This document shows, piece by piece, positions 1-64,000 of a stretch of 64,000 nucleotides of DNA. The DNA is from an uncultured Pirellulaceae bacterium. Lineage in GTDB: Bacteria; Planctomycetota; Planctomycetia; Pirellulales; Pirellulaceae. Within the stretch, counting starts at the first letter, position 1. Every line of letters begins with the position of its first letter. The notes under the pieces were generated by a model, which did not search any database, had not been told where the DNA came from, and saw nothing but the letters and a program-made list of their open reading frames with translations. The stretch covers positions 361,627 to 425,626 of the forward strand of contig CAZWSX010000003.1 in the NCBI GenBank assembly GCA_964636985.1, written 5' to 3'. Made by a program: the position numbers and the translations under genes.

Positions 1-13
1 CGCGTGTAACAAA

Positions 14-775
14 ATGTATCGCGGCGGCAAGACCGACTTGGAAAAAGCGCTCGATACGTTGCTGCAAGTCGTTCCGCAGCGGGTCTTCAACGATCGCTGC
101 ATTCAGACCACGTTCGCGTTGTTCTGGGGGATGTTCTTACTGAGCGCCTTTCTGGCATACAACCGTTCGCTATGGCCCGACTACGTGAAAACAGTAGTCG
201 GCGACGACGAGATCCACAGCGTCGAGGAAATGTACGACAAGCCGATCGATGGGACGCGCCGATCGGAAGATCAGAATGCCTTCATGGGCGGCTTCTACGT
301 TTGGAATAACGCCGGCATCGGCTTGCGCAGTTTCGCCGGCGGAACGATCGTCCTGCCGGGGCTCCTGACCCTCGCCTACAACGCGATTCTGCTGGGGGCA
401 ATCTTCGGCCACATGGCGCGGCCCGAAGTCGTCCAAGGCGAGAACTTCTTTCACTTCGTCACGGCGCACGGCCCCTTTGAGCTTACTGCCATTGCGCTAG
501 CGGCCGGCGCGGGGCTGCGCGTCGGGCTGGGATGGCTGGCCCCTGGCGATCTCAAGCGGAGCGACTCGCTCAGACAAGCCGCCAGCGACATGCTGCCGGT
601 CGTCGGCGTCGCCACCATTTTGTTCTGCCTCGCCGCCATGATTGAAGGATTCATCTCCCCTTCGTGGCTACCTTATATCGTCAAAGCACTGGTAGCCGGG
701 TTTTCGAGCATGTTGCTCACCTGGTATTTCGTCGTTTTGGGCTGGCCCCGTGGAGGCATAGGTGCAGCTCGATAA
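14..775 (+). CDS. DUF95/SpoIIM-like integral membrane protein; N-terminus may extend upstream of the window
   Basis: Multi-TM protein with the glycine-rich helix motif FELTAIALAAGAGL. No in-frame stop between the window edge and the ATG at 14. It is the first gene of a recognisable DUF95-DUF4129-DUF4350-MoxR-DUF58 neighbourhood. Confidence 0.55.
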   Translation: MYRGGKTDLEKALDTLLQVVPQRVFNDRCIQTTFALFWGMFLLSAFLAYNRSLWPDYVKTVVGDDEIHSVEEMYDKPIDGTRRSEDQNAFMGGFYVWNNAGIGLRSFAGGTIVLPGLLTLAYNAILLGAIFGHMARPEVVQGENFFHFVTAHGPFELTAIALAAGAGLRVGLGWLAPGDLKRSDSLRQAASDMLPVVGVATILFCLAAMIEGFISPSWLPYIVKALVAGFSSMLLTWYFVVLGWPRGGIGAAR

Positions 776-1712
776 AACGCGAATTGTCATTCGCGAGCGG
801 GACTTGCCCGATACGCTCGACCTCACGCTGCAAGTCATCCGACGATTCGCTGGCGGCTTGATCATACCCATGCTGCTGGGGATCGTTCCCTTTGCGCTGC
901 TCAACTACGTCTTGATCGGCTGGATGTCTCCCCTCGCGGTCGAAGCCGCTCGGGAACAAATCGCGCAAATGCAAGGCAGCCCCTTTGAAAGCAACGTTTC
1001 GGCAGCCTTCACCGAGGAAGGCCTCCGCTACGTTTGGGCTATGTTTCTGCTCGTCTTCTGGCAGGGGCCGGCCGCGACCGCCATTGCAACCGCCTGGCTG
1101 GGCGGCGCGGTGTTCCAGCGCGATCAATCCTGGGTCGAGGTTCTCCGCGATGTCGGAAAGCTCTTCCATCGCCTGCTGTGGACCCAGTTTGTCCTCCGCG
1201 GCGTCATCGTCGGGACATGCTTGCCGCTTTTGTTCACCGAGAACTTTCAATTCGGCTGGGAACTCGGAGTGCCGATTCTGCTCTTGATCTACGTCGGCCT
1301 GCTTCGCATGCTTCGTCCGTACATGAACGAAATCGTCTTGCTCGAGCGCAATCCCCTGCTCGCGAAGACCGAGAACACCATGACCATCGGCCGCCGCAGC
1401 AACTTTTTGCACAGTCCCAGTTCGTCCGATTTGATTCTCCGCGCCATCGTGGCCGCGGTCGTCGGAGGCACCCTTTGCGTGACCATTGTCAGCTCTCTTT
1501 ACTCGGTGGGCTGGTATCTCCTCAACGAGCGTTGGTGGATCAGCCGGGTGGGGCTCGACATCATTATCCCCTTCGCCATGTGGTCCGTAGTCGCCTTCAT
1601 GGCCGTGTTTCGATTTCTCAGTTATCTGGATCTCAGAATCCGATATGAAGGATGGGAAGTCGAATTACTCATGCGGGCGGAAGCCGAACGGCTCGCCAAA
1701 CAGTTTCACTAG
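762..1712 (+). CDS. hypothetical polytopic membrane protein
   Basis: 316-aa ORF with several hydrophobic segments. Overlaps the upstream gene by 14 nt and sits 16 nt before the next gene, which suggests an operon. Confidence 0.5.
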   Translation: MQLDKTRIVIRERDLPDTLDLTLQVIRRFAGGLIIPMLLGIVPFALLNYVLIGWMSPLAVEAAREQIAQMQGSPFESNVSAAFTEEGLRYVWAMFLLVFWQGPAATAIATAWLGGAVFQRDQSWVEVLRDVGKLFHRLLWTQFVLRGVIVGTCLPLLFTENFQFGWELGVPILLLIYVGLLRMLRPYMNEIVLLERNPLLAKTENTMTIGRRSNFLHSPSSSDLILRAIVAAVVGGTLCVTIVSSLYSVGWYLLNERWWISRVGLDIIIPFAMWSVVAFMAVFRFLSYLDLRIRYEGWEVELLMRAEAERLAKQFH

Positions 1713-1727
1713 TTCCGGATCGTTTGC

Positions 1728-2687
1728 GTGTCGATGCCCCTCAACAACACGAGCAACCCATATAGCACGCCCGTCATGCGCACGCTGGCTGGCCGTGCCA
1801 TTTCACGCCGCCTGATGGTCGCGGTGCTGTGTTGCGTCTGCGGGGGGTATACGGCGAACTTGCCCCGCCCCGCATCGGCGTTCGAGGTGTACGACGAAGA
1901 AGACGATGAACCGGTATCGCAAAAGTGGAACACGCCGGTTGCCAAATCGGCTCCCGAGGTATCGAATTCGGAAGCTGAATCAAACGGTCGCGATGCGCTC
2001 CGATCCTTGAAGAAAGCACCCTGGTACGATGCCGAAGCCGATGGACTCAAGTCGATCGACCCGCCCACGGTCGTCGAAGACAAAGGTAGCCGCGGCACCT
2101 GGGAAGGCAAACTGGACGATCCGCAGACCAAAACCACAACCACGGCAGGAACGTGGGATTTTTCGCTCTGGAATATCTTGGGTTGGATCTTGCGCGGGTT
2201 TATCTTCCTGATCATCGCCGCCATACTCGGCACGATTGGCTTCGTTCTATTTCGCTACTTCAATCTGGCCAGCTATTTTGACGACGGCACATTAGGCGAC
2301 TCGACACTCGACGAAAAAATCCCCGAAACACCCGCCGACAAGATCGAGGAACTCCCCTTCGACGTCCGAGCGGTCCGCGGCAATCTGCTCGACGAAGCCC
2401 GCGCCTGCTACGAGCAAGGCGATTTCAACCGCGCCGTGGTTTACCTGTACGGGTACCAGCTGGTTCAACTCGACAAGCGGCAGCAAATCGAACTCGCCAA
2501 GGGAAAAACGAATCGGCAGTATCTGTGGGAACTCCGCAGCCGCCGCGAAATGAAGAACTTGATCGAACCGACCGTGGTCGCATTCGAGGATGCTTTCTTC
2601 GGCGAACACGATCTCGATCGCTCGCGCTTCGAGCCCCTCTGGAAAAACGTCGATCGCTTTCATCAACTTTTGGAGCAGCCGGTATGA
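1728..2687 (+). CDS. membrane protein with cytoplasmic C-terminal domain (DUF4129-like by operon position)
   Basis: N-terminal hydrophobic segment, an acidic region, a TM helix (FIFLIIAAILGTIGFVLF), then a ~130-aa soluble tail. The stop overlaps the next start as ATGA at 2684-2687. Confidence 0.45.
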   Translation: MSMPLNNTSNPYSTPVMRTLAGRAISRRLMVAVLCCVCGGYTANLPRPASAFEVYDEEDDEPVSQKWNTPVAKSAPEVSNSEAESNGRDALRSLKKAPWYDAEADGLKSIDPPTVVEDKGSRGTWEGKLDDPQTKTTTTAGTWDFSLWNILGWILRGFIFLIIAAILGTIGFVLFRYFNLASYFDDGTLGDSTLDEKIPETPADKIEELPFDVRAVRGNLLDEARACYEQGDFNRAVVYLYGYQLVQLDKRQQIELAKGKTNRQYLWELRSRREMKNLIEPTVVAFEDAFFGEHDLDRSRFEPLWKNVDRFHQLLEQPV

Positions 2688-4153
2688 TTTGCTTGCAGCT
2701 CCGCTACTTAATGGCTGCGCTCGCTGTCACCATCCTCGCTACGGTTGGCTGCGGAAAGAGCGAGTTGCCGGTCGAGTACGGCAAACGCCAGGCCTCGCCG
2801 GCGGGGCAAAGCGTTTCCGGAACGGCGGCTCTCGAAAAACTGTTCGAACTGAACGGCTCCACGGTCCAAGGCTCCGCCAAGTTGTCGGACCGCTTGGAAA
2901 AAGCGCAAATCCTGGTATGGACGCCCGATTCCTTTAAAGGCCCCTCCAGCGCGGAACGCAAGTTCCTGGAAAAGTGGCTCTATAACAATGGCAACGGCGG
3001 GCGAACGCTGATCTACATCGGCCGCGACTTCGACCCCGCCGAACGTTATTGGGAATTGATCGCCGCCAACAGTAAATCGACCGAGTCGTTCGAACGCAAA
3101 CGTCGCTGGGCCGACGTCAAATCGAAGAACGAGGCCGAGCGCGCCGCCATCCCCGCACGTCAATCGTACGAGTGGTTCGACATGCTCGGCGGCATGGGCG
3201 AACGCAAAATCGATTCGCTCGACGGCCCCTGGGCCGAGGGCATCGATCCCGCGAAGGCCGACCTGTGGTTGAATACCCGGCTCGATCTTCCCTTTGGCAA
3301 GGTTGCCCCCGCCATCCCAACGCCGGTGTTTTTGCCGCCGTGGGCCAAAAAGCAAGCGCGGAGGCCCGTGGCGCCCAGTGTTCAACTGGGCACTGGGAAC
3401 AGCGAGATCCTGTTGCAAAGCGAGAATGATATTCTCGCGTTCCGCCAAACGTGGGATGCCGCGCCCAATTCGCAACTGATCGTGGTTGCCAACGGATCGT
3501 TTAGCCTCAACATGCCGTTGGCCAATGCCGAGCATCGCAAGCTTGCCATGCGAATGGTTCGATCGTGCCCCAGCAAGGGGAACGTCGTCTTTCTCGAAAG
3601 CGGAGAGAATGGCCTTCCCGTTAAAGAGCAGTCCGATGGAGAGCGGGGTAACGCGTGGCGCCTGATGATGTCGTGGCCGCTGGGAGTGATTGTGCTTCAC
3701 TTCTCGGCGTTAGGGCTGGCGTTCCTCATTGCCCGCTTCATCCCGTTCGGCCGCGCCCGATCGATTCCCAAAACCAAACTGGCCGACTTCGGCAAGCACG
3801 TCGAAGCCCTGGGGCACTTGATGGCGCGAACCAAAGACTACGGCTACGCGACCAGCAATCTACAGCAATACCGGCTGAAAGCTCGCCGCGCCTCCGGCGT
3901 TCGCCACGATCAGGCGCGTGTTTTGGAAGTCGCCCCCGGAGCGATTCACGACGTCAAGCTCAAGGCCTCTCCGATCGAATTGAAACTTCCCTCGCGCATC
4001 CCCACAGCCGGGACAAGTGCATCTGGCGGCGCGACAGCGGCCACGATCCTCGCCGAGCCTCCTGCGGAACCCCATGCTGTGGCGGAAAGCCCGGCTGCCA
4101 CCCACGAAGCAAAGCCGGAGCCAGCACCTCCGCCAGATGGTGCTGCCACCTAG
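2684..4153 (+). CDS. DUF4350-like lipoprotein (ATG at 2684 is more likely than the ORF-track start at 2525)
   Basis: MICLQLRYLMAALAVTILATVGC looks like a lipoprotein signal peptide with a lipobox Cys. The ATG overlaps the upstream stop (ATGA). There is a TM-like segment near the C-terminus and a P/A-rich tail. Confidence 0.5.
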   Translation: MICLQLRYLMAALAVTILATVGCGKSELPVEYGKRQASPAGQSVSGTAALEKLFELNGSTVQGSAKLSDRLEKAQILVWTPDSFKGPSSAERKFLEKWLYNNGNGGRTLIYIGRDFDPAERYWELIAANSKSTESFERKRRWADVKSKNEAERAAIPARQSYEWFDMLGGMGERKIDSLDGPWAEGIDPAKADLWLNTRLDLPFGKVAPAIPTPVFLPPWAKKQARRPVAPSVQLGTGNSEILLQSENDILAFRQTWDAAPNSQLIVVANGSFSLNMPLANAEHRKLAMRMVRSCPSKGNVVFLESGENGLPVKEQSDGERGNAWRLMMSWPLGVIVLHFSALGLAFLIARFIPFGRARSIPKTKLADFGKHVEALGHLMARTKDYGYATSNLQQYRLKARRASGVRHDQARVLEVAPGAIHDVKLKASPIELKLPSRIPTAGTSASGGATAATILAEPPAEPHAVAESPAATHEAKPEPAPPPDGAAT

Positions 4154-4251
4154 CATCGCCGCAGCGTTAGAATCATCACCATTCGCAAAAAACCGCAATA
4201 CTCTTCAACCCAGCACTCTTTAATCGACGCCAGTTGATCCAACAATAATCC

Positions 4252-5739
4252 ATGAGCACGACACCCTTTGGCACAAGCGGCTCGGCCGCCGCTGGCGTTG
4301 AGTTTCCTTGTTCGGGCTGCAGCCGAATGTTGAAAGTCCCCGCCACCGCGGTGGGCAAACAGGCCAAGTGCCCCCAATGCGGCGTGGTCCAAACCATCCC
4401 CGGTCAGTCCAGTGTCGCGCAAACCATTCCCGGGCTGGCGACGATGCAAGGCCCCGCCCCGCAGACGCCTCCCTCGTTCGGCCATGCGCCCAACTTTGGC
4501 CAGCCTGCTGCTCCTCAGTCGAACTTCGTCCCTCAGTCCAACTATGGTTCGCAGCCAGGTTACGGATCGCAGCCGGGCTTTGGGCAGCAACCTGCTTACG
4601 GTCAACAATCGGCTCATCCCCCGGCGCCGCCGCGGCCGATCCCGCAAATGTCCTTTCAGCCGCCAGCCGCCGCACCACCGGCACCTGGTCCCATGCACCT
4701 GACTCCGGCACCCGCCCAACAGCCACAGCCGTCCGCGGCGCCGATGGGGCACGGGCAAAGTGGTTTCGCCGCCACGCCGGCCCGCGAAACACCAACGAAA
4801 CTTTTGTTCGACAAGATCGCCAGCGAGATCGCCAAGATCTATGTCGGGCAAGACGAACTCGTTCTCGGCTCACTGGTGGCTTTGTTTTCCAACGGCCACG
4901 TCTTGATCGAAAGCGTCCCAGGGTTAGGCAAGACTCTCTTCGTCCGCACGCTCGGCCGCGTGCTCGGTTTGCCCTTCGGCCGCATCCAGTTCACGGCCGA
5001 CTTGATGCCCAGCGATATCACGGGCGCACCGATCTTCGATATGAAGACGCAGGAGTTCCGCTTCCGGCCGGGCCCCGTTTTCACGCAGCTTCTGCTGGCG
5101 GACGAAATCAATCGCTCGCCGGCCAAAACCCACGCGGCTCTTTTGGAAACCATGCAGGAATACCGCGTCACCATCGACGGCAAGAGCCATCCGCTGGAAC
5201 GCCCGTTCTTGGTCTTGGCAACGCAAAACCCCATCGAGTCGGAAGGGACCTACAACCTTCCTGAAGCGCAGCTCGACCGTTTCATGTTCAAGCTCGTCGC
5301 CAACTACCCCAAGGAAAACGAGGAACAAGACATCCTCAAAATGCACAGCCGTCAGGAGGACGTCAATTTGCAGCTGAACGACAAGCTCGAGCAGGTCACC
5401 AACTGCCAAGAGATCCAAAAGATCATCCAGGAAAATGCCCAGGTCCATATCGACGACCGGCTAGTCGACTACATCACCAAGATCGTCCGGCTCACGCGCC
5501 AGTGGCGCGAACTCCACATGGGGGCGTCGCCTCGTGCCGGGATCGCGCTCATGCAGGCCGCCCGCACGCTGGCCGCCTTTAGCGGCCGCGACTATGCCGT
5601 GCCCGACGACGTGGTCCAACTTTCGCTTCCGATTCTGCGCCATCGCGTGGTGCTCACTGCGGAGGCCGAAGTGGAAGGAAAGAAAGTCGACGACGTCCTG
5701 GTTGAAATGATCCGTTCCGTGGAGGTCCCACGCTTTTGA
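4252..5739 (+). CDS. MoxR-family AAA+ ATPase with N-terminal CxxC...CxxC zinc ribbon and a P/Q/G/Y-rich low-complexity linker
   Basis: The N-terminus has CSGCSRMLKV...CPQCG. A ~170-aa linker follows with repeats such as SQPGYGSQPGFGQQPAYGQQ. The ATPase core has Walker A (VPGLGKT), Walker B (LLADEIN) and an LVLATQNP sensor region. Confidence 0.85.
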   Translation: MSTTPFGTSGSAAAGVEFPCSGCSRMLKVPATAVGKQAKCPQCGVVQTIPGQSSVAQTIPGLATMQGPAPQTPPSFGHAPNFGQPAAPQSNFVPQSNYGSQPGYGSQPGFGQQPAYGQQSAHPPAPPRPIPQMSFQPPAAAPPAPGPMHLTPAPAQQPQPSAAPMGHGQSGFAATPARETPTKLLFDKIASEIAKIYVGQDELVLGSLVALFSNGHVLIESVPGLGKTLFVRTLGRVLGLPFGRIQFTADLMPSDITGAPIFDMKTQEFRFRPGPVFTQLLLADEINRSPAKTHAALLETMQEYRVTIDGKSHPLERPFLVLATQNPIESEGTYNLPEAQLDRFMFKLVANYPKENEEQDILKMHSRQEDVNLQLNDKLEQVTNCQEIQKIIQENAQVHIDDRLVDYITKIVRLTRQWRELHMGASPRAGIALMQAARTLAAFSGRDYAVPDDVVQLSLPILRHRVVLTAEAEVEGKKVDDVLVEMIRSVEVPRF

Positions 5740-7160
5740 ACGACTTCTTCGAGCGACTGTACAAGCTCGGTCCCTTGCTGACCGAATACCCGATCATCAC
5801 GTTGATCGCGTTCGCGTCTCCGTTTGTCGTCCTGGCGGCGGTCAAGCGGATTCGTCCCAGCAACCTGCTTTTGCTGGGCATGCTGGCCGCCAGCTTGTTC
5901 AATTTCTCGATCCTGATTTCCAACGACGCCCTGCCGTTCATCTTGGTGGTCGACGTCGTCCTCGGCATCCTGGCCGCGATCGACGCCTTTACGCTTCCCA
6001 GCCGCAAGGCGCTCGCCTGCCAGCGACAGGCGTTGCGAGTGGTCTCGCTGCAAAAGCCGCATCGCGTCACGCTGCAAATCGTCAACCAATCGAATCGTCC
6101 CATCCGCTTGCGCATCCGCGACGACGCGCCGCAGGGGTTCGCGGCCACGCCCGACGAGTTCGCCCGCGTCCTGGCACCTCGCAGCCGCACGTCGCTGCAA
6201 TACGATTTCTCAGCCTCGCGGCGCGGCGCGTTCGAAATGAACCGCGTCTACGTCGAATGCCAAAGCCGCTGGCGATTGTGGACGCGGTTGATGGAATACC
6301 CCGTCAACAGCGTCTTCCACGTCTATCCCGATATGCGGCAATTGGCCCAGTACGCCGTGATGGCGCGGACCAATCGCCTGAGCCTGCTCGGCGTCCGCCG
6401 CACGCGCCGGATCGGAACCGATAACGATTTCGAACGGCTCCGCGACTACACCTTCGACGACAACTACAAGCACCTCGACTGGCGCAGCACCGCTCGCCGC
6501 AACAAGCTGACCGTCAAGGATTTTCAAACCAGCCAAAGCCAGCGGTTGATCTTCATGATCGACTGCGGCCGCATGATGACCAACGAGTCGGGCGGCATCA
6601 GCTTGCTCGACCACGCGCTCAACGCAATGCTGATGCTCGCATGGGTGGCGCTCAAGCAAGGGGACTCCGTCGGGCTGATGCTCTTCTCCGATCGGATCCT
6701 GGCCTACGTTCCGCCCAGCAGTGGCATGGGGCACATGAACCAACTGCTGCACGCTTCATTCGACAAGTTTCCCGAAGTCGTCGAATCTCGCTACGACCTG
6801 GCGTTCTTGCACCTGAACCGCTACTGCCGCAAGCGCTCGCTGGTGGTCTTGGCCACCAACGTGATCGACGAGGTCAACGCACACCAGATCCACAGTTACC
6901 TGCTCAACCTGGTCGGCAAACACTTGCCGATGGCCGTGCTGATGCGAGACCACTCGCTTTTCGACATCGCCGACGGTCCGACTAACACCGCCGAAGCTCT
7001 CTACCGCGCCGGCGCTGCCGCCGAAATCTTGAACTGGCGGCACCAGGTTCTCACCGACCTGGAACACGCGGGCGTCCTGATGCTCGACACCTTCCCCGAA
7101 GACATGACCGCGCCGCTGATCAATCAGTACCTGGCCGTTAAAGCGCGGAACATGCTGTAG
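5736..7160 (+). CDS. DUF58 (vWA-like) domain protein, the usual MoxR partner
   Basis: Putative TTG start overlapping the MoxR stop (TTGA). Two N-terminal TM helices. DUF58 signature region FERLRDYTFDDNYKHLDWRSTARRNKLTVKDFQ...LIFMIDCGRMM. Confidence 0.8.
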   Translation: MNDFFERLYKLGPLLTEYPIITLIAFASPFVVLAAVKRIRPSNLLLLGMLAASLFNFSILISNDALPFILVVDVVLGILAAIDAFTLPSRKALACQRQALRVVSLQKPHRVTLQIVNQSNRPIRLRIRDDAPQGFAATPDEFARVLAPRSRTSLQYDFSASRRGAFEMNRVYVECQSRWRLWTRLMEYPVNSVFHVYPDMRQLAQYAVMARTNRLSLLGVRRTRRIGTDNDFERLRDYTFDDNYKHLDWRSTARRNKLTVKDFQTSQSQRLIFMIDCGRMMTNESGGISLLDHALNAMLMLAWVALKQGDSVGLMLFSDRILAYVPPSSGMGHMNQLLHASFDKFPEVVESRYDLAFLHLNRYCRKRSLVVLATNVIDEVNAHQIHSYLLNLVGKHLPMAVLMRDHSLFDIADGPTNTAEALYRAGAAAEILNWRHQVLTDLEHAGVLMLDTFPEDMTAPLINQYLAVKARNML

Positions 7161-7170
7161 ACCGTGCGCA

Positions 7171-8142
7171 GTGCAGACGCGAGGGCGCGAGGCGGTGGCG
7201 AAGTATCAAGAAGATATGCCGCTCGGAGAACTCGCCGAGGAAGTGTCGCGGCACCTTCGAAAGCCGTGCCATCTCCGCAAAATCAGCGGCTATCTCAACC
7301 GCACCGAAGTCTTCACGGTGAATGCCGATGAAGCGGTCGTAAAAGCGTACCACCACGCCGCGGATTCCAAATTCGCTCGCGAAGTCTCGGCGTACCGCGC
7401 TCTCGAAGGAACTCCTCTTCCGGTCGCAACGCTCTTAACAGCGAACAAGCTCAAGGATGGCACGCCATGGATTTGTCTGAGCTACCTGCACGGCGATCCC
7501 GCCGACCACATGCTGCCGAAGCTCACGCTGGACCACGATGCTCAACTGTTGAGAGGCATCGGGGCCGTCACGCAACAGTTGCACGAAATCCGCTTCGACC
7601 CCGCGCAAACGCTCGACGAGAGAGTCCGCCCCACAAACACGATGGAAAGCCAGATCGTGGAACGCTATCGACGTTTCCGTGACGTTGTCCTGGAACGGAA
7701 CGACCCTTGCCGCGACGTTCAGTCGGCGGCATCAACGTCATTCGAATCGGCAGTTGCGGCGACATCTTTTATCACCGGCCAGATCCAGCCGTGTCTTGTT
7801 CACGGCGATTTGTCGACCAGGAACTTCCTCGCCTTATGTTCGTCAGATATCCAGATTTCCGGAATGCTCGATTTCGAACGCAGCACATTCGGCGACCCAG
7901 CCCAGGACCTGGCGATGATTTGGATCAAGGACCTGCAAGGCAGGCCGCCGCGCGAAACGGCCTTTCAGCAAGGCTACGGGCAACTCTCCGTGGACATCCG
8001 CCAGCGCGTGCGAGTCCACGCGATCGGGCAGCTATTCGAAATTGCGAGTTGGTCCTGGGAAATGGATCGTCCGTTTTTCGAGTTTGCGATGGCAACACTC
8101 CCGCGGTTGATCTCAAGCGATCGCGAACTTTTTTCGGCATAG
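7171..8142 (+). CDS. phosphotransferase-family protein (aminoglycoside/choline-kinase-like fold)
   Basis: Brenner-like catalytic motif LVHGDLSTRNFL and a downstream MLDFERSTFGDPAQDLA (DxD) motif typical of APH-family kinases. Confidence 0.6.
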   Translation: MQTRGREAVAKYQEDMPLGELAEEVSRHLRKPCHLRKISGYLNRTEVFTVNADEAVVKAYHHAADSKFAREVSAYRALEGTPLPVATLLTANKLKDGTPWICLSYLHGDPADHMLPKLTLDHDAQLLRGIGAVTQQLHEIRFDPAQTLDERVRPTNTMESQIVERYRRFRDVVLERNDPCRDVQSAASTSFESAVAATSFITGQIQPCLVHGDLSTRNFLALCSSDIQISGMLDFERSTFGDPAQDLAMIWIKDLQGRPPRETAFQQGYGQLSVDIRQRVRVHAIGQLFEIASWSWEMDRPFFEFAMATLPRLISSDRELFSA

Positions 8143-8173
8143 CCGCAGTATCGCAAGCCAATTCCGTGAACCA

Positions 8174-8956
8174 TTACCAAGCAGGCGCCTCGCCGCCGTT
8201 GGGAGTGACGATCGTCCAAAAGACTTGCACGTCAATTTGCGGACTAATCACGCGTACCGAGCTATCGTGCATCGCCGCCAGCAACCCGCCCCGCTGCAGC
8301 GCCTGCGGAATGGTGGAGTCGCACTCCGTTTCTTTCGGCATGACCTGGAACTTCTTGTTGCGAACCGATGGATACGTGACCCGGTTGTCGGTGATGGGGA
8401 CGACGTCGTTCCATCTGGCGCCCGCGAACGTGTTGGGCCGCGGCTGATCGGCAGGCGGTGCCACCCGCTCCATATCGTCGTCCACGTCCTGTAGCTGACT
8501 CAACGTAACCATCGTGCCGTCGACCATGAAGATAAACCGGCCGCACACCGAGTAGTGCTCGGTGTACAACAACGTATTGCTCTTGCCATCTTCAATGTCG
8601 GGCCGCCGCGCATTTCGCAGCCGATTGCGATACTCCAAAAAATCGTTTTCGCAGTAGCTAACCGCGTTAGGCCAGGCCACCGACGACGTAGGATCGTTGG
8701 GACTACGCAGGACTGTGGGATTGCCTTCGCGCGCCTCTCTTCGCCATTGCGCCAAGTGATTTGTGTTTGATTCCGATGCCATGTCGTCGGCCAGCGCTAG
8801 CTGGCGGAGGTTGCTTTTACTCAGCGTCGTCCTGGCGGCAGCCCGCGCCGATTGGACACCAGTTAGCGTCAGCGCAACCAACACGCCGATGATGGCCATA
8901 ACTACCAGAAGCTCAACGAGTGAAAGGCCCGCACGAACGCGAGAAGACGAGATCAT
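8174..8956 (-). CDS. DUF1559 protein with prepilin-type N-terminal cleavage/methylation domain
   Basis: GLSLVELLVVMAIIGVLVALTLTGVQSARAAAR matches a type IV pilin-like N-terminus, and the C-terminal AMHDSSVRVIS resembles the DUF1559 H-x-DG tail. The internal ATG at 8956 is preferred over the ORF-track start at 9139, which overlaps the neighbouring gene. Confidence 0.7.
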   Translation of the reverse strand: MISSSRVRAGLSLVELLVVMAIIGVLVALTLTGVQSARAAARTTLSKSNLRQLALADDMASESNTNHLAQWRREAREGNPTVLRSPNDPTSSVAWPNAVSYCENDFLEYRNRLRNARRPDIEDGKSNTLLYTEHYSVCGRFIFMVDGTMVTLSQLQDVDDDMERVAPPADQPRPNTFAGARWNDVVPITDNRVTYPSVRNKKFQVMPKETECDSTIPQALQRGGLLAAMHDSSVRVISPQIDVQVFWTIVTPNGGEAPAW

Positions 8957-9053
8957 AGAAATTTGCCCGAGGGAACCGTGGAAGAGGAGAGAACGGCCTC
9001 GAATCGACAAGCGCAATCGTATGCTATTCCAAGCCACAAGCAATAGTTTTTTG

Positions 9054-9935
9054 CTATTGGCTTGCTTGATTGGGCGCGGAAAGCAAATAGACGTCGAACT
9101 GCCCGTCCCGCTCGCAAATCGCAGCCAGGCTCTTTCCATCAGGATGCCAGGCCGGGTAATCGTCGCGTTCAGGGTTCTCCGTCCATCGCTGAACGTTTTT
9201 CCCGTCGCGGTCCATCACATAAATTTCCGCGTTGCCATCGCGATGGCTGACAAAAGCGATCCGTTTCCCGTCGGGCGAGAACCGTGGACGAATATCCTGC
9301 AGCGGCGAATCGGTCAGCCGCGTCGCGAGGCCGCCTTCAGCCGGCATCACGTAGATTTCGAAATTGCCGTCGCGGGTCGAGCTGAAAACAAGCTCTGTGC
9401 CGTCAGGCGAGAAGTCGGGCCAGTTGTTGAAGCTGCTGGCGTCGGCCAGCTCCTTGCGGTCGCGCCCATCAGCGCCGATCGAGATCAATCGCTGCCCGCC
9501 GCCATCGGGAAAGTTAAACGCGATCCGCTTGCCGTCGCTCGAAATCGCCGGGCTACGAAGCCCCGAAAATCCGGCCGCCGGCGGAATCTCCACTTCCTCG
9601 TCGCGCTCGGAATTGCGAACGCCGATGGCCACGCTCAAGGGACCTTTGAGTCGCAAGAAAACATAGTGCGGACTGTTGCGCGCCCAATGCGGTTCGAACT
9701 CGCTGGTCGATGCCTTCGGATGCAGCGGCTCGGCTTTCTTCGTCTCCAGATCAAGCCGCATCAATCGCAACAGCGTCGGCTTCTCGAGTTCCGCATACAG
9801 AATCGATTTCTGCTTCCAATCGAACGTAGGGCTGAACTTGAGCCGCCCATCCTCGGTAAGGCGAATCGGCTCGGCGGACGACGCTACGCTCGCCAAAGCA
9901 AGAGTAACCAGGACCAATAGTCCTATCCGCGCCAT
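9054..9935 (-). CDS. TolB-like periplasmic beta-propeller protein (PD40/WD40-like repeats)
   Basis: N-terminal signal peptide (MARIGLLVLVTLALASVASSA). Repeated F/SPDGKRIAF....DG..EIYVM units are typical of TolB-type propeller blades. Confidence 0.7.
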   Translation of the reverse strand: MARIGLLVLVTLALASVASSAEPIRLTEDGRLKFSPTFDWKQKSILYAELEKPTLLRLMRLDLETKKAEPLHPKASTSEFEPHWARNSPHYVFLRLKGPLSVAIGVRNSERDEEVEIPPAAGFSGLRSPAISSDGKRIAFNFPDGGGQRLISIGADGRDRKELADASSFNNWPDFSPDGTELVFSSTRDGNFEIYVMPAEGGLATRLTDSPLQDIRPRFSPDGKRIAFVSHRDGNAEIYVMDRDGKNVQRWTENPERDDYPAWHPDGKSLAAICERDGQFDVYLLSAPNQASQ

Positions 9936-9947
9936 AAGGCCTCCCGC

Positions 9948-11309
9948 TCAAACCAGCCCAGGAATAACGCGACCATTCGCTAGCACGCGCATCTCCGCGC
10001 GGGCTTCGGAATTGACGCCTGCCAGCTCGGCAATCGTCGTACCAACGTGCAGCGGCGAATAGGGCTCGGTCTTGGGGTATTCCCCGCGAGCATCGCTCTC
10101 GCCGATCACGCGCCCGGGTTCGACTCCCGCGCCCGACCAGAGCGAGAAGTAGCAAGGCGGCCAGTGGTCCCGCGCCGCCCGTGCGCTAATGCGGGGCGTT
10201 CGTCCGAATTCCCCCATGCACACCACCAAGGTCTGATCGATCAACCCGCGGTCGTACAAGTCGTCCAATAGCGCCGAGTAAACGCGATCGAGAATCGGGC
10301 AGTGCCAGTCTTGCAACAACTCGAAGTTGTAGATGTGCGTATCCCAACCGAACTCGAAGCCGGGATTGATCGCCTCGACGTGCCGACTGTAGTTCAGTTG
10401 GATATAAGGAACACCTGCCTCGGCTAAGCGCCGCGCAAGCAGCGCGCTTTGCCCAAAAACGGTCCAGCCATAGCGATCACGGGTCTTCTTGGATTCTTGC
10501 GTCAGATCGAAAGCAGCCTTCGCCGGGCCATTGGTCAACAAATCGAAAGCCCGGCTCGTCGCACGATTCCATGGCCCGCCAAGATCGTGTGCCGCAGCCA
10601 CCCGATCGAGCCGCTGCGACAGCTGCCGCCGATCGACTATCCGCGCGGGGTTGATATCGTCGAGCCACTGCAAGCCCGGCAGATTGATTTCCCCTTGCTG
10701 GTCGCAACCAATCAAAAACGGATCGTGTGCTCGGCCCAGCGTCCCGCCGCCAAAGCCTTCGATGCGGCGAGCACCGTCCATCACAACGCCGCTCGCGATC
10801 GAAAAGAACGGCGGCAAAACGTCGTCATGCCCGCGATGCTTGGCGATGATCGAGCCAAAGTTCGGCTGCACCGGCTGCGGCAGCTCCTCGAAGCCCGTGA
10901 GCGCCACCGTTCCCGCATCAGGGTGTCCCGGCGCCGTCGTCGCGTGCGACCTTACCAGCGTGAAGCGATCGCTCCGTTTAGCCATCTGCGGCAAGAGTTC
11001 GGTGAAGTGCACGCCCGGCGTTCGTGTGGGAATCACGCCAAACGGTCCACGAAACTCCGCCGGCGCGTTGGGCTTGGGGTCGCACGTATCGAGATGACTG
11101 GGAGCGCCCCACAAGAAGACAAAGATCACCGACTTCGCCCGTGCGCGCTTCGCGCTCTCCGCAGCAAGAGCCGAGGCGCCCATCCCCGAGATACCACTCA
11201 AGCTGGCGCCCAACGGGAGTGCCGTTGCCAGCCGCAACATCGAACGACGCGAGACGCCGCCGCAGGTGCGGGCGTCAAAGGCGCCGATATCGATGATGCG
11301 ATCGTCCAC
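9948..11309 (-). CDS. DUF1501 family protein (sulfatase-like, Tat-type signal)
   Basis: RRSMLRLATALPLGASL twin-arginine-like leader, then SVIFVFLWGAPSHLDTCDPKP, the characteristic DUF1501 N-terminal block. Confidence 0.8.
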   Translation of the reverse strand: MDDRIIDIGAFDARTCGGVSRRSMLRLATALPLGASLSGISGMGASALAAESAKRARAKSVIFVFLWGAPSHLDTCDPKPNAPAEFRGPFGVIPTRTPGVHFTELLPQMAKRSDRFTLVRSHATTAPGHPDAGTVALTGFEELPQPVQPNFGSIIAKHRGHDDVLPPFFSIASGVVMDGARRIEGFGGGTLGRAHDPFLIGCDQQGEINLPGLQWLDDINPARIVDRRQLSQRLDRVAAAHDLGGPWNRATSRAFDLLTNGPAKAAFDLTQESKKTRDRYGWTVFGQSALLARRLAEAGVPYIQLNYSRHVEAINPGFEFGWDTHIYNFELLQDWHCPILDRVYSALLDDLYDRGLIDQTLVVCMGEFGRTPRISARAARDHWPPCYFSLWSGAGVEPGRVIGESDARGEYPKTEPYSPLHVGTTIAELAGVNSEARAEMRVLANGRVIPGLV

Positions 11310-11520
11310 CTTCGGGCTCCGAAACGATCCTGGTCACAAGAGAATACCAAGGCGACTAACAAACTCGTAATCGTTCGATCGAAAAGTAATTCGCGCCGGC
11401 TTTACATCGGGTCGCGAATCTCAGTTGCTTAACTACTTCACCTTCTAGCATACGCTCCCGAACAACTGCGACGCGACCAGGTAAGTCACAGCAAACGTGC
11501 CTTCGCGTCGTTGAACTCCC

Positions 11521-11688
11521 CTATGACATCTTATCGTCTTGGCCTGGCCACCATGCTCCTCGTTTCGGGGGCCTGCGGGCTTGTTTTTCAAACCACTTGG
11601 TTGCGCGCAACGCCGCGAAACATACCGCGCAACAAACGACCCGCTCGCGGCGCAGGCGGAACGCGATCTGAGAAGCTTCCGCGCTAAC
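11521..11688 (+). pseudogene. orphan 5' fragment, a ~90-nt divergent duplicate of the start of the downstream MFS/spermidine-synthase gene, running into unrelated sequence and a stop
   Basis: ATGACATCTTATCGTCTTGGCCTGGCC...GTTTTTCAAACCACTTGGTTGCGC aligns with ATGACTTCTTATCGCCTCAAACTAGCC...GTCTTTCAAACCACTTGGCTGCGT at 11903. Most differences fall in third codon positions. Confidence 0.4.
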
Positions 11689-11902
11689 GCTCGGTAGCAA
11701 AGTTTTCGCAAAAAACCACCGCGGCCGCAACGAATCGTCAAGCTGCCGCTATCTAAGACCTGCGCTCGGTATAAAGTAGCTGAGACGAGGTGAGCGAACC
11801 CGTTCACCAGGCTTTCCGACGCTGAGAACCGCGACGCAACTGGGCACGTACCAGCCAAAGTGCTTTCGCACCCTTTGGCTTTTCGCCCAGTGGACCCTCG
11901 AC

Positions 11903-14900
11903 ATGACTTCTTATCGCCTCAAACTAGCCCTGATGCTGCTCGTTTCGGGAGCATGCGGGCTCGTCTTTCAAACCACTTGGCTGCGTGAATTCCGCCTGAT
12001 CTTTGGTGGATCGACCCCCGCCACAGCCGCCGTGCTCGCCGTTTTTATGGGCGGGCTGGGAATTGGCAACGCTCTCTTCGGCAGCTTCGCCGAACGATCT
12101 AAAAACCCGCTTCGGCTCTACGGCTTGCTCGAAGGTGGAATTGCCCTCAGCGCCATGCTCAGCCCATTTGCTCTCAAGCTGGCGATGTCGATCTACACGC
12201 AACTAGGCGGACAGTCGGCCCTGGGGCCTCTCGGCGCCACGCTGGTGCGGCTTGGGCTCGCCACCGTGGTGATGGGCATTCCCACCATCCTGATGGGTGG
12301 AACTTTGCCCGCCGTCGCAAAAGCGGTCACCACTCATTCCGATGTCCAACGCCGATGGCTGGCCGCCTTCTACGGACTGAACACACTCGGCGCCGTCCTG
12401 GGCACTCTGTTGGCAACCTTTGTGCTGCTGGAAAGCCTCGGCCACACGGCAACGCTATTCGCTGCATGCGCTGCCAACTTGCTTTTGGCCGTGACCGCGT
12501 GGTTCATCTCGTCGAAGCCCGCGCCCGTCGAAGCCCTGCCAAAGAAAACCAAGCGCGAGCGAAAAAAAGAACACGACGTCAACCACATCGACGCGGAACG
12601 GCCCGCAAAGCCGACGGAAGAACTCGCGTTGCCGATGTGGAGCATCTATCTGACGGCCGCCCTTTGTGGATGCATCTTCTTCCTGATGGAGTTGATCTGG
12701 GACCGCATGTTGACGCCGCTCCTGGGCGGATCGACGTTCACCTTCGCCGTGATTCTGGCGACGGTCCTGTTGGGTATAGGGATCGGCGGTTTGCTTTACC
12801 CGGTGATCGCTCGAAGGTTTGGCGTTACCCCCGCGCTCTTGGCAATCATGTGCGCGGCACAGGCGCTGACGATTGCGATTCCCTTAGCCTTAGGTGATCA
12901 AGTGGCTGTCTTCACAGCTTGGGTCCGCTCTCACCACGTCTCGAATTTCGCCACCCTCGTCCGCAGCTGGTTCATGATCACGACGATTGTTGTCTTCCCC
13001 ACATCGTTGATCGCGGGCATGCAGTTCCCCATTCTCGCCGCTTTGCTCGGCCGCGGCGATACCAATGTCAGTCGGCAGTACGGTTGGCTCGTCTTCTGGA
13101 ACACGTGCGGCTCGATCCTCGGTGCGCTGGCCGGAGGCTTCGGGCTGATTCCATTGCTCACCGCCACGGGCGCGTGGCGTATCTCGGCAGCCGTACTGGC
13201 CGTGCTGGCCATCGTGTGGGCGATCGTCGCGATTTGCGCCACCACCAAGCGAATCGGCGCCGCGGCGGCATTTGCCATTACTGCTGTTGCCGTGGTCTGT
13301 CTCTTCGCCATGGGTCCCACACCCTTCTGGCGGCACAGCGGCATCGGGGCGGGACGCGTCCGGCTCGCCAAATGGGGAGCGAACGACGTCAAGAATACAC
13401 TCCTGCAATATCGTTCCACGACCATCTGGGAGGCGGATGGCGTCGAGTCGTCCGTAGCCATCCAATTGACCGATGGCCTCTCGCTCTTGGTAAACGGCAA
13501 GTCGGACGGCAGCGCCATCACCGATCGCGATACGCAAATCATGCTCGGCCTCCTGGCGCCGCTTCTCCGCGAAAAACTCAGCGACGCCCTCGTCGTCGGA
13601 CTCGGAACAGGCGAAACGGCCGGTTGGCTCGCCGAGTGTCCCGATACCAAGCGCGTCGACGTTATCGAACTCGAGCCCGCTGTCGGCGAAATGGGCCGCC
13701 GCTGCGGCGAGCTCAACTTCAACGTCATGAACCACCCCAAAGTCAATCTGATCTACAACGACGCGCGAGAAGTACTTCTTACCACGCCCAATCAATACGA
13801 CCTGGTCGTCTCCGAGCCCTCCAATCCCTACCGGGCAGGCGTGGCCAGCCTCTTCACCGACGAGTACTACGCCGCCGCGAAGAAGCGCCTTCGGCCGCGC
13901 GGTGTCTTTGTGCAATGGCTCCAAGGCTACGAAGTCGATGTGCTCACCGTGCAAACCGTCTTCGCAACGCTGCTGCGGCAGTTCAAACACGTTGAGGTGT
14001 GGAGCGGGATCGCCAACGATTTGATCCTGGTCTGCCGCGACGATGACGAGCCTTACGACTGGGAAAACATCGGCTCGCGGCTGGGCCAACATCCCTTTCA
14101 GCAAGGAGTGCGGGCGGCATGGAACATGTACGACATCGAGGGCGTCGCCGCGCACTACGTGGCCGGAGTCAAAACGGTGCGCGGCCAGGCCGAGATCGCC
14201 GGCTTCTTCAACAGCGACGATCAAAACTCTTTGGAATACGCATTCGCTCGCTCCGTGGCCTCCTGGCAAGGTCAATCGACCGTCCAGGACGCAACGCTCT
14301 TTAGCATGATCGACCTGCGGAAAAAGGCGCTGCAAGACTCCGACGGCGAGCCACCAGCAAAGGACCTTGCCCCCGATCCCGAACGGACACGCGAACGTCG
14401 TATCTCAATGCTCGCTCGGCATCATGAGTCGCTGTTTGTCGAGGGCGAAGATTCAGCCAGGGAAGCTCGCCGCCTGTCGCTTCAACAGGCCGGAGAACGC
14501 GAAATCGAGAAGTCGCTGTACATTTGGGGCACGCAGACCGACGATCCTCACGACGCCATCCAATGCTGCTTGATGGCGCCGATCTTTGGTTTGAAAGACC
14601 CACCCAGGATGAAAGCCACCATCGATCGCCTGGCGAAATGGTCGCCCAACGACACCGCCGTGTTGGAACCGTACTACTACTATGTGATTCAAGACTTCGC
14701 CACTTGCGATAACAAGGTTTTTGAGGCGTTCGATCGATTGCGCTCGGACCCGTGGATCGACCACCACGTCGTGTTTTTCTTTTTCCGAGCGGTTGTTGCG
14801 CGAGGCCACGACGACAAGGAATTCCGGCGAAAGGCCTACGAGGCGCTGAAACAACCGTTTCCTGGATTCGCGGCCGACTTGGAACGCCGTTCCACCCTGA

Positions 14901-15079
14901 TGGAACTTGCGGTAATGCTCGATCCAAAGACGGCCGCGGAGGCGTTCCGCGCGCACGAGCGCTACCTCGACTGGAGCGAACAGTACCTAAAACCCAGAGC
15001 AAACGCCTACCGCGCGGTCAACGATCCCATGACTGAACAAGCACTGCGCGACTTGGCCAACTTCCGCGCGAATAAGTAG
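11903..15079 (+). CDS. fused MFS-type transporter / spermidine-synthase-like (class I SAM-fold aminopropyltransferase) protein with a C-terminal TPR-like helical domain
   Basis: About 12 N-terminal TM helices. Spermidine-synthase-like core at VVGLGTGETAGWLAE...VDVIELEPAV...IYNDAREVL...YDLVVSEPSNPY...SLFTDEYY...GVFVQW. Helical tail of ~350 aa. Confidence 0.75.
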   Translation: MTSYRLKLALMLLVSGACGLVFQTTWLREFRLIFGGSTPATAAVLAVFMGGLGIGNALFGSFAERSKNPLRLYGLLEGGIALSAMLSPFALKLAMSIYTQLGGQSALGPLGATLVRLGLATVVMGIPTILMGGTLPAVAKAVTTHSDVQRRWLAAFYGLNTLGAVLGTLLATFVLLESLGHTATLFAACAANLLLAVTAWFISSKPAPVEALPKKTKRERKKEHDVNHIDAERPAKPTEELALPMWSIYLTAALCGCIFFLMELIWDRMLTPLLGGSTFTFAVILATVLLGIGIGGLLYPVIARRFGVTPALLAIMCAAQALTIAIPLALGDQVAVFTAWVRSHHVSNFATLVRSWFMITTIVVFPTSLIAGMQFPILAALLGRGDTNVSRQYGWLVFWNTCGSILGALAGGFGLIPLLTATGAWRISAAVLAVLAIVWAIVAICATTKRIGAAAAFAITAVAVVCLFAMGPTPFWRHSGIGAGRVRLAKWGANDVKNTLLQYRSTTIWEADGVESSVAIQLTDGLSLLVNGKSDGSAITDRDTQIMLGLLAPLLREKLSDALVVGLGTGETAGWLAECPDTKRVDVIELEPAVGEMGRRCGELNFNVMNHPKVNLIYNDAREVLLTTPNQYDLVVSEPSNPYRAGVASLFTDEYYAAAKKRLRPRGVFVQWLQGYEVDVLTVQTVFATLLRQFKHVEVWSGIANDLILVCRDDDEPYDWENIGSRLGQHPFQQGVRAAWNMYDIEGVAAHYVAGVKTVRGQAEIAGFFNSDDQNSLEYAFARSVASWQGQSTVQDATLFSMIDLRKKALQDSDGEPPAKDLAPDPERTRERRISMLARHHESLFVEGEDSAREARRLSLQQAGEREIEKSLYIWGTQTDDPHDAIQCCLMAPIFGLKDPPRMKATIDRLAKWSPNDTAVLEPYYYYVIQDFATCDNKVFEAFDRLRSDPWIDHHVVFFFFRAVVARGHDDKEFRRKAYEALKQPFPGFAADLERRSTLMELAVMLDPKTAAEAFRAHERYLDWSEQYLKPRANAYRAVNDPMTEQALRDLANFRANK

Positions 15080-15118
15080 CGCAATGAATTCTATTTACAT
15101 CCCACAACGAGTTTCACG

Positions 15119-16528
15119 ATGAATCGTTTTGCCGTTGCCTGCCTCTTTGCGGTTTCTGTCGTTCTTACCAGAAACGGCCTCGCCGACGACGTCTTGAAAG
15201 TCGGCGTCGCCAAAACCGACATCACGCCGCCTGTTGGCTGTCGAATGTGCGGGTACTTCAACGAGCGATTCAACACCGGGACCAAAGATCCCCTGCATGC
15301 CAAGGCCATCGCCTGGATTCAAGGCGAGACCAAGGTCGTCTTCGTCGCCTGCGATCTCATTGGACTCTCGGCCTCGATCACCGCCGATGCACGGAAGCAA
15401 ATCGAAGCTCGGACCAGCACGCCGGCCGATCACGTTATCGTCCATGGAACGCACTCGCACACCGGGCCGCTCTACGGCGGCGCGATGCGGAACTACTTCC
15501 ATCGTCTGGCCATCGAGCGCGACGGCAAGGACGCCGCCGAGCCCATCGATTACCCCAAGTTCCTCGCCGCGAAAATCGCCGAGGCCGCCGAAACAGCAAT
15601 CAACAATGTCCGCCCCGCCACGCTAGAAACGGGCATCGGCGAAGAGACGGAACTCTCGTTCAATCGCCGCTGGCATCTGACCGATGGAACCGTTCAATTC
15701 AATCCAGGCCGCGGCAATCCCAAACTAGTTCGCCCAGCGGGTCCAATCGATCCCGATCTCGGCATCGTGCTGGTCCGCGACGCCGAAACCAAACAGCCGA
15801 CCGCGAGCCTCACCTCCTTCGCACTCCACTTAGACACCGTCGGCGGAACGCTCTACGCAGCCGACTATCCCTACTACCTGGAAAAGGGGCTGCAAAGCAA
15901 GTTCGGCGAGAACTTCCTCAGCATCTTCGGCACCGGAACCTGCGGCGACATAAACCACGTCGACTTCCATCTCAAGGAGGCCCCCAAGCACGACAAGATC
16001 GAGTCTGACCGGATCGGCTCAGCCCTCGCTGAACGCGTGCTGGAAACCCTCCCGCGTCTGGAGCGGCAAACTCGCCCCATCCTGGCAGTGAAACGGACCG
16101 CGTTCGAGGCTCCCAAGCAGCAGTATCCACCCGAGCGCGTCGCAATCGCCAAACGCGACATGGCCAAAGTGGGAACCAACCAGGCCACGTTCCTGGAACA
16201 AGTCGAAACGGTCAAGATCGTCGAGTTAAGCGAACACGAGCCGGACACCGTTCAAATCGAAGTCCAGGCAATTCGCCTCACCAGCGACACAGCGATCATC
16301 GCCATTCCCGGTGAAGTCTTCGTGCAACTAGGCCTGGGGATCAAGCTCAACTCCCCTTTCAAAACGACGCTCGTGATCGAACTCTGCAACAACAGCCCGG
16401 CCTACATCCCGACCAAGCGAGCCTTCGTTGAAGGAAGCTACGAAACCATCAATAGCCGCACCGTCCCCGGCACCGGCGAGAAAATGGTCGCCGCAGCCAT
16501 CGACTTGCTGGAGTCGCTCAAGCCGTAG
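15119..16528 (+). CDS. neutral/alkaline ceramidase N-terminal-domain-like secreted hydrolase
   Basis: Signal peptide, then LKVGVAKTDITPPVGCRMCGY...VVFVACDLIGLS..., which resembles the conserved N-terminal block of non-lysosomal ceramidases. Confidence 0.55.
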   Translation: MNRFAVACLFAVSVVLTRNGLADDVLKVGVAKTDITPPVGCRMCGYFNERFNTGTKDPLHAKAIAWIQGETKVVFVACDLIGLSASITADARKQIEARTSTPADHVIVHGTHSHTGPLYGGAMRNYFHRLAIERDGKDAAEPIDYPKFLAAKIAEAAETAINNVRPATLETGIGEETELSFNRRWHLTDGTVQFNPGRGNPKLVRPAGPIDPDLGIVLVRDAETKQPTASLTSFALHLDTVGGTLYAADYPYYLEKGLQSKFGENFLSIFGTGTCGDINHVDFHLKEAPKHDKIESDRIGSALAERVLETLPRLERQTRPILAVKRTAFEAPKQQYPPERVAIAKRDMAKVGTNQATFLEQVETVKIVELSEHEPDTVQIEVQAIRLTSDTAIIAIPGEVFVQLGLGIKLNSPFKTTLVIELCNNSPAYIPTKRAFVEGSYETINSRTVPGTGEKMVAAAIDLLESLKP

Positions 16529-16621
16529 AATGGTGCATGCGAAGGTTGGTCGAGCGAAGTATAACGGTAGGTATTCTGAGTAAACGATTTTGTACGCTAG
16601 AACACCCAGGAGTTTTCGTCC

Positions 16622-17083
16622 GTGAGCGCAGACGCAAATTTGGCCGCACTAAATGTCACCTTGCCCCCGCCCCCCAAGCCCGCCGGCGTTTATAAGCCGG
16701 TGATCGTCGTCGGCAACCTTGCCTACGTCTCGGGGCACGGACCATTGATGCCCGACGGAAGTTTGATGACGGGCCGCGTCGGGGCCCAGGTCGATCAACA
16801 AGCCGGCTACAACGCCGCCAGGCAAACCGGCCTGGCCATCCTGGCCACGCTCAAGAACCACTTCGGCAGCCTCGACAAAATCAAGCGCGTCATCAAGACG
16901 CTCGGGATGGTCAATTGCACGCCCGAGTTCGCCAACCACCCGGCGGTGATCAACGGCTTTAGCGAACTCTGCGCCCAGATTTGGGGCCCCGACCACGGCG
17001 TGGGCGCACGCAGCGCTGTCGGCATGGGTTCGCTTCCCACGAACATCACGGTCGAAATCGAAGTCATCTTCGAATTGGCTTAA
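16622..17083 (+). CDS. RidA/YjgF/L-PSP family protein
   Basis: 153 aa with the typical AGVYKPVIVVGNLAYVSGHGP...RSAVGMGSLPTNITVEIEVIFEL fold signature. Confidence 0.8.
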   Translation: MSADANLAALNVTLPPPPKPAGVYKPVIVVGNLAYVSGHGPLMPDGSLMTGRVGAQVDQQAGYNAARQTGLAILATLKNHFGSLDKIKRVIKTLGMVNCTPEFANHPAVINGFSELCAQIWGPDHGVGARSAVGMGSLPTNITVEIEVIFELA

Positions 17084-17098
17084 AGCCGGAGAACTGAC

Positions 17099-17578
17099 GT
17101 GTCGGCGGCGGTTTCGGATACGGTAGTGGACATTGCACCCCGGCGTGCCAGCGGGATGGACTATCTATTCCACCTGGCCTTGTTCACCACCTGCTTTGTC
17201 GTCCTGTTTCTCGCGCTCGTATTCCGAGTGCGTGAACCCGACAAAATCATCGTCCCGATTTTCAACGAGCCGCTGCCGCCATCCTGCACGATGAAAACGC
17301 TAACGGGCTACGATTGCCCCGGCTGCGGGCTCACTCGATCATTTGTGAGCCTCGCCCACGGCAACATCGTCCGCGCGTTCACGTTCAACTTCGCCGGTCC
17401 GCTTCTCTTTTCGCTGATGGCCTTTCAGCTGGTCTACCGGCCCTGGCAACTGTGGCGAATCCGCAACGGCCAGCGCGAGTTCGACCTCACCACGCCAGGC
17501 GGACTGGCACTCGGCGCCATCGCGATCGTCCTAGTCCTGCAATGGGCAATCCGAGCCGGGCTATCGATGTCGGCGTAG
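17099..17578 (+). CDS. DUF2752-like small membrane protein with CPGCG motif
   Basis: GYDCPGCGLTRSFVSLAHGN motif between hydrophobic helices. Confidence 0.55.
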   Translation: MSAAVSDTVVDIAPRRASGMDYLFHLALFTTCFVVLFLALVFRVREPDKIIVPIFNEPLPPSCTMKTLTGYDCPGCGLTRSFVSLAHGNIVRAFTFNFAGPLLFSLMAFQLVYRPWQLWRIRNGQREFDLTTPGGLALGAIAIVLVLQWAIRAGLSMSA

Positions 17579-17592
17579 CAAGACACCCGTAG

Positions 17593-17612
17593 CCGCGTTC
17601 GCCAGAACGCGG
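17593..17612. repeat. GCCA-loop hairpin element, copy 1 (3' of the DUF2752 gene)
   Basis: CCGCGTTC-GCCA-GAACGCGG in the context CCGTAGC...GTGAAG. Confidence 0.6.
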
Positions 17613-17626
17613 TGAAGCTCCAACCG

Positions 17627-18670
17627 CTACCGCTCCCACCGAAAAATCTTTAGCGCCACCGCAAACGACCCCACGCCCCAAGCCAGCAACATCAGCGCCG
17701 GCTTCCAAAGCGTAATCAGCGATTCTCCCTCCAGCATGATCCCGCGCAAAATGTTCACCAGGCACGTCAGCGGCAACGCCTGAATGAATGGCTGAAAGAA
17801 AGCCGGGAAACGGTCGGCCGAAAAGAAGACGCCCGACCCAATCCACATCGGTAGCATGATCAAGTTCATCAGCCCGCTGATGGCGTCGATCGTATTCGCC
17901 CGCGAAGCGATCAAGAGTCCAAGTCCGGCGAAACTCGCTCCGCCGAGCAACATCGCAATCGCCAGTTCCAGGTAGTTTCCTTGGCAAGTCACGCCGAACG
18001 CAAGCCAACCGAACAGCAGCAAAAAGGTCATGTCGAACACGGTGAAGATCAACCGCGATAGCATCACGCTCAACAGAAAATCCCCCTTCCGCATCGGCGT
18101 CGCCATCATCCGCTTCAGTAGCTTGCGCATCCGCATGTCGACCAGCACGAAGCCGATCCCCCACATGCCGCCACCCATCAGATTCATGCCAATCAGGCCA
18201 GGCAACAAAAAGTCGATGTAGCGGCTCCCTTTCTCTTCCAGTCGCATTTCCGACACCGCCGGTGCCTGGCTTCCAAGCTGATCTCGCAGAAACACATTCT
18301 CCACCGCCTGACGGGCCAGCACGCTCTCCGCGCGCCGCGGCTCGAACCAATAGTCAGGCGATTCCTTGCTCGTATCGACCACCAGATTCGTCTTGCCCGA
18401 TTGCAGTCGCTTCTTCCAATCCTTGTCGGTCGAGTTGGCCACGACAAATCGCTTGTCGCTCTTCAGTTTTTCTACGAATATTTCAGCCTTCGGCCCGATC
18501 ACGTCGACCAGGTGCGTTTCCTTGGGCTCGCCCCGAAAGGCCAGCCCAAGCGCCGTCAGCATGAGTAGTGGGAACGCGTACGTCCAAAAAACAGCCTCCG
18601 GCTCGCGGAGGAATTGCTTCACCCGCGCCGTGATCAGTTGCACTAGCGCCGACCCGCGTCCGCCACTCAT
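17627..18670 (-). CDS. ABC-2 type transporter permease
   Basis: 347-aa protein with an N-terminal soluble part followed by six hydrophobic helices. The stop abuts the ATPase gene. Confidence 0.75.
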   Translation of the reverse strand: MSGGRGSALVQLITARVKQFLREPEAVFWTYAFPLLMLTALGLAFRGEPKETHLVDVIGPKAEIFVEKLKSDKRFVVANSTDKDWKKRLQSGKTNLVVDTSKESPDYWFEPRRAESVLARQAVENVFLRDQLGSQAPAVSEMRLEEKGSRYIDFLLPGLIGMNLMGGGMWGIGFVLVDMRMRKLLKRMMATPMRKGDFLLSVMLSRLIFTVFDMTFLLLFGWLAFGVTCQGNYLELAIAMLLGGASFAGLGLLIASRANTIDAISGLMNLIMLPMWIGSGVFFSADRFPAFFQPFIQALPLTCLVNILRGIMLEGESLITLWKPALMLLAWGVGSFAVALKIFRWER

Positions 18671-19627
18671 CTAGTTTTCTCCCCCGTCGCGCAAGTGTCG
18701 CCCGGTCAGCGAAATGAAGACGTCTTCCAGCGTCGCATGCCGCGTGGTCAACGTAGCGAACGATCGGCCACTGCTCTGCAAATGATTCATCAACGCCGGC
18801 AACGCAATATGCGGCTCGTCGACCGAAAGGCTGTAGGCGCCGTCCTCGTGCCGGACCGCCCGCACCGACGGCAAGTTCTGAAACTCGGCATCCGTCGCCT
18901 TCATTCCGTTTTCTTCAAGCGAGAAGTCAACAATGTGTTGCCCGCCCAAGTTCGCAATCAATTCCGCAGGCGTTCCCAGCGCGATAATGTTTCCATGATC
19001 CACCACGGCGACGCGGTCGCACAATCGCTCGGCCTCGTCCATGTAGTGCGTGGTGACGAACACGGTTTTGCCCGCATCGCGAAACGACCGGATGATCTCC
19101 CACAACTGCCGCCGCGATTGCGGATCGAGCCCCGTCGTCGGCTCGTCCAGAAAAAGAATGTCAGGCGACCCAACAATCGCACAAGCGACAGCCAAGCGCT
19201 GCTTTTGTCCGCCCGAGAGTTTCTCGACATAAGCGCCGGTTTTCTCTTGCAGCGAAACCTTCGCGATGGCTTCCTCTGCCGAAACGCCGCTTGCATAAAA
19301 CGATCGAAAAAGATGGACCGTTTCGCCGACGGTCAGCTTATCGGCCAAGCGCGTCTCCTGCAGCGAGATGCCAATCCGTTCGCGAATCGCTTGATCGTCG
19401 TGCCCCCACCGCAGGCCCAGCACTTCGATTTCGCCCGAGGTCGGCGCCAGCAGCCCCTCGATCATTTCCATGGTGGTCGTTTTGCCAGCACCGTTGGGCC
19501 CCAGCAAACCAAAGCACTCGCCACTGGCCACCTCCAAATCGATGCTGCGAACGGCCTCGACAGGCGGCTTGGCCGCATACGTTTTGACTAACTGCCGGCA
19601 CCGAATCGCCATCTTGGGAGGGTTCAT
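18671..19627 (-). CDS. ABC transporter ATP-binding protein (start 19627 or 19612 is more likely than the ORF-track start at 19831)
   Basis: Walker A GPNGAGKTT, ABC signature LSGGQKQRL, Walker B ILFLDEPT. ATG at 19627 (MNPPK) or 19612 (MAIRC). Confidence 0.85.
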   Translation of the reverse strand: MNPPKMAIRCRQLVKTYAAKPPVEAVRSIDLEVASGECFGLLGPNGAGKTTTMEMIEGLLAPTSGEIEVLGLRWGHDDQAIRERIGISLQETRLADKLTVGETVHLFRSFYASGVSAEEAIAKVSLQEKTGAYVEKLSGGQKQRLAVACAIVGSPDILFLDEPTTGLDPQSRRQLWEIIRSFRDAGKTVFVTTHYMDEAERLCDRVAVVDHGNIIALGTPAELIANLGGQHIVDFSLEENGMKATDAEFQNLPSVRAVRHEDGAYSLSVDEPHIALPALMNHLQSSGRSFATLTTRHATLEDVFISLTGRHLRDGGEN

Positions 19628-19877
19628 GCGTGAAATGATACTCGGCGGCGCCGGTACCGGCCACAAAGGGTAGGGAAGATCACGAAGCGTTGAAGGCCGG
19701 TCGACTGTGTAGCAATTCAAAGGCGGTCGAAGCGACACGATGAGAAAAGAAGAGGTTCGCGCTGATTTCTGATTAATCTGGTTCTCGCGCCAACCGCACA
19801 ATCTGGTGCCAATAGGAACCCGATTCTTCACAAGCGGCTCACCCTAGTTCCTTCTATACTCTGCGAACGTACGCCTC

Positions 19878-20735
19878 TCACTGAAAGCAATTTGATGTGT
19901 CAAACGAAATCTTAAATGGCTTACCTTCTCTTTCTCTTCTCACGATATCCATCAATTCGAAGAATCGCTCGCAACCATTTACGGGAACTGGCATAAACGC
20001 GCCCAGATGACTTACGGTTTCCCTTTTCACGGTGACAACAACAAGAAAAAACTCAACGTCGTTGACTTTGCCCGGTACAACGAAGTGCGGTTCGTCGATC
20101 GGGAGATCGTTGCTTTCCAAGCCAATGATCAGAGATTTGAGGTCCGGATGTGCCATAGTTGGGTCCTGAATCCGCCGTCTAATCGCTTGAACAATTTCGG
20201 CCGCTGCATATTCGTATCCATAGCACTTAAACAAAGCGAGATAAGCAGCACGCAGGATAGCTGTGTGAAAGACGTTTTTTGAATAGTTTGTGTAAGACAC
20301 GTTGAACCCAGAGACTTCGCCGGCCTTCATCACACGCACAACGTGTTGGAGCGCCTTTGGGTCAGTGGCACGGCCCACAACCCGAAAGTTCTTGGTTTCC
20401 GTTCCGCACGCCAGATCAGCAGCAATCCGTTGACCGTTAACATCGAGCATAGTCCTGAGCGTTCCAAAACCACGAAAGACATCTGACAGTTCCTGAAACC
20501 TGACGAGGTGCGAGTCGAGGGAACTGCCTTGTTCGTTATTGCATCTTGTACACGTCAACACGACTGCCTTGCCGCCCACCGCGCCGGGAACTACGTGGTC
20601 TATCGATAATCCGTCAAAGTGAGTTTGCTGCCAACAAAGTGGGCATATGAGTGCATCATCCGTGGTTGAAAGTTGTGCCGCGCGCTGGCTGGACGCATAG
20701 TGCTCAAACATTCTCCGATTTGTTCTCGCATTCAT
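19878..20735 (-). CDS. HNH-motif nuclease-like protein with ~200-aa C-terminal domain of unknown function
   Basis: CPLCWQQ...SIDHVVPGAVGG...LTCTRCNNEQG fits the CxxC...DH..P...CxxCN HNH signature. Spot counts give ~50% GC here against ~60-65% in the flanks. Confidence 0.55.
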   Translation of the reverse strand: MNARTNRRMFEHYASSQRAAQLSTTDDALICPLCWQQTHFDGLSIDHVVPGAVGGKAVVLTCTRCNNEQGSSLDSHLVRFQELSDVFRGFGTLRTMLDVNGQRIAADLACGTETKNFRVVGRATDPKALQHVVRVMKAGEVSGFNVSYTNYSKNVFHTAILRAAYLALFKCYGYEYAAAEIVQAIRRRIQDPTMAHPDLKSLIIGLESNDLPIDEPHFVVPGKVNDVEFFLVVVTVKRETVSHLGAFMPVPVNGCERFFELMDIVRREREGKPFKISFDTSNCFQ

Positions 20736-20777
20736 GTTCTTTGTCTCGAATAGAAATACCGGCGTAGGACATTCGGC

Positions 20778-21296
20778 TCAAAGTGAAGTCGCGGTCCGGG
20801 CTAACTCGCCAGCATTGAACAGCAATCTTTCAGGTCGCCCAGCGGCCACACAATTTGATTGTTGCAGATCGACCGTCACGTGTTGCGGCGTCAACTCCTG
20901 AGGATCGTTAACTTCGCAGACCGTGCCGATGATTTTATCAGCAGATGCGATGTCTCCTTCCGAACGAATGAGTACCGAGGCAAGCGTCTCCGTAACATCA
21001 TGCCACTTATCGGCGAGAAACTCCGTAGGTGACTGCAAAGCCGCTACGATGCCCTTCCAACTTGGGCTATCGCGGTCGGCAGCTTCGAACACGAATCCTT
21101 CATTTTGTCTGGCGCGCATCCACTCGCCGACGCCCTCCACAGGCAACAACTCCAAGAAGCTCACCGGAACATAGGGGCCGCAAGCCTGATAGAGCCGAAA
21201 GCTCGCGACGTCGACTCCAATGGCCTGGGGAACACGGCCAACGACGTAATGATTTCCATCCGTGTCGCAGATCATGATCAGTTTGAAACGCCACAT
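20778..21296 (-). CDS. hypothetical protein; co-oriented 42 nt upstream of the HNH-motif gene
   Basis: 172-aa ORF in the same lower-GC block with no recognisable motif. Likely co-transcribed with 19878..20735. Confidence 0.4.
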   Translation of the reverse strand: MWRFKLIMICDTDGNHYVVGRVPQAIGVDVASFRLYQACGPYVPVSFLELLPVEGVGEWMRARQNEGFVFEAADRDSPSWKGIVAALQSPTEFLADKWHDVTETLASVLIRSEGDIASADKIIGTVCEVNDPQELTPQHVTVDLQQSNCVAAGRPERLLFNAGELARTATSL

Positions 21297-21647
21297 GTTT
21301 GTTCTGCCTTGTCAATTTCCAATCGACCTCGATCATTCACGTCGGAATTCTAGAGACCGAGCGACAGGGATAAGCCGACTTTGACAGAACTTTGATACGG
21401 CCGCGTTTTGTTTTTGCGCAACCCATGCGCCAGCGGCCTGCAGAACATCCAAGAGCCCGTGCCATTGCCCCCTTACTAGCCACGCCCAAACAGGGCATTC
21501 CGAGGCTATCGCCAAATCCCCCGGGCGTTTCATGAAAAAATTCCGCCAACTGTTGCGCCGCCATCGGGGTTGCGGTTGACCTTCAGAGCCCTATTCCGAG
21601 GGCCTGGCCGCTAAAGTGCGCCCCTGTTTGATAACGGAGAATTAGCG

Positions 21648-21761
21648 ATGGTGGGATTGGGCAATCCGTTCGCAATAGCGATCGAACTCTTAGGCGTGAC
21701 CGCGATGGCGATCATTGTGATACTGCTTGCGACAGGCCGACGAGAGTTCGACCGCCGCTAA
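21648..21761 (+). CDS. candidate 37-aa hydrophobic small protein (below the ORF-track cutoff)
   Basis: ATG preceded by GGAGAA 8-13 nt upstream. Translation MVGLGNPFAIAIELLGVTAMAIIVILLATGRREFDRR is one TM helix with a basic tail. Stop TAA at 21759-21761. Confidence 0.2.
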   Translation: MVGLGNPFAIAIELLGVTAMAIIVILLATGRREFDRR

Positions 21762-21788
21762 GAATCGCCCCCCCTTCGATGCCGCCAA

Positions 21789-21861
21789 GTATCCCTGTCA
21801 GGAGTCGAACCTGAACTACGACCTTCGCAGGGTCGCGTGCGAATCCTTAACACTTCAGGGA
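21789..21861 (-). tRNA. tRNA-Arg (anticodon GCG)
   Basis: 73-nt cloverleaf on the minus strand. Acceptor GTCCCTG/CAGGGAT, D-stem GTGT/GCAC, AC stem CGACC/GGTCG with loop CTGCGAA, T-arm TCAGG-TTCGACT-CCTGA. No encoded CCA. Confidence 0.65.
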
Positions 21862-21869
21862 CAGAAAAA

Positions 21870-21942
21870 ATCGCCAGTTCAGGAATCGAACCTGATCTTC
21901 CAGCTTCGGAGGCTGACGTGCGTATCCAGCACACCCACCGGC
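21870..21942 (-). tRNA. tRNA-Arg (anticodon CCG)
   Basis: 73 nt. Acceptor CGCCGGT/ACTGGCG, AC loop CTCCGAA, T-arm TCAGG-TTCGATT-CCTGA. A paralog of the preceding gene, with the same D- and T-arms. Confidence 0.7.
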
Positions 21943-22008
21943 GTTTCTTGCGTTCAATGGTTTTTGCCACAGAGGGCTCAAAGGTTGAGAATCGAAGGGG
22001 AGAAGGGG

Positions 22009-22047
22009 TGAGTGGGAGGTAGGGAGCAAAAGATTTTCACTCCCACT
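22009..22047. repeat. inverted repeat within a CT/GA-rich spacer of the tRNA array
   Basis: GAGTGGGAG ... CTCCCACTC, a 9-bp stem with a 21-nt loop, embedded in polypyrimidine tracts (ctccttcaacaccccatctcacattcttctcc). Confidence 0.4.
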
Positions 22048-22115
22048 CTCCTTCAACACCCCATCTCACATTCTTCTCCATGTCCTCCGTGCTCTCTGTG
22101 TTTAAACAAACCGAA

Positions 22116-22186
22116 GCACGAGCGCGAGGAGTCGAACCCCGTCCAACAGTTTTGGAGGCTGTCTGCTCACCCAGGAGCGTCACTCG
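22116..22186 (-). tRNA. tRNA-Trp (anticodon CCA) probable; the 31-39 pair is a C-A mismatch
   Basis: Acceptor ACGAGTG/CGCTCGT, D-arm GCTC-CTGGGTGA-GAGC, AC region GACAGC-CTCCAAA-ACTGTT (the loop matches the classical Trp CUCCAAA), T-arm CGGGG-TTCGACT-CCTCG. Confidence 0.5.
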
Positions 22187-22263
22187 TAAATTTTTACTTC
22201 CCCTCTTCTCCGTTCCCTCCGTGTCTCCGTGGTGAAACTCTCTCCACGCTCTGCGGCAAACAA

Positions 22264-22349
22264 GCGGAAGGCGAGGGAGTCGAACCCACATCGCCGTGAA
22301 GCGAACCACGTTAGCACCGTGGCCCAGCCAACCGTATCTGGCTGCCTTC
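22264..22349 (-). tRNA. tRNA-Ser (anticodon GCT), class II with long variable arm
   Basis: 86 nt. Acceptor GGAAGGC/GCCTTCC, D-stem CCAG/CTGG, AC stem CCACG/CGTGG with loop GTGCTAA, long extra arm, T-loop TTCGACT. Confidence 0.75.
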
Positions 22350-22360
22350 CTCAAGGATCA

Positions 22361-22434
22361 ATAGCCGAAGTGGGAGTCGAACCCACAAGCACCAGACTCT
22401 CGATCTGGCCGCTTTGCCAATTTGCGTACTCGGC
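22361..22434 (-). tRNA. aberrant tRNA: anticodon GAG (Leu) in a short-variable-arm class I body with C33
   Basis: Acceptor AGCCGAG/TTCGGCT, AC stem CCAGA/TCTGG with loop TCGAGAG, T-arm GTGGG-TTCGACT-CCCAC. Only 74 nt, so there is no long variable arm. Confidence 0.45.
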
Positions 22435-22527
22435 TATGTGTGATTTGCCACAGCGAGAATCGCTCCCCATCTCCCATTCTCCCTCTCCCCCATTCTCCTC
22501 CCCCGACTCTTTGGCAAAATCCCGAAC

Positions 22528-22600
22528 ATGACTCGTGCGGGAATCGAACCCGCGTTCTCAGCGTGAGAGGCTGAAGTCCTGTACCGTTAGACGAACGAGC
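22528..22600 (-). tRNA. tRNA-Glu (anticodon CTC)
   Basis: 73 nt. Acceptor GGCTCGT/ACGAGTC, D-arm GTCT-AACGGTACA-GGAC (Glu-like), AC stem TCAGC/GCTGA with loop CTCTCAC, T-arm GCGGG-TTCGATT-CCCGC. Confidence 0.75.
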
Positions 22601-22610
22601 CAAAAGAAGA

Positions 22611-22691
22611 GTGCGCCGGGCAGGAGTTGAACCCGCAATGCCAAAGCGAGTGGTTTACAGCCACCTGGACTTGCCCATGTTCCAACCGACG
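22611..22691 (-). tRNA. tRNA-Tyr (anticodon GTA), class II
   Basis: 81 nt. Acceptor GCGTCGG/CCGGCGC, AC stem GGTGG/CCACT with loop CTGTAAA, extra arm, T-loop TTCAACT. Confidence 0.7.
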
Positions 22692-22724
22692 CATGCTTGC
22701 CTTGAAACACTGTGTTTTGCGATG

Positions 22725-22798
22725 ATGGCCCGAGTGGGATTCGAACCCACAGCATCTTCGGGTTTAAGCCAAAGTGGTCTGCCGGTTGCCTACCGAGC
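22725..22798 (-). tRNA. aberrant tRNA: anticodon TAA (Leu/UUA reader) in a class I body
   Basis: 74 nt. Acceptor GGCTCGG/TCGGGCC, AC stem TTTGG/CCGAA with loop CTTAAAC, T-arm GTGGG-TTCGAAT-CCCAC. The D-arm is poorly paired and there is no long variable arm. Confidence 0.45.
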
Positions 22799-22816
22799 CG
22801 CGGCGAAGCTCACCAA

Positions 22817-22887
22817 ATAGTCTCGGATGGAATCGAACCATCGTTTTCGGCGTGTCATACCGGCGCCCTGCCATTGGACGACGAGAC
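22817..22887 (-). tRNA. tRNA-Val (anticodon GAC)
   Basis: 71 nt. Acceptor AGTCTCG/CGAGACT (perfect), D-arm GTCC-AATGGCA-GGGC, AC loop ATGACAC, T-arm GATGG-TTCGATT-CCATC. Confidence 0.7.
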
Positions 22888-22907
22888 TGCATTCAGACCC
22901 CTTGAAA

Positions 22908-22977
22908 ATTGCAGGCCCCGGATTCGAACCGGGCAGCGCGGCCTTATGAGGGCCGCCCAGGCGCCAGCCAAACCTGC
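22908..22977 (-). tRNA. tRNA-Met or tRNA-Ile(lysidine) (anticodon CAT); short, poorly paired D-arm
   Basis: 70 nt. Acceptor TGCAGGT/GCCTGCA, AC stem CGGCC/GGCCG with loop CTCATAA, T-arm CCCGG-TTCGAAT-CCGGG. Confidence 0.55.
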
Positions 22978-23012
22978 ATAGCGTGTGGTTCGATCAAGGA
23001 TCGAACCCCTAA

Positions 23013-23094
23013 GTCGTCGAGGGGAGAGTCGAACTCCCATGCCTAACGGCGTTCCGTTCTGAGCGGAGTGTGTCTGCCAGTTTCACCACTCGAC
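23013..23094 (-). tRNA. tRNA-Leu (anticodon CAG), class II
   Basis: 82 nt. Acceptor CGTCGAG/CTCGACG (perfect), 3-bp D-stem with an 11-nt loop, AC loop CTCAGAA, extra arm GCC..GGC, T-arm GGGAG-TTCGACT-CTCCC. Confidence 0.7.
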
Positions 23095-23226
23095 GAGTGA
23101 CAAGAGAGGAGGAACGAGACATTGACCCGCTGAAGGTTCGCGCGGCATGCAAGAGAACATTTCGCGAAGCCTCAACCGGTCCAACTTATCGCTGCCCTCT
23201 CTCCCTTGGCGGCGTTGCTAGCGCCA

Positions 23227-23298
23227 GCGACTCATGTGGGATTCGAACCCACCTACTCGGATTGAAAGTCCGATGACCTCACCAGAAGTCAAATGAGC
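23227..23298 (-). tRNA. tRNA-Glu (anticodon TTC)
   Basis: 72 nt. Acceptor GGCTCAT/ATGAGTC, D-arm GACT-TCTGGTGA-GGTC, AC stem TCGGA/TCCGA with loop CTTTCAA, T-arm GTGGG-TTCGAAT-CCCAC. Confidence 0.8.
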
Positions 23299-23339
23299 CA
23301 TGTCTTCTCTACTGTCTACTGCTCTCCTATCTACTGTCT

Positions 23340-23365
23340 ATTTTTGGACGCCAGAGCGTCCAAAA
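23340..23365. terminator. bidirectional intrinsic terminator hairpin downstream of tRNA-Asp
   Basis: TTTTGGACGC-CAGA-GCGTCCAAAA: 10-bp stem flanked by T and A runs. It is preceded by tctactgtct-type direct repeats. Confidence 0.6.
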
Positions 23366-23369
23366 ATCA

Positions 23370-23444
23370 GCGTCCCTGGCGGGATTTGAACCCGCGGTCT
23401 CCACCGTGACAGGGTGGTGAGTACTCCTGGCTACTCTGCAAGGA
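23370..23444 (-). tRNA. tRNA-Asp (anticodon GTC)
   Basis: 75 nt. Acceptor GTCCTTG/CAGGGAC, D-stem GAGT/ACTC, AC stem CCACC/GGTGG with loop CTGTCAC, T-arm GCGGG-TTCAAAT-CCCGC. Confidence 0.8.
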
Positions 23445-23464
23445 CATGTGTCAACAAAACTAAG

Positions 23465-23535
23465 GTGGAGCCATCGGGAGTTGCACCCGAATCTCCGGTT
23501 TGCAAGACCGGCGTCTTCCTGTTGGACGATAGTCC
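23465..23535 (-). tRNA. tRNA-Ala (anticodon TGC), degenerate: G3:U70 present but an A4·C69 mismatch and an atypical T-loop TGCAACT
   Basis: Acceptor GGGACTA/TGGCTCC, AC stem CCGGT/ACCGG with loop CTTGCAA, T-arm TCGGG-TGCAACT-CCCGA. 3' trailer ACCT. Confidence 0.5.
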
Positions 23536-23652
23536 CATGTTTTGAGCAGTGGATCAGGAGATCAGTAGACCGAGTTGAGTAGCCGAAGAGTCATTGCATT
23601 CAACGTCCTCTCTGCTCTTGCTGCTTTCTCTACTGTCTCATCTCAACTCTCT

Positions 23653-23678
23653 ATTTTTGGTCGCAAGAGCGACCAAAA
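23653..23678. terminator. bidirectional intrinsic terminator hairpin downstream of tRNA-Ser(CGA); covarying paralog of the 23340 hairpin
   Basis: TTTTGGTCGC-AAGA-GCGACCAAAA. The A>T change in the stem is compensated on the other arm, and the same tctactgtct prefix is present. Confidence 0.6.
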
Positions 23679-23680
23679 AT

Positions 23681-23768
23681 GCGGGAGCCGTGGGACTCGA
23701 ACCCACAAGCCAGCATTAACCAGCCGCCTGTTTTCGAGACAGGTTCCTCATCCGATCCGGATGACTCC
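23681..23768 (-). tRNA. tRNA-Ser (anticodon CGA), class II
   Basis: 88 nt. Acceptor GGGAGTC/GGCTCCC, AC stem CCTGT/ACAGG with loop CTCGAAA, long extra arm, T-arm GTGGG-TTCGAGT-CCCAC. Confidence 0.75.
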
Positions 23769-23859
23769 CGTGAAAAGCGATTTCGTGCGGCCACACATTG
23801 CGAGGGAAGGCCTGCCCCCAAACCTTCGCCCGCAACACGTTGAACGCACTGCCATCGCA

Positions 23860-23934
23860 GTTGCGAAGACTGGAATTGAACCAGTGACAACCTGATTCAA
23901 AGTCAGGCATCGGTACCAACACCGAATCCTTCGC
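23860..23934 (-). tRNA. tRNA-Gln (anticodon TTG) probable
   Basis: 75 nt. Acceptor TGCGAAG/CTTCGCA (U1-A72, as in bacterial Gln), AC stem CCTGA/TCAGG with loop CTTTGAA, T-arm ACTGG-TTCAATT-CCAGT. Confidence 0.6.
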
Positions 23935-23950
23935 AATAATTACCGACCCA

Positions 23951-24023
23951 GCTGCGAGGGCTGGAATTGAACCAGCGTCACGGCGGTTAACAGCCCCCAG
24001 TCCTTACCAACAAGGAACCTCGC
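23951..24023 (-). tRNA. tRNA-Asn (anticodon GTT) probable; G·G mismatch in AC stem and extra nucleotides between the D- and AC-arms
   Basis: Acceptor TGCGAGG/CCTCGCA, D-stem CCTT/AAGG, AC GGGGG-CTGTTAA-CCGCC (the classical Asn loop), T-arm GCTGG-TTCAATT-CCAGC. Closely related to the neighbouring Gln gene. Confidence 0.5.
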
Positions 24024-24039
24024 AAGAATCTTGTTCTCA

Positions 24040-24110
24040 AAGCGTCTAGCGGGAATTGAACCCACGCCTCCGACTTGGCACGCCAGCGCGCTACCTCTAC
24101 GCCATAGACG
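24040..24110 (-). tRNA. tRNA-Gly (anticodon GCC)
   Basis: 71 nt. Acceptor GCGTCTA/TAGACGC (perfect), D-arm GCGT-AGAGGTA-GCGC, AC stem CTGGC/GTCGG with loop GTGCCAA, T-loop TTCAATT. Confidence 0.65.
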
Positions 24111-24149
24111 CATTTGCTACATCGACCGAATTGTCAAACATCGCTTTCA

Positions 24150-24221
24150 GAGCACCGGGTGGGAGTCGAACCCACGTACCTGCATTACGGGTGCAGAGTC
24201 CTAGCCGCTAAACGACCAGTG
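24150..24221 (-). tRNA. tRNA-Thr (anticodon CGT) with unusual C33
   Basis: 72 nt. Acceptor GCACTGG/CCGGTGC, D-stem GTTT/GGAC, AC stem CTGCA/TGCAG with loop CCCGTAA, T-arm GTGGG-TTCGACT-CCCAC. Confidence 0.55.
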
Positions 24222-24234
24222 CATTTGTTCGGTG

Positions 24235-24270
24235 ACCCGTCGAGCGCAAGCTTTTGACCGCGCTCGACGG
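24235..24270. terminator. strong hairpin between tRNA-Lys and tRNA-Thr (12-bp stem)
   Basis: CCCGTCGAGCGC-aagcttttgacc-GCGCTCGACGGG is a perfect inverted repeat. Confidence 0.45.
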
Positions 24271-24302
24271 GGACTGTATTTCCGTGCCTCAAAATCTTCA
24301 CA

Positions 24303-24375
24303 GTGGGACTCGACGGACTTGAACCGCCACCGACTCGGTTAAAAGCCGAGCATGCTGCCGCTAACACCTGAATCC
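24303..24375 (-). tRNA. tRNA-Lys (anticodon TTT)
   Basis: 73 nt. Acceptor GGGATTC/GAGTCCC, AC stem CTCGG/CCGAG with loop CTTTTAA, T-arm GGCGG-TTCAAGT-CCGTC. Confidence 0.7.
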
Positions 24376-24398
24376 CATTGGTTTCGTTCATGCTGTCA

Positions 24399-24470
24399 GT
24401 GGTCTGGGAGGCGCTCGAATCCTCGTATCCTGTTCTTCAGACAGGCGCTACACCGTCTCAGCTACCAGAC
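24399..24470 (-). tRNA. tRNA-Phe (anticodon GAA) with a non-canonical T-arm (4-bp stem, loop ATTCGAGCG)
   Basis: Acceptor GGTCTGG/CCAGACC (perfect), D-arm TAGCTGAGACGGTGTAGC, AC stem CCTGT/ACAGG with loop CTGAAGA. Confidence 0.6.
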
Positions 24471-24873
24471 CGTTTCGTTTCAAACCTTCCCTCCGCGCAC
24501 GAAAAAAGCCCGACATCCTGCGGACGCCGGGCTTGGCGAGGGAACTCGCTGCCAAGCAGACGTCACGTGATAAGTCGTAGTTCAAACTGTTCGGACCAAC
24601 CCAGCAGGTTGCTTCGCTCGCCTAAAGCGAGCGCGCTATCTAATTGGCTTTGATAGGCCAACTGTTTGCCGGATTGATTACTGGAACGTTTCATGACTTG
24701 GTCTCCCTGCTTTGGCTCAGCGAAAAACTCCGCCAGCACGCGACAGGGGATTTTTTGATTTGGGGAACCACTCGAAAGGGGTTTTTCACCGTCCTACGAC
24801 GGCGTCTTACTAATACGATGCTGCGAACCCAAGATTTGTTCGCGCGCCGGAGAAAAAAAGTTTGGGTGGCACT

Positions 24874-24890
24874 GGCGTCGTTTGGACGCC
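24874..24890. repeat. GGCGTC-N5-GACGCC palindrome copy
   Basis: GGCGTC-GTTTG-GACGCC nested in TTGGAC...GTCCAA. Confidence 0.5.
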
Positions 24891-25337
24891 AGTCCAACCC
24901 CCCCGGATGAGCCCGCCGCACAACGCAGCACTTACAGGCCCCACCGACGTTCTTGCCTCGAAACCACTTCCCATTTAGGAAACTATTCGATCGGCCACGC
25001 TTCCACGTCTGCGCACTTTTCCCATCCGCACGAGATGCGTTGGCCCGTCGCGCGTGTCACATCACCGCTGCGCGCGGAACGCTTCCACGGCTTCGGACCC
25101 TGTGCACCTCCGAAGCTGAGCCAGCAATCCAAAGCAGCCCGTTCATTGACAATCTGGTTGAACGATTAGATCTGCCCCGGTCTCGCGATGGCCTAGCCTC
25201 GCCGCGCGAGACCGGGCCCGGGCCATGCTTTGTCCCTACTTCTCTCTCTACTGTCTACTTTCCACTTTCTACTGTCTGGCTCCCGGGGTTGGCGCCAGCG
25301 TCCCTCAGACGCCAGTTGCGCAAAGGTTCCTCTCCCT

Positions 25338-25354
25338 GGCGTCTTTGGGACGCC
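25338..25354. repeat. GGCGTC-N5-GACGCC palindrome copy
   Basis: GGCGTC-TTTGG-GACGCC; an imperfect copy lies 40 nt upstream (CAGCGTC-CCTCA-GACGCCAG). Confidence 0.5.
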
Positions 25355-25384
25355 GCATGCGCAGAGATTCCTCCACCCAAGCGA

Positions 25385-27466
25385 TTAGACGAAGCAAGCC
25401 GCGCCGGCCATGACTGGCTCCACGCTGTTGCTCGGTTTGCGATAGCTCAAGAGTTTCTCGAGCGATTCCTGAATCTGTGTTGCCTCGGCGACAATCGCCG
25501 AAGTGACGAATTGTTCGTCGCAGCTCAAGCTGCGAATCCTCGCCAATCGGGCCACCGCCGATTCCAATTCCCCAACGAAAAGATCCTGTCCCGCGGCCGG
25601 CGGATCGACCAAGTCCTGTTCTGGCGCAGGGTTCCGACTCAAGGTGTTATTCAAAAGCCAGCGGAGAAGGGTGCGACGGCTTACCAGGCCCACCGGAATT
25701 CCGTCCCGCGTGACCACGACCCGCTGCACCGAAGTCCTGCAGAAGAAGTTGGCGACTTCGCCTGCCTCCACGGTCTCTTCGAAGACGGCCGCGGTATTCA
25801 GACGGCTGCTAACGATGTTTTTTGAGTCGCTGGAATGAATCATTCCCGTCAGCAAGTCCTGGGCTGTGATGAAGCCCGTCAAACTTCCTTCGCCGTCGAC
25901 CACGGGGACGGCATCGACGTTCATGTCAACCATCAGCTGGGCCGTACGCGATACCGAGGCTTGCGGGCCGACATGCACCACCAGCGGAGCCATGATGTCG
26001 CGAATCCGCAGGCCTTGCAGAGGACGGCGCGTGAGCATCGTCAAATCGCCATCTTCGATGGAAGATGCGACGACAATCTTGTTGCGGCCCGTTTGTTTGG
26101 CTACGAGGAGTGCGGAATCAGCACAGTCGATCAACCGCTGGATGCCCGAATCGCCCGAACGCCATTCGGCAACGCCACCGCTCGTTGTGACGTCGATTCG
26201 CAAACCTTCCGCCAGGAACGGCTCTGCAGCGATGACCGTTCGGAGTCGCTCGGCAACAATGCTGGCGCTCAATTCGCCGAGATCGGGAAATACAACGCAA
26301 AACTCCTCGCCACCGATCCGGCCGATAATGTCCGCCGCTCGGCAAACGCTCTTCAAAAGAACGGCGAACCGGCAAAGCACGGTATCGCCCACCCGGTGCC
26401 CGTGAAGATCGTTAATCTTCTTGAAGAAATCGATATCGAGCACCAAGCAAGCCAAACGTCGTTCCGTCCGCTGAGTTCGTGCGAGTTCCTGCTCGCAGCG
26501 ATCAAGGAATCCACGGCGATTCAACAGTCCCGTCAGCGCGTCTCGTTCCGAAGCTTGGCGAAAGACCTTGGCGGACTCTTCTGCCGCCTGATGCTGGCAA
26601 TCAACCTGGTCGACCAGTCGAGACCAGCCGACCACCGAGACCATCCAAAAGGCCCCGGTCAACACAACGAAAAAAGTCAGGCCCGTTTGACTGCCGAACA
26701 ATCCGATGGCTCGCCCAAAGCAACAAAGCAAGCTAATCCCGATCGGAACACCGAGAACCCACAGGAGCTGTCCCCGGGCAATCCTGCTCCCCATGCCGCC
26801 CCCGCAAAGTACCGTCACCAACGACGAATCGGTGCGCGACAACAGGAGCCCGACCGAAGCCACAGCCAACGTAATAGTTGAATTCAACGCGATGACGGTC
26901 GATTGGTTCAGCTCGTAGAACGCCGGCGCTCCCAAAAGGAAAGCGACTAAGGCCCTCGCAACCATGAGCGATGGGACCGCCACACATATTAGTACGCCCC
27001 ACCGCGCCGCGAGGCTCGACGGGCGGGGAAAGAGCATCGCGAGCGTCATCAGGATGAAGGCGATGACCGCAACAGGCGACATCCTTCCAGGTGGAAAGAA
27101 TTGGCTCTCGGTCTCTGCGTCCCGAAACAGCAGTTCGTCGATGCCCAAGTTGCAGTCGTAGGCATACTCGGCCAGGGTGGCAAACGAAAGCGCCAACAAT
27201 AAGATGGCCGAGCAAATCGCGACGGCACGTCGTACCGGTCGATTCTCCAGATGAAAAAATAGCACAAGGCTGAGCAGCACGAACCCAACGGCGGTGTTGG
27301 GTTTCATCGCGCTGTATCCCGGAACCATTCGCTTAAGAAGGGAGATATCCAGCGCCCATCCCATGAGGACGGCGACGCCCACGGCCATGCAGAACGTCCC
27401 GGAAACCCCGATGGCCCAGGCCCGCAAACGCGTGGAGAATCCCGTCCTCAAGTTCGAATCGGACAC
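25385..27466 (-). CDS. membrane-anchored diguanylate cyclase (GGDEF) with C-terminal CBS-domain pair
   Basis: N-terminal ~8 TM helices. GGDEF core has RRGFLDRCEQEL...LVLDIDFFKKINDLHGH..GD..L...A..L......IGRIGGEEF. Two CBS-like modules follow (IMAPLVVHVGPQAS..., VQRVVVTRDGIPVGLVSRRTLL). Confidence 0.8.
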   Translation of the reverse strand: MSDSNLRTGFSTRLRAWAIGVSGTFCMAVGVAVLMGWALDISLLKRMVPGYSAMKPNTAVGFVLLSLVLFFHLENRPVRRAVAICSAILLLALSFATLAEYAYDCNLGIDELLFRDAETESQFFPPGRMSPVAVIAFILMTLAMLFPRPSSLAARWGVLICVAVPSLMVARALVAFLLGAPAFYELNQSTVIALNSTITLAVASVGLLLSRTDSSLVTVLCGGGMGSRIARGQLLWVLGVPIGISLLCCFGRAIGLFGSQTGLTFFVVLTGAFWMVSVVGWSRLVDQVDCQHQAAEESAKVFRQASERDALTGLLNRRGFLDRCEQELARTQRTERRLACLVLDIDFFKKINDLHGHRVGDTVLCRFAVLLKSVCRAADIIGRIGGEEFCVVFPDLGELSASIVAERLRTVIAAEPFLAEGLRIDVTTSGGVAEWRSGDSGIQRLIDCADSALLVAKQTGRNKIVVASSIEDGDLTMLTRRPLQGLRIRDIMAPLVVHVGPQASVSRTAQLMVDMNVDAVPVVDGEGSLTGFITAQDLLTGMIHSSDSKNIVSSRLNTAAVFEETVEAGEVANFFCRTSVQRVVVTRDGIPVGLVSRRTLLRWLLNNTLSRNPAPEQDLVDPPAAGQDLFVGELESAVARLARIRSLSCDEQFVTSAIVAEATQIQESLEKLLSYRKPSNSVEPVMAGAACFV

Positions 27467-27668
27467 CCTTTTCTCCCGATGCTCCGTTGGTGCGATGTTA
27501 CATCCTCTGCAAAGACAATAGGTCTGTGCACAGTTCCTGCGCGCTCGTGGGATGGAAACCAGGGGAAGGTCAGCAACCTACGCGTGAACGAGCCCCAACA
27601 ACCGTTACCACAGTGCCAAGGTGCCCCTTCTCGAGTTTTCGACCCACGTCGTGTGAAAACTTAACGCC

Positions 27669-27693
27669 AAAACCACCCGCAAGGGTGGGTTTG
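27669..27693 (+). promoter_or_regulatory. terminator-like hairpin in the 5' leader of ilvB (possible attenuator)
   Basis: AAACCACCC-GCAA-GGGTGGGTTT followed by GGCTTG, ~175 nt upstream of the ilvB ATG, on the same strand. Confidence 0.3.
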
Positions 27694-27869
27694 GCTTGAA
27701 TTCCCGGCATTTCGTCTCTAAGTTGAAAGGCTCGACAGAGGCTGCCGACAATGTCCTTATTGCGTCCCGGTCGGGACTCACGGCCTCTATCGGCGAAGAA
27801 CTCGGGTTTGCCCACTTATTAGGGCAACACCGGTTCTGTAATCGGTTTCTCAGTAAAGGTGTTGGTGGA

Positions 27870-29636
27870 ATGGCTACTGTTGAAAAGTCTCGTGCTACGC
27901 AAGTGATGAGCGGTGCTGACATCCTCGTGAAGTCGCTGGTCGACCACGATGTCGATGTCGTCTTCGCCTATCCAGGCGGGGCGAGCATGCCCATGCACCA
28001 GGCCCTCACCCGCTTCAAGCACAAGCTCCGAACGATTCTTCCCCGTCACGAACAAGGGGGCAGCTTCGCCGCCCAAGGTTACGCCCGCGCCACCGGCAAA
28101 GTCGGCGTCTGTATGGCCACCAGCGGCCCCGGCGCGACGAACCTCGTTACCGCCATCGCCGATGCCAAGCTCGACAGCGTCCCGCTGATCGCCATCACCG
28201 GCCAGGTGCCAACCAAGGTGATGGGGACCGATGCCTTCCAAGAAACGCCCATCGTCGAAGTCTGCCGCGGCATCACCAAGCATCACTACTTGGTGACCAA
28301 GGTCGAAGACATCGCCCGCGTGATGAAGGAAGCCTTCCACATCGCGCAAACAGGGCGTCCTGGCCCGGTTCTGATCGACATGCCCAAGGACGTCCAAAAC
28401 GGCTCGTGCATCCCCGACTTCGATGTCGAGATGAACCTGCCCGGCTATCGCATCAAGGTTCGCAAAGCGTTGCCCGAGCAAATCCGCCAGGCAGCCGCCG
28501 CCATCAAGTTAGCACGCCGTCCGATGATCTACGCCGGCGGTGGGGTTATCTCAGGCGAAGCCAGCGAAGAGCTCCGCGCGTTCATCAAGAAGACCGGCAT
28601 CCCCGTTGCGATGACCGTGATGGGCCTCGGTGCCGTCTCGGCCGACGAGCCTCTCTGCATGGACATGCTCGGCATGCACGGCGCCGTCTACGCCAACTAT
28701 GCCGTCCGCGATTGCGATTTGCTGATCGCCCTCGGCGTCCGTTTCGACGACCGCGTGACCGGCCGGCTCGACGCCTTCGCCAAACACGCGAAGATCATCC
28801 ACGTCGACATCGACCCCTCGGAACTCAACAAGAACAAGACCGCCCACATTCCGATTGTGAGCGACACCAAGAGTTTTCTTACGGATCTCAATAAGATCGT
28901 GGAGGCTCCGGCTGATCTTTCGCCATGGACCAAGCAATTGGCCGAGTGGAAGGCGAAGTTCCCGTTCAAGTACCGCCAGGACTTCGATGGCATCCTGCAA
29001 CAGCACGCCATCGCGGAACTGTCGAAGCTGATCGGCAAGCGCAACACGTACGTGACGGTGGGCGTCGGCCAGCACCAAATGTGGGCCGCCCAGTTCTTCA
29101 AGTTCCACAAGCCGCGAACGTGGATGTCGAGCTCCGGGTTAGGGACGATGGGCTTCGGCCTCCCTGCCGCAATGGGCGTGCAAGCCGCTTATCCCGATGC
29201 TCTCGTGGTCGACATCGACGGCGACGGCAGCTTCCAGATGAACATTCAGGAACTGGCCACGCTGTACTGCGAAAAGCTCCCCGTGAAGGTGCTGCTGCTC
29301 AACAACCAGCACTTGGGAATGGTGACGCAGTGGGAAGACCGCTTCCACGCCGGCAATCGCGCCCACACCTACATGGGCCCGATCGACCACGCCGAAGCCA
29401 TCGGCAAGGGCAAAGAGATCTACGCCGTCGACCGCTACCCCGACTTCGTCCAGATCGCCAAAGGCTACGGCTGCGGTGCCGCGACCGTAAAAAAGAAGAG
29501 CGAACTCTCAGCGGCCTACGAAGAAATGCTGGCCTACCCCGGCCCGTACGTCCTCGACGTCGAAGTCCCCTACCAAGAACACGTCCTCCCCATGATCCCC
29601 GCCGGTATGACGGTGGACGACATCATTATCGAGTAA
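27870..29636 (+). CDS. ilvB: acetolactate synthase (acetohydroxy-acid synthase) large subunit, thiamine-diphosphate-dependent
   Basis: [47 protein letters not shown]-terminus. ThDP motif [18 protein letters not shown]...[11 protein letters not shown]. The start at 27870 is preferred over the ORF-track 27696 extension. Confidence 0.85.
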
Positions 29637-29656
29637 GTGCCTTGCATCCCGTGTAG

Positions 29657-29676
29657 CTGCGTTCGCCAGAACGCAG
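29657..29676. repeat. GCCA-loop hairpin element, copy 2 (3' of ilvB)
   Basis: CTGCGTTC-GCCA-GAACGCAG in the context CCGTGTAGC...GTAAG. The stem change is compensated relative to copy 1. Confidence 0.6.
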
Positions 29677-29778
29677 TAAGAGCGGCATCCACGTGCAGGC
29701 CACCGCACTCTTGGCAAGTGCAGCTACGAACACGCACTGGCGGCCGACTTGGCCGCCAGTTGTTTTTCTTGCCACCGC

Positions 29779-31017
29779 TCATTGCCTGGTGCGGCGGGGA
29801 CCTTGTCTTCGAAGGAACGGATACTTCGCCTTGAGCGCTCGTTGCTCGTCGCGTGATGAATCGGGCAGCTGACACCATAGTTCGCGAAGGAAAGGCAAGC
29901 CTTTGAAGTGCTCGAAGTCTTCGGGGTCAAGTCTCATAGGCGCCAATCCAACGACCTCTAGCGATTTGATTTTACATAGCAGCGGCACAATTTCTTTGCC
30001 GAGCTGAGGCTCATTGATCTGCAGGCGCCGAAGGCGATGCATGCCTTGTAGCTGTGCAATTCCTTCCGTGGTGATGTCGGTATTCGACAGACTCACATAC
30101 GTTGGGTTGGTTTTTCTTGCAAGTTCTTGAAGACGGTGATCGGTACTATCGGTCCCTTGGAGCCTGACATGACCCAGGTCGGCTATGGCTCGGTCGAAAC
30201 TCTCTTTTTCCTCAGGCATCCAGAAAGGTAAGGTGATCGCTCTCCTGCGTCGCTTGACGATTCTCCTTAAAGTAGGAGGAGGCGCCGAACGCTGCATGAG
30301 AGTCTTAAAAGAACCCTCGATCACATCGAGGTCTTCCGTAGTCAGCTGCATGATGTTGGGCATCTGCCGCAGCGTGGCGACGTTGCCGGGCGTGAGATCT
30401 TCGGTAACCAGATCGAGTTGCCGAAGACTCGGATAGTCCTTGAGTAAAGCGAAGGCCGTTTCCGAGATGGCCCCGCGCGGTACGTCCCCCGGCGCAAGCC
30501 ATGTCGAATAGCTCCGTCCCACGTTGAGCGTTTGCAGGCGTGGCAATTCCCTCAGATAGGTCAAGCTCTTGTCGGTGACGTTTGTCCCCCGGATGCCAAG
30601 TTCTTCGAGCGACCGCATAGTGATCAGCTTTTCAACACCGGCATCGGTGATCGGCGTATTGTTCACCAACAGCTTCTTCAAATTCGGAAGATGTGACAGT
30701 TGAGCCAGGGTTTCGTCGGTGATCGATGTGCCACTCAAGTCCAAAGAGGTCAACGTCCTGAGGGCCGCCAGTTGCGGCGCCACGTGATCTGTCACCTTGG
30801 TGCGGGCAAGCGAAAGTTCCTCGATCGCACCATAGTTCGCCAGAAATTCCAGATCATCATCCGAACTAGACGTGTCGGCTAACGACAAGGAGAAGCCGTC
30901 ACGCCGATCAAAAGCGTCCGCAAGCTGAAACGCGGCACCAGCCAATGCACCCAACGGCGCGAAGATCGCCGTCCCTCCCCAAGATCCGACATCGCTACCC
31001 CTCCATGACGGTCTCAA
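29779..31017 (-). CDS. leucine-rich-repeat protein with N-terminal hydrophobic leader; true start uncertain (TTG 31017 proposed)
   Basis: Repeats of L..L..L.L..T.ITD (for example LTSLDLSGTSITDETLAQLSHLPNLKKLLVNNTPITDAGV). The first ~170 codons of the ORF-track frame overlap the upstream DUF1501 gene and are not believed. Confidence 0.5.
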   Translation of the reverse strand: MRPSWRGSDVGSWGGTAIFAPLGALAGAAFQLADAFDRRDGFSLSLADTSSSDDDLEFLANYGAIEELSLARTKVTDHVAPQLAALRTLTSLDLSGTSITDETLAQLSHLPNLKKLLVNNTPITDAGVEKLITMRSLEELGIRGTNVTDKSLTYLRELPRLQTLNVGRSYSTWLAPGDVPRGAISETAFALLKDYPSLRQLDLVTEDLTPGNVATLRQMPNIMQLTTEDLDVIEGSFKTLMQRSAPPPTLRRIVKRRRRAITLPFWMPEEKESFDRAIADLGHVRLQGTDSTDHRLQELARKTNPTYVSLSNTDITTEGIAQLQGMHRLRRLQINEPQLGKEIVPLLCKIKSLEVVGLAPMRLDPEDFEHFKGLPFLRELWCQLPDSSRDEQRALKAKYPFLRRQGPRRTRQ

Positions 31018-31021
31018 TAAA

Positions 31022-32440
31022 CTAGAACAAGGCTTCGATCGCACTCCCTTCGGCCAACAGGTTGTAGGGCCGGCCTTGATTGTCGTGGGCTTCCAAGTTG
31101 TTGATGCCCATCGCGTGAAAGACGGTCTTGGCGATGTCGGCGGGCGTGACTGGATTGATCGCGGGGTATTCGCCGTAGCGGTCGCTGGCGCCGTAGGTTT
31201 GCCCGCCGCGAATGCCGCCTCCGGCGAGCACGTCGGTGAGGCAGTGGGTCCAGTGGTCGCGCCCGGCGCCGTTGACTCCGCCACTGCGCGGGTCGCCGAT
31301 TTTGGGCTTGCGGCCCATCTCGCTGGTGACAAGAAGCAACGTCTCATCGAGCTTGCCGCGCTGAGCCAGGTCTTCGATGAGCGCGGAGAAGCCGCGATCG
31401 AACTCGGGCAACAGGTCTTCCTTGAGACAGTTGAAGTTATTGCCGTGCGTGTCCCAACCGCCGCCGCTGGAGCACTTTTTGTCGAGCCGTTCGGGATCGC
31501 CGCGCCAGAAGACCGTGATGAAGGGTACACCCGCTTCTGCCAATCGCCGGGCGGCGAGCAAACTCATGCCGTTGACCGTCTCACCATAACGCTGGCGGAT
31601 CTCGGGCGGCTCCTTCGAGACATCGAACGCTTCGGTCGTACTCGACGAGAGGAGCAGCGACAGAGCCCGGTTCTGTTGGGCATTCCAAGTCCGCGATGCG
31701 GCAAAGGCGTCCAACTCGCGACGCGCTCCATCAAGTTCCTGAAGCAATTCGGTGCGATTGGTCAGACGCGCGGCGGAGGTTCCCTCTTGCAACATCAACG
31801 CGGGGACTTGGAACTTGAGAGGGTTCTTCGCATCGCCATCGACGTAGAGCGGTTCGAACTCGAGTCCCAATCGGGCGGCGAATTGCCCTGGACGCGTGTA
31901 GGCCGGCGCGCCTTCTTTGTGCGGCAGCGTGATGAAGTTGGGCAGGTGAGAATGCGGTGGACGCTTGGCCCCGACGACGGCTCCCATGCAGGGCCAATCG
32001 CTGGGATAAGGCGTGCGGTTGTTGCCGAGCGAGAGAAACGTCGGGTCGGGGACGTGCCCCGTCAGGTTGTAATAGTAGCCGGCGTGATGGTCGTTGGTGC
32101 TGACGGTCCCGCTGATGCTGTTGACGAGCGCCAAGTGGTGCGCCTGTTTGGCGAGCATGGGCAGGTGTTCGCACAACATCACGCCAGGAGCAGTGGTGGC
32201 GATAGGCTGGAACTGCCCGCGGTATTCGAGTGGGGCCTTGGGCTTCATGTCCCAAGTATCGAGGTGGGAAACGCCGCCGCTGAGGAAGAAGAGGATCGTC
32301 GATTTCGCTTTGCCGCTGCCGGTTTGAGACTTCGCGTTCTCCGCGGCATTCATCAAGCGCGGGGGCAAAAACGAAAGACCGGCCAGGCCTACGGTGGACG
32401 CGAATAGGAACGTCCGGCGGGATGCGTGCGCGACGTTCAT
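31022..32440 (-). CDS. DUF1501 family protein (second paralog)
   Basis: RRTFLFASTVGLAGLSFL Tat-like leader and the STILFFLSGGVSHLDTWDMKPKAP block, parallel to the gene at 9948..11309. Confidence 0.8.
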   Translation of the reverse strand: MNVAHASRRTFLFASTVGLAGLSFLPPRLMNAAENAKSQTGSGKAKSTILFFLSGGVSHLDTWDMKPKAPLEYRGQFQPIATTAPGVMLCEHLPMLAKQAHHLALVNSISGTVSTNDHHAGYYYNLTGHVPDPTFLSLGNNRTPYPSDWPCMGAVVGAKRPPHSHLPNFITLPHKEGAPAYTRPGQFAARLGLEFEPLYVDGDAKNPLKFQVPALMLQEGTSAARLTNRTELLQELDGARRELDAFAASRTWNAQQNRALSLLLSSSTTEAFDVSKEPPEIRQRYGETVNGMSLLAARRLAEAGVPFITVFWRGDPERLDKKCSSGGGWDTHGNNFNCLKEDLLPEFDRGFSALIEDLAQRGKLDETLLLVTSEMGRKPKIGDPRSGGVNGAGRDHWTHCLTDVLAGGGIRGGQTYGASDRYGEYPAINPVTPADIAKTVFHAMGINNLEAHDNQGRPYNLLAEGSAIEALF

Positions 32441-32590
32441 CGTGATTCACTCCCCGTCAATCGCTGAAATACCAGCGGCATGGCAAATGCCCGGCTGCTC
32501 ACGGTTATAGGGTATCCGGAATGGGAGCGAGAAGCGAGTCGCTGGGCCAGAGAGAGCTACCAGCGATTGTTGATAGCCAAGTTGCTTATT

Positions 32591-32612
32591 GGACGGACAG
32601 GATTGTCCGTCC
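32591..32612. repeat. AGGATT-loop palindromic element, copy 1
   Basis: GGACGGAC-AGGATT-GTCCGTCC followed by TAC, immediately 3' of the epimerase gene. Confidence 0.7.
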
Positions 32613-32618
32613 TACGGG

Positions 32619-33710
32619 CTACAGCCACTTGTTTTCGAAGTACCAGGCGATGGTTTCGGCCATGCGTTCTTGGAGCGACTTGGGTTCGTGCAGGCCTAGA
32701 TCACGACGGGCCTTTTCGCCGCTGGCTGCCCAACAGGTGGCCGTGGCCTCGCGGATCTTATCACGGTTCAAAAGTCCAGGGCGACTGTAAAACGAGCTGA
32801 GCCCTTCGTTCGCCCAAGCAACGAGCCACGCAATAGGTTTGGGAATGGGAAAGTTGGGCGCGAAGGGTCGGCGAAGCATTGGCTTAACCATTTCGCCCCA
32901 GTCGGCGTAGGTAACGAACTCGCTTCCCGAGGCGAAATAAACGCCGGTTCCGGCAGCCAAGCGGTCGCCCGACGAAGCGGGGACGCGCTCGCCGCGATCG
33001 GCTACCGCCAAGAGCAAGTCGACGAGATCGTCGACGTAGATCATCGAGAGCAGGGGCGTGCGCCAACCGACAATCGCGTGGCACCGCGATTTGCGAATGC
33101 CCTGGAAGATGACGCATTGATCGTGGCAGCCGGGACCGAACACGATGCCCGGACGAACGATTGAAAGAGGAACGCGATCGGCGTAACTCGCCGCGGCACG
33201 TTCGCCCGCGAGTTTCGTGCGGCCGTACAGCGACACGGGCGCGGGGAGGTCGGATTCGACGCGGACCGCTCCACGAGCGACGGGGCCCGCGGCGGCGATC
33301 GAAGAAACATAGACGAGGACCGGCGGCTTAGGCTGCCGCGCGCAGGCTTCGGCGACGTTGCGAGTTCCCTGCTCGTTGACGCGCATCATTCGCGCTTTGT
33401 CGAGAGCGGCGGTCTCGGCCGCCAGATGAACCACGATCGAGGCGCCCTCGAAGGCTTTGGTGAGCGAGTCGACGTCGTCGAGCGAGGTGATGGCCGCTTC
33501 GGCCTTTGCACCGGTAACGGCCGCCGCCGCGCGGTCGCTACGAACGATTCCGCGCGCCCGGTATGCGCCATTGGAGACCAGTTGGGCGATCAGGCGACTA
33601 CCGATGAACCCATTGGCACCGGTGACTGCCACTACCTTGGTGGCCGACGGCTTGCCGGTGACGACAGGAGAGTTTTCGACAACGTTAGGGTTGCTCTGCA
33701 ACGATTTCAT
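32619..33710 (-). CDS. NAD-dependent epimerase/dehydratase family (extended SDR) protein
   Basis: Rossmann motif VTGANGFIGSRL near the N-terminus; 363 aa. Confidence 0.75.
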   Translation of the reverse strand: MKSLQSNPNVVENSPVVTGKPSATKVVAVTGANGFIGSRLIAQLVSNGAYRARGIVRSDRAAAAVTGAKAEAAITSLDDVDSLTKAFEGASIVVHLAAETAALDKARMMRVNEQGTRNVAEACARQPKPPVLVYVSSIAAAGPVARGAVRVESDLPAPVSLYGRTKLAGERAAASYADRVPLSIVRPGIVFGPGCHDQCVIFQGIRKSRCHAIVGWRTPLLSMIYVDDLVDLLLAVADRGERVPASSGDRLAAGTGVYFASGSEFVTYADWGEMVKPMLRRPFAPNFPIPKPIAWLVAWANEGLSSFYSRPGLLNRDKIREATATCWAASGEKARRDLGLHEPKSLQERMAETIAWYFENKWL

Positions 33711-33947
33711 CTGAGCTAGCCTTCTAGCGATTCACGAACCGCGATTTCTTGCCATATCGGCAAATGGACCCACGAGAGTTCGCCGAGCAACACGCCAGCG
33801 AAAATCCGGCTCGACCCAAAAACCCGGACTCATTTGGCCGGGTTTCGTATTCCTAAAAGCAGGTCTACTGCGAATGGCGCGCCATTTTTGGTGGTCGAAA
33901 AGAGAGCGCGCAGTCTTTGCGCGCGTACACCGTTGGAGCTACGAAGA

Positions 33948-36900
33948 CTACTTCTTAGCGGCCGGCTTTATCTTGGGCTTTTTGCCTGGCTTGCCGGCGT
34001 CACCTGCGGGAAGAGGTTCGCCCACCACAGCGTCCTCGCCCGGTAGCGCTCCGACCTTCGACTTCTTGCCTGCGGGATCAGGCTTTTCGGCAGGCAACTT
34101 TTCGCCAGCGGGCATTTTTTCGCCCACTTTGCCTGCTGGTTTTTTTCCTCCCTTGTCGGCAGGCGGATCGTCACGGTCTTCTTTTGCAGCCTTGGCAGCA
34201 GCCGGCTTGAGCGCGTCCTCAGGGATGTCGACCGCCGGTAGGGGCTCTTGGCCGGGAATCGATCCACGATCGACCAGGCAGTAGGCCGCCCAGAAGAATG
34301 GATGGGTCGCCTTCGGAGCAGAATCCTTGACGTCGCTCTTGATGCGTGGTTCGTCCTTGTACGCAACGGGCGAATCCATGGCTAATAAAACGCTGCGTTG
34401 CCAGGCCGCGTCGGCCGGCATGTTCGGCTGCTCCTGGACGAACTCGCGGACCAGGTCGACGGCGGTTTTGCCGCCGGGCCGCCAGCGCGAGATCAACAAG
34501 GTCTGCGTCCCTGACGACATCAAAGCACAAGCCGAAAGGAAGACATCGTCACCAGCGGCGGGCTTTTTGATGGAGGCCTCGGCTGCCGTGTGGAACCCAG
34601 GGAGCACAACCAGATTGGGGCCGGCCATGGGGAGCGCCATCCAGTCGGTGAGGTCGGCTCCCTTGCGGGCCTTGTCGATCGGCAACGGCGACCAGGCGTA
34701 CGGGTTCTTGCTGGGTTCTTCGATATCTTGGAAGACCACCACACGATCGCAGATCGAGGCGTAAACCGGCGCCGGGATCGAAATCGGCTGCGCGATGCGT
34801 TCCGCTTGCGCGGTTGCCTTGGAAAGATCTTCGAAGGCAGTCGCTGCGACGCTGACATCATCGCGCGGAAATAGTTTTCCGGTCACCACGGCAGTGCGGC
34901 CTTCGCCCCGGTGGCCAATGGCATCGGGCAACGACAATCCCAGGGTCGGGGCGTAACGAACGCGCGTTTGAGCAATGAGCGGAGGAGCATCGGACCCGTC
35001 GCCTGCGACGAGGCACTCGAACGGCAGGTACCACAGGGCCCCGTCGGGGACCACGATTACTTCTTCGTACTTCGACCAACTATCGTCTTTGGCGTTGTTG
35101 GAGAGCGTTTTGAGCAGTCCCTTGGCGATGGCCTTCCAGTTGTTGCCGGCGATCGTTTCCGCTGGAACGTTGCCGTTCTTATCGAGATTGCCCATGTCTT
35201 TGAGCAATTTGGCGACCTCGGCCTTGAGCTTCGTCGGCGTTCCGACTTGAAAGGCGGACAGCTTATCCTTAGTCAACGCGAAGCCGTGCGTGGCGGTGCT
35301 GGTCGACGCGTAGTAAAGCATCAACTGCCGGCTGTTCATGCGTTTGCGAACTTCGGCGAGCGTGACCGCCGGCGGCATGATGAAGTCGGCCGCTTCGCGA
35401 CGGACCGCCATGTTCCGGAGAATCGTTTCCTGTTCTTCGGAAACCTTGGTCAGCTCCTGCAACAGCTTGGTCTGCTGTTCTTTTTGGGCGCGATCCTCGG
35501 GCATCAAAGGCAATGCGTGTAACGCCCCGCGGATCTCGTCGGCCTTGGTCATCAAGGGCTGGTAGCCAGGATAGTTTTGCAACAGCAAAGTGCGCTGCGT
35601 TTGCGTTCGGGGCGAGAGGGCGGTCACAGGCGATTCGAGAACTGCCCGCAGCGCCGGCAGACGTCCTCCCAAGGGAAGCGAGGCATAGAATCGGTGCCGC
35701 TTCATGCGATCGGCGACTTCGAGCGCGCGATCGTAGTCTTTGCGAGTAATCAGCACTTCCATCCACTTCTGGTAAGCCGCCGTGTAATCGCTCGACGAAA
35801 CGGCCAGCGTGTCGAACGGATGAATCGCCCAATCGGCGCCCGTAGGGTCGCGCAGCAATTGGGAGTACATCATGTCGACCGCGCGGTCGGAAAAGGCCTT
35901 GTCGGTGTGGTACTTGGTGGCCATGGTGATCTGAAAGAGCCATGGCGACGAGGATTGCTGAAACTTGAGGGCCGGCGTCAGGGCCGAGACGCCCGCGACC
36001 TGATTTCCCGACGCGAAGGCCAGACGAGCTTGCTCCAACTGGAGCCGCGCGTTGAACTTCGAGGGGGTCATGTCCTTGATCTCTTTTTGCGCCTGCTGAA
36101 GAATCGCGTCGGCTTCGGCGGTGCGTCCCAAGAGATTCAGGTTTTCCCCCGCTAACAAAAGAAGCGACGCGTGCAGCGCGCGGTACTCCGATTTTTTGGC
36201 CCAAGTGCCGGCCGGCACGAGCGGGGCAAACGGCTCACCGGTTCCCGCGAGGAGCCAGGCCAGTTGAGCACCACGGAAAGCCTCCTCCATTTCCTCGGCG
36301 ATGCCAAACTGCGCCGCGACGTAGGTAGCTTCCATAAAGCAGGTGCCGGCCTGGTCGTACTTCCCCTCTTCCAGCGCAAGTTGACCCAACTCGTTGAAAG
36401 CCGTGGCCGTGAGGGGGTGGTAGTAAACGTCGTTCGACTTGAGCGACTTGGTCAGCTCGCCGACGGCTTGCGCGGGCTTTCCCAAGGCGGCATAGGCACA
36501 GCCAAGTTGGACCTCGATCCAGCACTGCGACCAGTGATTCGGCGGCGCAGGTCGGGCCTTGAGAGCATTGACCAGCCGGTCGATGTTCGGATCGTGTTCG
36601 CTCAAGGGTCCTAAGATCTGACGGCGATGGCGAATGGCCGTGCACATGGCGCGGACGATTTCGGCGCAGCGGATAGGGATCGCTTGGCGCTGGGCCATCA
36701 AGAAGTTGTTGCCGTTGCCTAACCCGGGCCCCTGCATGCCTACGCTGTCGTAGATCATGTTGTAACGCTCGGCAAAGCGGCCGGGAATCACCGCTTCGAC
36801 CGGCGCTCCCCACGGTGTCGCCACGCCTGCGACAGGCGCGGGCTCGATGAGCACCGGAAAATCGATCTTCAACATCCAGTTGGAGTTGTCGTTGAACAGC

Positions 36901-37259
36901 TTGATGGCGGCATCGAAACTCTGAAGTGCTTTCGGCAAATTGCCTTGCTGATAGTGGCACTCGCCAATCATCGCGAGGAACGCGGCGGAATCGACCCACC
37001 GCGAATCAGCACCTCGAATCGCGCCTTTGAGGCCATCTTCGTACGATTCGAGGGCCCCTTCGTAGTTGCCTGCCAGCATGGCCGTTCGACCAGACTGAAA
37101 CTGCAGGTTGGGGACTTGGCCGATATTTGTTTGCGCGAGCGCAGGGCGAGTCGATGCCAGGCAGATTGCCGCGACCCCCAAAACCAATGCCGATGCGGAG
37201 CGAAACCAAACGCGGCTCAAAGCGGGCGTCATCTTATAACTCTCCGGCAAGAAACGCAT
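33948..37259 (-). CDS. secreted TPR-repeat / CHAT-domain-like protein with Lys/Pro/Ala-rich C-terminal tail
   Basis: Signal peptide, multiple TPR-like helical repeats, then a region with VIVVPDGALWYLPFECL ... LSACALMSSG that resembles the CHAT protease His/Cys blocks. The last ~120 aa are low-complexity K/P/A/G. Confidence 0.55.
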   Translation of the reverse strand: MRFLPESYKMTPALSRVWFRSASALVLGVAAICLASTRPALAQTNIGQVPNLQFQSGRTAMLAGNYEGALESYEDGLKGAIRGADSRWVDSAAFLAMIGECHYQQGNLPKALQSFDAAIKLFNDNSNWMLKIDFPVLIEPAPVAGVATPWGAPVEAVIPGRFAERYNMIYDSVGMQGPGLGNGNNFLMAQRQAIPIRCAEIVRAMCTAIRHRRQILGPLSEHDPNIDRLVNALKARPAPPNHWSQCWIEVQLGCAYAALGKPAQAVGELTKSLKSNDVYYHPLTATAFNELGQLALEEGKYDQAGTCFMEATYVAAQFGIAEEMEEAFRGAQLAWLLAGTGEPFAPLVPAGTWAKKSEYRALHASLLLLAGENLNLLGRTAEADAILQQAQKEIKDMTPSKFNARLQLEQARLAFASGNQVAGVSALTPALKFQQSSSPWLFQITMATKYHTDKAFSDRAVDMMYSQLLRDPTGADWAIHPFDTLAVSSSDYTAAYQKWMEVLITRKDYDRALEVADRMKRHRFYASLPLGGRLPALRAVLESPVTALSPRTQTQRTLLLQNYPGYQPLMTKADEIRGALHALPLMPEDRAQKEQQTKLLQELTKVSEEQETILRNMAVRREAADFIMPPAVTLAEVRKRMNSRQLMLYYASTSTATHGFALTKDKLSAFQVGTPTKLKAEVAKLLKDMGNLDKNGNVPAETIAGNNWKAIAKGLLKTLSNNAKDDSWSKYEEVIVVPDGALWYLPFECLVAGDGSDAPPLIAQTRVRYAPTLGLSLPDAIGHRGEGRTAVVTGKLFPRDDVSVAATAFEDLSKATAQAERIAQPISIPAPVYASICDRVVVFQDIEEPSKNPYAWSPLPIDKARKGADLTDWMALPMAGPNLVVLPGFHTAAEASIKKPAAGDDVFLSACALMSSGTQTLLISRWRPGGKTAVDLVREFVQEQPNMPADAAWQRSVLLAMDSPVAYKDEPRIKSDVKDSAPKATHPFFWAAYCLVDRGSIPGQEPLPAVDIPEDALKPAAAKAAKEDRDDPPADKGGKKPAGKVGEKMPAGEKLPAEKPDPAGKKSKVGALPGEDAVVGEPLPAGDAGKPGKKPKIKPAAKK

Positions 37260-37438
37260 TTGGCGAGGGAGGAAGATCCAAGATCACTCGCCTTGATGCG
37301 TTAGCGCACGGTAAACCCCTGGCCGGGCGCACTTCCATCATATCGCTTGTTGCACTTAGGTGCGCTGGGGAAAACCATCCTAAAGCGGGGGTGCCTGGTA
37401 AAGGTGCATACCTAAAGTGCTGGGCCAAAAGCGCCGGA

Positions 37439-38548
37439 TCACATCCCGCTCAATGTAAAACTAGTCTTGAACAAGTTTTTCATCGTTTCGCCGGCTAACC
37501 AGACACCTTGGCGAAGCTTGGCCGAGAGTTTGGGTGCGGAGATTCGCAAGCTGACGTTGGGGCGAGGCACGGCATTCCAGCGGCTGGCCTCGATGGTGTG
37601 AGCGTGCAGCAAATCGACGGCAAAGCGGCCCTGCTCAAGGGCTTGTTTCAAGAGGAACCAGGGGAGAATCGATTCCAATTCGGGATCGTCCATCAGTGGA
37701 TCGACCACGCTGCCGTAGGCGAAGGTCACGCCCGCGGAACAGGGACGATGCTCGACGGCGACCGTGCGGCCGTCGATTTCGAGCCACGTCATCTGGAGGC
37801 GCCCTTCGGTCATCCAGCGACGGCTGAGATCGCGGAGAAAATAGACGGCTTGGTCGCCGGCAAAGACGGGCAGCGTCTTGCCATACTCGCGCGGCGTTTG
37901 CCCGAAGTCGACCAGGGATCGCCAGGCGTGCTCGAAGTCTTCGTCGCTCGTGACAGCGCGGACCTTGGCGCGGCCGGTGTTCAAGTACTTCTCTTCCACG
38001 GCCTCGATCACTTGGCGCTGCGCCTTGTCGAGCGATGCCAGGTAATCCTCGACAGACGAAGGCAGCTCGATCCGCCAATAGGGCTGGCTGGTCTGCCGCA
38101 GCACGTTGCAGTGTTCGTCCGAGAGACGACCGGCCAGCTTGGCAACCGCGCGATCGCTGGCAGCGATGCCGTCGAAGGCGAGCAAGTTCCATCCGTATTG
38201 CGCGGAGTCGGCGCAAGAGACTAGCCAAGCCGAAAGGGCATCAGCGGCGGCGCCTTCGTGCTCGACGGTCGACAGGATCGAGCGATAGTGTCCTGGCGCA
38301 TCGATACCGCCCCACAGGTGGAGCGATGCGCCAAGGGCTGCGCTTGTTTCGCGGTAGAACGGCGCCAAGCCAACCAGTTCGCCTGAATCGTCGAGCACGC
38401 CCGCGATGACGCTTTGTCGATTGGCTCCGAAGGCCTTCCACCAGGCATCGTGCCAGGTCCAACTGCGAAAGGGAACGCCGCGTGCGACGCAGTCCCATCG
38501 TGCCGCCAGTGATCCGAATTCGCTGATATCGAAGATGCGAACAAGCAT
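37439..38548 (-). CDS. GNAT-fold acyltransferase-like protein (FemAB/CelD-like)
   Basis: 369 aa. The C-terminal half has the acyl-CoA N-acyltransferase-like pattern TWLEIDGRTVAVEH...FAYGSV. Assignment is by resemblance only. Confidence 0.45.
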   Translation of the reverse strand: MLVRIFDISEFGSLAARWDCVARGVPFRSWTWHDAWWKAFGANRQSVIAGVLDDSGELVGLAPFYRETSAALGASLHLWGGIDAPGHYRSILSTVEHEGAAADALSAWLVSCADSAQYGWNLLAFDGIAASDRAVAKLAGRLSDEHCNVLRQTSQPYWRIELPSSVEDYLASLDKAQRQVIEAVEEKYLNTGRAKVRAVTSDEDFEHAWRSLVDFGQTPREYGKTLPVFAGDQAVYFLRDLSRRWMTEGRLQMTWLEIDGRTVAVEHRPCSAGVTFAYGSVVDPLMDDPELESILPWFLLKQALEQGRFAVDLLHAHTIEASRWNAVPRPNVSLRISAPKLSAKLRQGVWLAGETMKNLFKTSFTLSGM

Positions 38549-38858
38549 GATTCGTCTCGCGGGGAGGACTTCGCACCGAAGTGCGAAGCGAGTTTAAAGA
38601 GGCGAGGGGGATGAAGCGGACGCAACGACGTATCTCAATCTTGACCCCTGTAATGTGCGGCGGCATGTGCAAAGGCGATCCGCGAGGTGTTACTTCGTGC
38701 CATCGCGCGGCACCATCGGCATAGCCGCTACATCCCGACGGAGGGCTGCGGGATGTCTCGCCATCGCGACGGCGGGTGACCGCCTGCCACTGGATCGCGA
38801 ACTACCCTTTCTGCGCCCACGAATTTGGCTGCTCCAACGAGAAGGGCGAGGAAAGAAC

Positions 38859-39647
38859 ATGTCGCGGCGAATCGAATTGTTTGGAATCCGCATCGACGCC
38901 ATGCGTCTGCGCGAAGCGGTCACAAAGTTGTCGCAGTGGCTCGACGAGGAACAACGAAGCTGCCGTTACGTGGTGACGCCCAATGTCGATCACGTGGTGA
39001 TGTTTCAGGAGCGCGCTGACTTGCGCGCGGTGTATCGCGAGGCCTCGATGGTGCTGGCCGATGGCGCGCCGGTGGTGTGGTCGTCGCGGCTGCTAGGCAA
39101 ACCGGTTCCGGAACGCGTGGCTGGCTCCGATCTGACGCCGGCGATTTTTCAAAGCATGGTCGCAACCCGGAAGCTGCGGACGTTCTTACTAGGTGCTGGG
39201 CCCGGTGTTGCCGAACGAGCGGCGGATAACATTCACAAGCAGTGGCCGGGTGTCGAGGTCGTTGGATGCTACAGCCCGCCGATGGGCTTTGAAAAGAACG
39301 AAGCCGAGAATGCCAAGATCATCCAGCTGGTGAACGAGGCCGATACCGAGCTACTTGTGGTTGGCCTGGGCGCACCGAAGCAAGAGTTGTGGATTCACAA
39401 GCACGCCCGTCAGCTGCGCGTTCGTGTGGCCCTGTGTGTGGGAGCGACGATCGATTTCCTGGCTGGCGAAAAACCGCGGGCACCAAGATGGATGCAAAAG
39501 GTGGGGCTGGAATGGCTTCACCGCGTCGCTTCCGAGCCGCGCCGCCTTTTCAAACGCTACGCACGCGATGCGATGATCTTTCCGCAACTAGTGTGGCGGC
39601 AATGGCGGTCGCCGAAGGCTTTCGCTGGTTTGCGTCGCTGGAAATAG
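38859..39647 (+). CDS. WecB/TagA/CpsF-family glycosyltransferase
   Basis: MSRRIELFGIRIDAMRL...YVVTPNVDHVVM...LADGAPVVW...LLGAGPGVAE...VGLGAPKQELW matches the family block order. GAGGAAAG RBS before the ATG at 38859. Confidence 0.75.
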   Translation: MSRRIELFGIRIDAMRLREAVTKLSQWLDEEQRSCRYVVTPNVDHVVMFQERADLRAVYREASMVLADGAPVVWSSRLLGKPVPERVAGSDLTPAIFQSMVATRKLRTFLLGAGPGVAERAADNIHKQWPGVEVVGCYSPPMGFEKNEAENAKIIQLVNEADTELLVVGLGAPKQELWIHKHARQLRVRVALCVGATIDFLAGEKPRAPRWMQKVGLEWLHRVASEPRRLFKRYARDAMIFPQLVWRQWRSPKAFAGLRRWK

Positions 39648-39725
39648 CGAACCTTGTCTCGACTCGCGCTGTCGCTTCCGTCAAACTAAATGGCACTTCA
39701 CGTGTCCCAGACGGAGTAGAAGGCG

Positions 39726-40301
39726 ATGTTTATCCCGATCGATAACGAAACCTTCTACCGAACCCGCGCCGAGCTTGAAGCCGGTCTCGATCACATCCGC
39801 GAGTCGCCGCGCGATCTGGGGCGGTTGGAGATGATTGTCGTTCGTCCTAAGAAGAACAAGCGATTGCAGCTTGGGTGGTGCGAGGTCTCGCCTGAGGGTG
39901 GCCTCGAAGGAGACAACTGGGCCTTCGATTGTTGGAAGACGTTGCCTGACGGAACATCCGATCCGAGCGTGCAAGTGACGCTGATGAACTCGCGTCTGGC
40001 GCAGCTGGTGGCCGTCGAGCGATCGCGCTGGCCGCTGGCAGGCGATCAGCTCTATGTCGACCTCGACATCAGCTACGAGAATTTTCCCGTGGGCCAACGA
40101 TTCACCATTGGCGCGGCCGAGTTCGAGATCACGAGCGAGTTGCACACCGGCTGCAAGAAGTTCATCGCGCGCTATGGCGTTGATGCCATGCAGTTCGTGA
40201 ACAAGGGAGAAGGGAAGCGGCTGAATCTCCGAGGCACCTACGCCCGCGTTGTCCGCGCGGGGACGATTCGCTGCGGCGATGTGGTGCGAAAAAGATCGTA
40301 A
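39726..40301 (+). CDS. MOSC-domain protein (YiiM-like)
   Basis: 191 aa with GDNWAFDCW..., ...LYVDLDIS...GQRFTIGAAEFEITSELHTGCKKF...GTYARVVRAGTIRCGD, typical of the MOSC beta-barrel with a conserved Cys. Confidence 0.65.
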   Translation: MFIPIDNETFYRTRAELEAGLDHIRESPRDLGRLEMIVVRPKKNKRLQLGWCEVSPEGGLEGDNWAFDCWKTLPDGTSDPSVQVTLMNSRLAQLVAVERSRWPLAGDQLYVDLDISYENFPVGQRFTIGAAEFEITSELHTGCKKFIARYGVDAMQFVNKGEGKRLNLRGTYARVVRAGTIRCGDVVRKRS

Positions 40302-40386
40302 AGATTCTGTCTGAAAGAGTTTTTCCTTCTCACGAAAAACGCCACGCCGCCCCATCGCTGGTCGTCGCAGTTGTCGTATTGAACCT

Positions 40387-41448
40387 TTAGGGCCTCTTCT
40401 CAGGATGCCCGACGATCCACGCGTGAACCGCGAGCACGAGCGCGATGGCAGAGTGTCGACAACTATCCACCAACTGCGCGCTTATCTTTCCGCTGAGTGG
40501 AAAGTTGTCGCCAATGGTGACGGCGGGTAAATCGGGGATTCCCGCTGTCTGCTTTAAGAACTCTTGATCGACGATACCACGCTTATGCACCAATAAATTG
40601 CGAACCGCAGCCGCACATCTCAAGCGAGGACGTTTTAGAATGTCGACGATCGCCGACCCCTGCTTGGAGAATGCCACGGAATAGGCATCCTGAATATCTG
40701 CAAGTGCGCGAAACGACACGTCCTTTTTCTTGTCCTTCAAGATCGTCCCCATTTTTTTACCGACATCAAATCCATTTTTCAGTAAGTCGTCGAACGAAAT
40801 CGTGGTCTTTCCCCCGAGCGCCGCCAATGTTGTGGGGTGTGCGTTAAGCGCCGATTCCCACAGATCCTCGCTAAGCGTTTCAAACACGATCCAGCCATGA
40901 ATAACGAGCGATGAGAAATAGCCGTCTAATTGGCGCTGTCGACGGGGATACTCTCTTCCCGCGTAGGCGGCAACCTCCCCAGTCTCGATTAAGCCAACGC
41001 TCACTGGCATATCTTCAATTCCGAGAGCCCATCGCTGAAGGGAATCGCCGACCACTCGGGCGGTTTCCAGCGTTTCCTCAGTGACTTCGCCGACGAATTC
41101 ACCAGTTGATGTATTTGGGTTTCGATTGAGCGGGGCACAGATGAGAGCGTAGGCTTGCTGATACAGCCTGCCAAAATCAAAAATGGATTGAGGCGTTCGA
41201 GCGTATTCCCAAAGCCGCTCCTGATTCTGGTGGAATGCTTTGGCAACATCCTCTAGGCCGCTTAGTCGAAACGACCCGTTGTCCAGTGCTTCCTGGAAAC
41301 GTTTCCCGTTCAATTCCAGACCGTCGTCTTCGATCGTAAACCCAGTTCCTCCATAGATCGCAGCGCGAAAGTCTTTGACTCTGTCATGTCGCCGCTGCAC
41401 ATCGGCGGGCGTTACGTGGGCCTTCTCTTCCATAGCTTCGCTCCCCAC
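40387..41448 (-). CDS. hypothetical protein with C-terminal Rx4H (HEPN-like) motif; possibly abortive-infection (AbiD/F-like) in a lower-GC block
   Basis: 353 aa. C-terminus has ...RCAAAVRNLLVHKRGIV... (R-N-x3-H). Spot counts give ~40-50% GC against ~60-65% in the flanks. No other motif recognised. Confidence 0.35.
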   Translation of the reverse strand: MGSEAMEEKAHVTPADVQRRHDRVKDFRAAIYGGTGFTIEDDGLELNGKRFQEALDNGSFRLSGLEDVAKAFHQNQERLWEYARTPQSIFDFGRLYQQAYALICAPLNRNPNTSTGEFVGEVTEETLETARVVGDSLQRWALGIEDMPVSVGLIETGEVAAYAGREYPRRQRQLDGYFSSLVIHGWIVFETLSEDLWESALNAHPTTLAALGGKTTISFDDLLKNGFDVGKKMGTILKDKKKDVSFRALADIQDAYSVAFSKQGSAIVDILKRPRLRCAAAVRNLLVHKRGIVDQEFLKQTAGIPDLPAVTIGDNFPLSGKISAQLVDSCRHSAIALVLAVHAWIVGHPEKRP

Positions 41449-41756
41449 AGACGTGCAAAGCCGCCATGATAGGTGTAGCCATAGCGAAAAGCACCAGTGG
41501 CAAGTTCGGTGCGAATCAACACGCGAAACCTGCTGCCACGAAGAGGAGATGTGCTTGTAGCGGCGCTCTTTTTCGAATCGTAGATTGCGGCCGGAGGCTC
41601 ATTCACTTTAGGGAAAAAATGTAAGCGTCTTCCCCTCTCTCCTGCCTTACGACATAATGTCGTAAATCATCCGCCCGCGATTTCTGGCGCGGATCTGCAT
41701 TGGTCCTCTGGTGAATTGTTCCTGGTGAATTGTCCTTGGTGCGTGGGGGACGTCGC

Positions 41757-42617
41757 ATGAACGTGGCACTTTCGATCGCCGTGGCGTTAGCGCTCGGGCA
41801 AGCGGGCGGGGACGACACTAGCAAAGACGACATCGGCAACGGGGAACAGAAGCGGCTGCAAGAGGCCGGACTGGCTTTCGTGAAGCAATCGGCGGCGAAG
41901 TACGAGTTCACGCAGCGGGGCAAGAAGGTGAAGCTGATCGAGACGCCGCTCTTGCGCTGGAACAACACCGTTGTCGAAGAGCAAGACGCACTTCTGTTTA
42001 TGTGGACGCTCGATGGACGCCCAGTGGCTGCGGCGCAGTTCTTTGCTCAGAAGCAGCGGTGGCTCCATGAGTTCCAATCGATGACGTTCGGCGACAAAGA
42101 GGGAGCCTTCGCCGGGCGGTATGACGGGACCGAATTCTGGTCGCCGAAAAAGGGAGGGCAGTCCGAGATTGCGTTGCCGCCGATCAAACCGGCGGATAGC
42201 ACCGCGCGGCGATTGCAGCAAATGAAGGAGATCGCCGATTCCTTCACCGGCGACGATCACGTGGTGACCGAAGGGGGAGCGAAAACAACCTACGCCCTGA
42301 GAGTTTTACCGCGGCCGATCTATCGATACCGCGATGTTCCGAACTTTCTCGATGGTGCTATCTTCGCGATGGTGCAAGACAACAACCCGGAAATCCTGAT
42401 CACAATCGAATGCCCCGCGGGAGACGATGCGAAATACCGCGTCGGCCTGACGCGGATGACATCGTACGAGATCGAGATCCAGCGCGATGGCAAAGAAGTC
42501 TTGCGGCTGGCGCGGGAGGTTTTTCCGTCGAGCGATCGATCGCATACGTACTTCATGCGATCGGTCGATCGGAACGCGGCGTTAGAAATGCTGGCGCGGC
42601 CGCGACGGGGCGAGTAG
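41757..42617 (+). CDS. secreted hypothetical protein
   Basis: GGGGGA RBS 8 nt before the ATG at 41757. Signal peptide MNVALSIAVALALGQAGG; no recognised domain. Confidence 0.5.
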   Translation: MNVALSIAVALALGQAGGDDTSKDDIGNGEQKRLQEAGLAFVKQSAAKYEFTQRGKKVKLIETPLLRWNNTVVEEQDALLFMWTLDGRPVAAAQFFAQKQRWLHEFQSMTFGDKEGAFAGRYDGTEFWSPKKGGQSEIALPPIKPADSTARRLQQMKEIADSFTGDDHVVTEGGAKTTYALRVLPRPIYRYRDVPNFLDGAIFAMVQDNNPEILITIECPAGDDAKYRVGLTRMTSYEIEIQRDGKEVLRLAREVFPSSDRSHTYFMRSVDRNAALEMLARPRRGE

Positions 42618-42780
42618 CGAGGTGAGTTTGGGTCGCCCTGGGAGGGCTTGGATCACGGATGGATCGATCAGTGAGCTAAACGAGCCGGCCAACCGATAAA
42701 TGTGCTTGCCCAAATATAAATTTTTGCAGATGGCGGGTTCACCACTGAAGTCTCCGCGAATCCCAAGCGGCATCGTTCGG

Positions 42781-44127
42781 TCATTCAGGCACGAAGATGA
42801 ATTCAGGATTGAAATACTCTTTCGCGTTTGCCGGCGTAAATCGCATCGGGCATTTTTTCTCAAAGAGCTGCAGGTTCTCTTGCCGGCGTTTTTGCTTGTA
42901 TGCCGGCGCTTTGTCGAGTGCACTCTTCTGATATCGTATCGCATCGTCCCATTCGCCCACCTCGGCATGCGCCGTGGCTAGCGCAGCGATCGCCGAATCG
43001 TTCTGCCACTCAGTCATCTCGCAAGCTTTGGTCGCCAACTCGATTGCTCTCTTTCCGTCGCGCATGCCGTCGTCCGGACTGGCCGCGAGAAAAAATGCCA
43101 TTTCTACAATCGGCCTTGGATCGCCGGGGAACAATTGGCAACACGTTTCGTGCTCGTGAATCGCCTTGCGATAGTTACGTTGCCGCTCGTAGATATGGGC
43201 TCGTATCTGGTACGACCCAAGAATGTTTGGGTTCAACTCGATCGATTGAGAGATGTCCTTCAGCGCATTGTCGAGGCCTTCCTTCTCAATCCAACAAGCG
43301 GCCCGTGCATGGTAGGCTGAATCTGATCGCGGGTTGATTCGAATCGCTTGATCTGTATCGCGCAGGGCTTTGTCGAGGTTCCTCAATTGGAACCAACAGA
43401 ACGCGCGAGTGCGGAAGGCTCCGTCGTTTTGAGGATGAATTCGAATGGCTTCGCTTAGGTCGTCAATTGCCGACTTGTAATTGCCACGCTTAAACGAAAT
43501 ATCTCCCCGGTTTTTGAACGCTTGGTCACACTGAGGATCGAGTTCAATAGCCCGGTCATAGTCTTGAACTGCTTCGTCCAGTTCTTGGTTGAGCGCCTTG
43601 TAATATCCGCGGCGTAAGTAGACAAACGGGTCGGTCGGATCGAGACGGATCGCTTGCGTGAGATCCTCGTAGGATGAAAGGAATTCTCCTCTCATCGCTC
43701 TTGCAATCGCCCGATCGACAAAGGCCTCCGAAAATGTCGGGGCGAGCCGAATCGCTTCGTTCAGACTATAAATGCCCTTAAGCGATTCTCTCTTGCCAAG
43801 CCAAGCTAGCCCGCGAAGTCGCCACGCCTTCGCATTCGTTGGATCAGTTTTGATCTGCTCGTCGGATAATGCCAGGGCCTCGTCCATGTCCATGAGGTCG
43901 GCTTTTTTCACCCACGCGCGTTGACACCACACGCGGTCGTTTTGCACGACCTCGACTTTGTCCGGACGGCTCAGGTAGCGAACGTCTACAGGTAAACCGT
44001 TGTGCGTTGGGACGACGCCAGGTTTGAGAAGAACCATTTTGCCAATCCAAGGATCGAGTTCCTCGGCCGAGGCAATGAGAGGAGCGAGAGCGATCGCGAG
44101 CAAGAGTCCATAGCGCAGCACGGCCAT
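42781..44127 (-). CDS. secreted TPR-repeat protein
   Basis: Signal peptide MAVLRYGLLLAIALAPLIASA, then more than eight 34-aa repeats with the W-LG-Y / A-F-A-P pattern (for example AIRLDPTDPFVYLRRGYYKALNQELDEAVQDYDRAIELDPQ). Confidence 0.7.
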   Translation of the reverse strand: MAVLRYGLLLAIALAPLIASAEELDPWIGKMVLLKPGVVPTHNGLPVDVRYLSRPDKVEVVQNDRVWCQRAWVKKADLMDMDEALALSDEQIKTDPTNAKAWRLRGLAWLGKRESLKGIYSLNEAIRLAPTFSEAFVDRAIARAMRGEFLSSYEDLTQAIRLDPTDPFVYLRRGYYKALNQELDEAVQDYDRAIELDPQCDQAFKNRGDISFKRGNYKSAIDDLSEAIRIHPQNDGAFRTRAFCWFQLRNLDKALRDTDQAIRINPRSDSAYHARAACWIEKEGLDNALKDISQSIELNPNILGSYQIRAHIYERQRNYRKAIHEHETCCQLFPGDPRPIVEMAFFLAASPDDGMRDGKRAIELATKACEMTEWQNDSAIAALATAHAEVGEWDDAIRYQKSALDKAPAYKQKRRQENLQLFEKKCPMRFTPANAKEYFNPEFIFVPE

Positions 44128-44219
44128 TCCCTCCTGGAACTGGTTCGGTGGGCCGCAAGCTTATTCGAACAGCTACCAATGCGAGAAGATCAGAAAGCGG
44201 GTTGTGTCACGCTCCCACT

Positions 44220-44236
44220 GGCGTCTGGGGGACGCC
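44220..44236. repeat. GGCGTC-N5-GACGCC palindrome copy
   Basis: GGCGTC-TGGGG-GACGCC; the same arms occur at 24874 and 25338. Confidence 0.5.
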
Positions 44237-44372
44237 AGTGCCACCCAGGCTGTCGCTGCACTCGCGAAGAGTGCGGTGGCCCCGGGGTTTTCACCGGGGG
44301 CTGTTTGAAGATTGATGTCGCTTTGCAGGGCTCCGTGTTCTGGTGAACGCGGCTACGGGTAGGCTTGCGAAA

Positions 44373-45554
44373 TTATTTTGCGGCGGCTTCGCCGGACATC
44401 ATTTCGCGGAATTGGCGGAACAGGTAGCGGCTGTCGTGTGGGCCGCTGCTTGATTCGGGGTGGTACTGCACGCTGAAGGCGGGCAAGTCGCGGTGGCGGA
44501 GGCCGGCGATCGTATTGTCGTTCAGATTGCGGTGCGTGACTTCCAGGAACGAAGGGAGCGTTTCTTCCTCGACCGCGAAGCCGTGGTTCTGCGCTGTGAT
44601 CTCGATGGCGCCGGTCAGCAGGTTCTGGACAGGCTGGTTGGCGCCACGATGTCCAAACTTGAGTTTGAAGGTTTTCGCGCCGCAGGCAAGGCCGAACAGT
44701 TGATGCCCGAGGCAGATGCCGAAGACCGGCTTCTTTCCCAGTACGCCGCGAATGCACTCTTGGGCGTATTCGAGAGGTTCGGGGTCGCCGGGGCCGTTCG
44801 ACAAAAAGACGCCGTCGGGATTGTGTGATAGCACCTCTTCCGCGGTAGCAATTCCGGGCAGCACAGTGACGCGGCAGCCTTCGTCGAATAAGTGCCGGGC
44901 GATATTCCACTTCATGCCGTAGTCGAGAGCGACGACGTGGAACTCGGCCGCGGTGTCGGCGGCACGCAGCGATTCGGTCGGCAGCTTCGCCAGGCTTTCC
45001 AATCCGCTTTTCCATTCGCGAGGCTCGGTGGGGATGACTTCCCGCACCAAGTCGCGGCCGACCAATCCAGGGCTGGCCTTGGCTTTGGCGACGAGCGAGG
45101 CGTCGTTGAGGTCGACCGTCGACAGCACTCCTTTCATGGCACCAAAGTTGCGCAAGCGGCGCACCAGCGCACGGGTATCGATGCCCGCGATGCCGACAAT
45201 GCCATAACGACGAAGATAGTCGCCGAGCATCCCTTCGGAGCGGAAGTTGCTATCGATGCGGCTGACTTCGCGGACGACAAAGCCGGCCAGGTGCGGCTTC
45301 TGGCTTTCGACATCGCTGGCGTTGACGCCGTAGTTGCCGATTTCGGGATAGGTCATCGCCACAATCTGTCCGCGATAACTGGGGTCGGTAAGGATTTCCT
45401 GGTAGCCCGTCATCGACGTGTTGAAGCAAACTTCGCCGTCGACTTCACCGGTCGCCCCGAAAGACTCTCCGACGAAAACCGATCCATCTTCCAAGGCGAG
45501 TTTGGCAATTTGAGGCTGGGCGTTTTGGGAGGATGGCGAATGCGTGTGGGTCAT
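44373..45554 (-). CDS. carA: carbamoyl-phosphate synthase small (glutamine amidotransferase) subunit
   Basis: N-terminal CPSase small-chain domain (LALEDGSVFVGESFGA...GEVCFNTSMTGYQEILTDPSYRGQIV) and a class I GATase triad region GICLGHQL...HRGANQPV. Confidence 0.9.
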   Translation of the reverse strand: MTHTHSPSSQNAQPQIAKLALEDGSVFVGESFGATGEVDGEVCFNTSMTGYQEILTDPSYRGQIVAMTYPEIGNYGVNASDVESQKPHLAGFVVREVSRIDSNFRSEGMLGDYLRRYGIVGIAGIDTRALVRRLRNFGAMKGVLSTVDLNDASLVAKAKASPGLVGRDLVREVIPTEPREWKSGLESLAKLPTESLRAADTAAEFHVVALDYGMKWNIARHLFDEGCRVTVLPGIATAEEVLSHNPDGVFLSNGPGDPEPLEYAQECIRGVLGKKPVFGICLGHQLFGLACGAKTFKLKFGHRGANQPVQNLLTGAIEITAQNHGFAVEEETLPSFLEVTHRNLNDNTIAGLRHRDLPAFSVQYHPESSSGPHDSRYLFRQFREMMSGEAAAK

Positions 45555-45682
45555 AGCTCGTTGGGTAGTTGGTTTCCGAAAGGACGGGATGCTTTTGGGT
45601 ATGGGGTTCTTTAGGCAATTTGTTTCAGGCGGGTGAGCGCCTCAAAGTCGTTCGGCGTTGGCCAAATCCCTTCCATCTCCTG

Positions 45683-45710
45683 GTACCAACACACGCACCG
45701 CGGTTGGTAC
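45683..45710. promoter_or_regulatory. palindromic operator-like site in the carA/rhomboid divergent intergenic region
   Basis: GTACCAAC-N12-GTTGGTAC is a perfect 8-bp inverted repeat ~130 nt upstream of the carA start. Confidence 0.3.
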
Positions 45711-46077
45711 GCAATCACCGGAGTAGGCAATGCCTAGCCTTTGCCGGTGACTATTGCGGGCAAGTCTTCACAGTCTAAAGTCGCTTGACCGCGTCCCCCG
45801 ATAAGGCTCATACGGCTGTGGGTCTTCGATTCCAAGCGCAAGCAAGGCATCGGACAGCCTATCCCGGAGGGGGTCCGCTGCGGCGAGTGGGCCCCCTCTT
45901 TTGTTTCTTGAGCGAAGGTGGACGAACCAAGCAAATTCGGCGAATTATACGATGCTGTCGCCCTCTTTGGTATGTGGCACAGCGGCCTAAACTTTACGGA
46001 TGCCGCATACCTTACCAAGTCACCGGGTATAGAATCGAAATGCGGAAATCGCCCCCGTTAGCTATCTCATTTCGTGG

Positions 46078-47418
46078 GTGAAGTCGTCGCTGCCACGTTG
46101 TGCCAAGTTGAGCCTTTTTGGGGACGCGTCGTTGGAATCTCTGTATTGCCGTTATTGCGGCGCTCGTCTCGACCGCAACTCCCGCGATTGCCCCCAGTGC
46201 GGGCGTCATGCCGACCATCCCGCCCATCACCCCGACGCCCATCATCCTGATGCCCAACGCGCTGAATCGATCGACCCCCACATGGAGGCCTTTCGCTGGC
46301 GGATCCATCAAGCGACGCCGCGCATTTGGATGACTTACGTTCTGATGGGCTTGGTGTGCGTCGGCTACGTTTGGCAGATTATTGTCACGCGCTCTTTGCT
46401 GTCGTTCGATGTTCCCGGGCTGATCGCGGCCGGCGCGAACGACGGCTCTAGGACTTTGAACGGCGAGTGGTGGCGATTGCTCTCGTGCGTGTTCTTGCAC
46501 GGGTCGTTGATCCACTTTGCCATGAACATGTATTGCTTCTACAGCCTGGGGCCGCTGGTAGAACGGTTGCTCGGCAACTGGAGCATGGGCGTTCTTTTCA
46601 TCGTGTCGGGGCTCTGCGGGTCGATTGCAAGCGTTAACTGGAATCCAGACGCCGTCTCCATCGGCGCTTCGGGGGCGGTCTTCGGCGTCGCCGGCGCGCT
46701 GTTGGGTTACTTGCTGCATCAACGCCGCAACATTCCATCCGCTCTCTTTTCCGAGTTGGCCAATGGCGCAACCACGTTCGTCGTGCTGAACATCGTCTTG
46801 GCGGCGTCGATCAAGCATGTCGACCAGGCTGCCCACATCGGCGGCCTGGTGGGTGGATTTATCGTGGGGCTGATTCAAGCGTCGGATTCCTCGCCGACGG
46901 CCGTGGCGTGGCGGCCTCTCCGTAATGCACTGGCGGCACTCGTGGGGGTGATTGCCGTGGCGACCGTGACTCAGTTCCATCGCGCGCCGGGAAGGGTCAT
47001 GCCAGTTGCTGTCAAAGCAACTATCAACGCGGAATTCTTGGCTCTCCAGCAACAGGCGGCTGAAATCGAAAAAACGGCTCGCACTATCACATCGCAAGCA
47101 GAGCCGGATGCGGCTAACGAATCGAACCTGGAGCGCATGGAACGAGACGTCTTGAAGCCGTGGCAAAACGTTCGAACGAAACTCGAGACGATTCGGGGCG
47201 TTTCCAACGGATTTCATACCGCTCTTGCCGGCCTGGCCGACCACTATGCCAAGCGGGAAGCAAGCTGGCGGTTGTTTGTCGAGTATTTGAAAACGCACGA
47301 CGAGAAGAAGCTGGCGCAGTTCGACGTCGCGAACGAAGCGGTCAATCGAGAGTCTGCAGAAATCTTCGGGCCGGCCGATGACGAGCCTTCCGCAGAAGAT
47401 GCTCCCAAAGAACCGTAG
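46078..47418 (+). CDS. rhomboid-family intramembrane serine protease with N-terminal zinc ribbon and C-terminal soluble extension
   Basis: CAKL...CRYCG...CPQCG zinc ribbon. Rhomboid motifs GASGAVFGVAGALLGY (catalytic Ser) and AHIGGLVGGFIVGL (catalytic His). ~130-aa helical C-terminal tail. Confidence 0.8.
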   Translation: MKSSLPRCAKLSLFGDASLESLYCRYCGARLDRNSRDCPQCGRHADHPAHHPDAHHPDAQRAESIDPHMEAFRWRIHQATPRIWMTYVLMGLVCVGYVWQIIVTRSLLSFDVPGLIAAGANDGSRTLNGEWWRLLSCVFLHGSLIHFAMNMYCFYSLGPLVERLLGNWSMGVLFIVSGLCGSIASVNWNPDAVSIGASGAVFGVAGALLGYLLHQRRNIPSALFSELANGATTFVVLNIVLAASIKHVDQAAHIGGLVGGFIVGLIQASDSSPTAVAWRPLRNALAALVGVIAVATVTQFHRAPGRVMPVAVKATINAEFLALQQQAAEIEKTARTITSQAEPDAANESNLERMERDVLKPWQNVRTKLETIRGVSNGFHTALAGLADHYAKREASWRLFVEYLKTHDEKKLAQFDVANEAVNRESAEIFGPADDEPSAEDAPKEP

Positions 47419-47457
47419 CGGATTGCGAGAACACCTTTTCAGAAGTCACTCGTCGTT

Positions 47458-48075
47458 ATGGATGAACCTATGACGAACCACAACGCGAGTGACGGAACCG
47501 GCTCGGTCACCTACTTCTTTGGGCAATTGCAGGCCGGCGATCCTCATGCCGCCGAGCAGATTTGGATCCGCTTCTTTCCGCGATTGGCATCGCTGGCCCG
47601 CAAGTCGCTGGCCGGGAGGCCACAGCAAATGGCCGATGCCGACGATGCGGCGCAGAGCGCCTTTGCCTCGTTTTGCCAACGCGTGCGGGGCGGGGAGTTT
47701 TCGATCGCCGACCGCGATGATCTGTGGAACTTGCTCGGTCTGATCACCAAGCGAAAGGCCCGCGCTCAGGTGCGCAGGGAACTGGCCGAGAAACGGGGCG
47801 GTGGAAAGGTGATGGGGGAAGGGGCGCTCACTAAGCCCGACGGATCGCCACTGCCGCTCGATGAAGCAGCTGGCGAGTTGGCACCGCCCGAATTCGATGC
47901 TCACGTCGAGGAGCTGCTCGATCAGCTTGAGCCCGCCGTGCGCGAGATTGCCGTGCTGCGGCTTTTGGGTTATCGCAATCGCGAGATCGCGGAGCGGCTC
48001 GACTGCACCGAACGGAAAGTCGAGCGGAAGCTGCAACTGATTCGCCTGGCGTGGGAAGCAGCTTGGCCGCAGTAG
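47458..48075 (+). CDS. ECF-type sigma factor (planctomycete Sigma70_ECF subfamily)
   Basis: 205 aa; AQSAFASFCQRVRGGEF...LWNLLGLITKRKA region 2-like and a C-terminal helix-turn-helix (IAVLRLLGYRNREIAERLDCTERKVERKLQLIR). Confidence 0.7.
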   Translation: MDEPMTNHNASDGTGSVTYFFGQLQAGDPHAAEQIWIRFFPRLASLARKSLAGRPQQMADADDAAQSAFASFCQRVRGGEFSIADRDDLWNLLGLITKRKARAQVRRELAEKRGGGKVMGEGALTKPDGSPLPLDEAAGELAPPEFDAHVEELLDQLEPAVREIAVLRLLGYRNREIAERLDCTERKVERKLQLIRLAWEAAWPQ

Positions 48076-48214
48076 GACCGTTCTCTCACGCTTGGCAAGG
48101 CAGGGATTTTAAAACACAGAGGGAGAGTAGTTCGCGTTGTGGACTGAGCATCTATCCATGATGAAAGATGCTCTCTTTGTAGATCCATATTTGCTTGCCA
48201 AAATCACGCCCTGC

Positions 48215-48236
48215 GCACAGACAGGATTGTCTGTGC
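48215..48236. repeat. AGGATT-loop palindromic element, copy 3 (with T-run, terminator-like)
   Basis: GCACAGAC-AGGATT-GTCTGTGC followed by CACTTTTT, between the convergent sigma-factor and HEAT-repeat genes. Confidence 0.7.
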
Positions 48237-48245
48237 CACTTTTTG

Positions 48246-49379
48246 TCAATTGACTTGCACTGCGATAATCTTTTCGCCCTTGAATTGCGGCTTCACTTTG
48301 GCGCCGGTTCGGAGTGCGTTCATTATCGCGCGACCGTCGCGGATGGGCTTGGCGTCGGCATCGAAGACGACGGTTCGGTCGGACGTCGGTCGAATGGTTG
48401 CTTCGCGATCGCCGTTTTTGAGCGAGATCGTCCCGGCTTTGTTGACGGCGACGACTTCCCAGGTTTCTCCTTCGCCGGGGGCTTCGACGGCTGCGGCTTG
48501 CTCGATCGCGTCGATGGCTTGTTTCACGTAGCCTCGAATTTGCTCGCTCGGATGATTGCGAAGCCTTCGCAAGTCGGGCAAGACATTTTTTGCGGCTGCG
48601 CCTAGTTCTACCAGAGACTTGATCGCACCCCTCTCGTCGCGATTGTTCTTGGCTTGATTCTGAATCATCACCATGCACCCGGCAGCGACCTTGGCTGGAT
48701 CGGCGCGGCCATCGAGCGCTCGCTTGGTGAGGATGGGCAACGCTCCATAACGGTTCGTGCCTCCTTGCAGGGCGGCGAACAACGCGCTGTTGATTTCGTC
48801 GTCCTTGAGATTCCGCTCAGCGATGAGGCGGACGGCGGTGACTCGGCAGTGGCTGCCTAGCAGGACCTTATCCAAGTCTCCCCTGGCGGCGAGCATGATC
48901 AGGCGGCTCACTTCGGCATCGCTGGGGCCAGTCGCGTGGAGCGCCTCTAGCAGCGCTGCTTGTTTGTAGTTGTTGGTAGGTTCGCTCCAAAGCCTCTTGA
49001 GCACGGGCAGTGCTGCTTGGCCTTGCTCGGCTTGCTCAGCGATGGCAACCGCAGCTCCAAGCCGTGCCTGCCCACGCTTATCGCCATTGAGCAGGATCGT
49101 CAGGACGTGCGGGTGAACCTCAGGGGCGACTTTTTCCAAGGCGTCCGACGCCGCCTGCCAGACATCGCTGGCCTGCTTTTCCGTGACCAGGAGTTCGCAA
49201 AGGGCATTGCCGGCCGGTAGGCCTCGCTTTTCCATCGCTGCAATTTCTTCGCAGGCGGCGATTTTGGTTACGGGATTGTGACCGGAAAGCTGCTTGATCA
49301 GGCCGTCTAGATCGGCAGCCACAGCCACTGCTGGCCAAAACGCAATGACGGCGATAACGAGCAAACGAACAGGGTTCAT
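48246..49379 (-). CDS. secreted HEAT/armadillo-like repeat protein
   Basis: Signal peptide MNPVRLLVIAVIAFWPAVAVA. Repeated helical pairs with conserved small residues (for example ...DVWQAASDALEKVAPEVHPHVLTILLNGDKRGQARLGAAVAIAEQAE...). Confidence 0.55.
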   Translation of the reverse strand: MNPVRLLVIAVIAFWPAVAVAADLDGLIKQLSGHNPVTKIAACEEIAAMEKRGLPAGNALCELLVTEKQASDVWQAASDALEKVAPEVHPHVLTILLNGDKRGQARLGAAVAIAEQAEQGQAALPVLKRLWSEPTNNYKQAALLEALHATGPSDAEVSRLIMLAARGDLDKVLLGSHCRVTAVRLIAERNLKDDEINSALFAALQGGTNRYGALPILTKRALDGRADPAKVAAGCMVMIQNQAKNNRDERGAIKSLVELGAAAKNVLPDLRRLRNHPSEQIRGYVKQAIDAIEQAAAVEAPGEGETWEVVAVNKAGTISLKNGDREATIRPTSDRTVVFDADAKPIRDGRAIMNALRTGAKVKPQFKGEKIIAVQVN

Positions 49380-49642
49380 GGCGATCGACTCCCAGGGGGG
49401 GTTACCAGGCGATCAAACGTCGCCGACTGGCTTGTTCATGGCCGGCAAACCCTGGTTCCCGACAGTCAATCCGCCAAAATCCTGAGAAATTTAGACTCCG
49501 ATTTTTTTCGATTTTCGTGTCGGGCACCGCCATCAGCCGGCCATGAACGGTCTGACACCGCGTGGCACTTTGCCCAGGAAAGCATTCATTAAAAGTTGCC
49601 TGCTGCGCAGAATAGTAGCAGTCGCGTTCTGCCCTAGCTGAA

Positions 49643-52600
49643 TTGGTTCCCGCCATGACCGACGCCGAAGCCGCACTCCTGCGAGCGCGCCGCATTGACC
49701 AGGCCTGCGATCAGTTCGAGTCCGCGTTCAAAGCGGGCGAGTCGCCTGACGTGGACGAAGTCGTCGCGCAAGCCCCCGCCGAAGACCAAGAGTCTCTGCG
49801 TGCGGCTTTGAAAGGCATCGAACAGGAGCTGCGCCAGCGGAGCATCGCCGATACCTCAGTGACGCGCAGCAGCCTGGCTTCGCCTGCGCCTTTGAACCCC
49901 GATGCGACGGCGCTGCATAAGTCCCAGAGCGCTCCCCTGCCAAAGCGAATCGGCAGGTTCGAAATCGTTGGCGTCTTGGGAGCGGGTGCGTTTGGCCGCG
50001 TCTACCGGGCCCGCGACCCGCAGTTGGGGCGCGAAGTCGCGATCAAGATGCCTTTGACGACGGCGATGTCGGCGGGAGAGAAGGAACGATTCCTGCGCGA
50101 AGCGAAGTCGGCCGCGACCATCAATCATCCGAACGTCTGCCAGATCTTCGAAAGCGGGGAACACGAAGGCCGGCCGTATATCGTGATGGCGATTGTCCCC
50201 GGACATTCGCTAGCTGATGTGTTGAAGCAACGCAAAGAGCCGTTGCCTGGCAAACAAGTGGCGCAGGTCGTGCGCAAGATCGCGCTGGCACTCGCCGCCG
50301 CGCACGATCGGGGGATCGTCCATCGCGATTTGAAGCCAGGCAACGTGATGTTCGATCGGGAGCGGAAGGACGTCGTTGTGATGGACTTCGGGCTCGCTCG
50401 CGGGCCGCAGATGGGCGATGCGCGGGCCACGCAGTCGGGCGTGATCATGGGGACGCCGGCTTACATGTCACCGGAGCAGGCGCGGGGAGACTCGAAGGAG
50501 GTTGGGCCGGTCGGGGACATCTACGCGCTGGGCGTGATCTTGTATGAGTTGCTCACCGGCACGCGACCGTTCTCCGGCACGGCCACGGAGGTCATCGGGC
50601 AAATCTTGCATGTCGAGCCCGAGGCGCCGTCCAAAAGACATAGCAGCGTCGATCCCGCACTGGAAGCGATCTGCCTGAAGGCGATGGCCAAAGCCCCGCC
50701 GCAGCGATACGGCTCGATGAAGGAACTCGCGAAGGCTCTCGACGCGCTAGCGCGGCCAGGCAGCGCGCCGACGTCGCCATCGGGAGATACCGCCCGCGCG
50801 AGCGATACCAAGGACGAAGCGGAAAAATCGAGCGGACCTCAGCTGACGGAAGTCTTCGCCGCGCTGTCGGCCGACCGCAAGGCGCATCACGCGGTCGTCG
50901 AAGCCGCCATCAAGGGATCGCGAACACCGCCGTGGGTTTGGGCAGCAATCGTACTTACGATGCTGGGCGGCTTCATCGCCTTAGGTGGAATTGTCTTTTT
51001 CAATCAGAGCCATGGCGTACGGGTCACGATTCAAATCGACGGTGTCGATCTTAAGGACCCAACCCAGAGTTTCTTATTGGATAAGAGGCCGATTACCGCG
51101 AGAGAATTGGAAGGCGAAATCGAGCTTTCGATCGGCGAGCACGAATTGGTCGTCAAGCAAGGCGACATCATCATCAAGAAGATGAAGATAGTCGTGAAAG
51201 GGAAACAGGATCGTGTCATCAAAGTGAAGGATATCACGCTGGAAACCCAGGTTGCGCCGGTTGCTCTCGATCATCGGGCGTTGGCCGAGTGGACGCTGAG
51301 TGTCGGTGGCCAGGTTCGCGTCGCTCCCCCGGGATCGTTGCCTACCACCTGGAACGAGTACGGTGCCTTACCGTTGTTGTCCAAGGGGGCCACGCTTCCT
51401 GACGGAGACTTCAAGATGGTGGGGCTGGGTCTCAACAACGCCTTCGCGAGCGACGCGGAACTGGAAAGGTTTCGCAGAATCGATTCGCTGTTTCTGCTGT
51501 GGCTCAGCTCGTCTCCAACCACCGTCAAAGGACTGAGCAACTTCGCCGCCTGCAAGAACCTAGGCGATTGCATGCTCTTGGACACTCAAAATCTCGGCGA
51601 CGACGCCGTGCCGATTTTGACGAAGTTCAAAAACCTCGAAAAGTTGCAAATCGACTCCAAACTGCTGACCGATGACGGTCTGGCCGAACTTGCATCGCTC
51701 ACGAAGCTGCAATGGCTCGCCTGTGGACCGGAGATCACCGGCAAGGGGCTCTCCGCACTTCAATCCTTACCGGCGCTACGGACACTCGACATCAAGGGGC
51801 AAGGACCGACTGACGCCGGCATGGCAATCCTGGCGAACTTTCGCGGAATTGAATGGCTTTCGATCCAACGGGCGGATGGACTCAGCGACACGACGCTCGC
51901 GACGATTGGCAAACTTCCACAACTAACGACGTTGGAAATCGGCTCGAAGCGCTACACCAACGACGGCGTTGCGCACCTGGGGAAATTGACGCGGCTCACG
52001 CTACTCCGGCTGATGCATAGCCCGTCCGTCACGGACGAAGGGATCAAGCACCTCAGCCCACTGTGGCGGCTGACGCACCTCGATTTGGGAGGCTGTGAAG
52101 TTTCGGGGACCTGCTTGAAAGAGCTTCACACCATGCCGGAGCTTCATGCTCTCCATCTCCATAGCTGTCCGATTACGAACGAGGCGATTGCAGACATTCC
52201 ACGCCACGACAAATTGTTAGAGCTCGGCCTGGCGAACTCGCGCGTCACCGAGGCAGCCGTGGAACAACTTGAGAAGTTCAAAGCCCTTCGACAATTGAAC
52301 GTAGAGGGGACGACGATCAGCAACGACGGATTGCTACGGCTGAAGAAGGCGTTGCCCCAGTGCCACATCTTGCCTGAGCCCAAAGACGATCGGCAGGCCG
52401 CCGAGTATGCGCTGGGCTTGAAGACCAATTCGATCAACGTCAACGGAAATCCTCGACCTGTGGCAACAAAAGCGAATCTCCCAGCCGGTGTGATTCGGAT
52501 CACGACACTTAATCTTGACGGCAAGAAGGGACTCACCAACAACGACTTCGAGATGTTCAAGGATTGCACCGAAATACGGCACTTACTGCTCGATCGCACG

Positions 52601-53170
52601 GGGATCAACGACGTCGGCTTTGGATACTTTCGCAAGAACACCAAGCTGGAGGACCTTAATCTGATTTCCGCGCGGGTGACAAATGCGGGGTTCGAACAGC
52701 TGAAGGACTGCCCCAACCTGAAGGCGTTGTGGGCCATGGGAACAGCAATCGGCGACGAGGGGGTTGCCCATTTGGCCAACTGCAAAAAGCTGGAACTGCT
52801 CGACTTATCTGACACTAGGGTTACGCGAGCGGGAATGGTCCATTTTCGCGACTGCCATCAACTGCACACGCTGGGATTATCGTGGACGAGGGTCGACGAT
52901 GCAGGCCTACGTTACTTCGACCGCTGCGCGAAGCTCCGCGTCGTCAATCTAACCAATACGCCTGTGGGGGATTTCGGCGTCGCCACCTTTAATGGCTGCC
53001 ATCAAATGACCAACATGAATCTGGACGGAACCAAAGTCACCGATGATGTCTTCAAAACTTTGCGAACGATGCCAAACCTGAAGTCGGTGAATCTCAAGAG
53101 AACCAACGTCAGCCAGGCAGCGATCGACAGTTTTAAAGCTGAGAAGCCGGGTTGCAAGGTCGAGAGATAA
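49643..53170 (+). CDS. membrane-spanning Ser/Thr protein kinase with large C-terminal leucine-rich-repeat ectodomain
   Basis: Hanks kinase motifs GAGAFGRVYRA, VAIK, HRDLKPGNVM, DFGLAR, GTPAYMSPEQ. One TM helix (WVWAAIVLTMLGGFIALGGIVFF), then ~700 aa of L..L.L..T.VTD-type LRRs. Confidence 0.85.
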   Translation: MVPAMTDAEAALLRARRIDQACDQFESAFKAGESPDVDEVVAQAPAEDQESLRAALKGIEQELRQRSIADTSVTRSSLASPAPLNPDATALHKSQSAPLPKRIGRFEIVGVLGAGAFGRVYRARDPQLGREVAIKMPLTTAMSAGEKERFLREAKSAATINHPNVCQIFESGEHEGRPYIVMAIVPGHSLADVLKQRKEPLPGKQVAQVVRKIALALAAAHDRGIVHRDLKPGNVMFDRERKDVVVMDFGLARGPQMGDARATQSGVIMGTPAYMSPEQARGDSKEVGPVGDIYALGVILYELLTGTRPFSGTATEVIGQILHVEPEAPSKRHSSVDPALEAICLKAMAKAPPQRYGSMKELAKALDALARPGSAPTSPSGDTARASDTKDEAEKSSGPQLTEVFAALSADRKAHHAVVEAAIKGSRTPPWVWAAIVLTMLGGFIALGGIVFFNQSHGVRVTIQIDGVDLKDPTQSFLLDKRPITARELEGEIELSIGEHELVVKQGDIIIKKMKIVVKGKQDRVIKVKDITLETQVAPVALDHRALAEWTLSVGGQVRVAPPGSLPTTWNEYGALPLLSKGATLPDGDFKMVGLGLNNAFASDAELERFRRIDSLFLLWLSSSPTTVKGLSNFAACKNLGDCMLLDTQNLGDDAVPILTKFKNLEKLQIDSKLLTDDGLAELASLTKLQWLACGPEITGKGLSALQSLPALRTLDIKGQGPTDAGMAILANFRGIEWLSIQRADGLSDTTLATIGKLPQLTTLEIGSKRYTNDGVAHLGKLTRLTLLRLMHSPSVTDEGIKHLSPLWRLTHLDLGGCEVSGTCLKELHTMPELHALHLHSCPITNEAIADIPRHDKLLELGLANSRVTEAAVEQLEKFKALRQLNVEGTTISNDGLLRLKKALPQCHILPEPKDDRQAAEYALGLKTNSINVNGNPRPVATKANLPAGVIRITTLNLDGKKGLTNNDFEMFKDCTEIRHLLLDRTGINDVGFGYFRKNTKLEDLNLISARVTNAGFEQLKDCPNLKALWAMGTAIGDEGVAHLANCKKLELLDLSDTRVTRAGMVHFRDCHQLHTLGLSWTRVDDAGLRYFDRCAKLRVVNLTNTPVGDFGVATFNGCHQMTNMNLDGTKVTDDVFKTLRTMPNLKSVNLKRTNVSQAAIDSFKAEKPGCKVER

Positions 53171-53178
53171 AACGGCGA

Positions 53179-55188
53179 CTAAACTGCCGCCGCGGTGAAC
53201 TGCTTCACCAGTTCCGCGTAGCCGCCGCTGGCTTGCATTAGTTCGTCGTGCGTGCCGCGTTCGACGATGTGGCCGTTCTCAAGAACCAGTACCAGGTCGG
53301 CGTTGCGGATGGTGCTGAGGCGGTGGGCGACGATGAAGCTGGTTCGCCCGGCCAGGAGTTTGGCGAGCGCGTTTTGCAGGCGCAGTTCGGTGAGCGTGTC
53401 GATGCTGCTGGTGGCTTCGTCGAGAATTACGATTCGTGGATTGACGATCATCGCTCGCACGAAGCAGACGAGTTGCCGTTGCCCCAACGAAAGCTGCGCG
53501 CCCCGTTCGCCGACTTGCGTTTCCAGTCCGTCGGGCAAGGCCTCGAGCAGGTCGAGGCAATCGAGCTGCAGAGCCGCCGCGCGGATTTCTTCATCGGTTG
53601 CGTCTGGTTTGCCGAGGCGAATGTTGTCGGCAATGGAACCGGTAAACAGAAAGTTGTTTTGCAGCACCAGGCCCATCTGGTGGTGGAGCGAATCGGCGGT
53701 GATTCCTCGAAGATCGTGGCCATCGATGGAGACGGTTCCGGAGCTGGCTAGATAGAACCGCGAAATCAGGTTGATGATCGATGATTTGCCGCTGCCGGTT
53801 CGGCCGACCAGTGCGACGCTTTGGCCTGGCTGGGCGGTGAACGAAATATCGTGCAGCACCGTGCGATCGGGAACATAGGCGAACGAGACGTGGTCGAATG
53901 CGACGCGCCCCACAATCAGTGGCAGCAGTTGAGCGTCGGGAGCGTCTTGCCACTCGGGCTTGGTATCAAGGAACTTGAAGACCCGCTCGGCACCCGCCAT
54001 GGCGGTGAGCGATTGGTTGTACATGTTGCCGATGTGCTGGATCGGGCTGAAGAAGCTACTGGCCAGAAAGAAGAAGTAGATCAGTCTGCCCGCATCGATA
54101 TCGGTAGTGGAACTGAGAACTCGCCAGCCACCCACTAGCAGGAGCGCGACCAAAAAGGATTGGCTGCTGAACTCTAACAGCGGCATGAGCAGGCCTTCGA
54201 CCCGCACCGCTTTGTAGACGTTATTACCATGCTCGGTCATCTGGTCGACAAAGAGTTCGGAGTTCACATCTTCGCGCACGTAGCCTTGAATCACCCGGAT
54301 GCCGTTGATCGATTCGGCCAAGGTCGCTGTCACGCCGCTGAAGCTCTCTTGAATTCGCCGGTGCGCGCGGGAAAGCCTTGCACGGAAGAGCTGATTGAGC
54401 GCATAAATCACAGGACTGATGCCCGCGATCACCAGGAACAAGACCCAGTCGCAGTAGGCCATCATCAGTGCCGAGACGACCATCTGGCCAAGACCGACGA
54501 GCCCGACGAATAGAACATCCTGCACCCCGACGCGGAGCGCTTCGGCATCGCTGGTGAAGCGGCTGATGATTCGGCCGATCTTGTTCTTGTTGAAGAAGCC
54601 CATCGGCATCGATTGCAAGTGCCTGAAGATCTGTTGCCGCAGATCGTGAATGACGGCTTCGCCGAGTTCGAGCGCGAGCCGCTGTCGGAAGTGGAACGTG
54701 AACTGCGTGAACAAGGCGATGCCCGCGACGCCGGCTGCGCCGAGCAGGATTTGTTGAAACTGCGACTGGCGAACGAGAGGCCACTCGATGATGGCGCCGA
54801 TGGACTGTGCAACTTGTTCCAGGCCGATCGATTGAAAGTAGACTCGCATCCCCAGCAAGCTGTGGTAGAGCAGCGAGGGGTTCTTGATCGGGCCATTGAT
54901 CACCGCGGCGATCGACCACGCAATCAAGGGGAGCTGTATGGCCCGCAAGACGACGCACAGCCCCAGCCAATTCCGTTTCGCCGCATAAGGGGCCGTGTAG
55001 GCAAACAGCCGGCGAATGAGACTCCATTCGAGCGGACGGCGCTCGGTCTCGTGGTCGTCGTGCTTCCGAACGGTGAGCCGAACCTGTCGTTTACGCACGG
55101 CTCGTGTCGCGCCGGCTTCGCCGCGATCGCGAGTATCGTGTGGGACTGGCTTGGCTTCGGCAATCATTTTCGTCGACATGGTCACCAT
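53179..55188 (-). CDS. ABC exporter, fused permease/ATPase (type I, MsbA-like), partner 1
   Basis: Six-helix TMD, then Walker A GRTGSGKSS, signature LSLGQRQL, Walker B IVILDEATS. Confidence 0.85.
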   Translation of the reverse strand: MVTMSTKMIAEAKPVPHDTRDRGEAGATRAVRKRQVRLTVRKHDDHETERRPLEWSLIRRLFAYTAPYAAKRNWLGLCVVLRAIQLPLIAWSIAAVINGPIKNPSLLYHSLLGMRVYFQSIGLEQVAQSIGAIIEWPLVRQSQFQQILLGAAGVAGIALFTQFTFHFRQRLALELGEAVIHDLRQQIFRHLQSMPMGFFNKNKIGRIISRFTSDAEALRVGVQDVLFVGLVGLGQMVVSALMMAYCDWVLFLVIAGISPVIYALNQLFRARLSRAHRRIQESFSGVTATLAESINGIRVIQGYVREDVNSELFVDQMTEHGNNVYKAVRVEGLLMPLLEFSSQSFLVALLLVGGWRVLSSTTDIDAGRLIYFFFLASSFFSPIQHIGNMYNQSLTAMAGAERVFKFLDTKPEWQDAPDAQLLPLIVGRVAFDHVSFAYVPDRTVLHDISFTAQPGQSVALVGRTGSGKSSIINLISRFYLASSGTVSIDGHDLRGITADSLHHQMGLVLQNNFLFTGSIADNIRLGKPDATDEEIRAAALQLDCLDLLEALPDGLETQVGERGAQLSLGQRQLVCFVRAMIVNPRIVILDEATSSIDTLTELRLQNALAKLLAGRTSFIVAHRLSTIRNADLVLVLENGHIVERGTHDELMQASGGYAELVKQFTAAAV

Positions 55189-55199
55189 CGACGGACAGG

Positions 55200-55219
55200 A
55201 TTGTCCGTCCTACCCGAAA
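55200..55219. repeat. AGGATT-loop palindromic element, copy 2
   Basis: GACGGAC-AGGATT-GTCCGTC followed by CTAC, in the 35-nt spacer between the two ABC exporter genes. Confidence 0.7.
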
Positions 55220-55223
55220 CTGT

Positions 55224-57164
55224 CTACTTGTCTTCGTCCCCAGCGGCAACTGGCGTCGCGCCAAGCGATTGCACGGCGCCCCACTGAGCCTCGGCGGCAT
55301 CACGGAAATGCCCTTCCTGAGTGAGCAATTCGGCGTGCGTGCCTGCCTGAACGATCCGTCCTTCTTCCAGCACGATGACGCGATCAACTCGGCGGAGCGT
55401 GCTCAACCGGTGCGCGATGATCAGTGTGGTTCGCCCGGCCATGGCACCATCGATGGCCGAGAGGATTTCTTCTTCGGTATGCGGATCGACCGAGGCAGCG
55501 GGATCGTCCATCAACAGCACGGCCGGATCGAGCAGCACCGCGCGGGCAATGGCTAAACGCTGCCGCTGGCCGCCTGAGAGATCGAGGCCGGACTCGCCGA
55601 GGATGGTGTCGTACCCGTCGGGCAACTCTTTGATGAACGGATGGGCGGCGGCGATCTTGCAGGCCGTTTCCACTTGTTCCTGCGTTGCTTCGGGGTGGCC
55701 AAACGCGATATTCGCTGAAACGGTGTTGCTAAAGAGGAAGGTCTCCTGGAACACCAGGCCGATCGACCGGCGGACGTCGTCGAGGTTCAGTTCGCGGAGG
55801 TCGATTCCATCGAGCGTGATGCGGCCCGCCGTCGGATCGTAGAACCGACAGATCAAAGCGAAGAGTGTGCTCTTGCCGGACCCTGTCGGCCCGAGAATCG
55901 CCAGCGATTCGCCCATGTCCATCGTGAACGAGATGTCCTTGAGCACCAGCGGCCCATCGCCGTAGGCGAACGAGACGTTTTCGAAAACGAGTCGCCCGCC
56001 AGCATGCGGCAGACGCTGAGCATCGGCTTTCGATTGGACCTCGGTGGGAGCATCGAGGATTTCGAAGACGCGTTTCGCACCGGACAAGCTTTGCTGGATG
56101 CTGTTGGTGATGTTGGTGATATTCGCCACCTGGCTGGAGAACTGCTGCAAATAACCAGCGAAAACAATGAGGCCGGCACCGATGGTGAGAGTCCCCGTCG
56201 AAACCAGCCAGCCACCGTATATCAGCAGAATGACGATGTTCAACTGCGTCATGAAGCCGACCGTCGGCGTGAAGATGCTCACCAGCCAAAAGATGCCTTG
56301 CTGCTGGTCGCGGACGGCATCGTTGCGATTGGCAAATTTGCCGATTTCCTCCGACTCGCGGCCAAACCCTTTGAGCACCTGGGCGCCCTGAATGTTTTCC
56401 GAGAGCCGCAGGATCAAGTCATCGACCAGGTCGCGGTTCTTGTCGTATTGGGGACGGACACGCCGGGAAAACAACTGAGTCGCGATGGCCATCAATGGCG
56501 TCGTCGCCAAGCAGGCAAGCGTGAGCCACGCATGAATCTGCACCATTGCCACGATGTAAAACACAAAGCTGATGGCCAGAACCGCGAGTTGAATCAGCAC
56601 GGCATCGATGAATGCACGTACTGATTGAGCGTCGCTAGTAACGCGATTGATGATCGAGCCGGTGGCGTTAGCGTCGAAAAAGCGGAAGCTCAACCGCTGC
56701 ATCTTGTCGTACAGCATCGATCGCAGATACGGAACGATGCGCGTATGGATGACCCGCCCCGAACTGCGGAGGAAGATGAAATTCAGCGATGCTCGAATTA
56801 TCTCGATCGCCAAAAGCAAAAGGGCGATTCGCACTACCTGCGTCATCGGCGGCGGGGTGGGATTGGGATCGAGAATCGAATAGGGAACCACTCTTGCTTT
56901 GGCCGAGTGATGGATGACATCGATTCCCAAACCGAGCAATTGCAGCGCGGTGATCGTGAGGAACTGGAGAACCGTTTGGAGGCTGAGCATCCACAGGCAT
57001 TGCCAGCGGTAGCGCCAAGTGAACCCGAGCATCCGCCACATCAGATAGGCGCTGCTGGGTTCCGCTGATTTCTCAGGGGCTGATTTCTCAGCGCCCACTT
57101 TCTCAGGGACTGGGATGGCAGCTTTGACGGGGCCGTTCACGCGTGTGGCAGGGTGCGGGGACAA
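55224..57164 (-). CDS. ABC exporter, fused permease/ATPase, partner 2 (likely heterodimer with 53179..55188)
   Basis: TMD plus Walker A GPTGSGKST, signature LSGGQRQRL, Walker B VLLMDDPAS. Confidence 0.85.
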   Translation of the reverse strand: MSPHPATRVNGPVKAAIPVPEKVGAEKSAPEKSAEPSSAYLMWRMLGFTWRYRWQCLWMLSLQTVLQFLTITALQLLGLGIDVIHHSAKARVVPYSILDPNPTPPPMTQVVRIALLLLAIEIIRASLNFIFLRSSGRVIHTRIVPYLRSMLYDKMQRLSFRFFDANATGSIINRVTSDAQSVRAFIDAVLIQLAVLAISFVFYIVAMVQIHAWLTLACLATTPLMAIATQLFSRRVRPQYDKNRDLVDDLILRLSENIQGAQVLKGFGRESEEIGKFANRNDAVRDQQQGIFWLVSIFTPTVGFMTQLNIVILLIYGGWLVSTGTLTIGAGLIVFAGYLQQFSSQVANITNITNSIQQSLSGAKRVFEILDAPTEVQSKADAQRLPHAGGRLVFENVSFAYGDGPLVLKDISFTMDMGESLAILGPTGSGKSTLFALICRFYDPTAGRITLDGIDLRELNLDDVRRSIGLVFQETFLFSNTVSANIAFGHPEATQEQVETACKIAAAHPFIKELPDGYDTILGESGLDLSGGQRQRLAIARAVLLDPAVLLMDDPAASVDPHTEEEILSAIDGAMAGRTTLIIAHRLSTLRRVDRVIVLEEGRIVQAGTHAELLTQEGHFRDAAEAQWGAVQSLGATPVAAGDEDK

Positions 57165-57814
57165 CGAAGTCGGTTCCTTCCACGTGCAATCTAGACGGCG
57201 AGTCGAACTGCGAAAAGGCTGCGACGGCTGCTAGCCCCCTCGAAGTGCGGAAAACACGGAATTCACGGCAAATATCAATAATCCGTCGCTGTGCGAGGGG
57301 CTCCCTTTCCAAAAAAATCCGAGTTCCCTAACTGTCCATCGCAGCGAGAGTTGCAACTTAACAAATGCCTAGTTGGAGGGGTGTGCGGATGGTCCCAAAC
57401 CAAGAGTCGACTTGCGGAAACGATATAATTACAGCCAGTGCTCCCCAAGATGCGGCGAGTCGCAGTTAGGTTCGCCGAGTTTTGGGAAGCTTACGAGAGC
57501 GCACCGCTCTAACGTATTGGTCTCGTGAGTATTCGAGGCCAGCCCAGTGGACCGCCTTCGTTTGGAAATTGATTCCAGCCGAAGGTAATAGTCCGCGTCT
57601 CTCACCATTTCGATTTGCCCCCTAGGTGCGTGGCGGCAAGTTGCAGGCGCTTCCGCCGTCCGGCGAAGCGACACATCTAGCGCGAAGCGATTTCGCCTCC
57701 CGTTTTGAGTTCTCGTCCGCCTTTTGTGCGCGGTCGCCGTGGGAATCCCTATACCCACAGCGTCCCAAACACTTCGGCGAGCGAATACCTCAGCAGCGGA
57801 ACCGGTGCGCGCGA

Positions 57815-57820
57815 AAGGAG
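57815..57820 (+). promoter_or_regulatory. Shine-Dalgarno AAGGAG for the flotillin gene (GTG start 7 nt downstream)
   Basis: gcgAAAGGAGacacacgGTG. Confidence 0.5.
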
Positions 57821-57827
57821 ACACACG

Positions 57828-59789
57828 GTGATATTCATTCTGGAAGTGACTTTGGGGGTCGTTGTTGCTTTGGCGTTACTCGCCATTTTCGTGAGCTTGC
57901 GCTACATCCCCAACAACAAGATCGGGATCGTTGAAAAACTCTGGTCGGCCGCCGGTTCGCTCGGCGAAGGCCAGATTGTCGCCCTCTCGGGCGAAGCCGG
58001 TTACCAAGCCGACATCCTGCGTGGTGGCATTCACCTGGGCTTTTGGCGGTGGCAATTCGCCGTCCACAAACGGCCGCTGGTGATCGTCAAGCAAGGGAAG
58101 ATCGGTTACGTGTTTGCCCGTGGTGGCAAGCCGTTGACGCCTAGCCAGACGCTGGGACAAGTCGTCGATAGCAACTATTACCAAGACGCGCGGATGTTCC
58201 TGAATCAAGGTGGCCAACGTGGTCGCCAACGGGCCATCCTGCGTGAAGGGGTTTATGCCGTGAACCTGGCTTTGTTCAACGTGATCACTGAAGACGGGGT
58301 GTATGCCCTGGAGTGGACGCGCGACCTTGCCGAGTGGCAAGAGACCCTGCAAGCGATTCACGGTTTCGATCCGGTGGTAGTCGGCGCCAGGAAGATCGGC
58401 GAACACGACGACATCGGGATTGTGACCGTGCACGAAGGTCCGGCCCTGCCGCAAGGCGAAATCATCGCCCCGGCGGTCGGTATGGACCCGCTCGAAAAGC
58501 ATTGCCACAACAACTACCAGGACGTGGAAGCGTTCCTGGCGGCTGGTGGCCGTCGCGGTTTGCAGTACGCGCCGCTGATTGACGGGACGTATTTCATTAA
58601 CCGCTGGTTTGCCACGATCGAGTTCATTCCGAAGGAAGTTGTGCCGATCGGCTGCGTAGGGGTCGTCGTTTCGTACTGCGGCCGCCAAGGCGCCGATACC
58701 TCGGGCGTGACCTTCCGACACGGTGAACGCGTTCACGAAGGGGAGCGCGGCGTGTGGGAAAACACGCTCGGCCCCGGCAAGTATCCGTTCAACCGCTATG
58801 CCGGCCAGATCATCCACGTGCCGACCACGAACTTCGTGCTGCACTGGATCACGGGCCGAACGGAGGACCACCGCTTTGACGACAGCCTCAAGAGTATCGA
58901 GCTCATTACCCGCGACGCCTATGAACCAAACCTGCCTCTCTCGGTGGTCGTGCACATCGACTACCAGAAGGCGCCGAACGTGATTCAACGTTTCGGTGAC
59001 GTGAAACAGCTCATTACGCAAACGCTCGACCCATTACTCTCGGCTTACTTCCGAGATATTGCGCACCGTAAGAGCATGCTCGAGCTGATCCACGACCGCG
59101 ACCTGATTCAATCCCAGGCCCGCGACGAACTGCGGGCGAAGTTCACGCTGTTCGACATCGAATGTGTCGACGTGCTGATAGGTAAGCCCGAGGCCGTGAA
59201 AGGAGACAACTCGATCGAAAACTTGCTCGAACAGCTGCGTCAACGGCAATACGCCGTCGAGCAGATGGAAACGTTCGCCAAGCAGGAAGCTGCCGCGGCG
59301 CACGAGAAGACGCTCAACGAAGCGAAGGCCAAAGCTGCTTTGCAGCCGAAGCTGACGCAGTCGAAGATCCAAATCGAAATGGCGGCCAACGAAGCCGACG
59401 CCGAGTTGACTCGTGCCCGCAAGAAGGCCGAGCAGACCATCGTGTTGGCCGAGGCCAACTCGCGGCAGGCCGTGTTGGAGGGTAAAGGTGAGGCCGAAAA
59501 GATCGGCCAGGTGGGTGCCGCCGAAGCCGACGTATTGCGGCAAAAAGTAGCCAGCTTTGGCGACCCCCGTTATTACGCCTTGAGCGTGATCGCGGACCAA
59601 CTTGCCAACAGCAAACAACCGCTGGTGCCGAGCCAAATGTTCGTCACTGGGGGTTCAGGCGGCGAGGCCAGCGGCAATATGCTGTCGGCCCTCGTCGGCC
59701 TGATGACGGCCGACCGACTGGGCTTCGATTACAAACCGATCGTCGCCCGGGAGGTGATGCCGCCGGTCGAATCGAAGAACGGTGCCTAA
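57828..59789 (+). CDS. flotillin-like SPFH/band-7 protein (GTG start preferred over the ORF-track TTG at 57705)
   Basis: N-terminal TM helix (VIFILEVTLGVVVALALLAIFV), then IPNNKIGIVEKLWS...GEAGYQADILRGG, an SPFH domain, and a C-terminal coiled-coil rich in A/E/K/Q (flotillin EA-repeat region). Confidence 0.8.
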   Translation: MIFILEVTLGVVVALALLAIFVSLRYIPNNKIGIVEKLWSAAGSLGEGQIVALSGEAGYQADILRGGIHLGFWRWQFAVHKRPLVIVKQGKIGYVFARGGKPLTPSQTLGQVVDSNYYQDARMFLNQGGQRGRQRAILREGVYAVNLALFNVITEDGVYALEWTRDLAEWQETLQAIHGFDPVVVGARKIGEHDDIGIVTVHEGPALPQGEIIAPAVGMDPLEKHCHNNYQDVEAFLAAGGRRGLQYAPLIDGTYFINRWFATIEFIPKEVVPIGCVGVVVSYCGRQGADTSGVTFRHGERVHEGERGVWENTLGPGKYPFNRYAGQIIHVPTTNFVLHWITGRTEDHRFDDSLKSIELITRDAYEPNLPLSVVVHIDYQKAPNVIQRFGDVKQLITQTLDPLLSAYFRDIAHRKSMLELIHDRDLIQSQARDELRAKFTLFDIECVDVLIGKPEAVKGDNSIENLLEQLRQRQYAVEQMETFAKQEAAAAHEKTLNEAKAKAALQPKLTQSKIQIEMAANEADAELTRARKKAEQTIVLAEANSRQAVLEGKGEAEKIGQVGAAEADVLRQKVASFGDPRYYALSVIADQLANSKQPLVPSQMFVTGGSGGEASGNMLSALVGLMTADRLGFDYKPIVAREVMPPVESKNGA

Positions 59790-59885
59790 CGTAGGTCCGG
59801 TCTCCCGACCGGACGCTGAGCAATGGCAAGCGCCGGCGTTTTGAAAAGCGCCGGCGCCCCACGACTTCGCAACAGGATCAAGAGA

Positions 59886-60215
59886 ATGGAGTTATTTTGC
59901 CAGCGCTGTGGAATGCCCACGAATCTCCCCACGCGAGGGGCGTACATCGTCCGTTGCCACATATGTGGTCATACGATTTACCATGACACGGCGAACGGCC
60001 ACAACGCTTCGATTCATTTTCCCGTCCGCGACTACTTCGCCGATTGGCTGTCGTCGGCACACGAGACCATGTCTAATTTTCTTAATGACACCTACAACCA
60101 CGTCGGGACATTTTTCTCGTACGGCCCCGTCTGGACGGAGTCGGAACAGCACTTCGAAAACAATCCCAACAACTCGCCGCCTGAGGCCCGAGCGCGGTTT
60201 CCGCGTTGGAGGTAA
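59886..60215 (+). CDS. small zinc-ribbon protein (start uncertain; 59823 is the alternative)
   Basis: CQRCGMPTN...RCHICGH is a four-Cys ribbon, directly downstream of the flotillin gene. Confidence 0.3.
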   Translation: MELFCQRCGMPTNLPTRGAYIVRCHICGHTIYHDTANGHNASIHFPVRDYFADWLSSAHETMSNFLNDTYNHVGTFFSYGPVWTESEQHFENNPNNSPPEARARFPRWR

Positions 60216-60227
60216 ACAGCAGAGCGG

Positions 60228-60833
60228 CTAGCCCCAGATGGTGGCCAATTTCAAGACGAAGCCCGGCAGGACAGGATCGCCGCTGACGCTTTCGGGATTG
60301 TCGAGTTGCGTTGGCTCCATGCCGGGCTGGTAGGTCCAGAGCGTTTTGGAATCGGGATCGATGAGCCAGCCGAGACGGACGCCGGCGTCGATGTACTCGC
60401 GCATTTTGGCGTGCAGTGGCGTGAGTGAATCGGATGGTAAACGCAACTCGATGACAAAGTCAGGAGCAAGAGGAAGAAACTTTCGCCTGTGTTCTTTTGA
60501 AAGCTGTTCTACGCGATCACGCAAAACCCAGGACGCATCGGGCGAAAGAACAGCCCCTGTGCGCAACGTAAATCCACCGGATGAGTCGTAGACCTTTCCT
60601 AGGTTTTGAATTCGATTCCAAATCCCGAGTTCCAGATTGAGAAGAGCGTTCATACCGGAGGAATCGGCACCTGCTGGGGGCATAATGACGATGTCTCCAT
60701 TCGCGGCTCGCTCGATACGAACGTCGCGATTGCGTTGGCAGAAGTCGAAGAACTCGTCGTCCGACATGACTTTCCAGCTGGGTCCGAATTGGACAATCAG
60801 CGGAATCTCTGAATCGAAGTGTACTGTCGCCAT
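60228..60833 (-). CDS. Uma2-family (DUF820) PD-(D/E)xK-like endonuclease
   Basis: 201 aa; ...RIERAANGDIVIMPPAG...LAPDFVIELRLPSDS... matches the characteristic Uma2 catalytic-core spacing. Confidence 0.7.
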   Translation of the reverse strand: MATVHFDSEIPLIVQFGPSWKVMSDDEFFDFCQRNRDVRIERAANGDIVIMPPAGADSSGMNALLNLELGIWNRIQNLGKVYDSSGGFTLRTGAVLSPDASWVLRDRVEQLSKEHRRKFLPLAPDFVIELRLPSDSLTPLHAKMREYIDAGVRLGWLIDPDSKTLWTYQPGMEPTQLDNPESVSGDPVLPGFVLKLATIWG

Positions 60834-60922
60834 GGCGATCTCACTGGCAGAACTCGAAAGCTATTAACTTCAAGTATACCTCTGGCAGCTGCGCCGGAAA
60901 AAGCGATTTAGCGGCGAAACCG

Positions 60923-61192
60923 CTAACTCCCTTTCTTCGCACTCACATACAACATTCGCATCTCGTGTAGCACGGCGGTGAGCATGCCGTGTTCGTCGGT
61001 GGAGAGGTTGTTCTTCGTCTTCTGCTCGATGACGTCGAGCAGGTCGATGAAGTGCTTGGCGAGGTCGAAGTTGGGTTCGACTTTCTCTTGGCCGGGGACT
61101 GGCATTTTGCCCATGGCCACCATCGACTGGGTGGCCAAAAGTTGGACCAAGGTCGACATCGACGCGGGCGGGATTTGTTGTTGCTCGGCCAT
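60923..61192 (-). CDS. DUF1844-like small protein
   Basis: MAEQQQIPPASMSTLVQLLATQSMVAMGKMP...HFIDLLDVIEQKTKNNLSTDE...LHEMRMLYV pattern. Confidence 0.5.
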   Translation of the reverse strand: MAEQQQIPPASMSTLVQLLATQSMVAMGKMPVPGQEKVEPNFDLAKHFIDLLDVIEQKTKNNLSTDEHGMLTAVLHEMRMLYVSAKKGS

Positions 61193-61263
61193 ATTGCTCG
61201 TCCTCACTTCACACTACCAATGCTCTTCGCTACAGCGCGTTTCGAATCGGCAAATTCCACCGC

Positions 61264-61291
61264 GCACAGACAGGATTAGGATTGTCTGTGC
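61264..61291. repeat. AGGATT-loop palindromic element, copy 4 (loop duplicated, followed by T-run)
   Basis: GCACAGAC-AGGATTAGGATT-GTCTGTGC-TACTTTTT, 3' of pyrG. Confidence 0.7.
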
Positions 61292-61297
61292 TACTTT

Positions 61298-62929
61298 TTA
61301 GGAAGCTTCGATCATTCGCTCGCCGCGTTGGCTGCGGCGTTCGACGGCCGCGGCCACGAAGCCCGCGAACAAGGGATGAGGCTTGGTCGGCTTGCTCTTG
61401 AACTCGGGGTGGAACTGTACGGCCAGGAACCAGGGGTGGTCGGGGAGCTCGACGATCTCGACGAGCGTGCCGTCGAGATTCGTGCCGGTGAACCGCATGC
61501 CGTGAGCCATGAATTGCTGGCGGTAGATGTTGTTGAACTCGTAGCGGTGGCGATGGCGCTCGGGGACGGTTTCAGTCGCGTAGCAATCGCGAGCCTTGGA
61601 ACCCGCTGCCAGGACGGCCGTTTGCGCGCCTAGTCGCATGGTGCCGCCTTTGTAGGTGATGTTCTTTTGCTCGTCGAGCAAACAGATCACGGGGTGCTTG
61701 GTGTCTTTGCTGAATTCGGTCGAGTGGGCACCTTCCAGGCCGACCACGTTGCGGCCGAACTCGATGACGGCCGTCTGCATCCCCAAGCAGATGCCGAAAA
61801 AGGGGATGCCTTTGGTTCGCGCGAATTGGATGGCCTCGATCTTTCCTTCGATGCCGCGTTCGCCGAATCCGCCGGGGACCAGGATGCCGTCGTAACCGGC
61901 GAGCAGAGGCGCCGCTCCTTCGCGTTCGACTTCTTCGCTGTGGATGCGGCCGACGCGGATTTGCACGCCGTGCAGGATCCCGGCGTGGTCGATCGATTCG
62001 TAGATCGATTTGTACGCATCCTTGTGCTCGGCGTATTTGCCGACCACGGCAATGCTGATTTCCCCCTTGGGATTGCGCAGCGTGTGGAGAAGCTGGCGCC
62101 AGTCGTCCATTTGTAGCCGGCCGGCGTTGAGCCCGAGCTTTTTCACGATGATCTGGTCGAGCGAGTTGTTCACCAGACTGAGCGGCACTTCGTAGATCGA
62201 GAAGTCCTTGTCCCGCTCCTCGATGACGGCCTCGATCGGCACGTTGCAAAAGAGGGCGATCTTCTCGCGGTCGTCGCGGCTGATTTCGCGTTCGGTCCGG
62301 CAAATCAAAATGTCGGGCTGAATACCGATCTGCCGGAGCAAACCGACCGAGTGCTGGGTCGGTTTGGTTTTCAGCTCGCCTGCAGCTTTCAAATACGGGA
62401 CCAGCGTGAGATGGATGTAGAGGCAGTTCTCTTTGCCGACATCGAGCGCATATTGGCGGATGGCTTCGAGGAAGGGCTGACTTTCGATGTCGCCGACGGT
62501 GCCGCCGATTTCGGTAATCACCACGTCGACATCGTCGTCGCCTAACTTGGCGATCACGCTTTTGATTTCGTTGGTGATGTGCGGGATCACCTGGACTGTT
62601 TTGCCGAGAAACTCGCCGCGGCGTTCTTTTTCGATCACCGAGAGGTAGATTTGCCCGGTGGTGTAGTTGCTGTCGCGGGTGAGATCGCTGTGGGTAAAGC
62701 GTTCGTAGTGGCCGAGGTCGAGATCGGTCTCGCTGCCGTCGTCGAGCACGTAGACTTCGCCGTGCTGGTAGGGGCTCATGGTCCCGGGGTCGACGTTGAT
62801 GTACGGGTCGAGTTTCTGCATCCGGACCTTAAGGCCGCGGCGTTCCAGAAGCATCCCGATCGAGGCGCTGGTGAGTCCTTTGCCGAGGCTGCTCACAACG
62901 CCGCCCGTCACAAAAATGTGCTTTGCCAT
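61298..62929 (-). CDS. pyrG: CTP synthase
   Basis: [36 protein letters not shown]-terminus, and a C-terminal class I GATase region GICLGMQ...HRHRYEFNN. Confidence 0.95.
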
Positions 62930-63060
62930 GAGAATCCTTGAGGGGATGCCGCAAGATCACCCCGCAAGGACGGGGCGTTTGGCGGAGTTCCTTTGACGAA
63001 CCCGGCTCGGCACAAGCTTCCCTAGGGTCGCCTCTGCCGTCCCGGACCAAACGGACGATT

Positions 63061-63861
63061 TTATCGTCCTTGGTGCCGCGCGACAAACGCCGCATAATCA
63101 CTTGGCGTATCGATGCCGATGGTGGGTTCGTCGATGACCCCCACGGCAATGGCATGGCCAAAATGCAACACTCGCAGTTGCTCGAGATTCTCGACCACTT
63201 CCAGCGGGCTGCGGGGAAGCGCCGCGATCGACAGAAGAAAATCGCGACGGTACGCGTAGAGCCCTAAATGCTGCAAGAAGGTGGGCGGCTCGCTCGTCAG
63301 CAACTGGTCGTCCCACTCGCGGGCGTGGGGAATGGCAGCCCGGCTGAAATAAAGGGCCTGGCCTTGCCCGTTCATGACGACTTTGACGCACGAGGGATCG
63401 TTCAGTTTTTCTCGGGTGCGAATCGGAGTCGCGAGCGTCGACATGACGGCCGTGGGCTGCTCGACCAGAAGTTCGACCGCGCGATCGATCGCGGCGGGGG
63501 AGATTTCCGGTTCATCGCCTTGCACGTTGACGAAGATATCGACTTCGGGCATTTTTCGGGCGACTTCGGCCACCCGATCGGTCCCGCTGGCGCAGCTGGG
63601 GCTGGTCATGACGACGTGGCCGCCGAAGCTGCGGACGGTGGAAGCGATTTCCTCGTGGTCGGCGGCGACGCATAGGCCTGTCGGCAAGGTCGCCTTGGAA
63701 GCTGCCTCGTAGGTGTGCTGGATCAGAGGGCGGCCCGTCTCGGCCAGTAGCAACTTGCGAGGCAAGCGAGTCGAAGCCAATCGCGCCGGGATCACAATCG
63801 TGCTTTGAGGACGATCAAATCGACGTTCCATCGAGGCCGCTTCCTTGCGAGGAGAATCCAT
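63061..63861 (-). CDS. kdsB: 3-deoxy-manno-octulosonate cytidylyltransferase (CMP-KDO synthetase); alternative start at 63831
   Basis: VIPARLASTRLPRKLL N-terminal motif and VQGDEP... mid motif typical of KdsB. Confidence 0.85.
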   Translation of the reverse strand: MDSPRKEAASMERRFDRPQSTIVIPARLASTRLPRKLLLAETGRPLIQHTYEAASKATLPTGLCVAADHEEIASTVRSFGGHVVMTSPSCASGTDRVAEVARKMPEVDIFVNVQGDEPEISPAAIDRAVELLVEQPTAVMSTLATPIRTREKLNDPSCVKVVMNGQGQALYFSRAAIPHAREWDDQLLTSEPPTFLQHLGLYAYRRDFLLSIAALPRSPLEVVENLEQLRVLHFGHAIAVGVIDEPTIGIDTPSDYAAFVARHQGR

Positions 63862-64000
63862 TTCGCACTGCCGCAGCTATCCGTTCTAGCTGCGGCGGTA
63901 AGTGTAAACGGAGCGGGGCGATCGAGTCGCCCCCAGTTTTGGGGTATCTAGCAGCCCGTTGAATTAAGCCTGTTTTTAACCGGCGAGCGCCAGGCGCTCC

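Follow-up and report, generated by a model that had tools for sequence, protein, structure and literature searches.

The window, i.e. the whole stretch of 64,000 nucleotides that was analysed, contains a dense array of tRNA genes that is best explained, with a probability of roughly 0.7, as a horizontally acquired, phage-derived 'L-array' in a Pirellulales chromosome, the odd members of which mostly represent conserved classes and are not decayed. On the best reading this is an already known kind of element and, as most of its oddities are conserved hallmarks of the tRNA arrays carried by phages, it probably constitutes a usable spare set of tRNAs rather than a set of broken genes, one that would be supernumerary to the host's own complement. 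The array comprises 21 tRNA genes, all on the minus strand (21790-24471; 2.68 kb, 7.8 genes per kb), and encodes isotypes for 16 amino acids, with His, Pro, Ile and Cys missing. Two detectors were needed to obtain this set, since each misses two genes: ARAGORN, run at default settings, called 19 genes in 21789-24471 and missed Glu(UUC) and Ala(UGC), which were added by Rfam model RF00005 (23228-23299, 52.3 bits, and 23466-23536, 50 bits, respectively), while the two genes that Rfam scores below its threshold are Met and Trp.

Each reported feature was compared with an explicit cloverleaf registration, which confirmed the deviations and not the alternative that an incorrect registration had obscured canonical folds in all members. 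The initial annotation, which had described several members as structurally aberrant, was therefore correct in that all the deviations it listed are present and the genes are non-standard, but most of the deviations are found again in tRNA arrays of phages and plasmids, in many cases together with compensatory changes. Towards the canonical end of the range, tRNA-Gly(GCC) (24041..24111; C2-G71, G3-C70, U73) is canonical and has the top score of 60.1 bits, tRNA-Glu(CUC) (22529..22601; 58.9 bits) is near-canonical and tRNA-Glu(UUC) differs by U14 in place of A14; tRNA-Tyr(GUA) (22612..22692; A73; 38.4 bits) has a variable region of 12 nt that pairs poorly. U8 is absent from eight of the 21 genes, namely tRNA-Lys(UUU) (24304..24376; A8, A73; 46.2 bits), tRNA-Gln(UUG) (23861..23935; G8, U1-A72; 36 bits), the two class II Ser genes, tRNA-Ser(CGA) (23682..23769; A8, G73, variable arm of 7 bp; 35 bits with the tRNA-Sec model only) and tRNA-Ser(GCU) (22265..22350; A8, G73, U50·U64), tRNA-Asp(GUC) (23371..23445; C8, G73, C38; 35.9 bits, partial match), tRNA-Trp(CCA) (22117..22187; A8, A1-U72, G73; 26 bits with the tRNA-Sec model only), tRNA-Arg(CCG) (21871..21943; G8; 40.7 bits) and the last gene of the array, tRNA-Arg(GCG) (21790..21862; A8; 48.2 bits). 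In several genes, including those for Gln, Asn and Arg(CCG), the acceptor stem is joined to the D-stem by a 3-nt connector. Isotype identity elements are kept for Ala, Gly, Thr, Trp, Asn, Ser, Asp and Leu.

Two genes had been reported to combine Leu anticodons with short class I bodies, and this is the case, with coordinates one base removed from those first given: the 'type A' tRNA-Leu(UAA) (22726..22799; D-arm UAGGCAACNGGCAGACCAC, variable loop GAUGCU; A73; 38.5 bits) and the 'type B' tRNA-Leu(GAG) (22362..22435; 3-bp D-stem with the 11-nt loop AAAUUGGCAAA, variable loop UGCUU; A73, C33; 49.3 bits) have variable loops of only 5-6 nt. The accompanying premise that LeuRS normally needs the long variable arm fails, because bacterial LeuRS does without it: E. 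coli variants lacking the arm are still charged, and leucine identity in E. coli consists of A73 together with tertiary elements of the D- and T-loops (A15-U48, G18G19, A20a) (PMC9976931). In both short genes A73 is retained, as is a leucine-type D-arm that includes G18G19, and Leu(GAG) additionally keeps A14/A15 and A20a; its 11-nt D-loop on a 3-bp stem resembles that of class II Leu, and its loop sequence, AAAYUGGCARA, is found among the array genes only in the ordinary class II tRNA-Leu(CAG) (23014..23095; variable region 13 nt, D-arm GUG-AAACUGGCAGA-CAC; A73; 44.2 bits). The nearest relatives of the short genes are class-I-sized Leu genes of phages of Microbacterium, Mycobacterium and Acinetobacter. 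When the viral contigs of the IMG/VR collection were scanned for the D-arm motif, the contigs recovered were mostly large arrays, and 35 of the 43 Leu genes on them are class-I-sized; Leu genes of this type also occur in plasmid-borne L-arrays of M. chimaera and Nostoc, and a short-loop Leu has already been noted in mycobacterial HGT clusters (PMC6582537). A73 is present in 31/31 distinct class-I-sized Leu sequences, and the leucine-type D-arm is likewise invariant across these homologues, which between them carry all five Leu anticodons. Pairing is maintained in 97.8% of cells in the type A family, with double-sided changes at 14 of 20 pairs and an invariant D-arm and variable loop, and in 99.2% of cells in the type B family, with double-sided changes at 17 of 20 pairs. 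Judged by these alignments, the short-variable-loop tRNA-Leu genes are two conserved families of phage and plasmid arrays, and it is not plausible that either gene is a pseudogene or a mischarging tRNA, given the retained A73 and leucine-type D-arm and the covariation within the conserved families.

A comparable pattern of recurrence was observed in the anticodon arm, where three genes had been said to have C33 or a mismatched 31-39 or 27-43 pair. The deviations are present, but three is an undercount: C33 occurs in Leu(GAG) (loop UCGAGAG) and in tRNA-Thr(CGU) (24151..24222; loop CCCGUAA; G1-C72, C2-G71, U73; 48.8 bits), C27·A43 in tRNA-Val(GAC) (22818..22888; A73; 54 bits) and Leu(CAG), C31·A39 in Trp and G29·G41 in tRNA-Asn(GUU) (23952..24024; U1-A72, G73; 35.8 bits). 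The Trp gene lies outside the range covered by the initial annotation, and the closest relative of the Asn gene inside the array is tRNA-Gln(UUG). C33 is found in three of seven distinct class-I Leu(GAG) sequences, the window's own included, and a base other than U33 in 8% of viral tRNAs vs 0/13 bacterial controls. A viral tRNA with 80% identity to Thr(CGU) (L093:2209) also has C32-C33, a viral Val gene (L091:3788) has the same 27-43 mismatch, and phage Trp homologues have A31·C39 together with the T-arm of the array gene. The C33 of Leu(GAG), the 31-39 mismatch of Trp and the 27-43 mismatch of Val are thus, as far as these comparisons extend, recurrent in phage homologues, and the Trp and Val genes are best read as belonging to classes in which a mismatch is fixed at one end of the anticodon stem. 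No conserved counterpart of Asn G29·G41 was found in the compared data, and this mismatch may be a defect.

Similarly, the features reported for tRNA-Ala(UGC) are all present, i.e. G3:U70, A4·C69 and a T-loop UGCAACU with G55. The T-loop is identical in a viral homologue (L102:2232-2305), G55 occurs in approximately 42 of the 46 tRNAs of one viral contig, and it covaries with a change of the D-loop GG to AG (p = 2e-173), GG being present in 41/346 G55 tRNAs vs 498/505 U55 tRNAs. The Ala D-loop, AACAGGAA, has the A18-G19 motif of the G55 class, and the gene is, on this covariation, a member of a widespread phage class with an A18:G55 variant of the D-loop/T-loop elbow. No conserved counterpart was found in the compared data for Ala A4·C69 or for A53·G61 of tRNA-Phe(GAA), the first gene of the array (24400..24471; A73; 55.2 bits), in which this mismatch leaves the 4-bp T-stem and 9-nt loop originally described; pairs other than G53:C61 are rare in phage tRNAs (3/284). 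Both mismatches may be defects, and Phe, Asn and Ala may thereby be impaired members of the array. The elongator-like tRNA-Met(CAU) (22909..22978; no Rfam match) does have a barely pairable D-arm, positions 8-26 amounting to only 16 nt with a 3-bp stem and 4-nt loop (GGC-UGGC-GCC), and its remaining stems are perfect; loose parallels only were found for this truncation, which may be a real defect.

The strongest alternative, although an unlikely one, is decay: the array would be left over from, for instance, a lost prophage, its aberrant genes would have become pseudogenes whose products no longer undergo processing or charging, and any apparent order would be residual. The low covariance scores (35.8-60.1 bits, median 48, for 17 detected genes, compared with 66.7 bits for one Pirellulaceae chromosomal tRNA-Glu) are in keeping with this, as are the sub-threshold Met and Trp genes, the stem mismatches in Phe, Asn, Ala and Ser(GCU), the missing U8, the four missing isotypes and the precedent of pseudogenes in L-arrays (3/26 in Anabaena; PMC8421152). 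Further, a search for sigma-70-like promoters on the strand that carries the tRNAs found none, and a strong intrinsic-terminator-like hairpin (24506..24534, minus strand; 13 pairs and a T-run), preceded by an ORF of 43-58 aa (24563-24739), lies 35 nt upstream of tRNA-Phe, for which reasons the array may be silent. Against decay, only seven of 357 pairs (2%) in the acceptor, anticodon and T-stems are mismatched, leaving 98% paired, a mismatch rate that does not exceed that of phage tRNAs (0.32 mismatches per tRNA vs 0.46 in viral tRNAs), and identity elements are retained. The most conspicuous of the apparent defects, namely the short Leu bodies, C33, G55 with A18 and the Trp and Val mismatches, are shared with distant homologues and supported by covariation. 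Of the sense codons in the ORFs of the window, 68% are covered by the array's anticodons, the three Leu anticodons partitioning 96% of Leu codons, and in a sister strain the four comparable tRNAs carry one change in total, located in a variable-arm loop.

A much less probable explanation is that some members have been neofunctionalised, the Leu-anticodon class I bodies being mischarged for deliberate mistranslation or serving as tRNA-derived regulators. Mistranslating tRNAs occur elsewhere in bacteria, a single mutation separates the GAG anticodon from anticodons for His, Pro and Ile, which are among the four missing isotypes, and bodies are sometimes common to different anticodons, the viral relative of Thr(CGU) carrying 'Val-UAC'. 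However, the leucine determinants of both short genes are invariant across the homologues, all anticodon loops in the array are 7 nt, and the island that contains the array has neither a partner synthetase gene nor a regulator; nothing supports the regulatory role that the initial annotation had raised.

The array lies in a low-GC island of approximately 5 kb (19700..24800; GC 0.47-0.57 vs ~0.59-0.60 in the flanks), together with an HNH_5 endonuclease gene that lies 1 kb beyond the downstream end of the array (19878..20735, minus strand) and, between the two, ORF172 (20778..21296, minus strand; 172 aa), which has no family match. The flanking genes are planctomycete chromosomal genes, encoding an ABC transporter, a GGDEF-CBS protein, IlvB (74% identity to Pirellulaceae homologues) and LRR and CHAT-TPR proteins. 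In 12 other planctomycete loci ilvB has no neighbouring array, the array Glu(UUC) is clearly unlike a Pirellulaceae chromosomal Glu(UUC), and island divergence between two strains is approximately five times less than that of the flanking ABC genes (0.24% vs 1.35%, p = 9e-6). The earlier proposal of horizontal acquisition is supported by the island's composition and low divergence, the array-free ilvB loci and the phage-like tRNAs. Those tRNAs and the HNH gene could also be read as an active tRNA cluster in a phage or prophage genome that includes the window, the least credible of the explanations given the ordinary chromosomal flanks, the small size of the island and the fact that the 10 ORFs within ~13 kb of the array gave only generic matches to the phage protein families of PHROGs, with no structural or replication genes.

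Under the preferred reading of an acquired L-array, the genes would be carried by one to three polycistronic precursors. The transcription units may be delimited by modules of a hairpin and a repeated motif: an 11-bp hairpin, UUUUUGGACGC-CAGA-GCGUCCAAAAA, part of a 45-nt repeat, stands directly 3' of Asp (23339..23367) and again directly 3' of Ser(CGA) (23652..23680), the second copy with a compensatory replacement of A:T by T:A in its stem, and tandem pairs of the motif TAGACAGTAGAGA lie on the minus strand between the first hairpin and Glu(UUC) (23306..23340), between the second and Ala (23627..23653), and ~770 nt upstream of tRNA-Phe (25245..25278), the last being a candidate promoter or operator region. 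The motif has six matches in 64 kb vs 0.32 expected, all six on the minus strand. Excision by RNase P and RNase Z would be followed by addition of CCA, which is encoded by none of the 21 genes, and the retained identity elements suggest charging by host synthetases; the codons decoded by the array are the commonest host codons. By analogy with phage systems, the deviating features may remove sites recognised or cut by tRNA-targeting nucleases, i.e. the class II long variable arm and the anticodon loop, from which it would follow that the array is a nuclease-insensitive or stress-inducible back-up pool.

Nucleases that attack the anticodon or cleave the variable loop are known to be evaded by phage tRNAs (PMC10264068, PMC13096335), with anticodon-loop variants escaping VapC and PrrC (PMC10264068) and, in the account of PMC11555353 given in PMC13096335, T5 tRNA-Tyr escaping Retron-Eco7 and Septu PtuAB. 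The changes in the array fall exactly at such binding and cut sites, in the class II variable arm and anticodon loop, although its resistance would be by analogy; no published escape case based on a G55 change or on a tRNA-Leu that has lost its variable arm was found in the literature. Both class-I-sized Leu families are shared with clusters in large phages (mycobacteriophage cluster C/Bixzunavirus, Microbacterium, Acinetobacter, IMG/VR) and with mycobacterial HGT clusters (PMC10264068, PMC6582537, PMC5966550), as are C33, further anticodon-loop substitutions and recurrent 31-39 and 27-43 mismatches. U predominates at position -1, in 14 of the 21 genes here and ~50% of mycobacterial HGT genes, and covariance scores are comparable with those of phage arrays (~35-69 bits). 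In contrast to phage clusters, the array sits in a bacterial chromosome without surrounding phage genes and has more non-U8 genes (38% vs 14%). Searches of phage, plasmid, viral and metagenome collections yielded neither a close relative of the whole array nor a phage array that matches it in gene order.

A close parallel is the Anabaena L-array, in which 23 of 26 tRNAs are charged, expression is stress-induced, an HNH gene adjoins and the repressor TrcR exerts control by way of repeats in the promoter (PMC8421152, PMC10272220). It provides the precedent for the initial annotation's view that a mix of canonical and degenerate members is seen in horizontally acquired arrays. As in PCC 7120 (PMC8421152, PMC4758250, PMC10272220), there are at least 20 co-oriented, densely packed genes without periodicity, canonical and odd members are mixed, an HNH gene adjoins, distribution is patchy, suggesting horizontal transfer, and direct repeats near the array recall those bound by TrcR; the short-variable-loop Leu genes are shared with a related Nostoc plasmid array. 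The two differ in host phylum, planctomycetes being mentioned only in passing in surveys, in location (chromosomal here, plasmid-borne in PCC 7120), in the repeat (TAGACAGTAGAGA vs the Anabaena site TGTAGTAT) and in gene order and sequence, which are unrelated apart from single-tRNA matches of ~80-90% identity. In addition, none of seven homologues of the planctomycete HNH protein that were examined adjoins an array. Animal mitochondrial tRNA-Leu, also class I, similarly lacks the long variable arm and is recognised through A73 and A14 (PMC9976931), but belongs to an unrelated lineage, whereas the Leu genes of the array fully keep the D-loop/T-loop elbow and a class-II-type D-arm.

The array comprises 21 tRNA genes in 2,682 bp (21790-24471, minus strand) by ARAGORN and Rfam combined, a density of 7.8 per kb. 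ARAGORN called 19 tRNA genes across the whole 64-kb window, all on the minus strand at 21789-24471 and none in the rest of the window, and the Rfam tRNA model confirmed 17 array genes. Glu-UUC (23228-23299) and Ala-UGC (23466-23536) were caught by Rfam and missed by ARAGORN, both Ser genes matched only the related tRNA-Sec model, and two genes fell below the Rfam threshold, namely Trp, with a weak match of 26 bits, and Met, which the Rfam tRNA model did not detect. In order of transcription the genes are Phe, Lys, Thr, Gly, Asn, Gln, Ser(CGA), Ala, Asp, Glu(UUC), Leu(CAG), Met, Val, Leu(UAA), Tyr, Glu(CUC), Leu(GAG), Ser(GCU), Trp, Arg(CCG) and Arg(GCG), with the isotypes His, Pro, Ile and Cys absent from the array. 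The spacers measure 8-274 nt and contain no periodic unit, only a single 45-nt repeat.

These features match the tRNA array unit or L-array described by Tran et al. 2016 and Santamaria-Gomez et al. 2021 (PMC4758250, PMC8421152), which is defined by a minimum of 20 tRNA genes and a minimum density of 2 per kb (PMC4758250). Besides gene number and density, the locus shares the single orientation, the spacing compatible with co-transcription and the non-periodic organisation of such arrays; sporadic distribution and horizontal acquisition have moderate support, the compared relatives being distant. As it fits the published definition and shares the habits of the family, an HNH gene lying nearby as well although homologues of its protein are away from arrays, the locus is one more example of a known family and not a new kind, and planctomycetes are among the phyla named as array-bearing in both published array surveys. 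The four missing isotypes, together with an array Glu-UUC that is clearly unlike a Pirellulaceae chromosomal Glu-UUC (52.3 vs 66.7 bits), suggest that the array may be supernumerary to a dispersed housekeeping set. No close relative of the whole array was found in the phage, plasmid, viral or metagenome collections searched: the array, used whole as a blastn query, matched phage and plasmid sequences only as single tRNAs, at ~78-91% identity, and the six loci recovered by a metagenome scan for the paired T-arms of Asn and Gln were all unrelated.

The initial annotation had read several array members as structurally aberrant, and had named careful alignment as the means by which this could be overturned. 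When every gene was aligned to the standard cloverleaf register, all of the listed deviations stood, with positions shifted by one base and the strand, previously unstated, assigned. The two Leu-anticodon genes with class I bodies have variable loops of 5-6 nt; C33 occurs in Leu-GAG and Thr-CGU; the 27-43 pair is mismatched in Val and Leu-CAG and the 31-39 pair in Trp, to which a 29-41 mismatch in Asn can be added; Ala carries G3:U70, A4·C69 and the T-loop UGCAACU; Phe carries A53·G61; and the stretch from position 8 to 26 of Met is only 16 nt long. Further departures include the absence of U8 in eight genes, a three-base connector after the acceptor stem in several and a U50·U64 mismatch in Ser-GCU. 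There was no gene-encoded CCA in any of the 21 genes, position 74 being C in 16 of them and position -1 being U in 14. In minimum free energy folding Met formed a clean cloverleaf and the single Trp, Ala and Leu-TAA genes did not, which is uninformative, as failure to fold to a cloverleaf unaided is common among unmodified tRNAs. Met-CAU is most likely, if not provably, an elongator, since it has neither a C1xA72 mismatch nor an anticodon stem with a run of three G-C pairs, and assignment as an initiator or tRNA-Ile2 is accordingly less likely. Comparison with viral, plasmid and phage sequences indicates that the members taken for aberrant mostly represent conserved but poorly described tRNA classes.

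The clearest such class is a tRNA-Leu of class I size. Leu-UAA (22726-22799) and Leu-GAG (22362-22435) each combine a Leu anticodon with A73 and a variable loop within the 4-6 nt range, and both have counterparts in GenBank phages by blastn: Leu-UAA is 81% identical to a Microbacterium phage 'tRNA-Leu(cag)' 75 nt in length, and Leu-GAG matches genes of 74-77 nt that are annotated as tRNA-Leu in Acinetobacter phage Acibel004 and mycobacteriophage cluster C, of which phage Stubby carries three short Leu genes consecutively. Scanning IMG/VR for the odd D-arm GGTAGGCAACNGGNNGACCA recovered 14 loci, 11 of them with arrays of 6-29 tRNAs, and 35 of the 43 Leu genes in all phage and viral loci collected by then were class-I-sized, some contigs carrying such genes for all five Leu anticodons. 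Two families were distinguished. Type A, which includes the window Leu-UAA, has an invariant D-arm (U8 A9 GGCAACNGGCAGACC A C) and an invariant GAUGCU variable loop, with acceptor, anticodon and T stems that vary freely. Type B, which includes the window Leu-GAG, combines a D-stem of 3 bp with a loop of 11 nt, AAAYUGGCARA, exactly as class II tRNA-Leu does; the D-arm of the window gene (CGC-AAAUUGGCAAA-GCG) resembles that of the class II Leu-CAG in the same array (GUG-AAACUGGCAGA-CAC). The features of a leucine-type D-arm are thus present, namely U8 A9, a short stem and a long loop in which A14 and G18G19 are followed by a run of purines on the 3' side, and A73 was found in all 31 distinct short-loop Leu sequences.

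The cloverleaf of both families has been kept by compensatory change. In the type A alignment (A4, 18 sequences) 97.8% of cells were paired, with double-sided change at 14 of 20 pairs and a covariation score of 0.69 that dropped to 0.16 or less with partners slid; in the type B alignment (A5, six sequences) 99.2% of cells were paired, with double-sided change at 17 of 20 pairs. Type B genes were also observed in the plasmid L-arrays of Mycobacterium chimaera and Nostoc sp. C052, the latter array being a relative of the Anabaena trn operon. Derivation of Leu-GAG by mutation from an Ile, His or Pro tRNA was rejected, as its D-arm is leucine-type and common to phage Leu genes of all five anticodons. 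The initial annotation had further supposed that recognition by LeuRS normally requires the long arm, which does not hold for E. coli LeuRS: identity there resides in A73 and D/T-loop tertiary elements, the long arm is dispensable and arm-less variants are still charged (PMC9976931). The same review treats the long arm of tRNA-Leu as universal save in animal mitochondria, and a passing remark by Behra et al., that the tRNA-Leu(UAG) encoded in HGT clusters of mycobacteria 'has a short variable loop' (PMC6582537), was the one mention of the class in the literature. As the review grants arm-less tRNA-Leu to animal mitochondria alone, the short-arm Leu class of phages and arrays is under-recognised. 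Class-I-sized tRNA-Tyr genes (70-73 nt) with a truncated D-arm were observed beside a normal class II Tyr in two phage arrays (L081:2456-2528 and L089:3027-3096), which suggests that loss of the long arm is not confined to Leu. The Nostoc sp. C052 plasmid pC052_G additionally encodes a 72-nt tRNA with the amber anticodon CUA, labelled 'Pyl' by ARAGORN (L116:5553-5624), a possible suppressor tRNA in a bacterial array.

A second class is marked by G55, seen in the window in Ala, which has UGCAACU as its T-loop and AACAGGAA as its D-loop. An exact match to a 25-mer from the T-arm of Ala was absent from IMG/VR; a degenerate pattern recovered a viral Ala(UGC) with G3:U70 and the identical UGCAACU loop, and on the contig that carries it (L102, IMGVR_UViG_3300045391_005805, 198-8093) ~42 of 46 tRNAs had a UGCRANN T-loop. 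Adjacent G55-type T-arms were found on at least 120 IMG/VR contigs (L118-L237, e.g. L144, L169, L177 and L185), on which 346 of 964 ARAGORN-called tRNAs had G55, some arrays being entirely of this type and many mixed. The D-loop contained GG in 498 of 505 U55 tRNAs vs 41 of 346 G55 tRNAs (Fisher p = 2e-173), the latter reading AAYAG instead. Given this covariation of G55 with the change from GG to AG in the D-loop, A18:G55 appears to take the place of the tertiary pair G18:U55. As the D-loop of the window Ala is of the form found among G55 tRNAs, which carry the motif AACAG(G), its G55 is probably the signature of a coherent structural class and not a random change, with the assignment of A18 in this gene depending on the register of the loop. 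No description of an A18:G55 class was found in the searchable literature.

Several of the smaller deviations also recur in viral tRNAs, gathered by motif-based scans such that the frequencies are indicative and not unbiased. C33 was present in three of seven distinct class-I Leu(GAG) sequences (the window gene, the viral loci L084/L088 with the loop UCGAGGG, and L089), and Thr-CGU has a viral counterpart of 80% identity (L093:2209) with which it shares the acceptor, D-arm, T-arm and C32-C33; the anticodon loop of related viral Val(UAC) genes starts like that of Thr-CGU. Overall, residues other than U33 occurred in 8% of 238 viral tRNAs vs none of the bacterial controls, which numbered only 13 tRNAs from fetched chromosomal loci. 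Three viral Trp tRNAs have the T-arm of the window Trp (CGGGG/CCUCG) and A31·C39 where the window has C31·A39, and the C27·A43 of the window Val was also seen in one viral Val. D-arms truncated to 13-16 nt between positions 8 and 26 were seen in ~3.5% of viral tRNAs and pairs other than G53:C61 in only ~1%, so that Met has loose precedents and Phe hardly any. There were no conserved counterparts of the Phe, Asn and Ala mismatches in the sequences compared, among which there was no close relative of the whole array.

The alternative that the array consists of decaying genes was weighed against the signs of function. Across the 21 genes, the acceptor, anticodon and T stems contain seven mismatches in 357 pairs and are 98% intact, and the number of mismatches per tRNA was 0.32 in the array (six in the 19 ARAGORN-called genes), 0.46 in viral tRNAs and 0.08 in bacterial controls. 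Judged by E. coli identity sets (in part from PMC9976931), identity elements are in place for Ala (G3:U70), Gly (C2-G71, G3-C70, U73), Thr (G1-C72, C2-G71), Trp (A1-U72, G73), Asn (U1-A72, G73), Ser (G73 and the long arm), Asp (G73, C38) and Leu (A73). The array anticodons read 68% of the sense codons of 18 window ORFs, with the top codons chosen; for Leu in these ORFs, GAG covers CUC/CUU (39%), CAG covers CUG (31%) and UAA covers UUG/UUA (26%). Rfam scores of 35.8-60.1 bits (median 48) overlap in range with those of phage arrays (~35-69, median ~53), type A Leu genes scoring 35-45 bits everywhere. Counting against function are the two genes below the Rfam threshold, the mismatches in Phe, Asn and Ala, the failure to find a sigma-70-like promoter on the tRNA strand, and a strong terminator 35 nt before tRNA-Phe. 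Most genes appear to have neither the broken helices nor the loss of invariants that would keep a cloverleaf or elbow from forming and so mark a pseudogene, with Phe (A53·G61) and Asn (G29·G41) as possible pseudogenes.

The terminator-like hairpin has 13 pairs and a T-run (24506-24534, minus strand) and is preceded by an ORF of 43-58 aa with no family match (24563-24739, minus strand), an arrangement under which expression of the array may require read-through, or the array may be silenced. A 13-nt motif, TAGACAGTAGAGA, is present in six copies in the 64 kb, where 0.32 would be expected; all six lie on the tRNA strand and are arranged as tandem pairs: ~770 nt upstream of the array (25245-25278), in the Ser(CGA)-Ala spacer (23627-23653) and in the Asp-Glu(UUC) spacer (23306-23340). 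Each internal pair comes after one copy of an 11-bp hairpin (UUUUUGGNCGC...GCGNCCAAAAA), located directly 3' of Asp (23339-23367) and directly 3' of Ser(CGA) (23652-23680); both copies belong to the 45-nt repeat, and a compensatory change from A:T to T:A distinguishes them. The combination looks like a terminator or processing hairpin followed by a promoter or operator, and the repeats recall the direct repeats of the Anabaena tRNA operon, which the repressor TrcR uses to keep that array silent until translation comes under stress (PMC8421152, PMC10272220). The 11-bp hairpin was absent from IMG/VR, and a scan of the same collection for the tandem motif returned one coding-repeat false positive only. 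Elsewhere among the spacers, a hairpin with a 12-bp stem (CCCGUCGAGCGC...GCGCUCGACGGG) lies between Lys and Thr (24223-24302), an imperfect inverted repeat of ~90 nt with weak Rfam matches to microRNA precursors lies between Trp and Arg(CCG) (21990-22078), and several spacers are purine-rich on the transcribed strand.

The array with its structures, foreign character and codon match, and the conservation and covariation of the unusual classes, are shown by the sequence data. By extension from these, the array would be transcribed in one to three units, processed by RNase P and RNase Z and completed by CCA addition, and the products would be charged by host synthetases and used as a spare or stress tRNA pool. 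The altered sites could, by analogy, shield these tRNAs from tRNA-targeting nucleases: the anticodon loops of phage tRNAs are altered at VapC/PrrC-type sites (PMC10264068), and mycobacterial arrays have been termed putative anti-defence systems (PMC12803027). As regards the nuclease-resistant phage tRNAs of van den Berg et al. 2023, which differ from the host tRNA at sites that nucleases are known to recognise or cleave, it is the position of the changes in anticodon loop and variable arm that is suggestive here. Loss of the Leu long arm would in that case delete a nuclease target yet keep LeuRS recognition. A broader and rather doubtful proposition, to which we would give about three chances in ten, is that the 'defects' form a single design, in which phages and the L-arrays derived from them carry tRNAs re-engineered at every surface used by immune or toxin tRNases, i.e. 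the long variable arm (Leu, and Tyr in some phages), position 32/33 and the D/T-loop elbow (A18:G55 for G18:Psi55), and in which this free-living planctomycete would hold a domesticated, nuclease-proof spare translation kit under its own repeat-motif operators.

The locus itself is a modest addition, one more L-array from an under-sampled phylum. What had appeared as gene defects can now be put as a testable statement, that horizontally spread arrays carry alternative, conserved tRNA architectures which are probably usable by the host, and pipelines that flag such genes as pseudogenes or overlook them would undercount functional tRNAs, ARAGORN and Rfam each having missed two here. Short-arm tRNA-Leu, widespread in phages, in plasmids and on this chromosome, contradicts the textbook long-arm rule outside animal mitochondria and provides natural substrates for studies of LeuRS recognition. 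If the altered sites are adaptations for nuclease escape, such arrays would mark an arms race over tRNA and could be mined for nuclease-resistant tRNAs.

The surroundings of the array are those of an ordinary bacterial chromosome, with flanking genes for an ABC-2 transporter, a GGDEF-CBS protein, acetolactate synthase, and LRR and CHAT-TPR proteins, and with only generic PHROGs matches among the 10 ORFs scanned. IlvB is 74% identical to that of Pirellulaceae and Pirellula MAGs, which makes the host a Pirellulales planctomycete, none of the representative genomes being close; an IlvB-based scan of genome contigs revealed no syntenic array, all 12 planctomycete ilvB loci compared lacking one nearby. 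GC content falls from ~0.59-0.60 in the flanks to 0.47-0.57 across ~19.7-24.8 kb, an island holding the array, an HNH_5 endonuclease gene and an orphan 172-aa ORF. A sister strain from another sample (L099, Logan contig ERR10900138_19138), reached via a 100%-rounded cluster member of the HNH protein, was 99.17% identical over window positions 17684-22371, and that contig ends inside the array. Over these positions the island was 0.24% diverged and the ABC genes 1.35% (Fisher p = 9e-6), substitutions being five to six times rarer in the island, a difference that fits an island of more recent common origin than its flanks, i.e. a mobile one.

The orphan ORF (20778-21296, minus strand) had no Pfam or PHROGs match and is unrelated to a similarly placed 174-aa ORF; the small upstream ORF and a 290-aa ORF likewise had no Pfam match. 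The HNH_5 gene (19878-20735, minus strand) lies 1 kb downstream of the array, and an HNH gene is present in the M. chimaera and Nostoc arrays too. An exact-protein look-up of the HNH protein gave no match and an HNH scan of genome contigs no relative, and the seven homologue loci inspected were all away from any tRNA and without a tRNA array, for which reason the proposal that arrays and this HNH family move together was dropped. Three homologues of ~50% identity in other planctomycetes (L100, L103 and L104) instead lie beside transposases, a type I restriction-modification system and toxin-antitoxin genes, so that the setting of the family at these loci, as judged from gene neighbourhoods, appears to be that of a mobile or defence island and not of tRNA genes.

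Follow-up and report, generated by a model that had tools for sequence, protein, structure and literature searches.

Gene-proximal tagged hairpins in a Pirellulaceae contig are probable copies of a REP class found in several bacterial phyla

The window, that is the whole stretch of 64,000 nucleotides analyzed here from a contig of an uncultured Pirellulaceae bacterium, carries four copies of a short palindrome on its plus strand, as the preliminary description had reported. These copies neighbor an epimerase gene and a DUF1501 gene (copy 1), two co-directional ABC genes (copy 2), a HEAT-repeat gene and a convergent ECF sigma gene (copy 3), and the pyrG and DUF1844 genes (copy 4), so that three contexts are unidirectional, one is convergent and none is divergent (Table 1). 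Copy 2 fills the 35-nt spacer between the two ABC genes and copy 4 lies within the 90-nt spacer between pyrG and DUF1844; both copies are probably located inside operons. The four copies do lie directly 3′ of genes, as initially proposed, but the gene preceding copy 3 is the HEAT-repeat gene, 6 nt away, and not the sigma factor gene, which ends 139 nt off.

Analysis of the minus strand showed that each copy reads as 5′-GT[AG]G followed by a perfect palindrome, the head being GTGG in copy 3 and GTAG in the three others. This is the informative strand, because the conserved 3′ YAC of the plus strand is the reverse complement of the GTRG head. The unit is an element of 25-31 nt in which a small loop closes a GC-rich stem of 8-9 bp and a GT[AG]G head lies at the 5′ foot of that stem. 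On the plus strand the element folds into a 9-bp stem with the 4-nt loop GGAT, since the A and T of AGGATT pair with each other, and the loop of six nucleotides given earlier is shortened accordingly; the stems of all four copies are perfect over 8-9 bp. Copy 4 carries a 6-nt tandem duplication of AGGATT. Two further details had to be revised: the two stem types, GGACGGACA and GCACAGACA, have compensated differences at two positions instead of three, and copy 2, with its stem of 8 bp, had been placed at 55200-55219. The folding energies of the four copies range from -13.5 to -16.7 kcal/mol, with z-scores of -3.2 to -4.5 in three copies and -1.3 in copy 2.

Shuffle controls ruled out chance palindromes: the 18-mer ACRGACAGGATTGTCYGT occurs three times in the window against 0.07 expected, a count that none of 100 shuffles reached, while AGGATT by itself is not enriched there (32 observed vs 24.4 expected). 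The flanks of the four copies are unrelated (approximately 25-45% ungapped identity), which rules out a local duplication. A search of the window that allowed up to two mismatches in the 12-nt core detected no fifth copy. A search against the Rfam families identified only tRNAs at gathering score in the window and no match at the elements at E ≤ 5 or E ≤ 10, and a literature search with the hairpin sequence itself retrieved unrelated primer matches only.

Table 1. Tagged palindromes of the window, with their structure and neighboring genes.
Feature	Positions	Strand	Sequence and structure	Gene context
REP copy 1 (type A)	32591..32615	minus	sense GTAG-GACGGACA-ATCC-TGTCCGTC-C; -16.7 kcal/mol, z -4.5	tag begins 3 nt past TAG stop of epimerase gene 32619-33710 (minus); 150 nt upstream of DUF1501 gene start (32440)
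REP copy 2 (type A, 8-bp stem)	55190..55213	minus	palindrome 55190-55209, GTAG tag 55213-55210	tag begins 10 nt past stop of ABC gene 55224-57164 (minus); 3′ arm ends 1 nt ahead of ATG (55188) of next ABC gene 53179-55188 (minus)
REP copy 3 (type B)	48215..48239	minus	sense GTGG-CACAGACA-ATCC-TGTCTGTG-C	tag begins 6 nt past TGA stop of HEAT-repeat gene 48246-49379 (minus); convergent ECF sigma gene 47458-48075 (plus)
REP copy 4 (type B)	61264..61294	minus	GTAG tag; loop hexamer duplicated, giving a 10-nt loop	tag begins 3 nt past TAA stop of pyrG 61298-62929 (minus); DUF1844 gene 60923-61207 (minus)
Second REP class, copy 1	17589..17612	plus	GTAG-CCGCGTTC-GCCA-GAACGCGG	10 nt past stop of ORF 17099-17578 (plus)
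Second REP class, copy 2	29653..29676	plus	GTAG-CTGCGTTC-GCCA-GAACGCAG; one compensated stem change	16 nt past stop of TPP-enzyme gene 27696-29636 (plus)
Third REP class	59791..59814	plus	GTAG-GTCCGGTC-TCCC-GACCGGAC	1 nt past stop of Band 7 gene 57705-59789 (plus)
Fourth tagged palindrome	44216..44244	minus	GTGG-CACTGGCGTC-CCCCA-GACGCCAGTG	128 nt past stop of ORF 44373-45554 (minus)

The four hairpins are not the only tagged palindromes of this region. Our analysis counted ten perfect hairpins with a GT[AG]G tag in the window, where shuffled sequences gave 1.05 ± 1.09; members of further sequence classes are among the ten (Table 1). When all classes are considered, each of the seven stop-proximal tagged hairpins turns its head toward a co-oriented upstream gene, an arrangement with a probability of about 0.008 under random orientation.

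To describe the wider distribution of the class, public genomes were scanned with the core ACNGACAGGATTGTCNGT, which returned more than 107 loci. Among the matches listed, 94 of the 122 pattern matches in 107 loci also possess the next outer pairs and the YAC tail (43 in Acidobacteriota, 40 in Planctomycetota, 4 in Verrucomicrobiota, 3 in Cloacimonadota and one in each of four further groups), features lacking from the listed matches in Prevotella, Clostridia and Proteobacteria. Single genomes hold several separate loci, with seven in Terriglobia CAWGNS01 and eight in Planctomyces sp. JAYVCB01 among the matches listed; head-to-head dimers with GTAG outside are present at at least 11 loci, and tandem clusters of the hairpin at four (L004, L048, L086, and L104). 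Of 158 distinct family copies, 149 have G at the first tag position, 124 have T at the second, 149 have A or G at the third and 140 have G at the fourth, and in 120 the loop reads AATCCT; the loop is thus conserved, as had been claimed, but it is not invariant. Covariation was judged at stem positions left unconstrained by the search pattern: one outer stem pair is Watson-Crick in 106 of 123 copies (GC 53, AT 48), another in 114 of 123 (GC 71, CG 39), and double changes affect six of the nine stem pairs. As judged by sequence, one REP class (core GACAATCCTGTC, loop AUCC, GTRG head) is common to at least seven phyla almost unchanged, in hosts whose GC content ranges from about 30% to more than 65%. 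Carriage by phages was considered and rejected, as the 16 viral-contig matches are at about chance level and only one of them is REP-like.

The REP-like element with a RAYT-type partner that had been proposed is supported by these further copies, which share the loop and the GT[AG]G head and include compensated stem variants; the scan and the flank comparison revealed neither a family confined to these four copies, nor a local duplication, nor a loop lost elsewhere, the outcomes named beforehand as speaking against that proposal. The RAYT gene that was to be looked for was identified in other genomes. In the contig L059, an ORF at 2870-3676 matches Y1_Tnp at 31 bits (cut-off 23) and E. coli RayT at 2.9e-5, and the hairpin is present upstream, downstream and in frame inside this ORF. 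The homologues P0013 (L192) and P0018 (L193) are likewise flanked by the hairpin, with a compensated stem variant and an unchanged loop in L192; a paralogue at L194, from the same genome, has another palindrome at its flanks. These three RAYT-linked contigs are of low GC content and Ignavibacteriota-like. In addition, REP-encoded peptides (e.g., QTGLS and QTILS) are found in 17 close homologues. Alignment of the homologues revealed invariant N-H-V-H, W-Q and Y...NP(V/I)KA motifs and variable insertions after the HuH motif. RAYTs of subclass 2.4 are defined by an NH[IFV]H HuH motif, WQ, a YIxNNP Y motif, a length of about 194 amino acids and in-frame REP insertions between HuH and Y (PMC6006769). 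The NHVH, WQ and Y..NNP motifs agree with this definition, as do the in-frame REP insertions, and the L059-type RAYT is accordingly classified in subclass 2.4, an assignment made by motifs and features rather than by phylogeny.

The window and the 107 REP-bearing loci listed were searched for RAYT genes by phmmer, with the E. coli RayT and the L059 RAYT as queries, and by an HMM of 117 homologues; the only gene identified was that of L059, with none in the window or in the other 106 loci. GTRN-tagged hairpins are common at 80 metagenomic RAYT relatives (upstream of 59, downstream of 62, and on both sides of 51), at 3.0 per kb near the gene vs 0.44 per kb elsewhere. These hairpins belong to other sequence classes, and the core of the four-hairpin class was present at none of the 80 loci. 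The planctomycete-type RAYTs analyzed (L109, L213, L214, and, on the evidence of its peptide, P0080) belong with other REP classes; this, the lack of the core at the 80 loci and the lack of a RAYT gene in the window and the other 106 loci speak against the REP/RAYT reading. A chimeric query with REP-encoded peptides returned 120 RAYTs of the planctomycete type, none of them with peptides of the four-hairpin class. Candidates for a cognate enzyme of GC-rich phyla were discarded, P0112 (Rhodopirellula), P0301 and P0277 because other REP classes flank them, and P0073 because it is a fragment from the low-GC clade.

Altogether, the four hairpins are very probably copies of one REP class, which would be multiplied and moved as single-stranded DNA by a RAYT and, once inserted, would probably act as stop-proximal RNA hairpins. 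A REP unit is a non-autonomous DNA element that a cognate RAYT (TnpA-REP), a HUH/Y1 tyrosine transposase, multiplies and moves as a single-stranded DNA hairpin; the enzyme binds the folded hairpin and its GTAG head, and then cuts and rejoins at that point. In other genomes the partner of the class would be a RAYT of subclass 2.4, and a RAYT of the source genome may move the copies described here. Insertion is visible at one locus: the pyrG orthologues of L110 and L111 have no copy, which indicates that copy 4 was inserted, and the pyrG-DUF1844 spacer of the window (90 nt) exceeds that of L111 (63 nt) by nearly the length of the element (31 nt). Through insertion just past stop codons the REP would be transcribed within a 3′ UTR or operon spacer, where it probably forms a stable RNA hairpin that blocks 3′ exonucleases or damps read-through. 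The copies may in this way affect their neighboring genes, and expression may be tuned at the pyrG-DUF1844, ABC pair and epimerase-DUF1501 sites.

It is possible, if doubtful, that the hairpins are mainly host regulatory RNAs whose mobility is secondary, i.e., stop-proximal 3′ UTR hairpins that stabilize the upstream mRNA, attenuate read-through or stall terminating ribosomes. Consistent with this, all four tags begin 3-10 nt past a stop codon and the seven stop-proximal heads of the window face their upstream genes, while in other genomes, under crude gene calls from a codon-position model that underlie the context statistics there, 24 stop-proximal copies are sense vs 10 antisense. The roles documented for E. 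coli REPs are of the same kind, namely mRNA stabilization and attenuation, both of them exerted by REP325, on the mRNA upstream of it and on transcription entering the gene downstream, respectively (bioRxiv 10.64898/2026.03.23.713779), and the ribosome stalling reported when they lie ≤15 nt from the stop codon (Liang, 2015, as cited in PMC12306157). However, because the element is absent from orthologous pyrG loci, it is not a conserved part of the regulation of that locus, and because a near-perfect palindrome gives an identical RNA hairpin in both orientations, RNA stability alone does not explain the orientation bias. A regulatory role is, moreover, compatible with the REP/RAYT explanation.

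That the copies are intrinsic (Rho-independent) terminators sharing a sequence by coincidence is very unlikely, even though they are GC-rich hairpins located after genes, the plus strand of copies 3 and 4 continues with CACTTTTT and TACTTTTT, both of which score terminator-like, and the convergent ECF sigma gene could be terminated by copy 3. The classical form of the terminator role suggested at first does not fit in the sense orientation, as none of the hairpins is followed by a U-tract when read in the direction of the adjacent genes (3′ flanks on the sense strand: AAUAAG, GAUGGU, GCAGGG, and GCGGUG), the T-run is found only antisense of copies 3 and 4, and T-runs are not a family feature elsewhere. 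Copy 2 also lies between co-directional ABC genes, copy 4 is inside the conserved pyrG-DUF1844 pair and has no upstream plus-strand gene, and the GTRG head, the dimers and the RAYT association would be left unexplained. Extremely improbable is a double-stranded DNA operator for a palindrome-recognizing host protein, to which a near-perfect inverted repeat of 20-22 bp conserved in several places might point: the copies lie past stop codons and not at promoters, and they conserve an asymmetric center and a one-sided GTRG tag. Since the stem positions covary freely with pairing kept, structure rather than sequence is preserved, the opposite of what a base-reading binder of duplex DNA would require.

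With the REP/RAYT reading preferred, the element is of a known kind, though its sequence class occurs in several distant phyla. REP-RAYT systems, those with REPINs included, are in general portrayed as specific to one lineage and inherited vertically, unlike the present core, which is common to several phyla and offers a handle on how such systems travel between lineages. It seems unlikely that the near-constant hairpin is held across phyla by a conserved host factor that reads the loop or by a function in translation termination, and not just by repeated horizontal transfer of a subclass 2.4 REPtron; the idea of translation termination stems from the strict orientation of the head to the stop codon (seven of seven in the window). 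For annotation, we propose that the four hairpins and the three further tagged palindrome classes of the window be marked as REPs and not as terminators, small RNAs or operators. This adds a concrete REP class for Planctomycetota and Acidobacteriota, in which mobile small repeats and their RAYT partners have been little studied.

GTAG REPs located mostly just downstream of ORFs are known from Planctomycetes and O. terrae (Di Nocera et al., 2013; PMC3733652). As described in the accessible parts of that paper, the Planctomycetes/Verrucomicrobia families share with the present class the GT[AG]G head, a 6-13 bp stem and a small loop, compensated stem subfamilies, singletons along with head-to-head dimers, positions <20 bp past ORF 3′ ends where the flanking genes are unidirectional or convergent, several families per genome, and GTGG variants, as in O. 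terrae; this likeness is at the level of the family descriptions. The peptides given for GTAG-20 and GTAG-21 of R. baltica differ from those of the four-hairpin class, and the accessible text does not name Acidobacteriota and other phyla that carry the core as GTAG-repeat hosts; neither the four-hairpin sequence nor its encoded peptides appear in the supplementary files of that paper. Subclass 2.4, or Bertels group 4, REPtrons (Quentin et al., 2018; PMC6006769) likewise have a RAYT of about 200 amino acids with NHVH, WQ and Y..NNP, canonical GT[AG]G feet of the REPs and a patchy distribution across phyla. In contrast, their stems are described as "long", whereas those reported here are short (8-9 bp), and low-GC copies linked to a RAYT frequently carry GTAC or GTAA as their tag.

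The E. coli REP/BIME elements and RayT (YafM) also combine a GTAG head with a palindrome (imperfect in E. coli), extragenic positions past stop codons and a link to a Y1 transposase, but these REPs are longer, with bulged stems and mostly in BIME arrays, their RAYT is of subclass 2.2, and there is no sequence similarity to the four-hairpin class. It should be noted that dimers are thought to be the mobile unit, yet the four window copies are singletons with no partner copy nearby to form a REPIN doublet, an observation that speaks against the REP/RAYT reading and sets them apart from Pseudomonas REPINs (Bertels and Rainey, 2011). In other genomes the class does, like those REPINs, form inverted doublets spaced 28-70 nt apart with their heads outside.

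All four AGGATT hairpins listed in the preliminary description are present on the + strand of the window, with copy 2 lying about 10 nt from the position given there. An exhaustive hairpin scan of the window showed that an A and a T within the hexamer first taken as the loop form a base pair, so that the hairpin consists of a 9-bp stem and a 4-nt loop, in agreement with RNA folding (-13.5 to -16.7 kcal/mol across copies). In copy 4, the loop hexamer is tandemly doubled (6 nt, AGGATTAGGATT; 61272-61283), which gives a 10-nt instead of a 4-nt loop and leaves the stem intact. The stems of type A (copies 1 and 2) and type B (copies 3 and 4) show two compensated differences, rather than the three originally reported. 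The 18-mer ACRGACAGGATTGTCYGT occurs three times in the window (0.07 expected); bare AGGATT is not enriched there, and no further copies were found in the window using the 12-nt core at up to two mismatches. Segmental duplication, the local alternative for the origin of the four copies, is excluded because their flanking sequences are mutually unrelated. Type-B copies 3 and 4 are also alike beyond the palindrome (YACTTTTT at 48236-48245 and 61291-61299; CNGC at 48211-48214 and 61260-61263), and from this additional similarity the unit copied in the source genome may be about 38 nt long. T-runs are no general feature of this REP class in other genomes.

Palindromes in the window and their neighboring genes
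Feature	Coordinates (strand)	Sequence or structure	Gene context
REP copy 1 (type A)	32591-32612	GGACGGACA-GGAT-TGTCCGTCC as read on + strand	epimerase (-), 3 nt from stop to tag
REP copy 2 (type A)	55190-55209	copy-1 sequence with 8-bp stem	ABC exporter (-), 10 nt from stop to tag
REP copy 3 (type B)	48215-48236	GCACAGACA-GGAT-TGTCTGTGC as read on + strand	HEAT-repeat protein (-), 6 nt from stop to tag
REP copy 4 (type B)	61264-61291	copy-3 stem, AGGATT hexamer duplicated	CTP synthase, pyrG (-), 3 nt from stop to tag
Further tagged class	17589-17612 (+) and 29653-29676 (+)	perfect palindrome	near stop of co-oriented gene
Further tagged class	59791-59814 (+)	perfect palindrome	near stop of co-oriented gene
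Further tagged class	44216-44244 (-)	perfect palindrome	near stop of co-oriented gene
tRNA-array palindrome	23340-23367	ATTTTTGGACGC-CAGA-GCGTCCAAAAAT, 28 nt, perfect	tRNA array
tRNA-array palindrome	23653-23680	ATTTTTGGTCGC-AAGA-GCGACCAAAAAT, 28 nt, perfect	tRNA array

The 3' flanks on the + strand are conserved (TAC, TAC, CAC, and TAC in copies 1 to 4) and correspond to the reverse complement of GTAG/GTGG; on the minus strand, a 5'-GT[AG]G tag heads the palindrome in all four copies, and each of them comes after the stop of a gene on that strand. Copy 3 has convergent genes on its two sides, copy 4 is in the pyrG-DUF1844 spacer, and copy 2 fills the 35-nt spacer of two ABC genes, stopping 1 nt short of the next ATG. 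Any ribosome-binding region of this downstream ABC gene would fall within the hairpin (55186-55213), so that the true start of the gene may be located downstream of the annotated ATG. Besides these copies, the window harbors three more GT[AG]G-tagged palindrome classes, and tagged hairpins number 10 in total versus 1.05 +/- 1.09 in shuffles. The tagged class GCGTTCGCCAGAACGC also occurs once in a Planctomyces sp. SH-PL62 MAG (L107). The head faces the co-oriented upstream gene in each of the seven stop-proximal tagged hairpins of the window, and a 24-vs-10 bias in other genomes, a count based on crude gene calls, leans in this direction too.

By the published definition, the four hairpins correspond to canonical REPs. 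PMC3733652 and PMC6006769 describe such elements as short stable palindromes with a GT[AG]G foot, compensated-stem subfamilies and dimers, which are extragenic, located near ORF 3' ends between unidirectional or convergent genes, and present on the flanks of a RAYT gene (TnpA-REP, the Y1/HUH transposase partner).

Searching one genome per species for ACNGACAGGATTGTCNGT recovered at least 107 loci. The 107 loci listed contain 122 pattern matches, 94 of which have both unconstrained outer pairs complementary and a YAC tail. Among the matches listed, these 94 belong to Acidobacteriota (43), Planctomycetota (40), Verrucomicrobiota (4), Cloacimonadota (3), and Binatia, Armatimonadota, Hydrogenedentes, and Melioribacteraceae (1 each), and many genomes contribute several loci. 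The outer pairs and the YAC tail are missing from the single matches in Prevotella, Clostridia, Proteobacteria, and similar groups, and these matches look like chance occurrences. At least 11 loci contain two copies in inverted orientation, set 28-70 nt apart and with their GTAG heads on the outer sides, some loci contain tandem clusters, and one of 16 matches in viral contigs is REP-like. What is unusual is only that several phyla share a single core, in line with the patchy distribution described earlier for TnpA-REP subclass 2.4.

Covariation was counted in 123 copies at the two stem pairs left free by the search pattern, which are Watson-Crick in 106 (GC 53, AT 48) and 114 (GC 71, CG 39) copies, respectively. 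An alignment of 150 distinct copies showed both-side changes in six of the nine stem pairs, with pairing dropping to 23-43% in slid controls; the 95% pairing in the alignment itself is inflated by pre-filtering for hairpins. The loop, initially described as invariant, is conserved but not invariant, as loop and closing pair read AATCCT in 120 of 158 distinct copies, with variants including AATCTT and ATTCCT.

The gene content of the window is that of a planctomycete (DUF1501, PF07638 ECF sigma factor), and its pyrG product is 84-85% identical to the Pirellula staleyi and Anatilimnocola counterparts. At two loci with 87% and 84% identical pyrG, no REP copy was found after this gene or in 21 kb, and the pyrG-DUF1844 spacer, 90 nt long in the window, measures only 63 nt at the P. 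staleyi-like locus, a difference of 27 nt that is close to the 31-nt length of the copy-4 element. On this sequence comparison, the copy at pyrG is judged to be an insertion rather than conserved regulation.

The REP/RAYT reading proposed in the preliminary description is supported by the GT[AG]G head, the dispersed copies, and RAYT genes flanked by the hairpin. No Y1 transposase gene was found in the window nor in 106 of the 107 REP loci listed. The exception is a Melioribacteraceae locus (L059), in which the ORF at 2870-3676 scores above the curated cut-off of Pfam Y1_Tnp, also matches E. coli RayT, and is accompanied by the hairpin in three places: a dimer just downstream, one copy at the 5' end, and an inverted pair lying in frame within the ORF. 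Two RAYT homologs of about 60% identity on other contigs (L192 and L193) are likewise hairpin-flanked, one flanking copy having an unchanged loop on a stem with compensated changes. A 56%-identical paralog from the same genome as L059 (L194) has a different palindrome pair on both sides (GCAGATT-ACA-AATCTGC and ACAGATT-TGT-AATCTGT; 2930-3000 and 3600-3660), which shows class-specific REPtrons (RAYT genes flanked by their own REP) within one genome, as described for REPtrons.

RAYTs of the L059 clade carry their own REP or REP doublets in frame just after the HuH motif, some in multiple tandem copies (L059, 3141-3200; proteins P0002, P0003, P0006, P0010, and others), and peptides that the AGGATT-hairpin REP encodes are present in 17 close homologs. 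These insertions, a reported feature of TnpA-REP subclass 2.4 (PMC6006769), match this subclass together with the protein motifs. Among 80 metagenomic relatives of the L059 RAYT, scored for GTRN-tagged perfect hairpins within 250 nt, such hairpins are present upstream in 59, downstream in 62, on both sides in 51, and inside the ORF in 12, at seven times the density found farther off; the AGGATT-hairpin core was found at none of the 80 loci. A chimeric-query search did not find a cognate RAYT of this class in GC-rich phyla. Planctomycete-type RAYTs at three loci (L109, L213, and L214) are tied to other GTAG-tagged classes: that of L109 is flanked by such a class, that of L214 (10001-10771) has tandem arrays of GTAGT-CGCAAGCG-GCCT-CGCTTGCG, with five copies upstream and two downstream (within 9564-10950), and that of L213 (10001-10729) has head-to-head dimers (GTAG...CACGC-TCC-GCGTG; 12967-13040 and 20354-20430) that are non-flanking, more than 2 kb away.

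We infer that, in the source genome, a subclass 2.4-type RAYT most likely mobilizes these REPs in trans as single-stranded hairpins, and that, once inserted, a copy would be carried passively into transcripts as a hairpin of the 3' UTR or spacer. REP hairpins of E. coli can protect upstream mRNA and attenuate read-through (REP325; bioRxiv 10.64898/2026.03.23.713779), and those no more than 15 nt from a stop codon are reported to stall ribosomes (Liang 2015, as cited in PMC12306157). All four copies are this close to a stop codon and, by analogy, might have any of these effects. A role as intrinsic terminators, also put forward at the outset, finds no support when the hairpins are read in the sense of the neighboring genes, where a U-tract is absent after all four; a T-run is present only on the opposite strand of type-B copies 3 and 4, which there score as terminator-like by consensus scan.

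The two tRNA-array palindromes, which differ by a compensated stem change, look like bidirectional terminators given the A/T runs on both sides. This array (21789-24471, minus strand) comprises about 19-21 genes with many different anticodons within 2.7 kb, and adjoins an HNH_5 endonuclease-like ORF (19878-20735, minus strand) and ORFs without Pfam match. Finally, GC skew switches sign at about 28000-32000 (about -0.08 to the left and about +0.04 to the right, cumulative minimum near 30 kb), coinciding with a change of the predominant gene strand, and the C-rich strand is the coding one on both sides; copies 1-4 all lie to the right of this switch.

Follow-up and report, generated by a model that had tools for sequence, protein, structure and literature searches.

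What does the gene between a MOSC gene and a secreted-protein gene in this stretch of planctomycete DNA (64,000 nucleotides, hereafter the window) encode, and how did it come to be there? The sequence-only reading had proposed a lower-GC insertion, horizontally acquired, with a C-terminal Rx4H motif of the HEPN type and a possible kinship with the abortive-infection proteins AbiD, AbiF and AbiU. The 353-aa open reading frame and its motif (R283-H288) are present on the minus strand as described, and so are the flanks, a MOSC gene (PF03473) to the left and, to the right, an ORF with a signal-peptide-like N-terminus, which had no Pfam match. With residues numbered on the 353-aa frame, the features of the locus are as follows:

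39726..40301, plus strand: MOSC gene (PF03473), left flank
40293..41613, no strand: inserted unit of 1321 bp, missing from the syntenic locus of a close strain (L104)
40387..41448, minus strand: ORF of 353 aa starting at GTG, from the ORF listing
40390..40956, minus strand: C-terminal region, residues 165-353, widely conserved, HEPN helices 2-4
40602-40585, minus strand: codons of the Rx4H motif, R283-N284-L-L-V-H288, at the C-terminal end of helix 3
40879..40881, minus strand: codon of E190, the invariant upstream acidic residue in a long helix (from the alignment; putative role by analogy with PMC3710099)
40957..41448, minus strand: N-terminal helical region, residues 1-164, from the alignment and the model
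41757 (or 41730)..42617, plus strand: ORF of 286 aa (or 295 aa) with a signal-peptide-like N-terminus, right flank
42781-44127, minus strand: TPR gene, 448 aa, GC3 0.60, the second variable gene in the MOSC-carA interval

The true start of the HEPN ORF is probably the ATG at 41433 rather than the GTG, giving a protein of 348 aa. Gene callers use this ATG on identical contigs, and it is the likelier start because a Shine-Dalgarno sequence (GGGGAG) lies 7 nt 5' of it. The 348-aa product is identical to a database protein (P0001). Promoter and terminator scans of the HEPN locus in the window returned background levels only.

The composition of the gene is atypical, but more mildly so than had been thought. 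Its GC content is 0.535, compared with 0.588 ± 0.025 in windows of the same size (only 3.2% of which are as low), and its GC3 is 0.58, against 0.715 ± 0.063 for 39 ORFs of the window, so that both measures fall approximately two standard deviations under the window values. Across 100-bp spots the GC content ranges from 0.41 to 0.60; the figure of ~40–50% given earlier therefore describes the lowest spots only, and other parts of the gene reach 0.60.

A comparison with close strains settles how the gene arrived. The MOSC protein has a cluster at 90% identity with members from other samples, among whose contigs we found two (L103 and L104) that keep the gene order DUF1501, epimerase, TPR/CHAT, Acetyltransf_6, WecG, MOSC. 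L104 is 96.6% identical in nucleotides to window 36001-40292 and 88.9% identical to window 41614-42586. In this strain MOSC is followed directly by the secreted-protein gene, whose product shares 93.6% identity with that of the 286-aa gene of the window. The two flank alignments meet at L104 positions 8563-8567, which are common to both, and window 40293-41613 is therefore extra. These 1321 bp comprise the coding sequence, 94 bp on its 3' side and ~165–180 bp on its 5' side. The more distant L103, with 78% identical flanks, also lacks the segment. Hence the horizontal acquisition proposed from the sequence is borne out: the empty site proves a real insertion, and this insertion is later than the split from the strain with 96.6% identical flanks. 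MOSC homologues at 76% and 61% identity were uninformative as to synteny.

At the junctions we noted only an AAAAA microhomology and, perhaps, a degenerately duplicated MOSC 3' end; inverted repeats and a clean target duplication are absent there, and direct repeats at the ends of the insert were at chance level. The coding end of MOSC was altered by the insertion, its last codons reading VVRKRS* in the window (40285-40301) and VVQKV* in the empty site (L104 8560-8573). Farther to the right, the place before carA that the low-GC3 TPR gene occupies in the window is taken in L103 by an unrelated gene of 286 aa; the MOSC-carA interval is therefore a small strain-variable spot. The 286-aa gene of the right flank was considered as a partner of the HEPN gene and rejected: it is native to the locus, being present in the empty-site strain, and a 286-aa gene that neighbours the HEPN homologue P0003 is unrelated to it.

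Elsewhere in the window, 19 tRNA genes (ARAGORN; 16 by Rfam) are packed into 2.7 kb on the minus strand (21789-24471). The GC content of this stretch is 0.53–0.56, and it adjoins the lowest-GC3 ORFs of the window, at 19878-20735 (0.52) and 20778-21296 (0.60). The array deserves mention since tRNAs are what many HEPN toxins cleave.

Next, we considered whether the motif marks a genuine HEPN protein. It lies within the peptide AAVRNLLVHKRG, residues 280-291 of the 353-aa ORF. In an alignment of 145 representatives, which share 24–47% identity with the query, there are six columns without any variation: E190, W197, G234, F260, R283 and H288. R283 and H288 are likewise invariant in a smaller alignment of 22 sequences, and N284 is kept by 90% or more of the sequences in both, thus making R-N-x3-H the most conserved feature of the family. 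Among 167 retrieved proteins, R-[polar/small]-x3-H occurs in 161, and asparagine follows the arginine in 153 of the motif occurrences. R and H are conserved in homologues, and the motif is a genuine HEPN-type R-[N]-x3-H, as the sequence-only reading proposed. A HEPN RNase site is defined by a polar residue after the arginine and an acidic residue upstream (PMC3710099). The acidic residue here is E190, within a block W186..FE190..DLWE198.ALN202.HP205; the residue four positions beyond it is E or G instead of K or R, which places it outside the usual Ex3[KR] context.

The AlphaFold2 models are all-helical, with a mean pLDDT of 85.5 at full length and 89.1 for residues 165-353. The predicted elements of the C-terminal region are these:

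residues 168-203: HEPN helix 2, long, bearing E190
residues 204-273: insert, partly helical
residues 274-288: HEPN helix 3, ending with RNLLVH
residues 289-319: loop with a short hairpin
residues 320-347: HEPN helix 4, long, the last

In the published HEPN layout the acidic residue lies on helix 2, an insert separates helices 2 and 3, and the motif ends helix 3 (PMC3710099). The model agrees with this layout: its helices form an up-down bundle of four, the insert follows helix 2 and the motif closes helix 3. HEPN helix 1 is probably supplied, in the model, by the last helices of the N-terminal region; the full-length model aligned to HEPN structures over 116–119 residues, the C-terminal model over 96–97. 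Judging from the conserved residues and the predicted fold, we consider it likely, with good confidence, that the family has a HEPN fold and RNase chemistry.

The family is large and has gone unannotated. A word-indexed search returned 22 relatives of the window protein, and an exhaustive search of cluster representatives returned 1648 at E ≤ 1e-3, 805 at E ≤ 1e-10 and 29 at E ≤ 1e-30; the family thus comprises about 1650 clusters at 50% identity. Most of the 1648 representatives align to residues ~170-353 only, and N-terminal residues 1-164 are kept only in the closer relatives (the 29 at E ≤ 1e-30). Searched against Pfam, NCBIfam and PADLOC (5027 models in the latter), the window protein hit no family at E ≤ 10, Abi_2 and HEPN families of Pfam included. 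With 22 and 145 relatives as queries, Pfam matches were at chance level except for three weak HEPN matches among the 145 (E 0.015–0.02; HepT-like in two members, HEPN_Cthe2314 in one), and no Abi family appeared at E ≤ 0.1 for the 145. The family consensus and its two halves matched nothing in Pfam, PHROGs gave nothing meaningful for the 145 relatives, and sequence and profile searches of the PDB gave no credible match. The proposed relationship to AbiD, AbiF or AbiU was thus not borne out by any significant match to Pfam (Abi_2, HEPN_*), NCBIfam, PADLOC or PHROGs, whether of the protein, its 145 relatives or the consensus. Judged by these profiles, nothing supports placing the protein in a named HEPN or Abi family. 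Collectively, our results make the family a new, unannotated branch of the HEPN superfamily.

We then turned to the surroundings of the relatives. In all, 96 further loci were retrieved from genomes, metagenomes and assemblies, in part with the 22-sequence alignment as query; 83 of them are non-redundant. Their genomic hosts are mostly Planctomycetota, together with Alphaproteobacteria and one Chloroflexota MAG, and in almost all loci the GC3 of the homologue is lower than that of its neighbours (0.51 against 0.86–0.90 in Mesorhizobium). The commonest families among 109 neighbouring ORFs were DDE_Tnp_IS1595 and Zn_ribbon_IS1595, with six ORFs each; PADLOC-type defence matches were sporadic and showed no clear enrichment, and no nucleotidyltransferase family was among the recurrent neighbours. 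By tblastn, 13 of the 41 non-redundant loci with 1.5 kb or more of sequence downstream carry an IS1595 transposase gene no farther than 1.3 kb from the HEPN gene on that side, and 12 of these 13 transposase genes are convergent with the HEPN gene. In at least seven cases, terminal inverted repeats and perfect 8-bp duplications enclose both the HEPN gene and the transposase gene. The inverted repeats share a common core, …AATATACTTGAC.CACC, and the element ends (GGnnAnTAT...) are ones that we take to resemble the ISNwi1 subgroup of ISfinder. The elements and their 8-bp duplications are:

L003: duplication CTTACTTG, element of 2517 bp
L009: duplication CAGATATG
L054: duplication CCTGCAGG
L057: duplication AGAATTAG, element of 2511 bp
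L075: duplication GCTACTGC
L084: duplication GCTGCATC
L096: duplication AAATCATT, element of about 3.2 kb

Insertion sequences with passenger genes, known as transporter ISs (tIS), have been described from two families only, IS1595 and IS66 (TnCentral preprint 10.1101/2021.05.26.445724), and the elements that carry the relatives and their transposases are transporter ISs. The literature on IS1595 passengers and ISNwi1 yielded no paper in which a HEPN or a zinc-finger passenger is named for this IS family; the home of this HEPN family in IS1595 transporter elements is apparently undescribed. Distances among the HEPN proteins and among the transposases showed no significant co-variation (Mantel r 0.16, p 0.15). 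The p-distances are 0.7–0.8 for HEPN and 0.4–0.5 for the transposase, and this faster divergence of the HEPN protein fits a conflict gene.

A second recurrent neighbour is a small zinc-finger gene with two CxxCxGxG motifs. Of 71 non-redundant loci, 25 (35%) have it directly at the 3' end of the HEPN gene. It is co-directional with the HEPN gene in 14 loci and convergent in 11, often overlapping it. Its product scored 36.2 and 39.6 bits against Anti-TRAP (PF15777, cut-off 32) and weakly matched the DnaJ central domain. At least one of the two neighbours, transposase gene or zinc-finger gene, occurs in 36 of the 71 loci. Two full-length relatives illustrate the arrangement: that of L009 (55% identity over the best segment) is enclosed in an intact element together with a zinc-finger gene, and that of L018 (45% identity) has a convergent zinc-finger gene.

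Several loci have peculiarities of their own. In L009 (7983-9057, a Planctomycetaceae MAG) the HEPN ORF ends at 8636 and homology runs on to 9057, the interruption being either a frameshifted copy or an assembly error. In L003 (1-16599) the intact element, with its HEPN, zinc-finger and transposase genes, sits among many short co-directional ORFs that have no Pfam matches, plus a Lar-like restriction-alleviation gene, and the region looks like a prophage. We also noted a small ORF (50–80 aa, no Pfam match) that recurs 3' of the HEPN gene in several IS1595 elements without a zinc-finger gene. It has the motif ...TPFERFKRLTKRVVSVPHxEIQKRE..KNGRK..., and the space from it to the transposase gene holds further, variable cargo ORFs. 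Its occurrences are:

L041 5581-5781, L068 2200-2367 and L038 1033-1221, minus strand: recurrent small ORF
L096 5687-5839, L084 4859-5062 and L075 1609-1851, minus strand: recurrent small ORF

The window copy has none of these surroundings. The 64-kb window contains no IS1595 transposase, no match to the IS1595 inverted-repeat consensus with up to three mismatches, no inverted-repeat pair around the HEPN gene and, by tblastn with four zinc-finger queries, no zinc-finger gene; only 85 bp separate the HEPN stop codon from that of MOSC. The IS context is therefore a property of the relatives only. The two closest homologues, 73% and 68% identical, are solo too, and the nucleotide similarity with the nearest relatives ends where the coding sequence does. 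Between the window gene and these two homologues pN is 0.18–0.21, and among all three genes it is 0.18–0.24, against a saturated pS of 0.79–0.81. The solo clade is therefore kept by selection instead of decaying, and the sequence comparison places the window gene, with this clade, under purifying selection.

The 68% homologue, P0003, has neighbours that may form a small defence cluster. They are, on L005:

135-1061: ORF of 308 aa, no Pfam match
2355-3254: ORF of 299 aa, no Pfam match, carrying 'EPRNCLAHGN', an R-N-x2-A-H motif
3846-5035: gene for an AAA_21 (AbiEii/OLD-like) ATPase

How might these findings fit together? On balance we favour, as somewhat better than an even chance, a reading in which the gene encodes an all-helical HEPN-core protein, likely an RNase, from a family that is typically IS1595 cargo, here inserted solo and kept by selection in a conditionally toxic role. 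The protein would have two parts, both helical, and through its HEPN core it is most likely an endoribonuclease independent of metal. The general base would be H288, with R283, N284 and E190 making up the rest of the site, which would probably lie across a dimer, as in other HEPN enzymes. The typical home of the family appears to be an IS1595-family transporter IS of ~2.3–3.3 kb, in which the HEPN gene stands just inside the left inverted repeat, with the zinc-finger gene usually next and then the convergent transposase gene. In the present host the gene entered the strain-variable spot between MOSC and carA alone, as a 1.3-kb cassette. The RNase would be toxic when activated: within an IS it might be carried for addiction or defence, the zinc-finger protein being its regulator or antitoxin, and in the window host it might act as a stand-alone stress or antiphage effector that is controlled via its own N-terminal region. 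Toxic cargo restrained by a zinc-finger protein would parallel the toxin-antitoxin pairs that Tn3 transposons carry, one HEPN-MNT pair included (PMC7157771).

A bolder version of this reading is plausible, but in our estimate somewhat short of even. It holds that the HEPN RNase and the Anti-TRAP/DnaJ-like zinc-finger protein form an undescribed mobile module, the signature cargo of a lineage of IS1595 transporter elements and an addiction or defence device, from which the window gene derives as a partner-less form recruited by the host at a strain-variable spot. Were the module real, such a toxin-antitoxin-like device would let a minimal IS pay its way.

The strongest competitor is the one first proposed, a single-gene abortive-infection protein of the AbiD/AbiF/AbiU type in which phage infection triggers the HEPN RNase and so kills the cell. 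The HEPN motif and fold, a length close to that of AbiD and AbiF and the solo, horizontally gained position in a strain-variable spot all accord with it, as does P0003, one of the two closest relatives, which adjoins the AAA_21 (AbiEii/OLD-like) ATPase gene and the RNxxAH ORF. However, neither the protein nor its 145 relatives matched Abi_2, any other Abi or HEPN family of Pfam, or the PADLOC models; 2.9 million viral contigs yielded one homologue, tblastn found no match to the window protein in plasmid or phage collections nor to the Mesorhizobium homologue in the plasmid collection, and the main neighbours of the relatives are transposase and zinc-finger genes, not defence genes. We therefore regard a protein of this type as unlikely.

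It is less probable still that the protein is not a nuclease at all, but a helical scaffold that binds nucleic acid or protein, with the arginine and histidine in a binding or structural role and its likeness to HEPN being that of any four-helix bundle. Homology to HEPN at the level of profiles was not found, and a Foldseek search of the PDB with the C-terminal model gave nothing significant (best E 0.4), as such a scaffold would have it. Yet R, H and E are invariant, and N nearly so, across sequences otherwise 25–30% identical, a pattern typical of catalytic residues, and the position of the motif and the pattern of inserts agree with the HEPN description. The idea that the protein is a non-toxic accessory of IS1595 transposition (processing or degrading transposase or antisense RNA, for example), with the window copy left over from a decayed element, draws on the fixed place and orientation of the HEPN gene in many divergent tIS (by the left inverted repeat, convergent with the transposase gene), but is the least probable of all, as approximately half of the loci, the window and its two closest relatives included, lack both transposase and zinc-finger gene, strong purifying selection persists in the solo clade, the window insert has no IS ends, and HEPN diverges much faster than the transposase, as conflict genes do.

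For the host genome the significance is modest, since what separates the close planctomycete strains here is one recently gained, probably RNA-cleaving accessory gene. The family matters more widely. Its ~1650 clusters are invisible to Pfam, NCBIfam, PADLOC and PHROGs, so that annotation and defence-finder pipelines miss it. The recurrent position in IS1595 elements and the zinc-finger partner offer a tractable case for the function of passenger genes in very small transposons, and the partner hints at a possible new type of antitoxin for HEPN toxins. For work on transposon cargo, and for annotating HEPN toxins, the family is a useful starting point.

Among known systems, the HEPN superfamily RNases (Anantharaman et al. 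2013, PMC3710099) share with the window family the R-N-x3-H motif with its polar residue after R, the upstream invariant acidic residue and the helical up-down bundle with a helix 2/3 insert and the motif ending helix 3. Unlike them, the window family is detected by no curated HEPN profile, has the long block W..FE..DLWE.ALN.HP and keeps its acidic residue outside an Ex3[KR] context, and the window protein has an extra N-terminal helical region. AbiD/AbiF (Abi_2, PF07751), AbiU2, AbiV and AbiJ are similar in their ~350 aa, their C-terminal RNxxxH and their existence as single, horizontally moving genes, but the window family has no profile match to them and is not in the phage and plasmid collections, and its relatives go with an IS1595 transposase and a zinc finger, not with defence islands.

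The partner of the relatives resembles Anti-TRAP (RtpA) and the DnaJ cysteine-rich domain in its size (~70–90 aa), its two CxxCxGxG motifs and a score above the PF15777 cut-off. In contrast to Anti-TRAP, it adjoins a HEPN gene, co-directional or convergent and overlapping, has no TRAP or tryptophan context and is absent from the window. As in the IS1595 tIS, the relatives are bracketed by inverted repeats of the IS1595 type with 8-bp target duplications and accompanied by a DDE_Tnp_IS1595 transposase, whereas the window copy lies outside any IS. The HepT-MntA (HEPN-MNT) toxin-antitoxin pairs, among them the HEPN-MNT passenger of the Tn3-family transposon TnSod9 (PMC7157771), differ in that the partner of the relatives is an Anti-TRAP/DnaJ-type CxxCxGxG zinc finger instead of a nucleotidyltransferase, their carrier is an IS1595 tIS instead of Tn3, the HEPN protein of the window family is two to three times larger, and the window copy stands without a partner, its neighbours being the MOSC gene and the secreted-protein gene and no nucleotidyltransferase. 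What HepT-MntA and the relatives have in common is a HEPN RNase that travels with a small adjacent gene as transposon cargo and, possibly, a role in addiction to the element that carries it.
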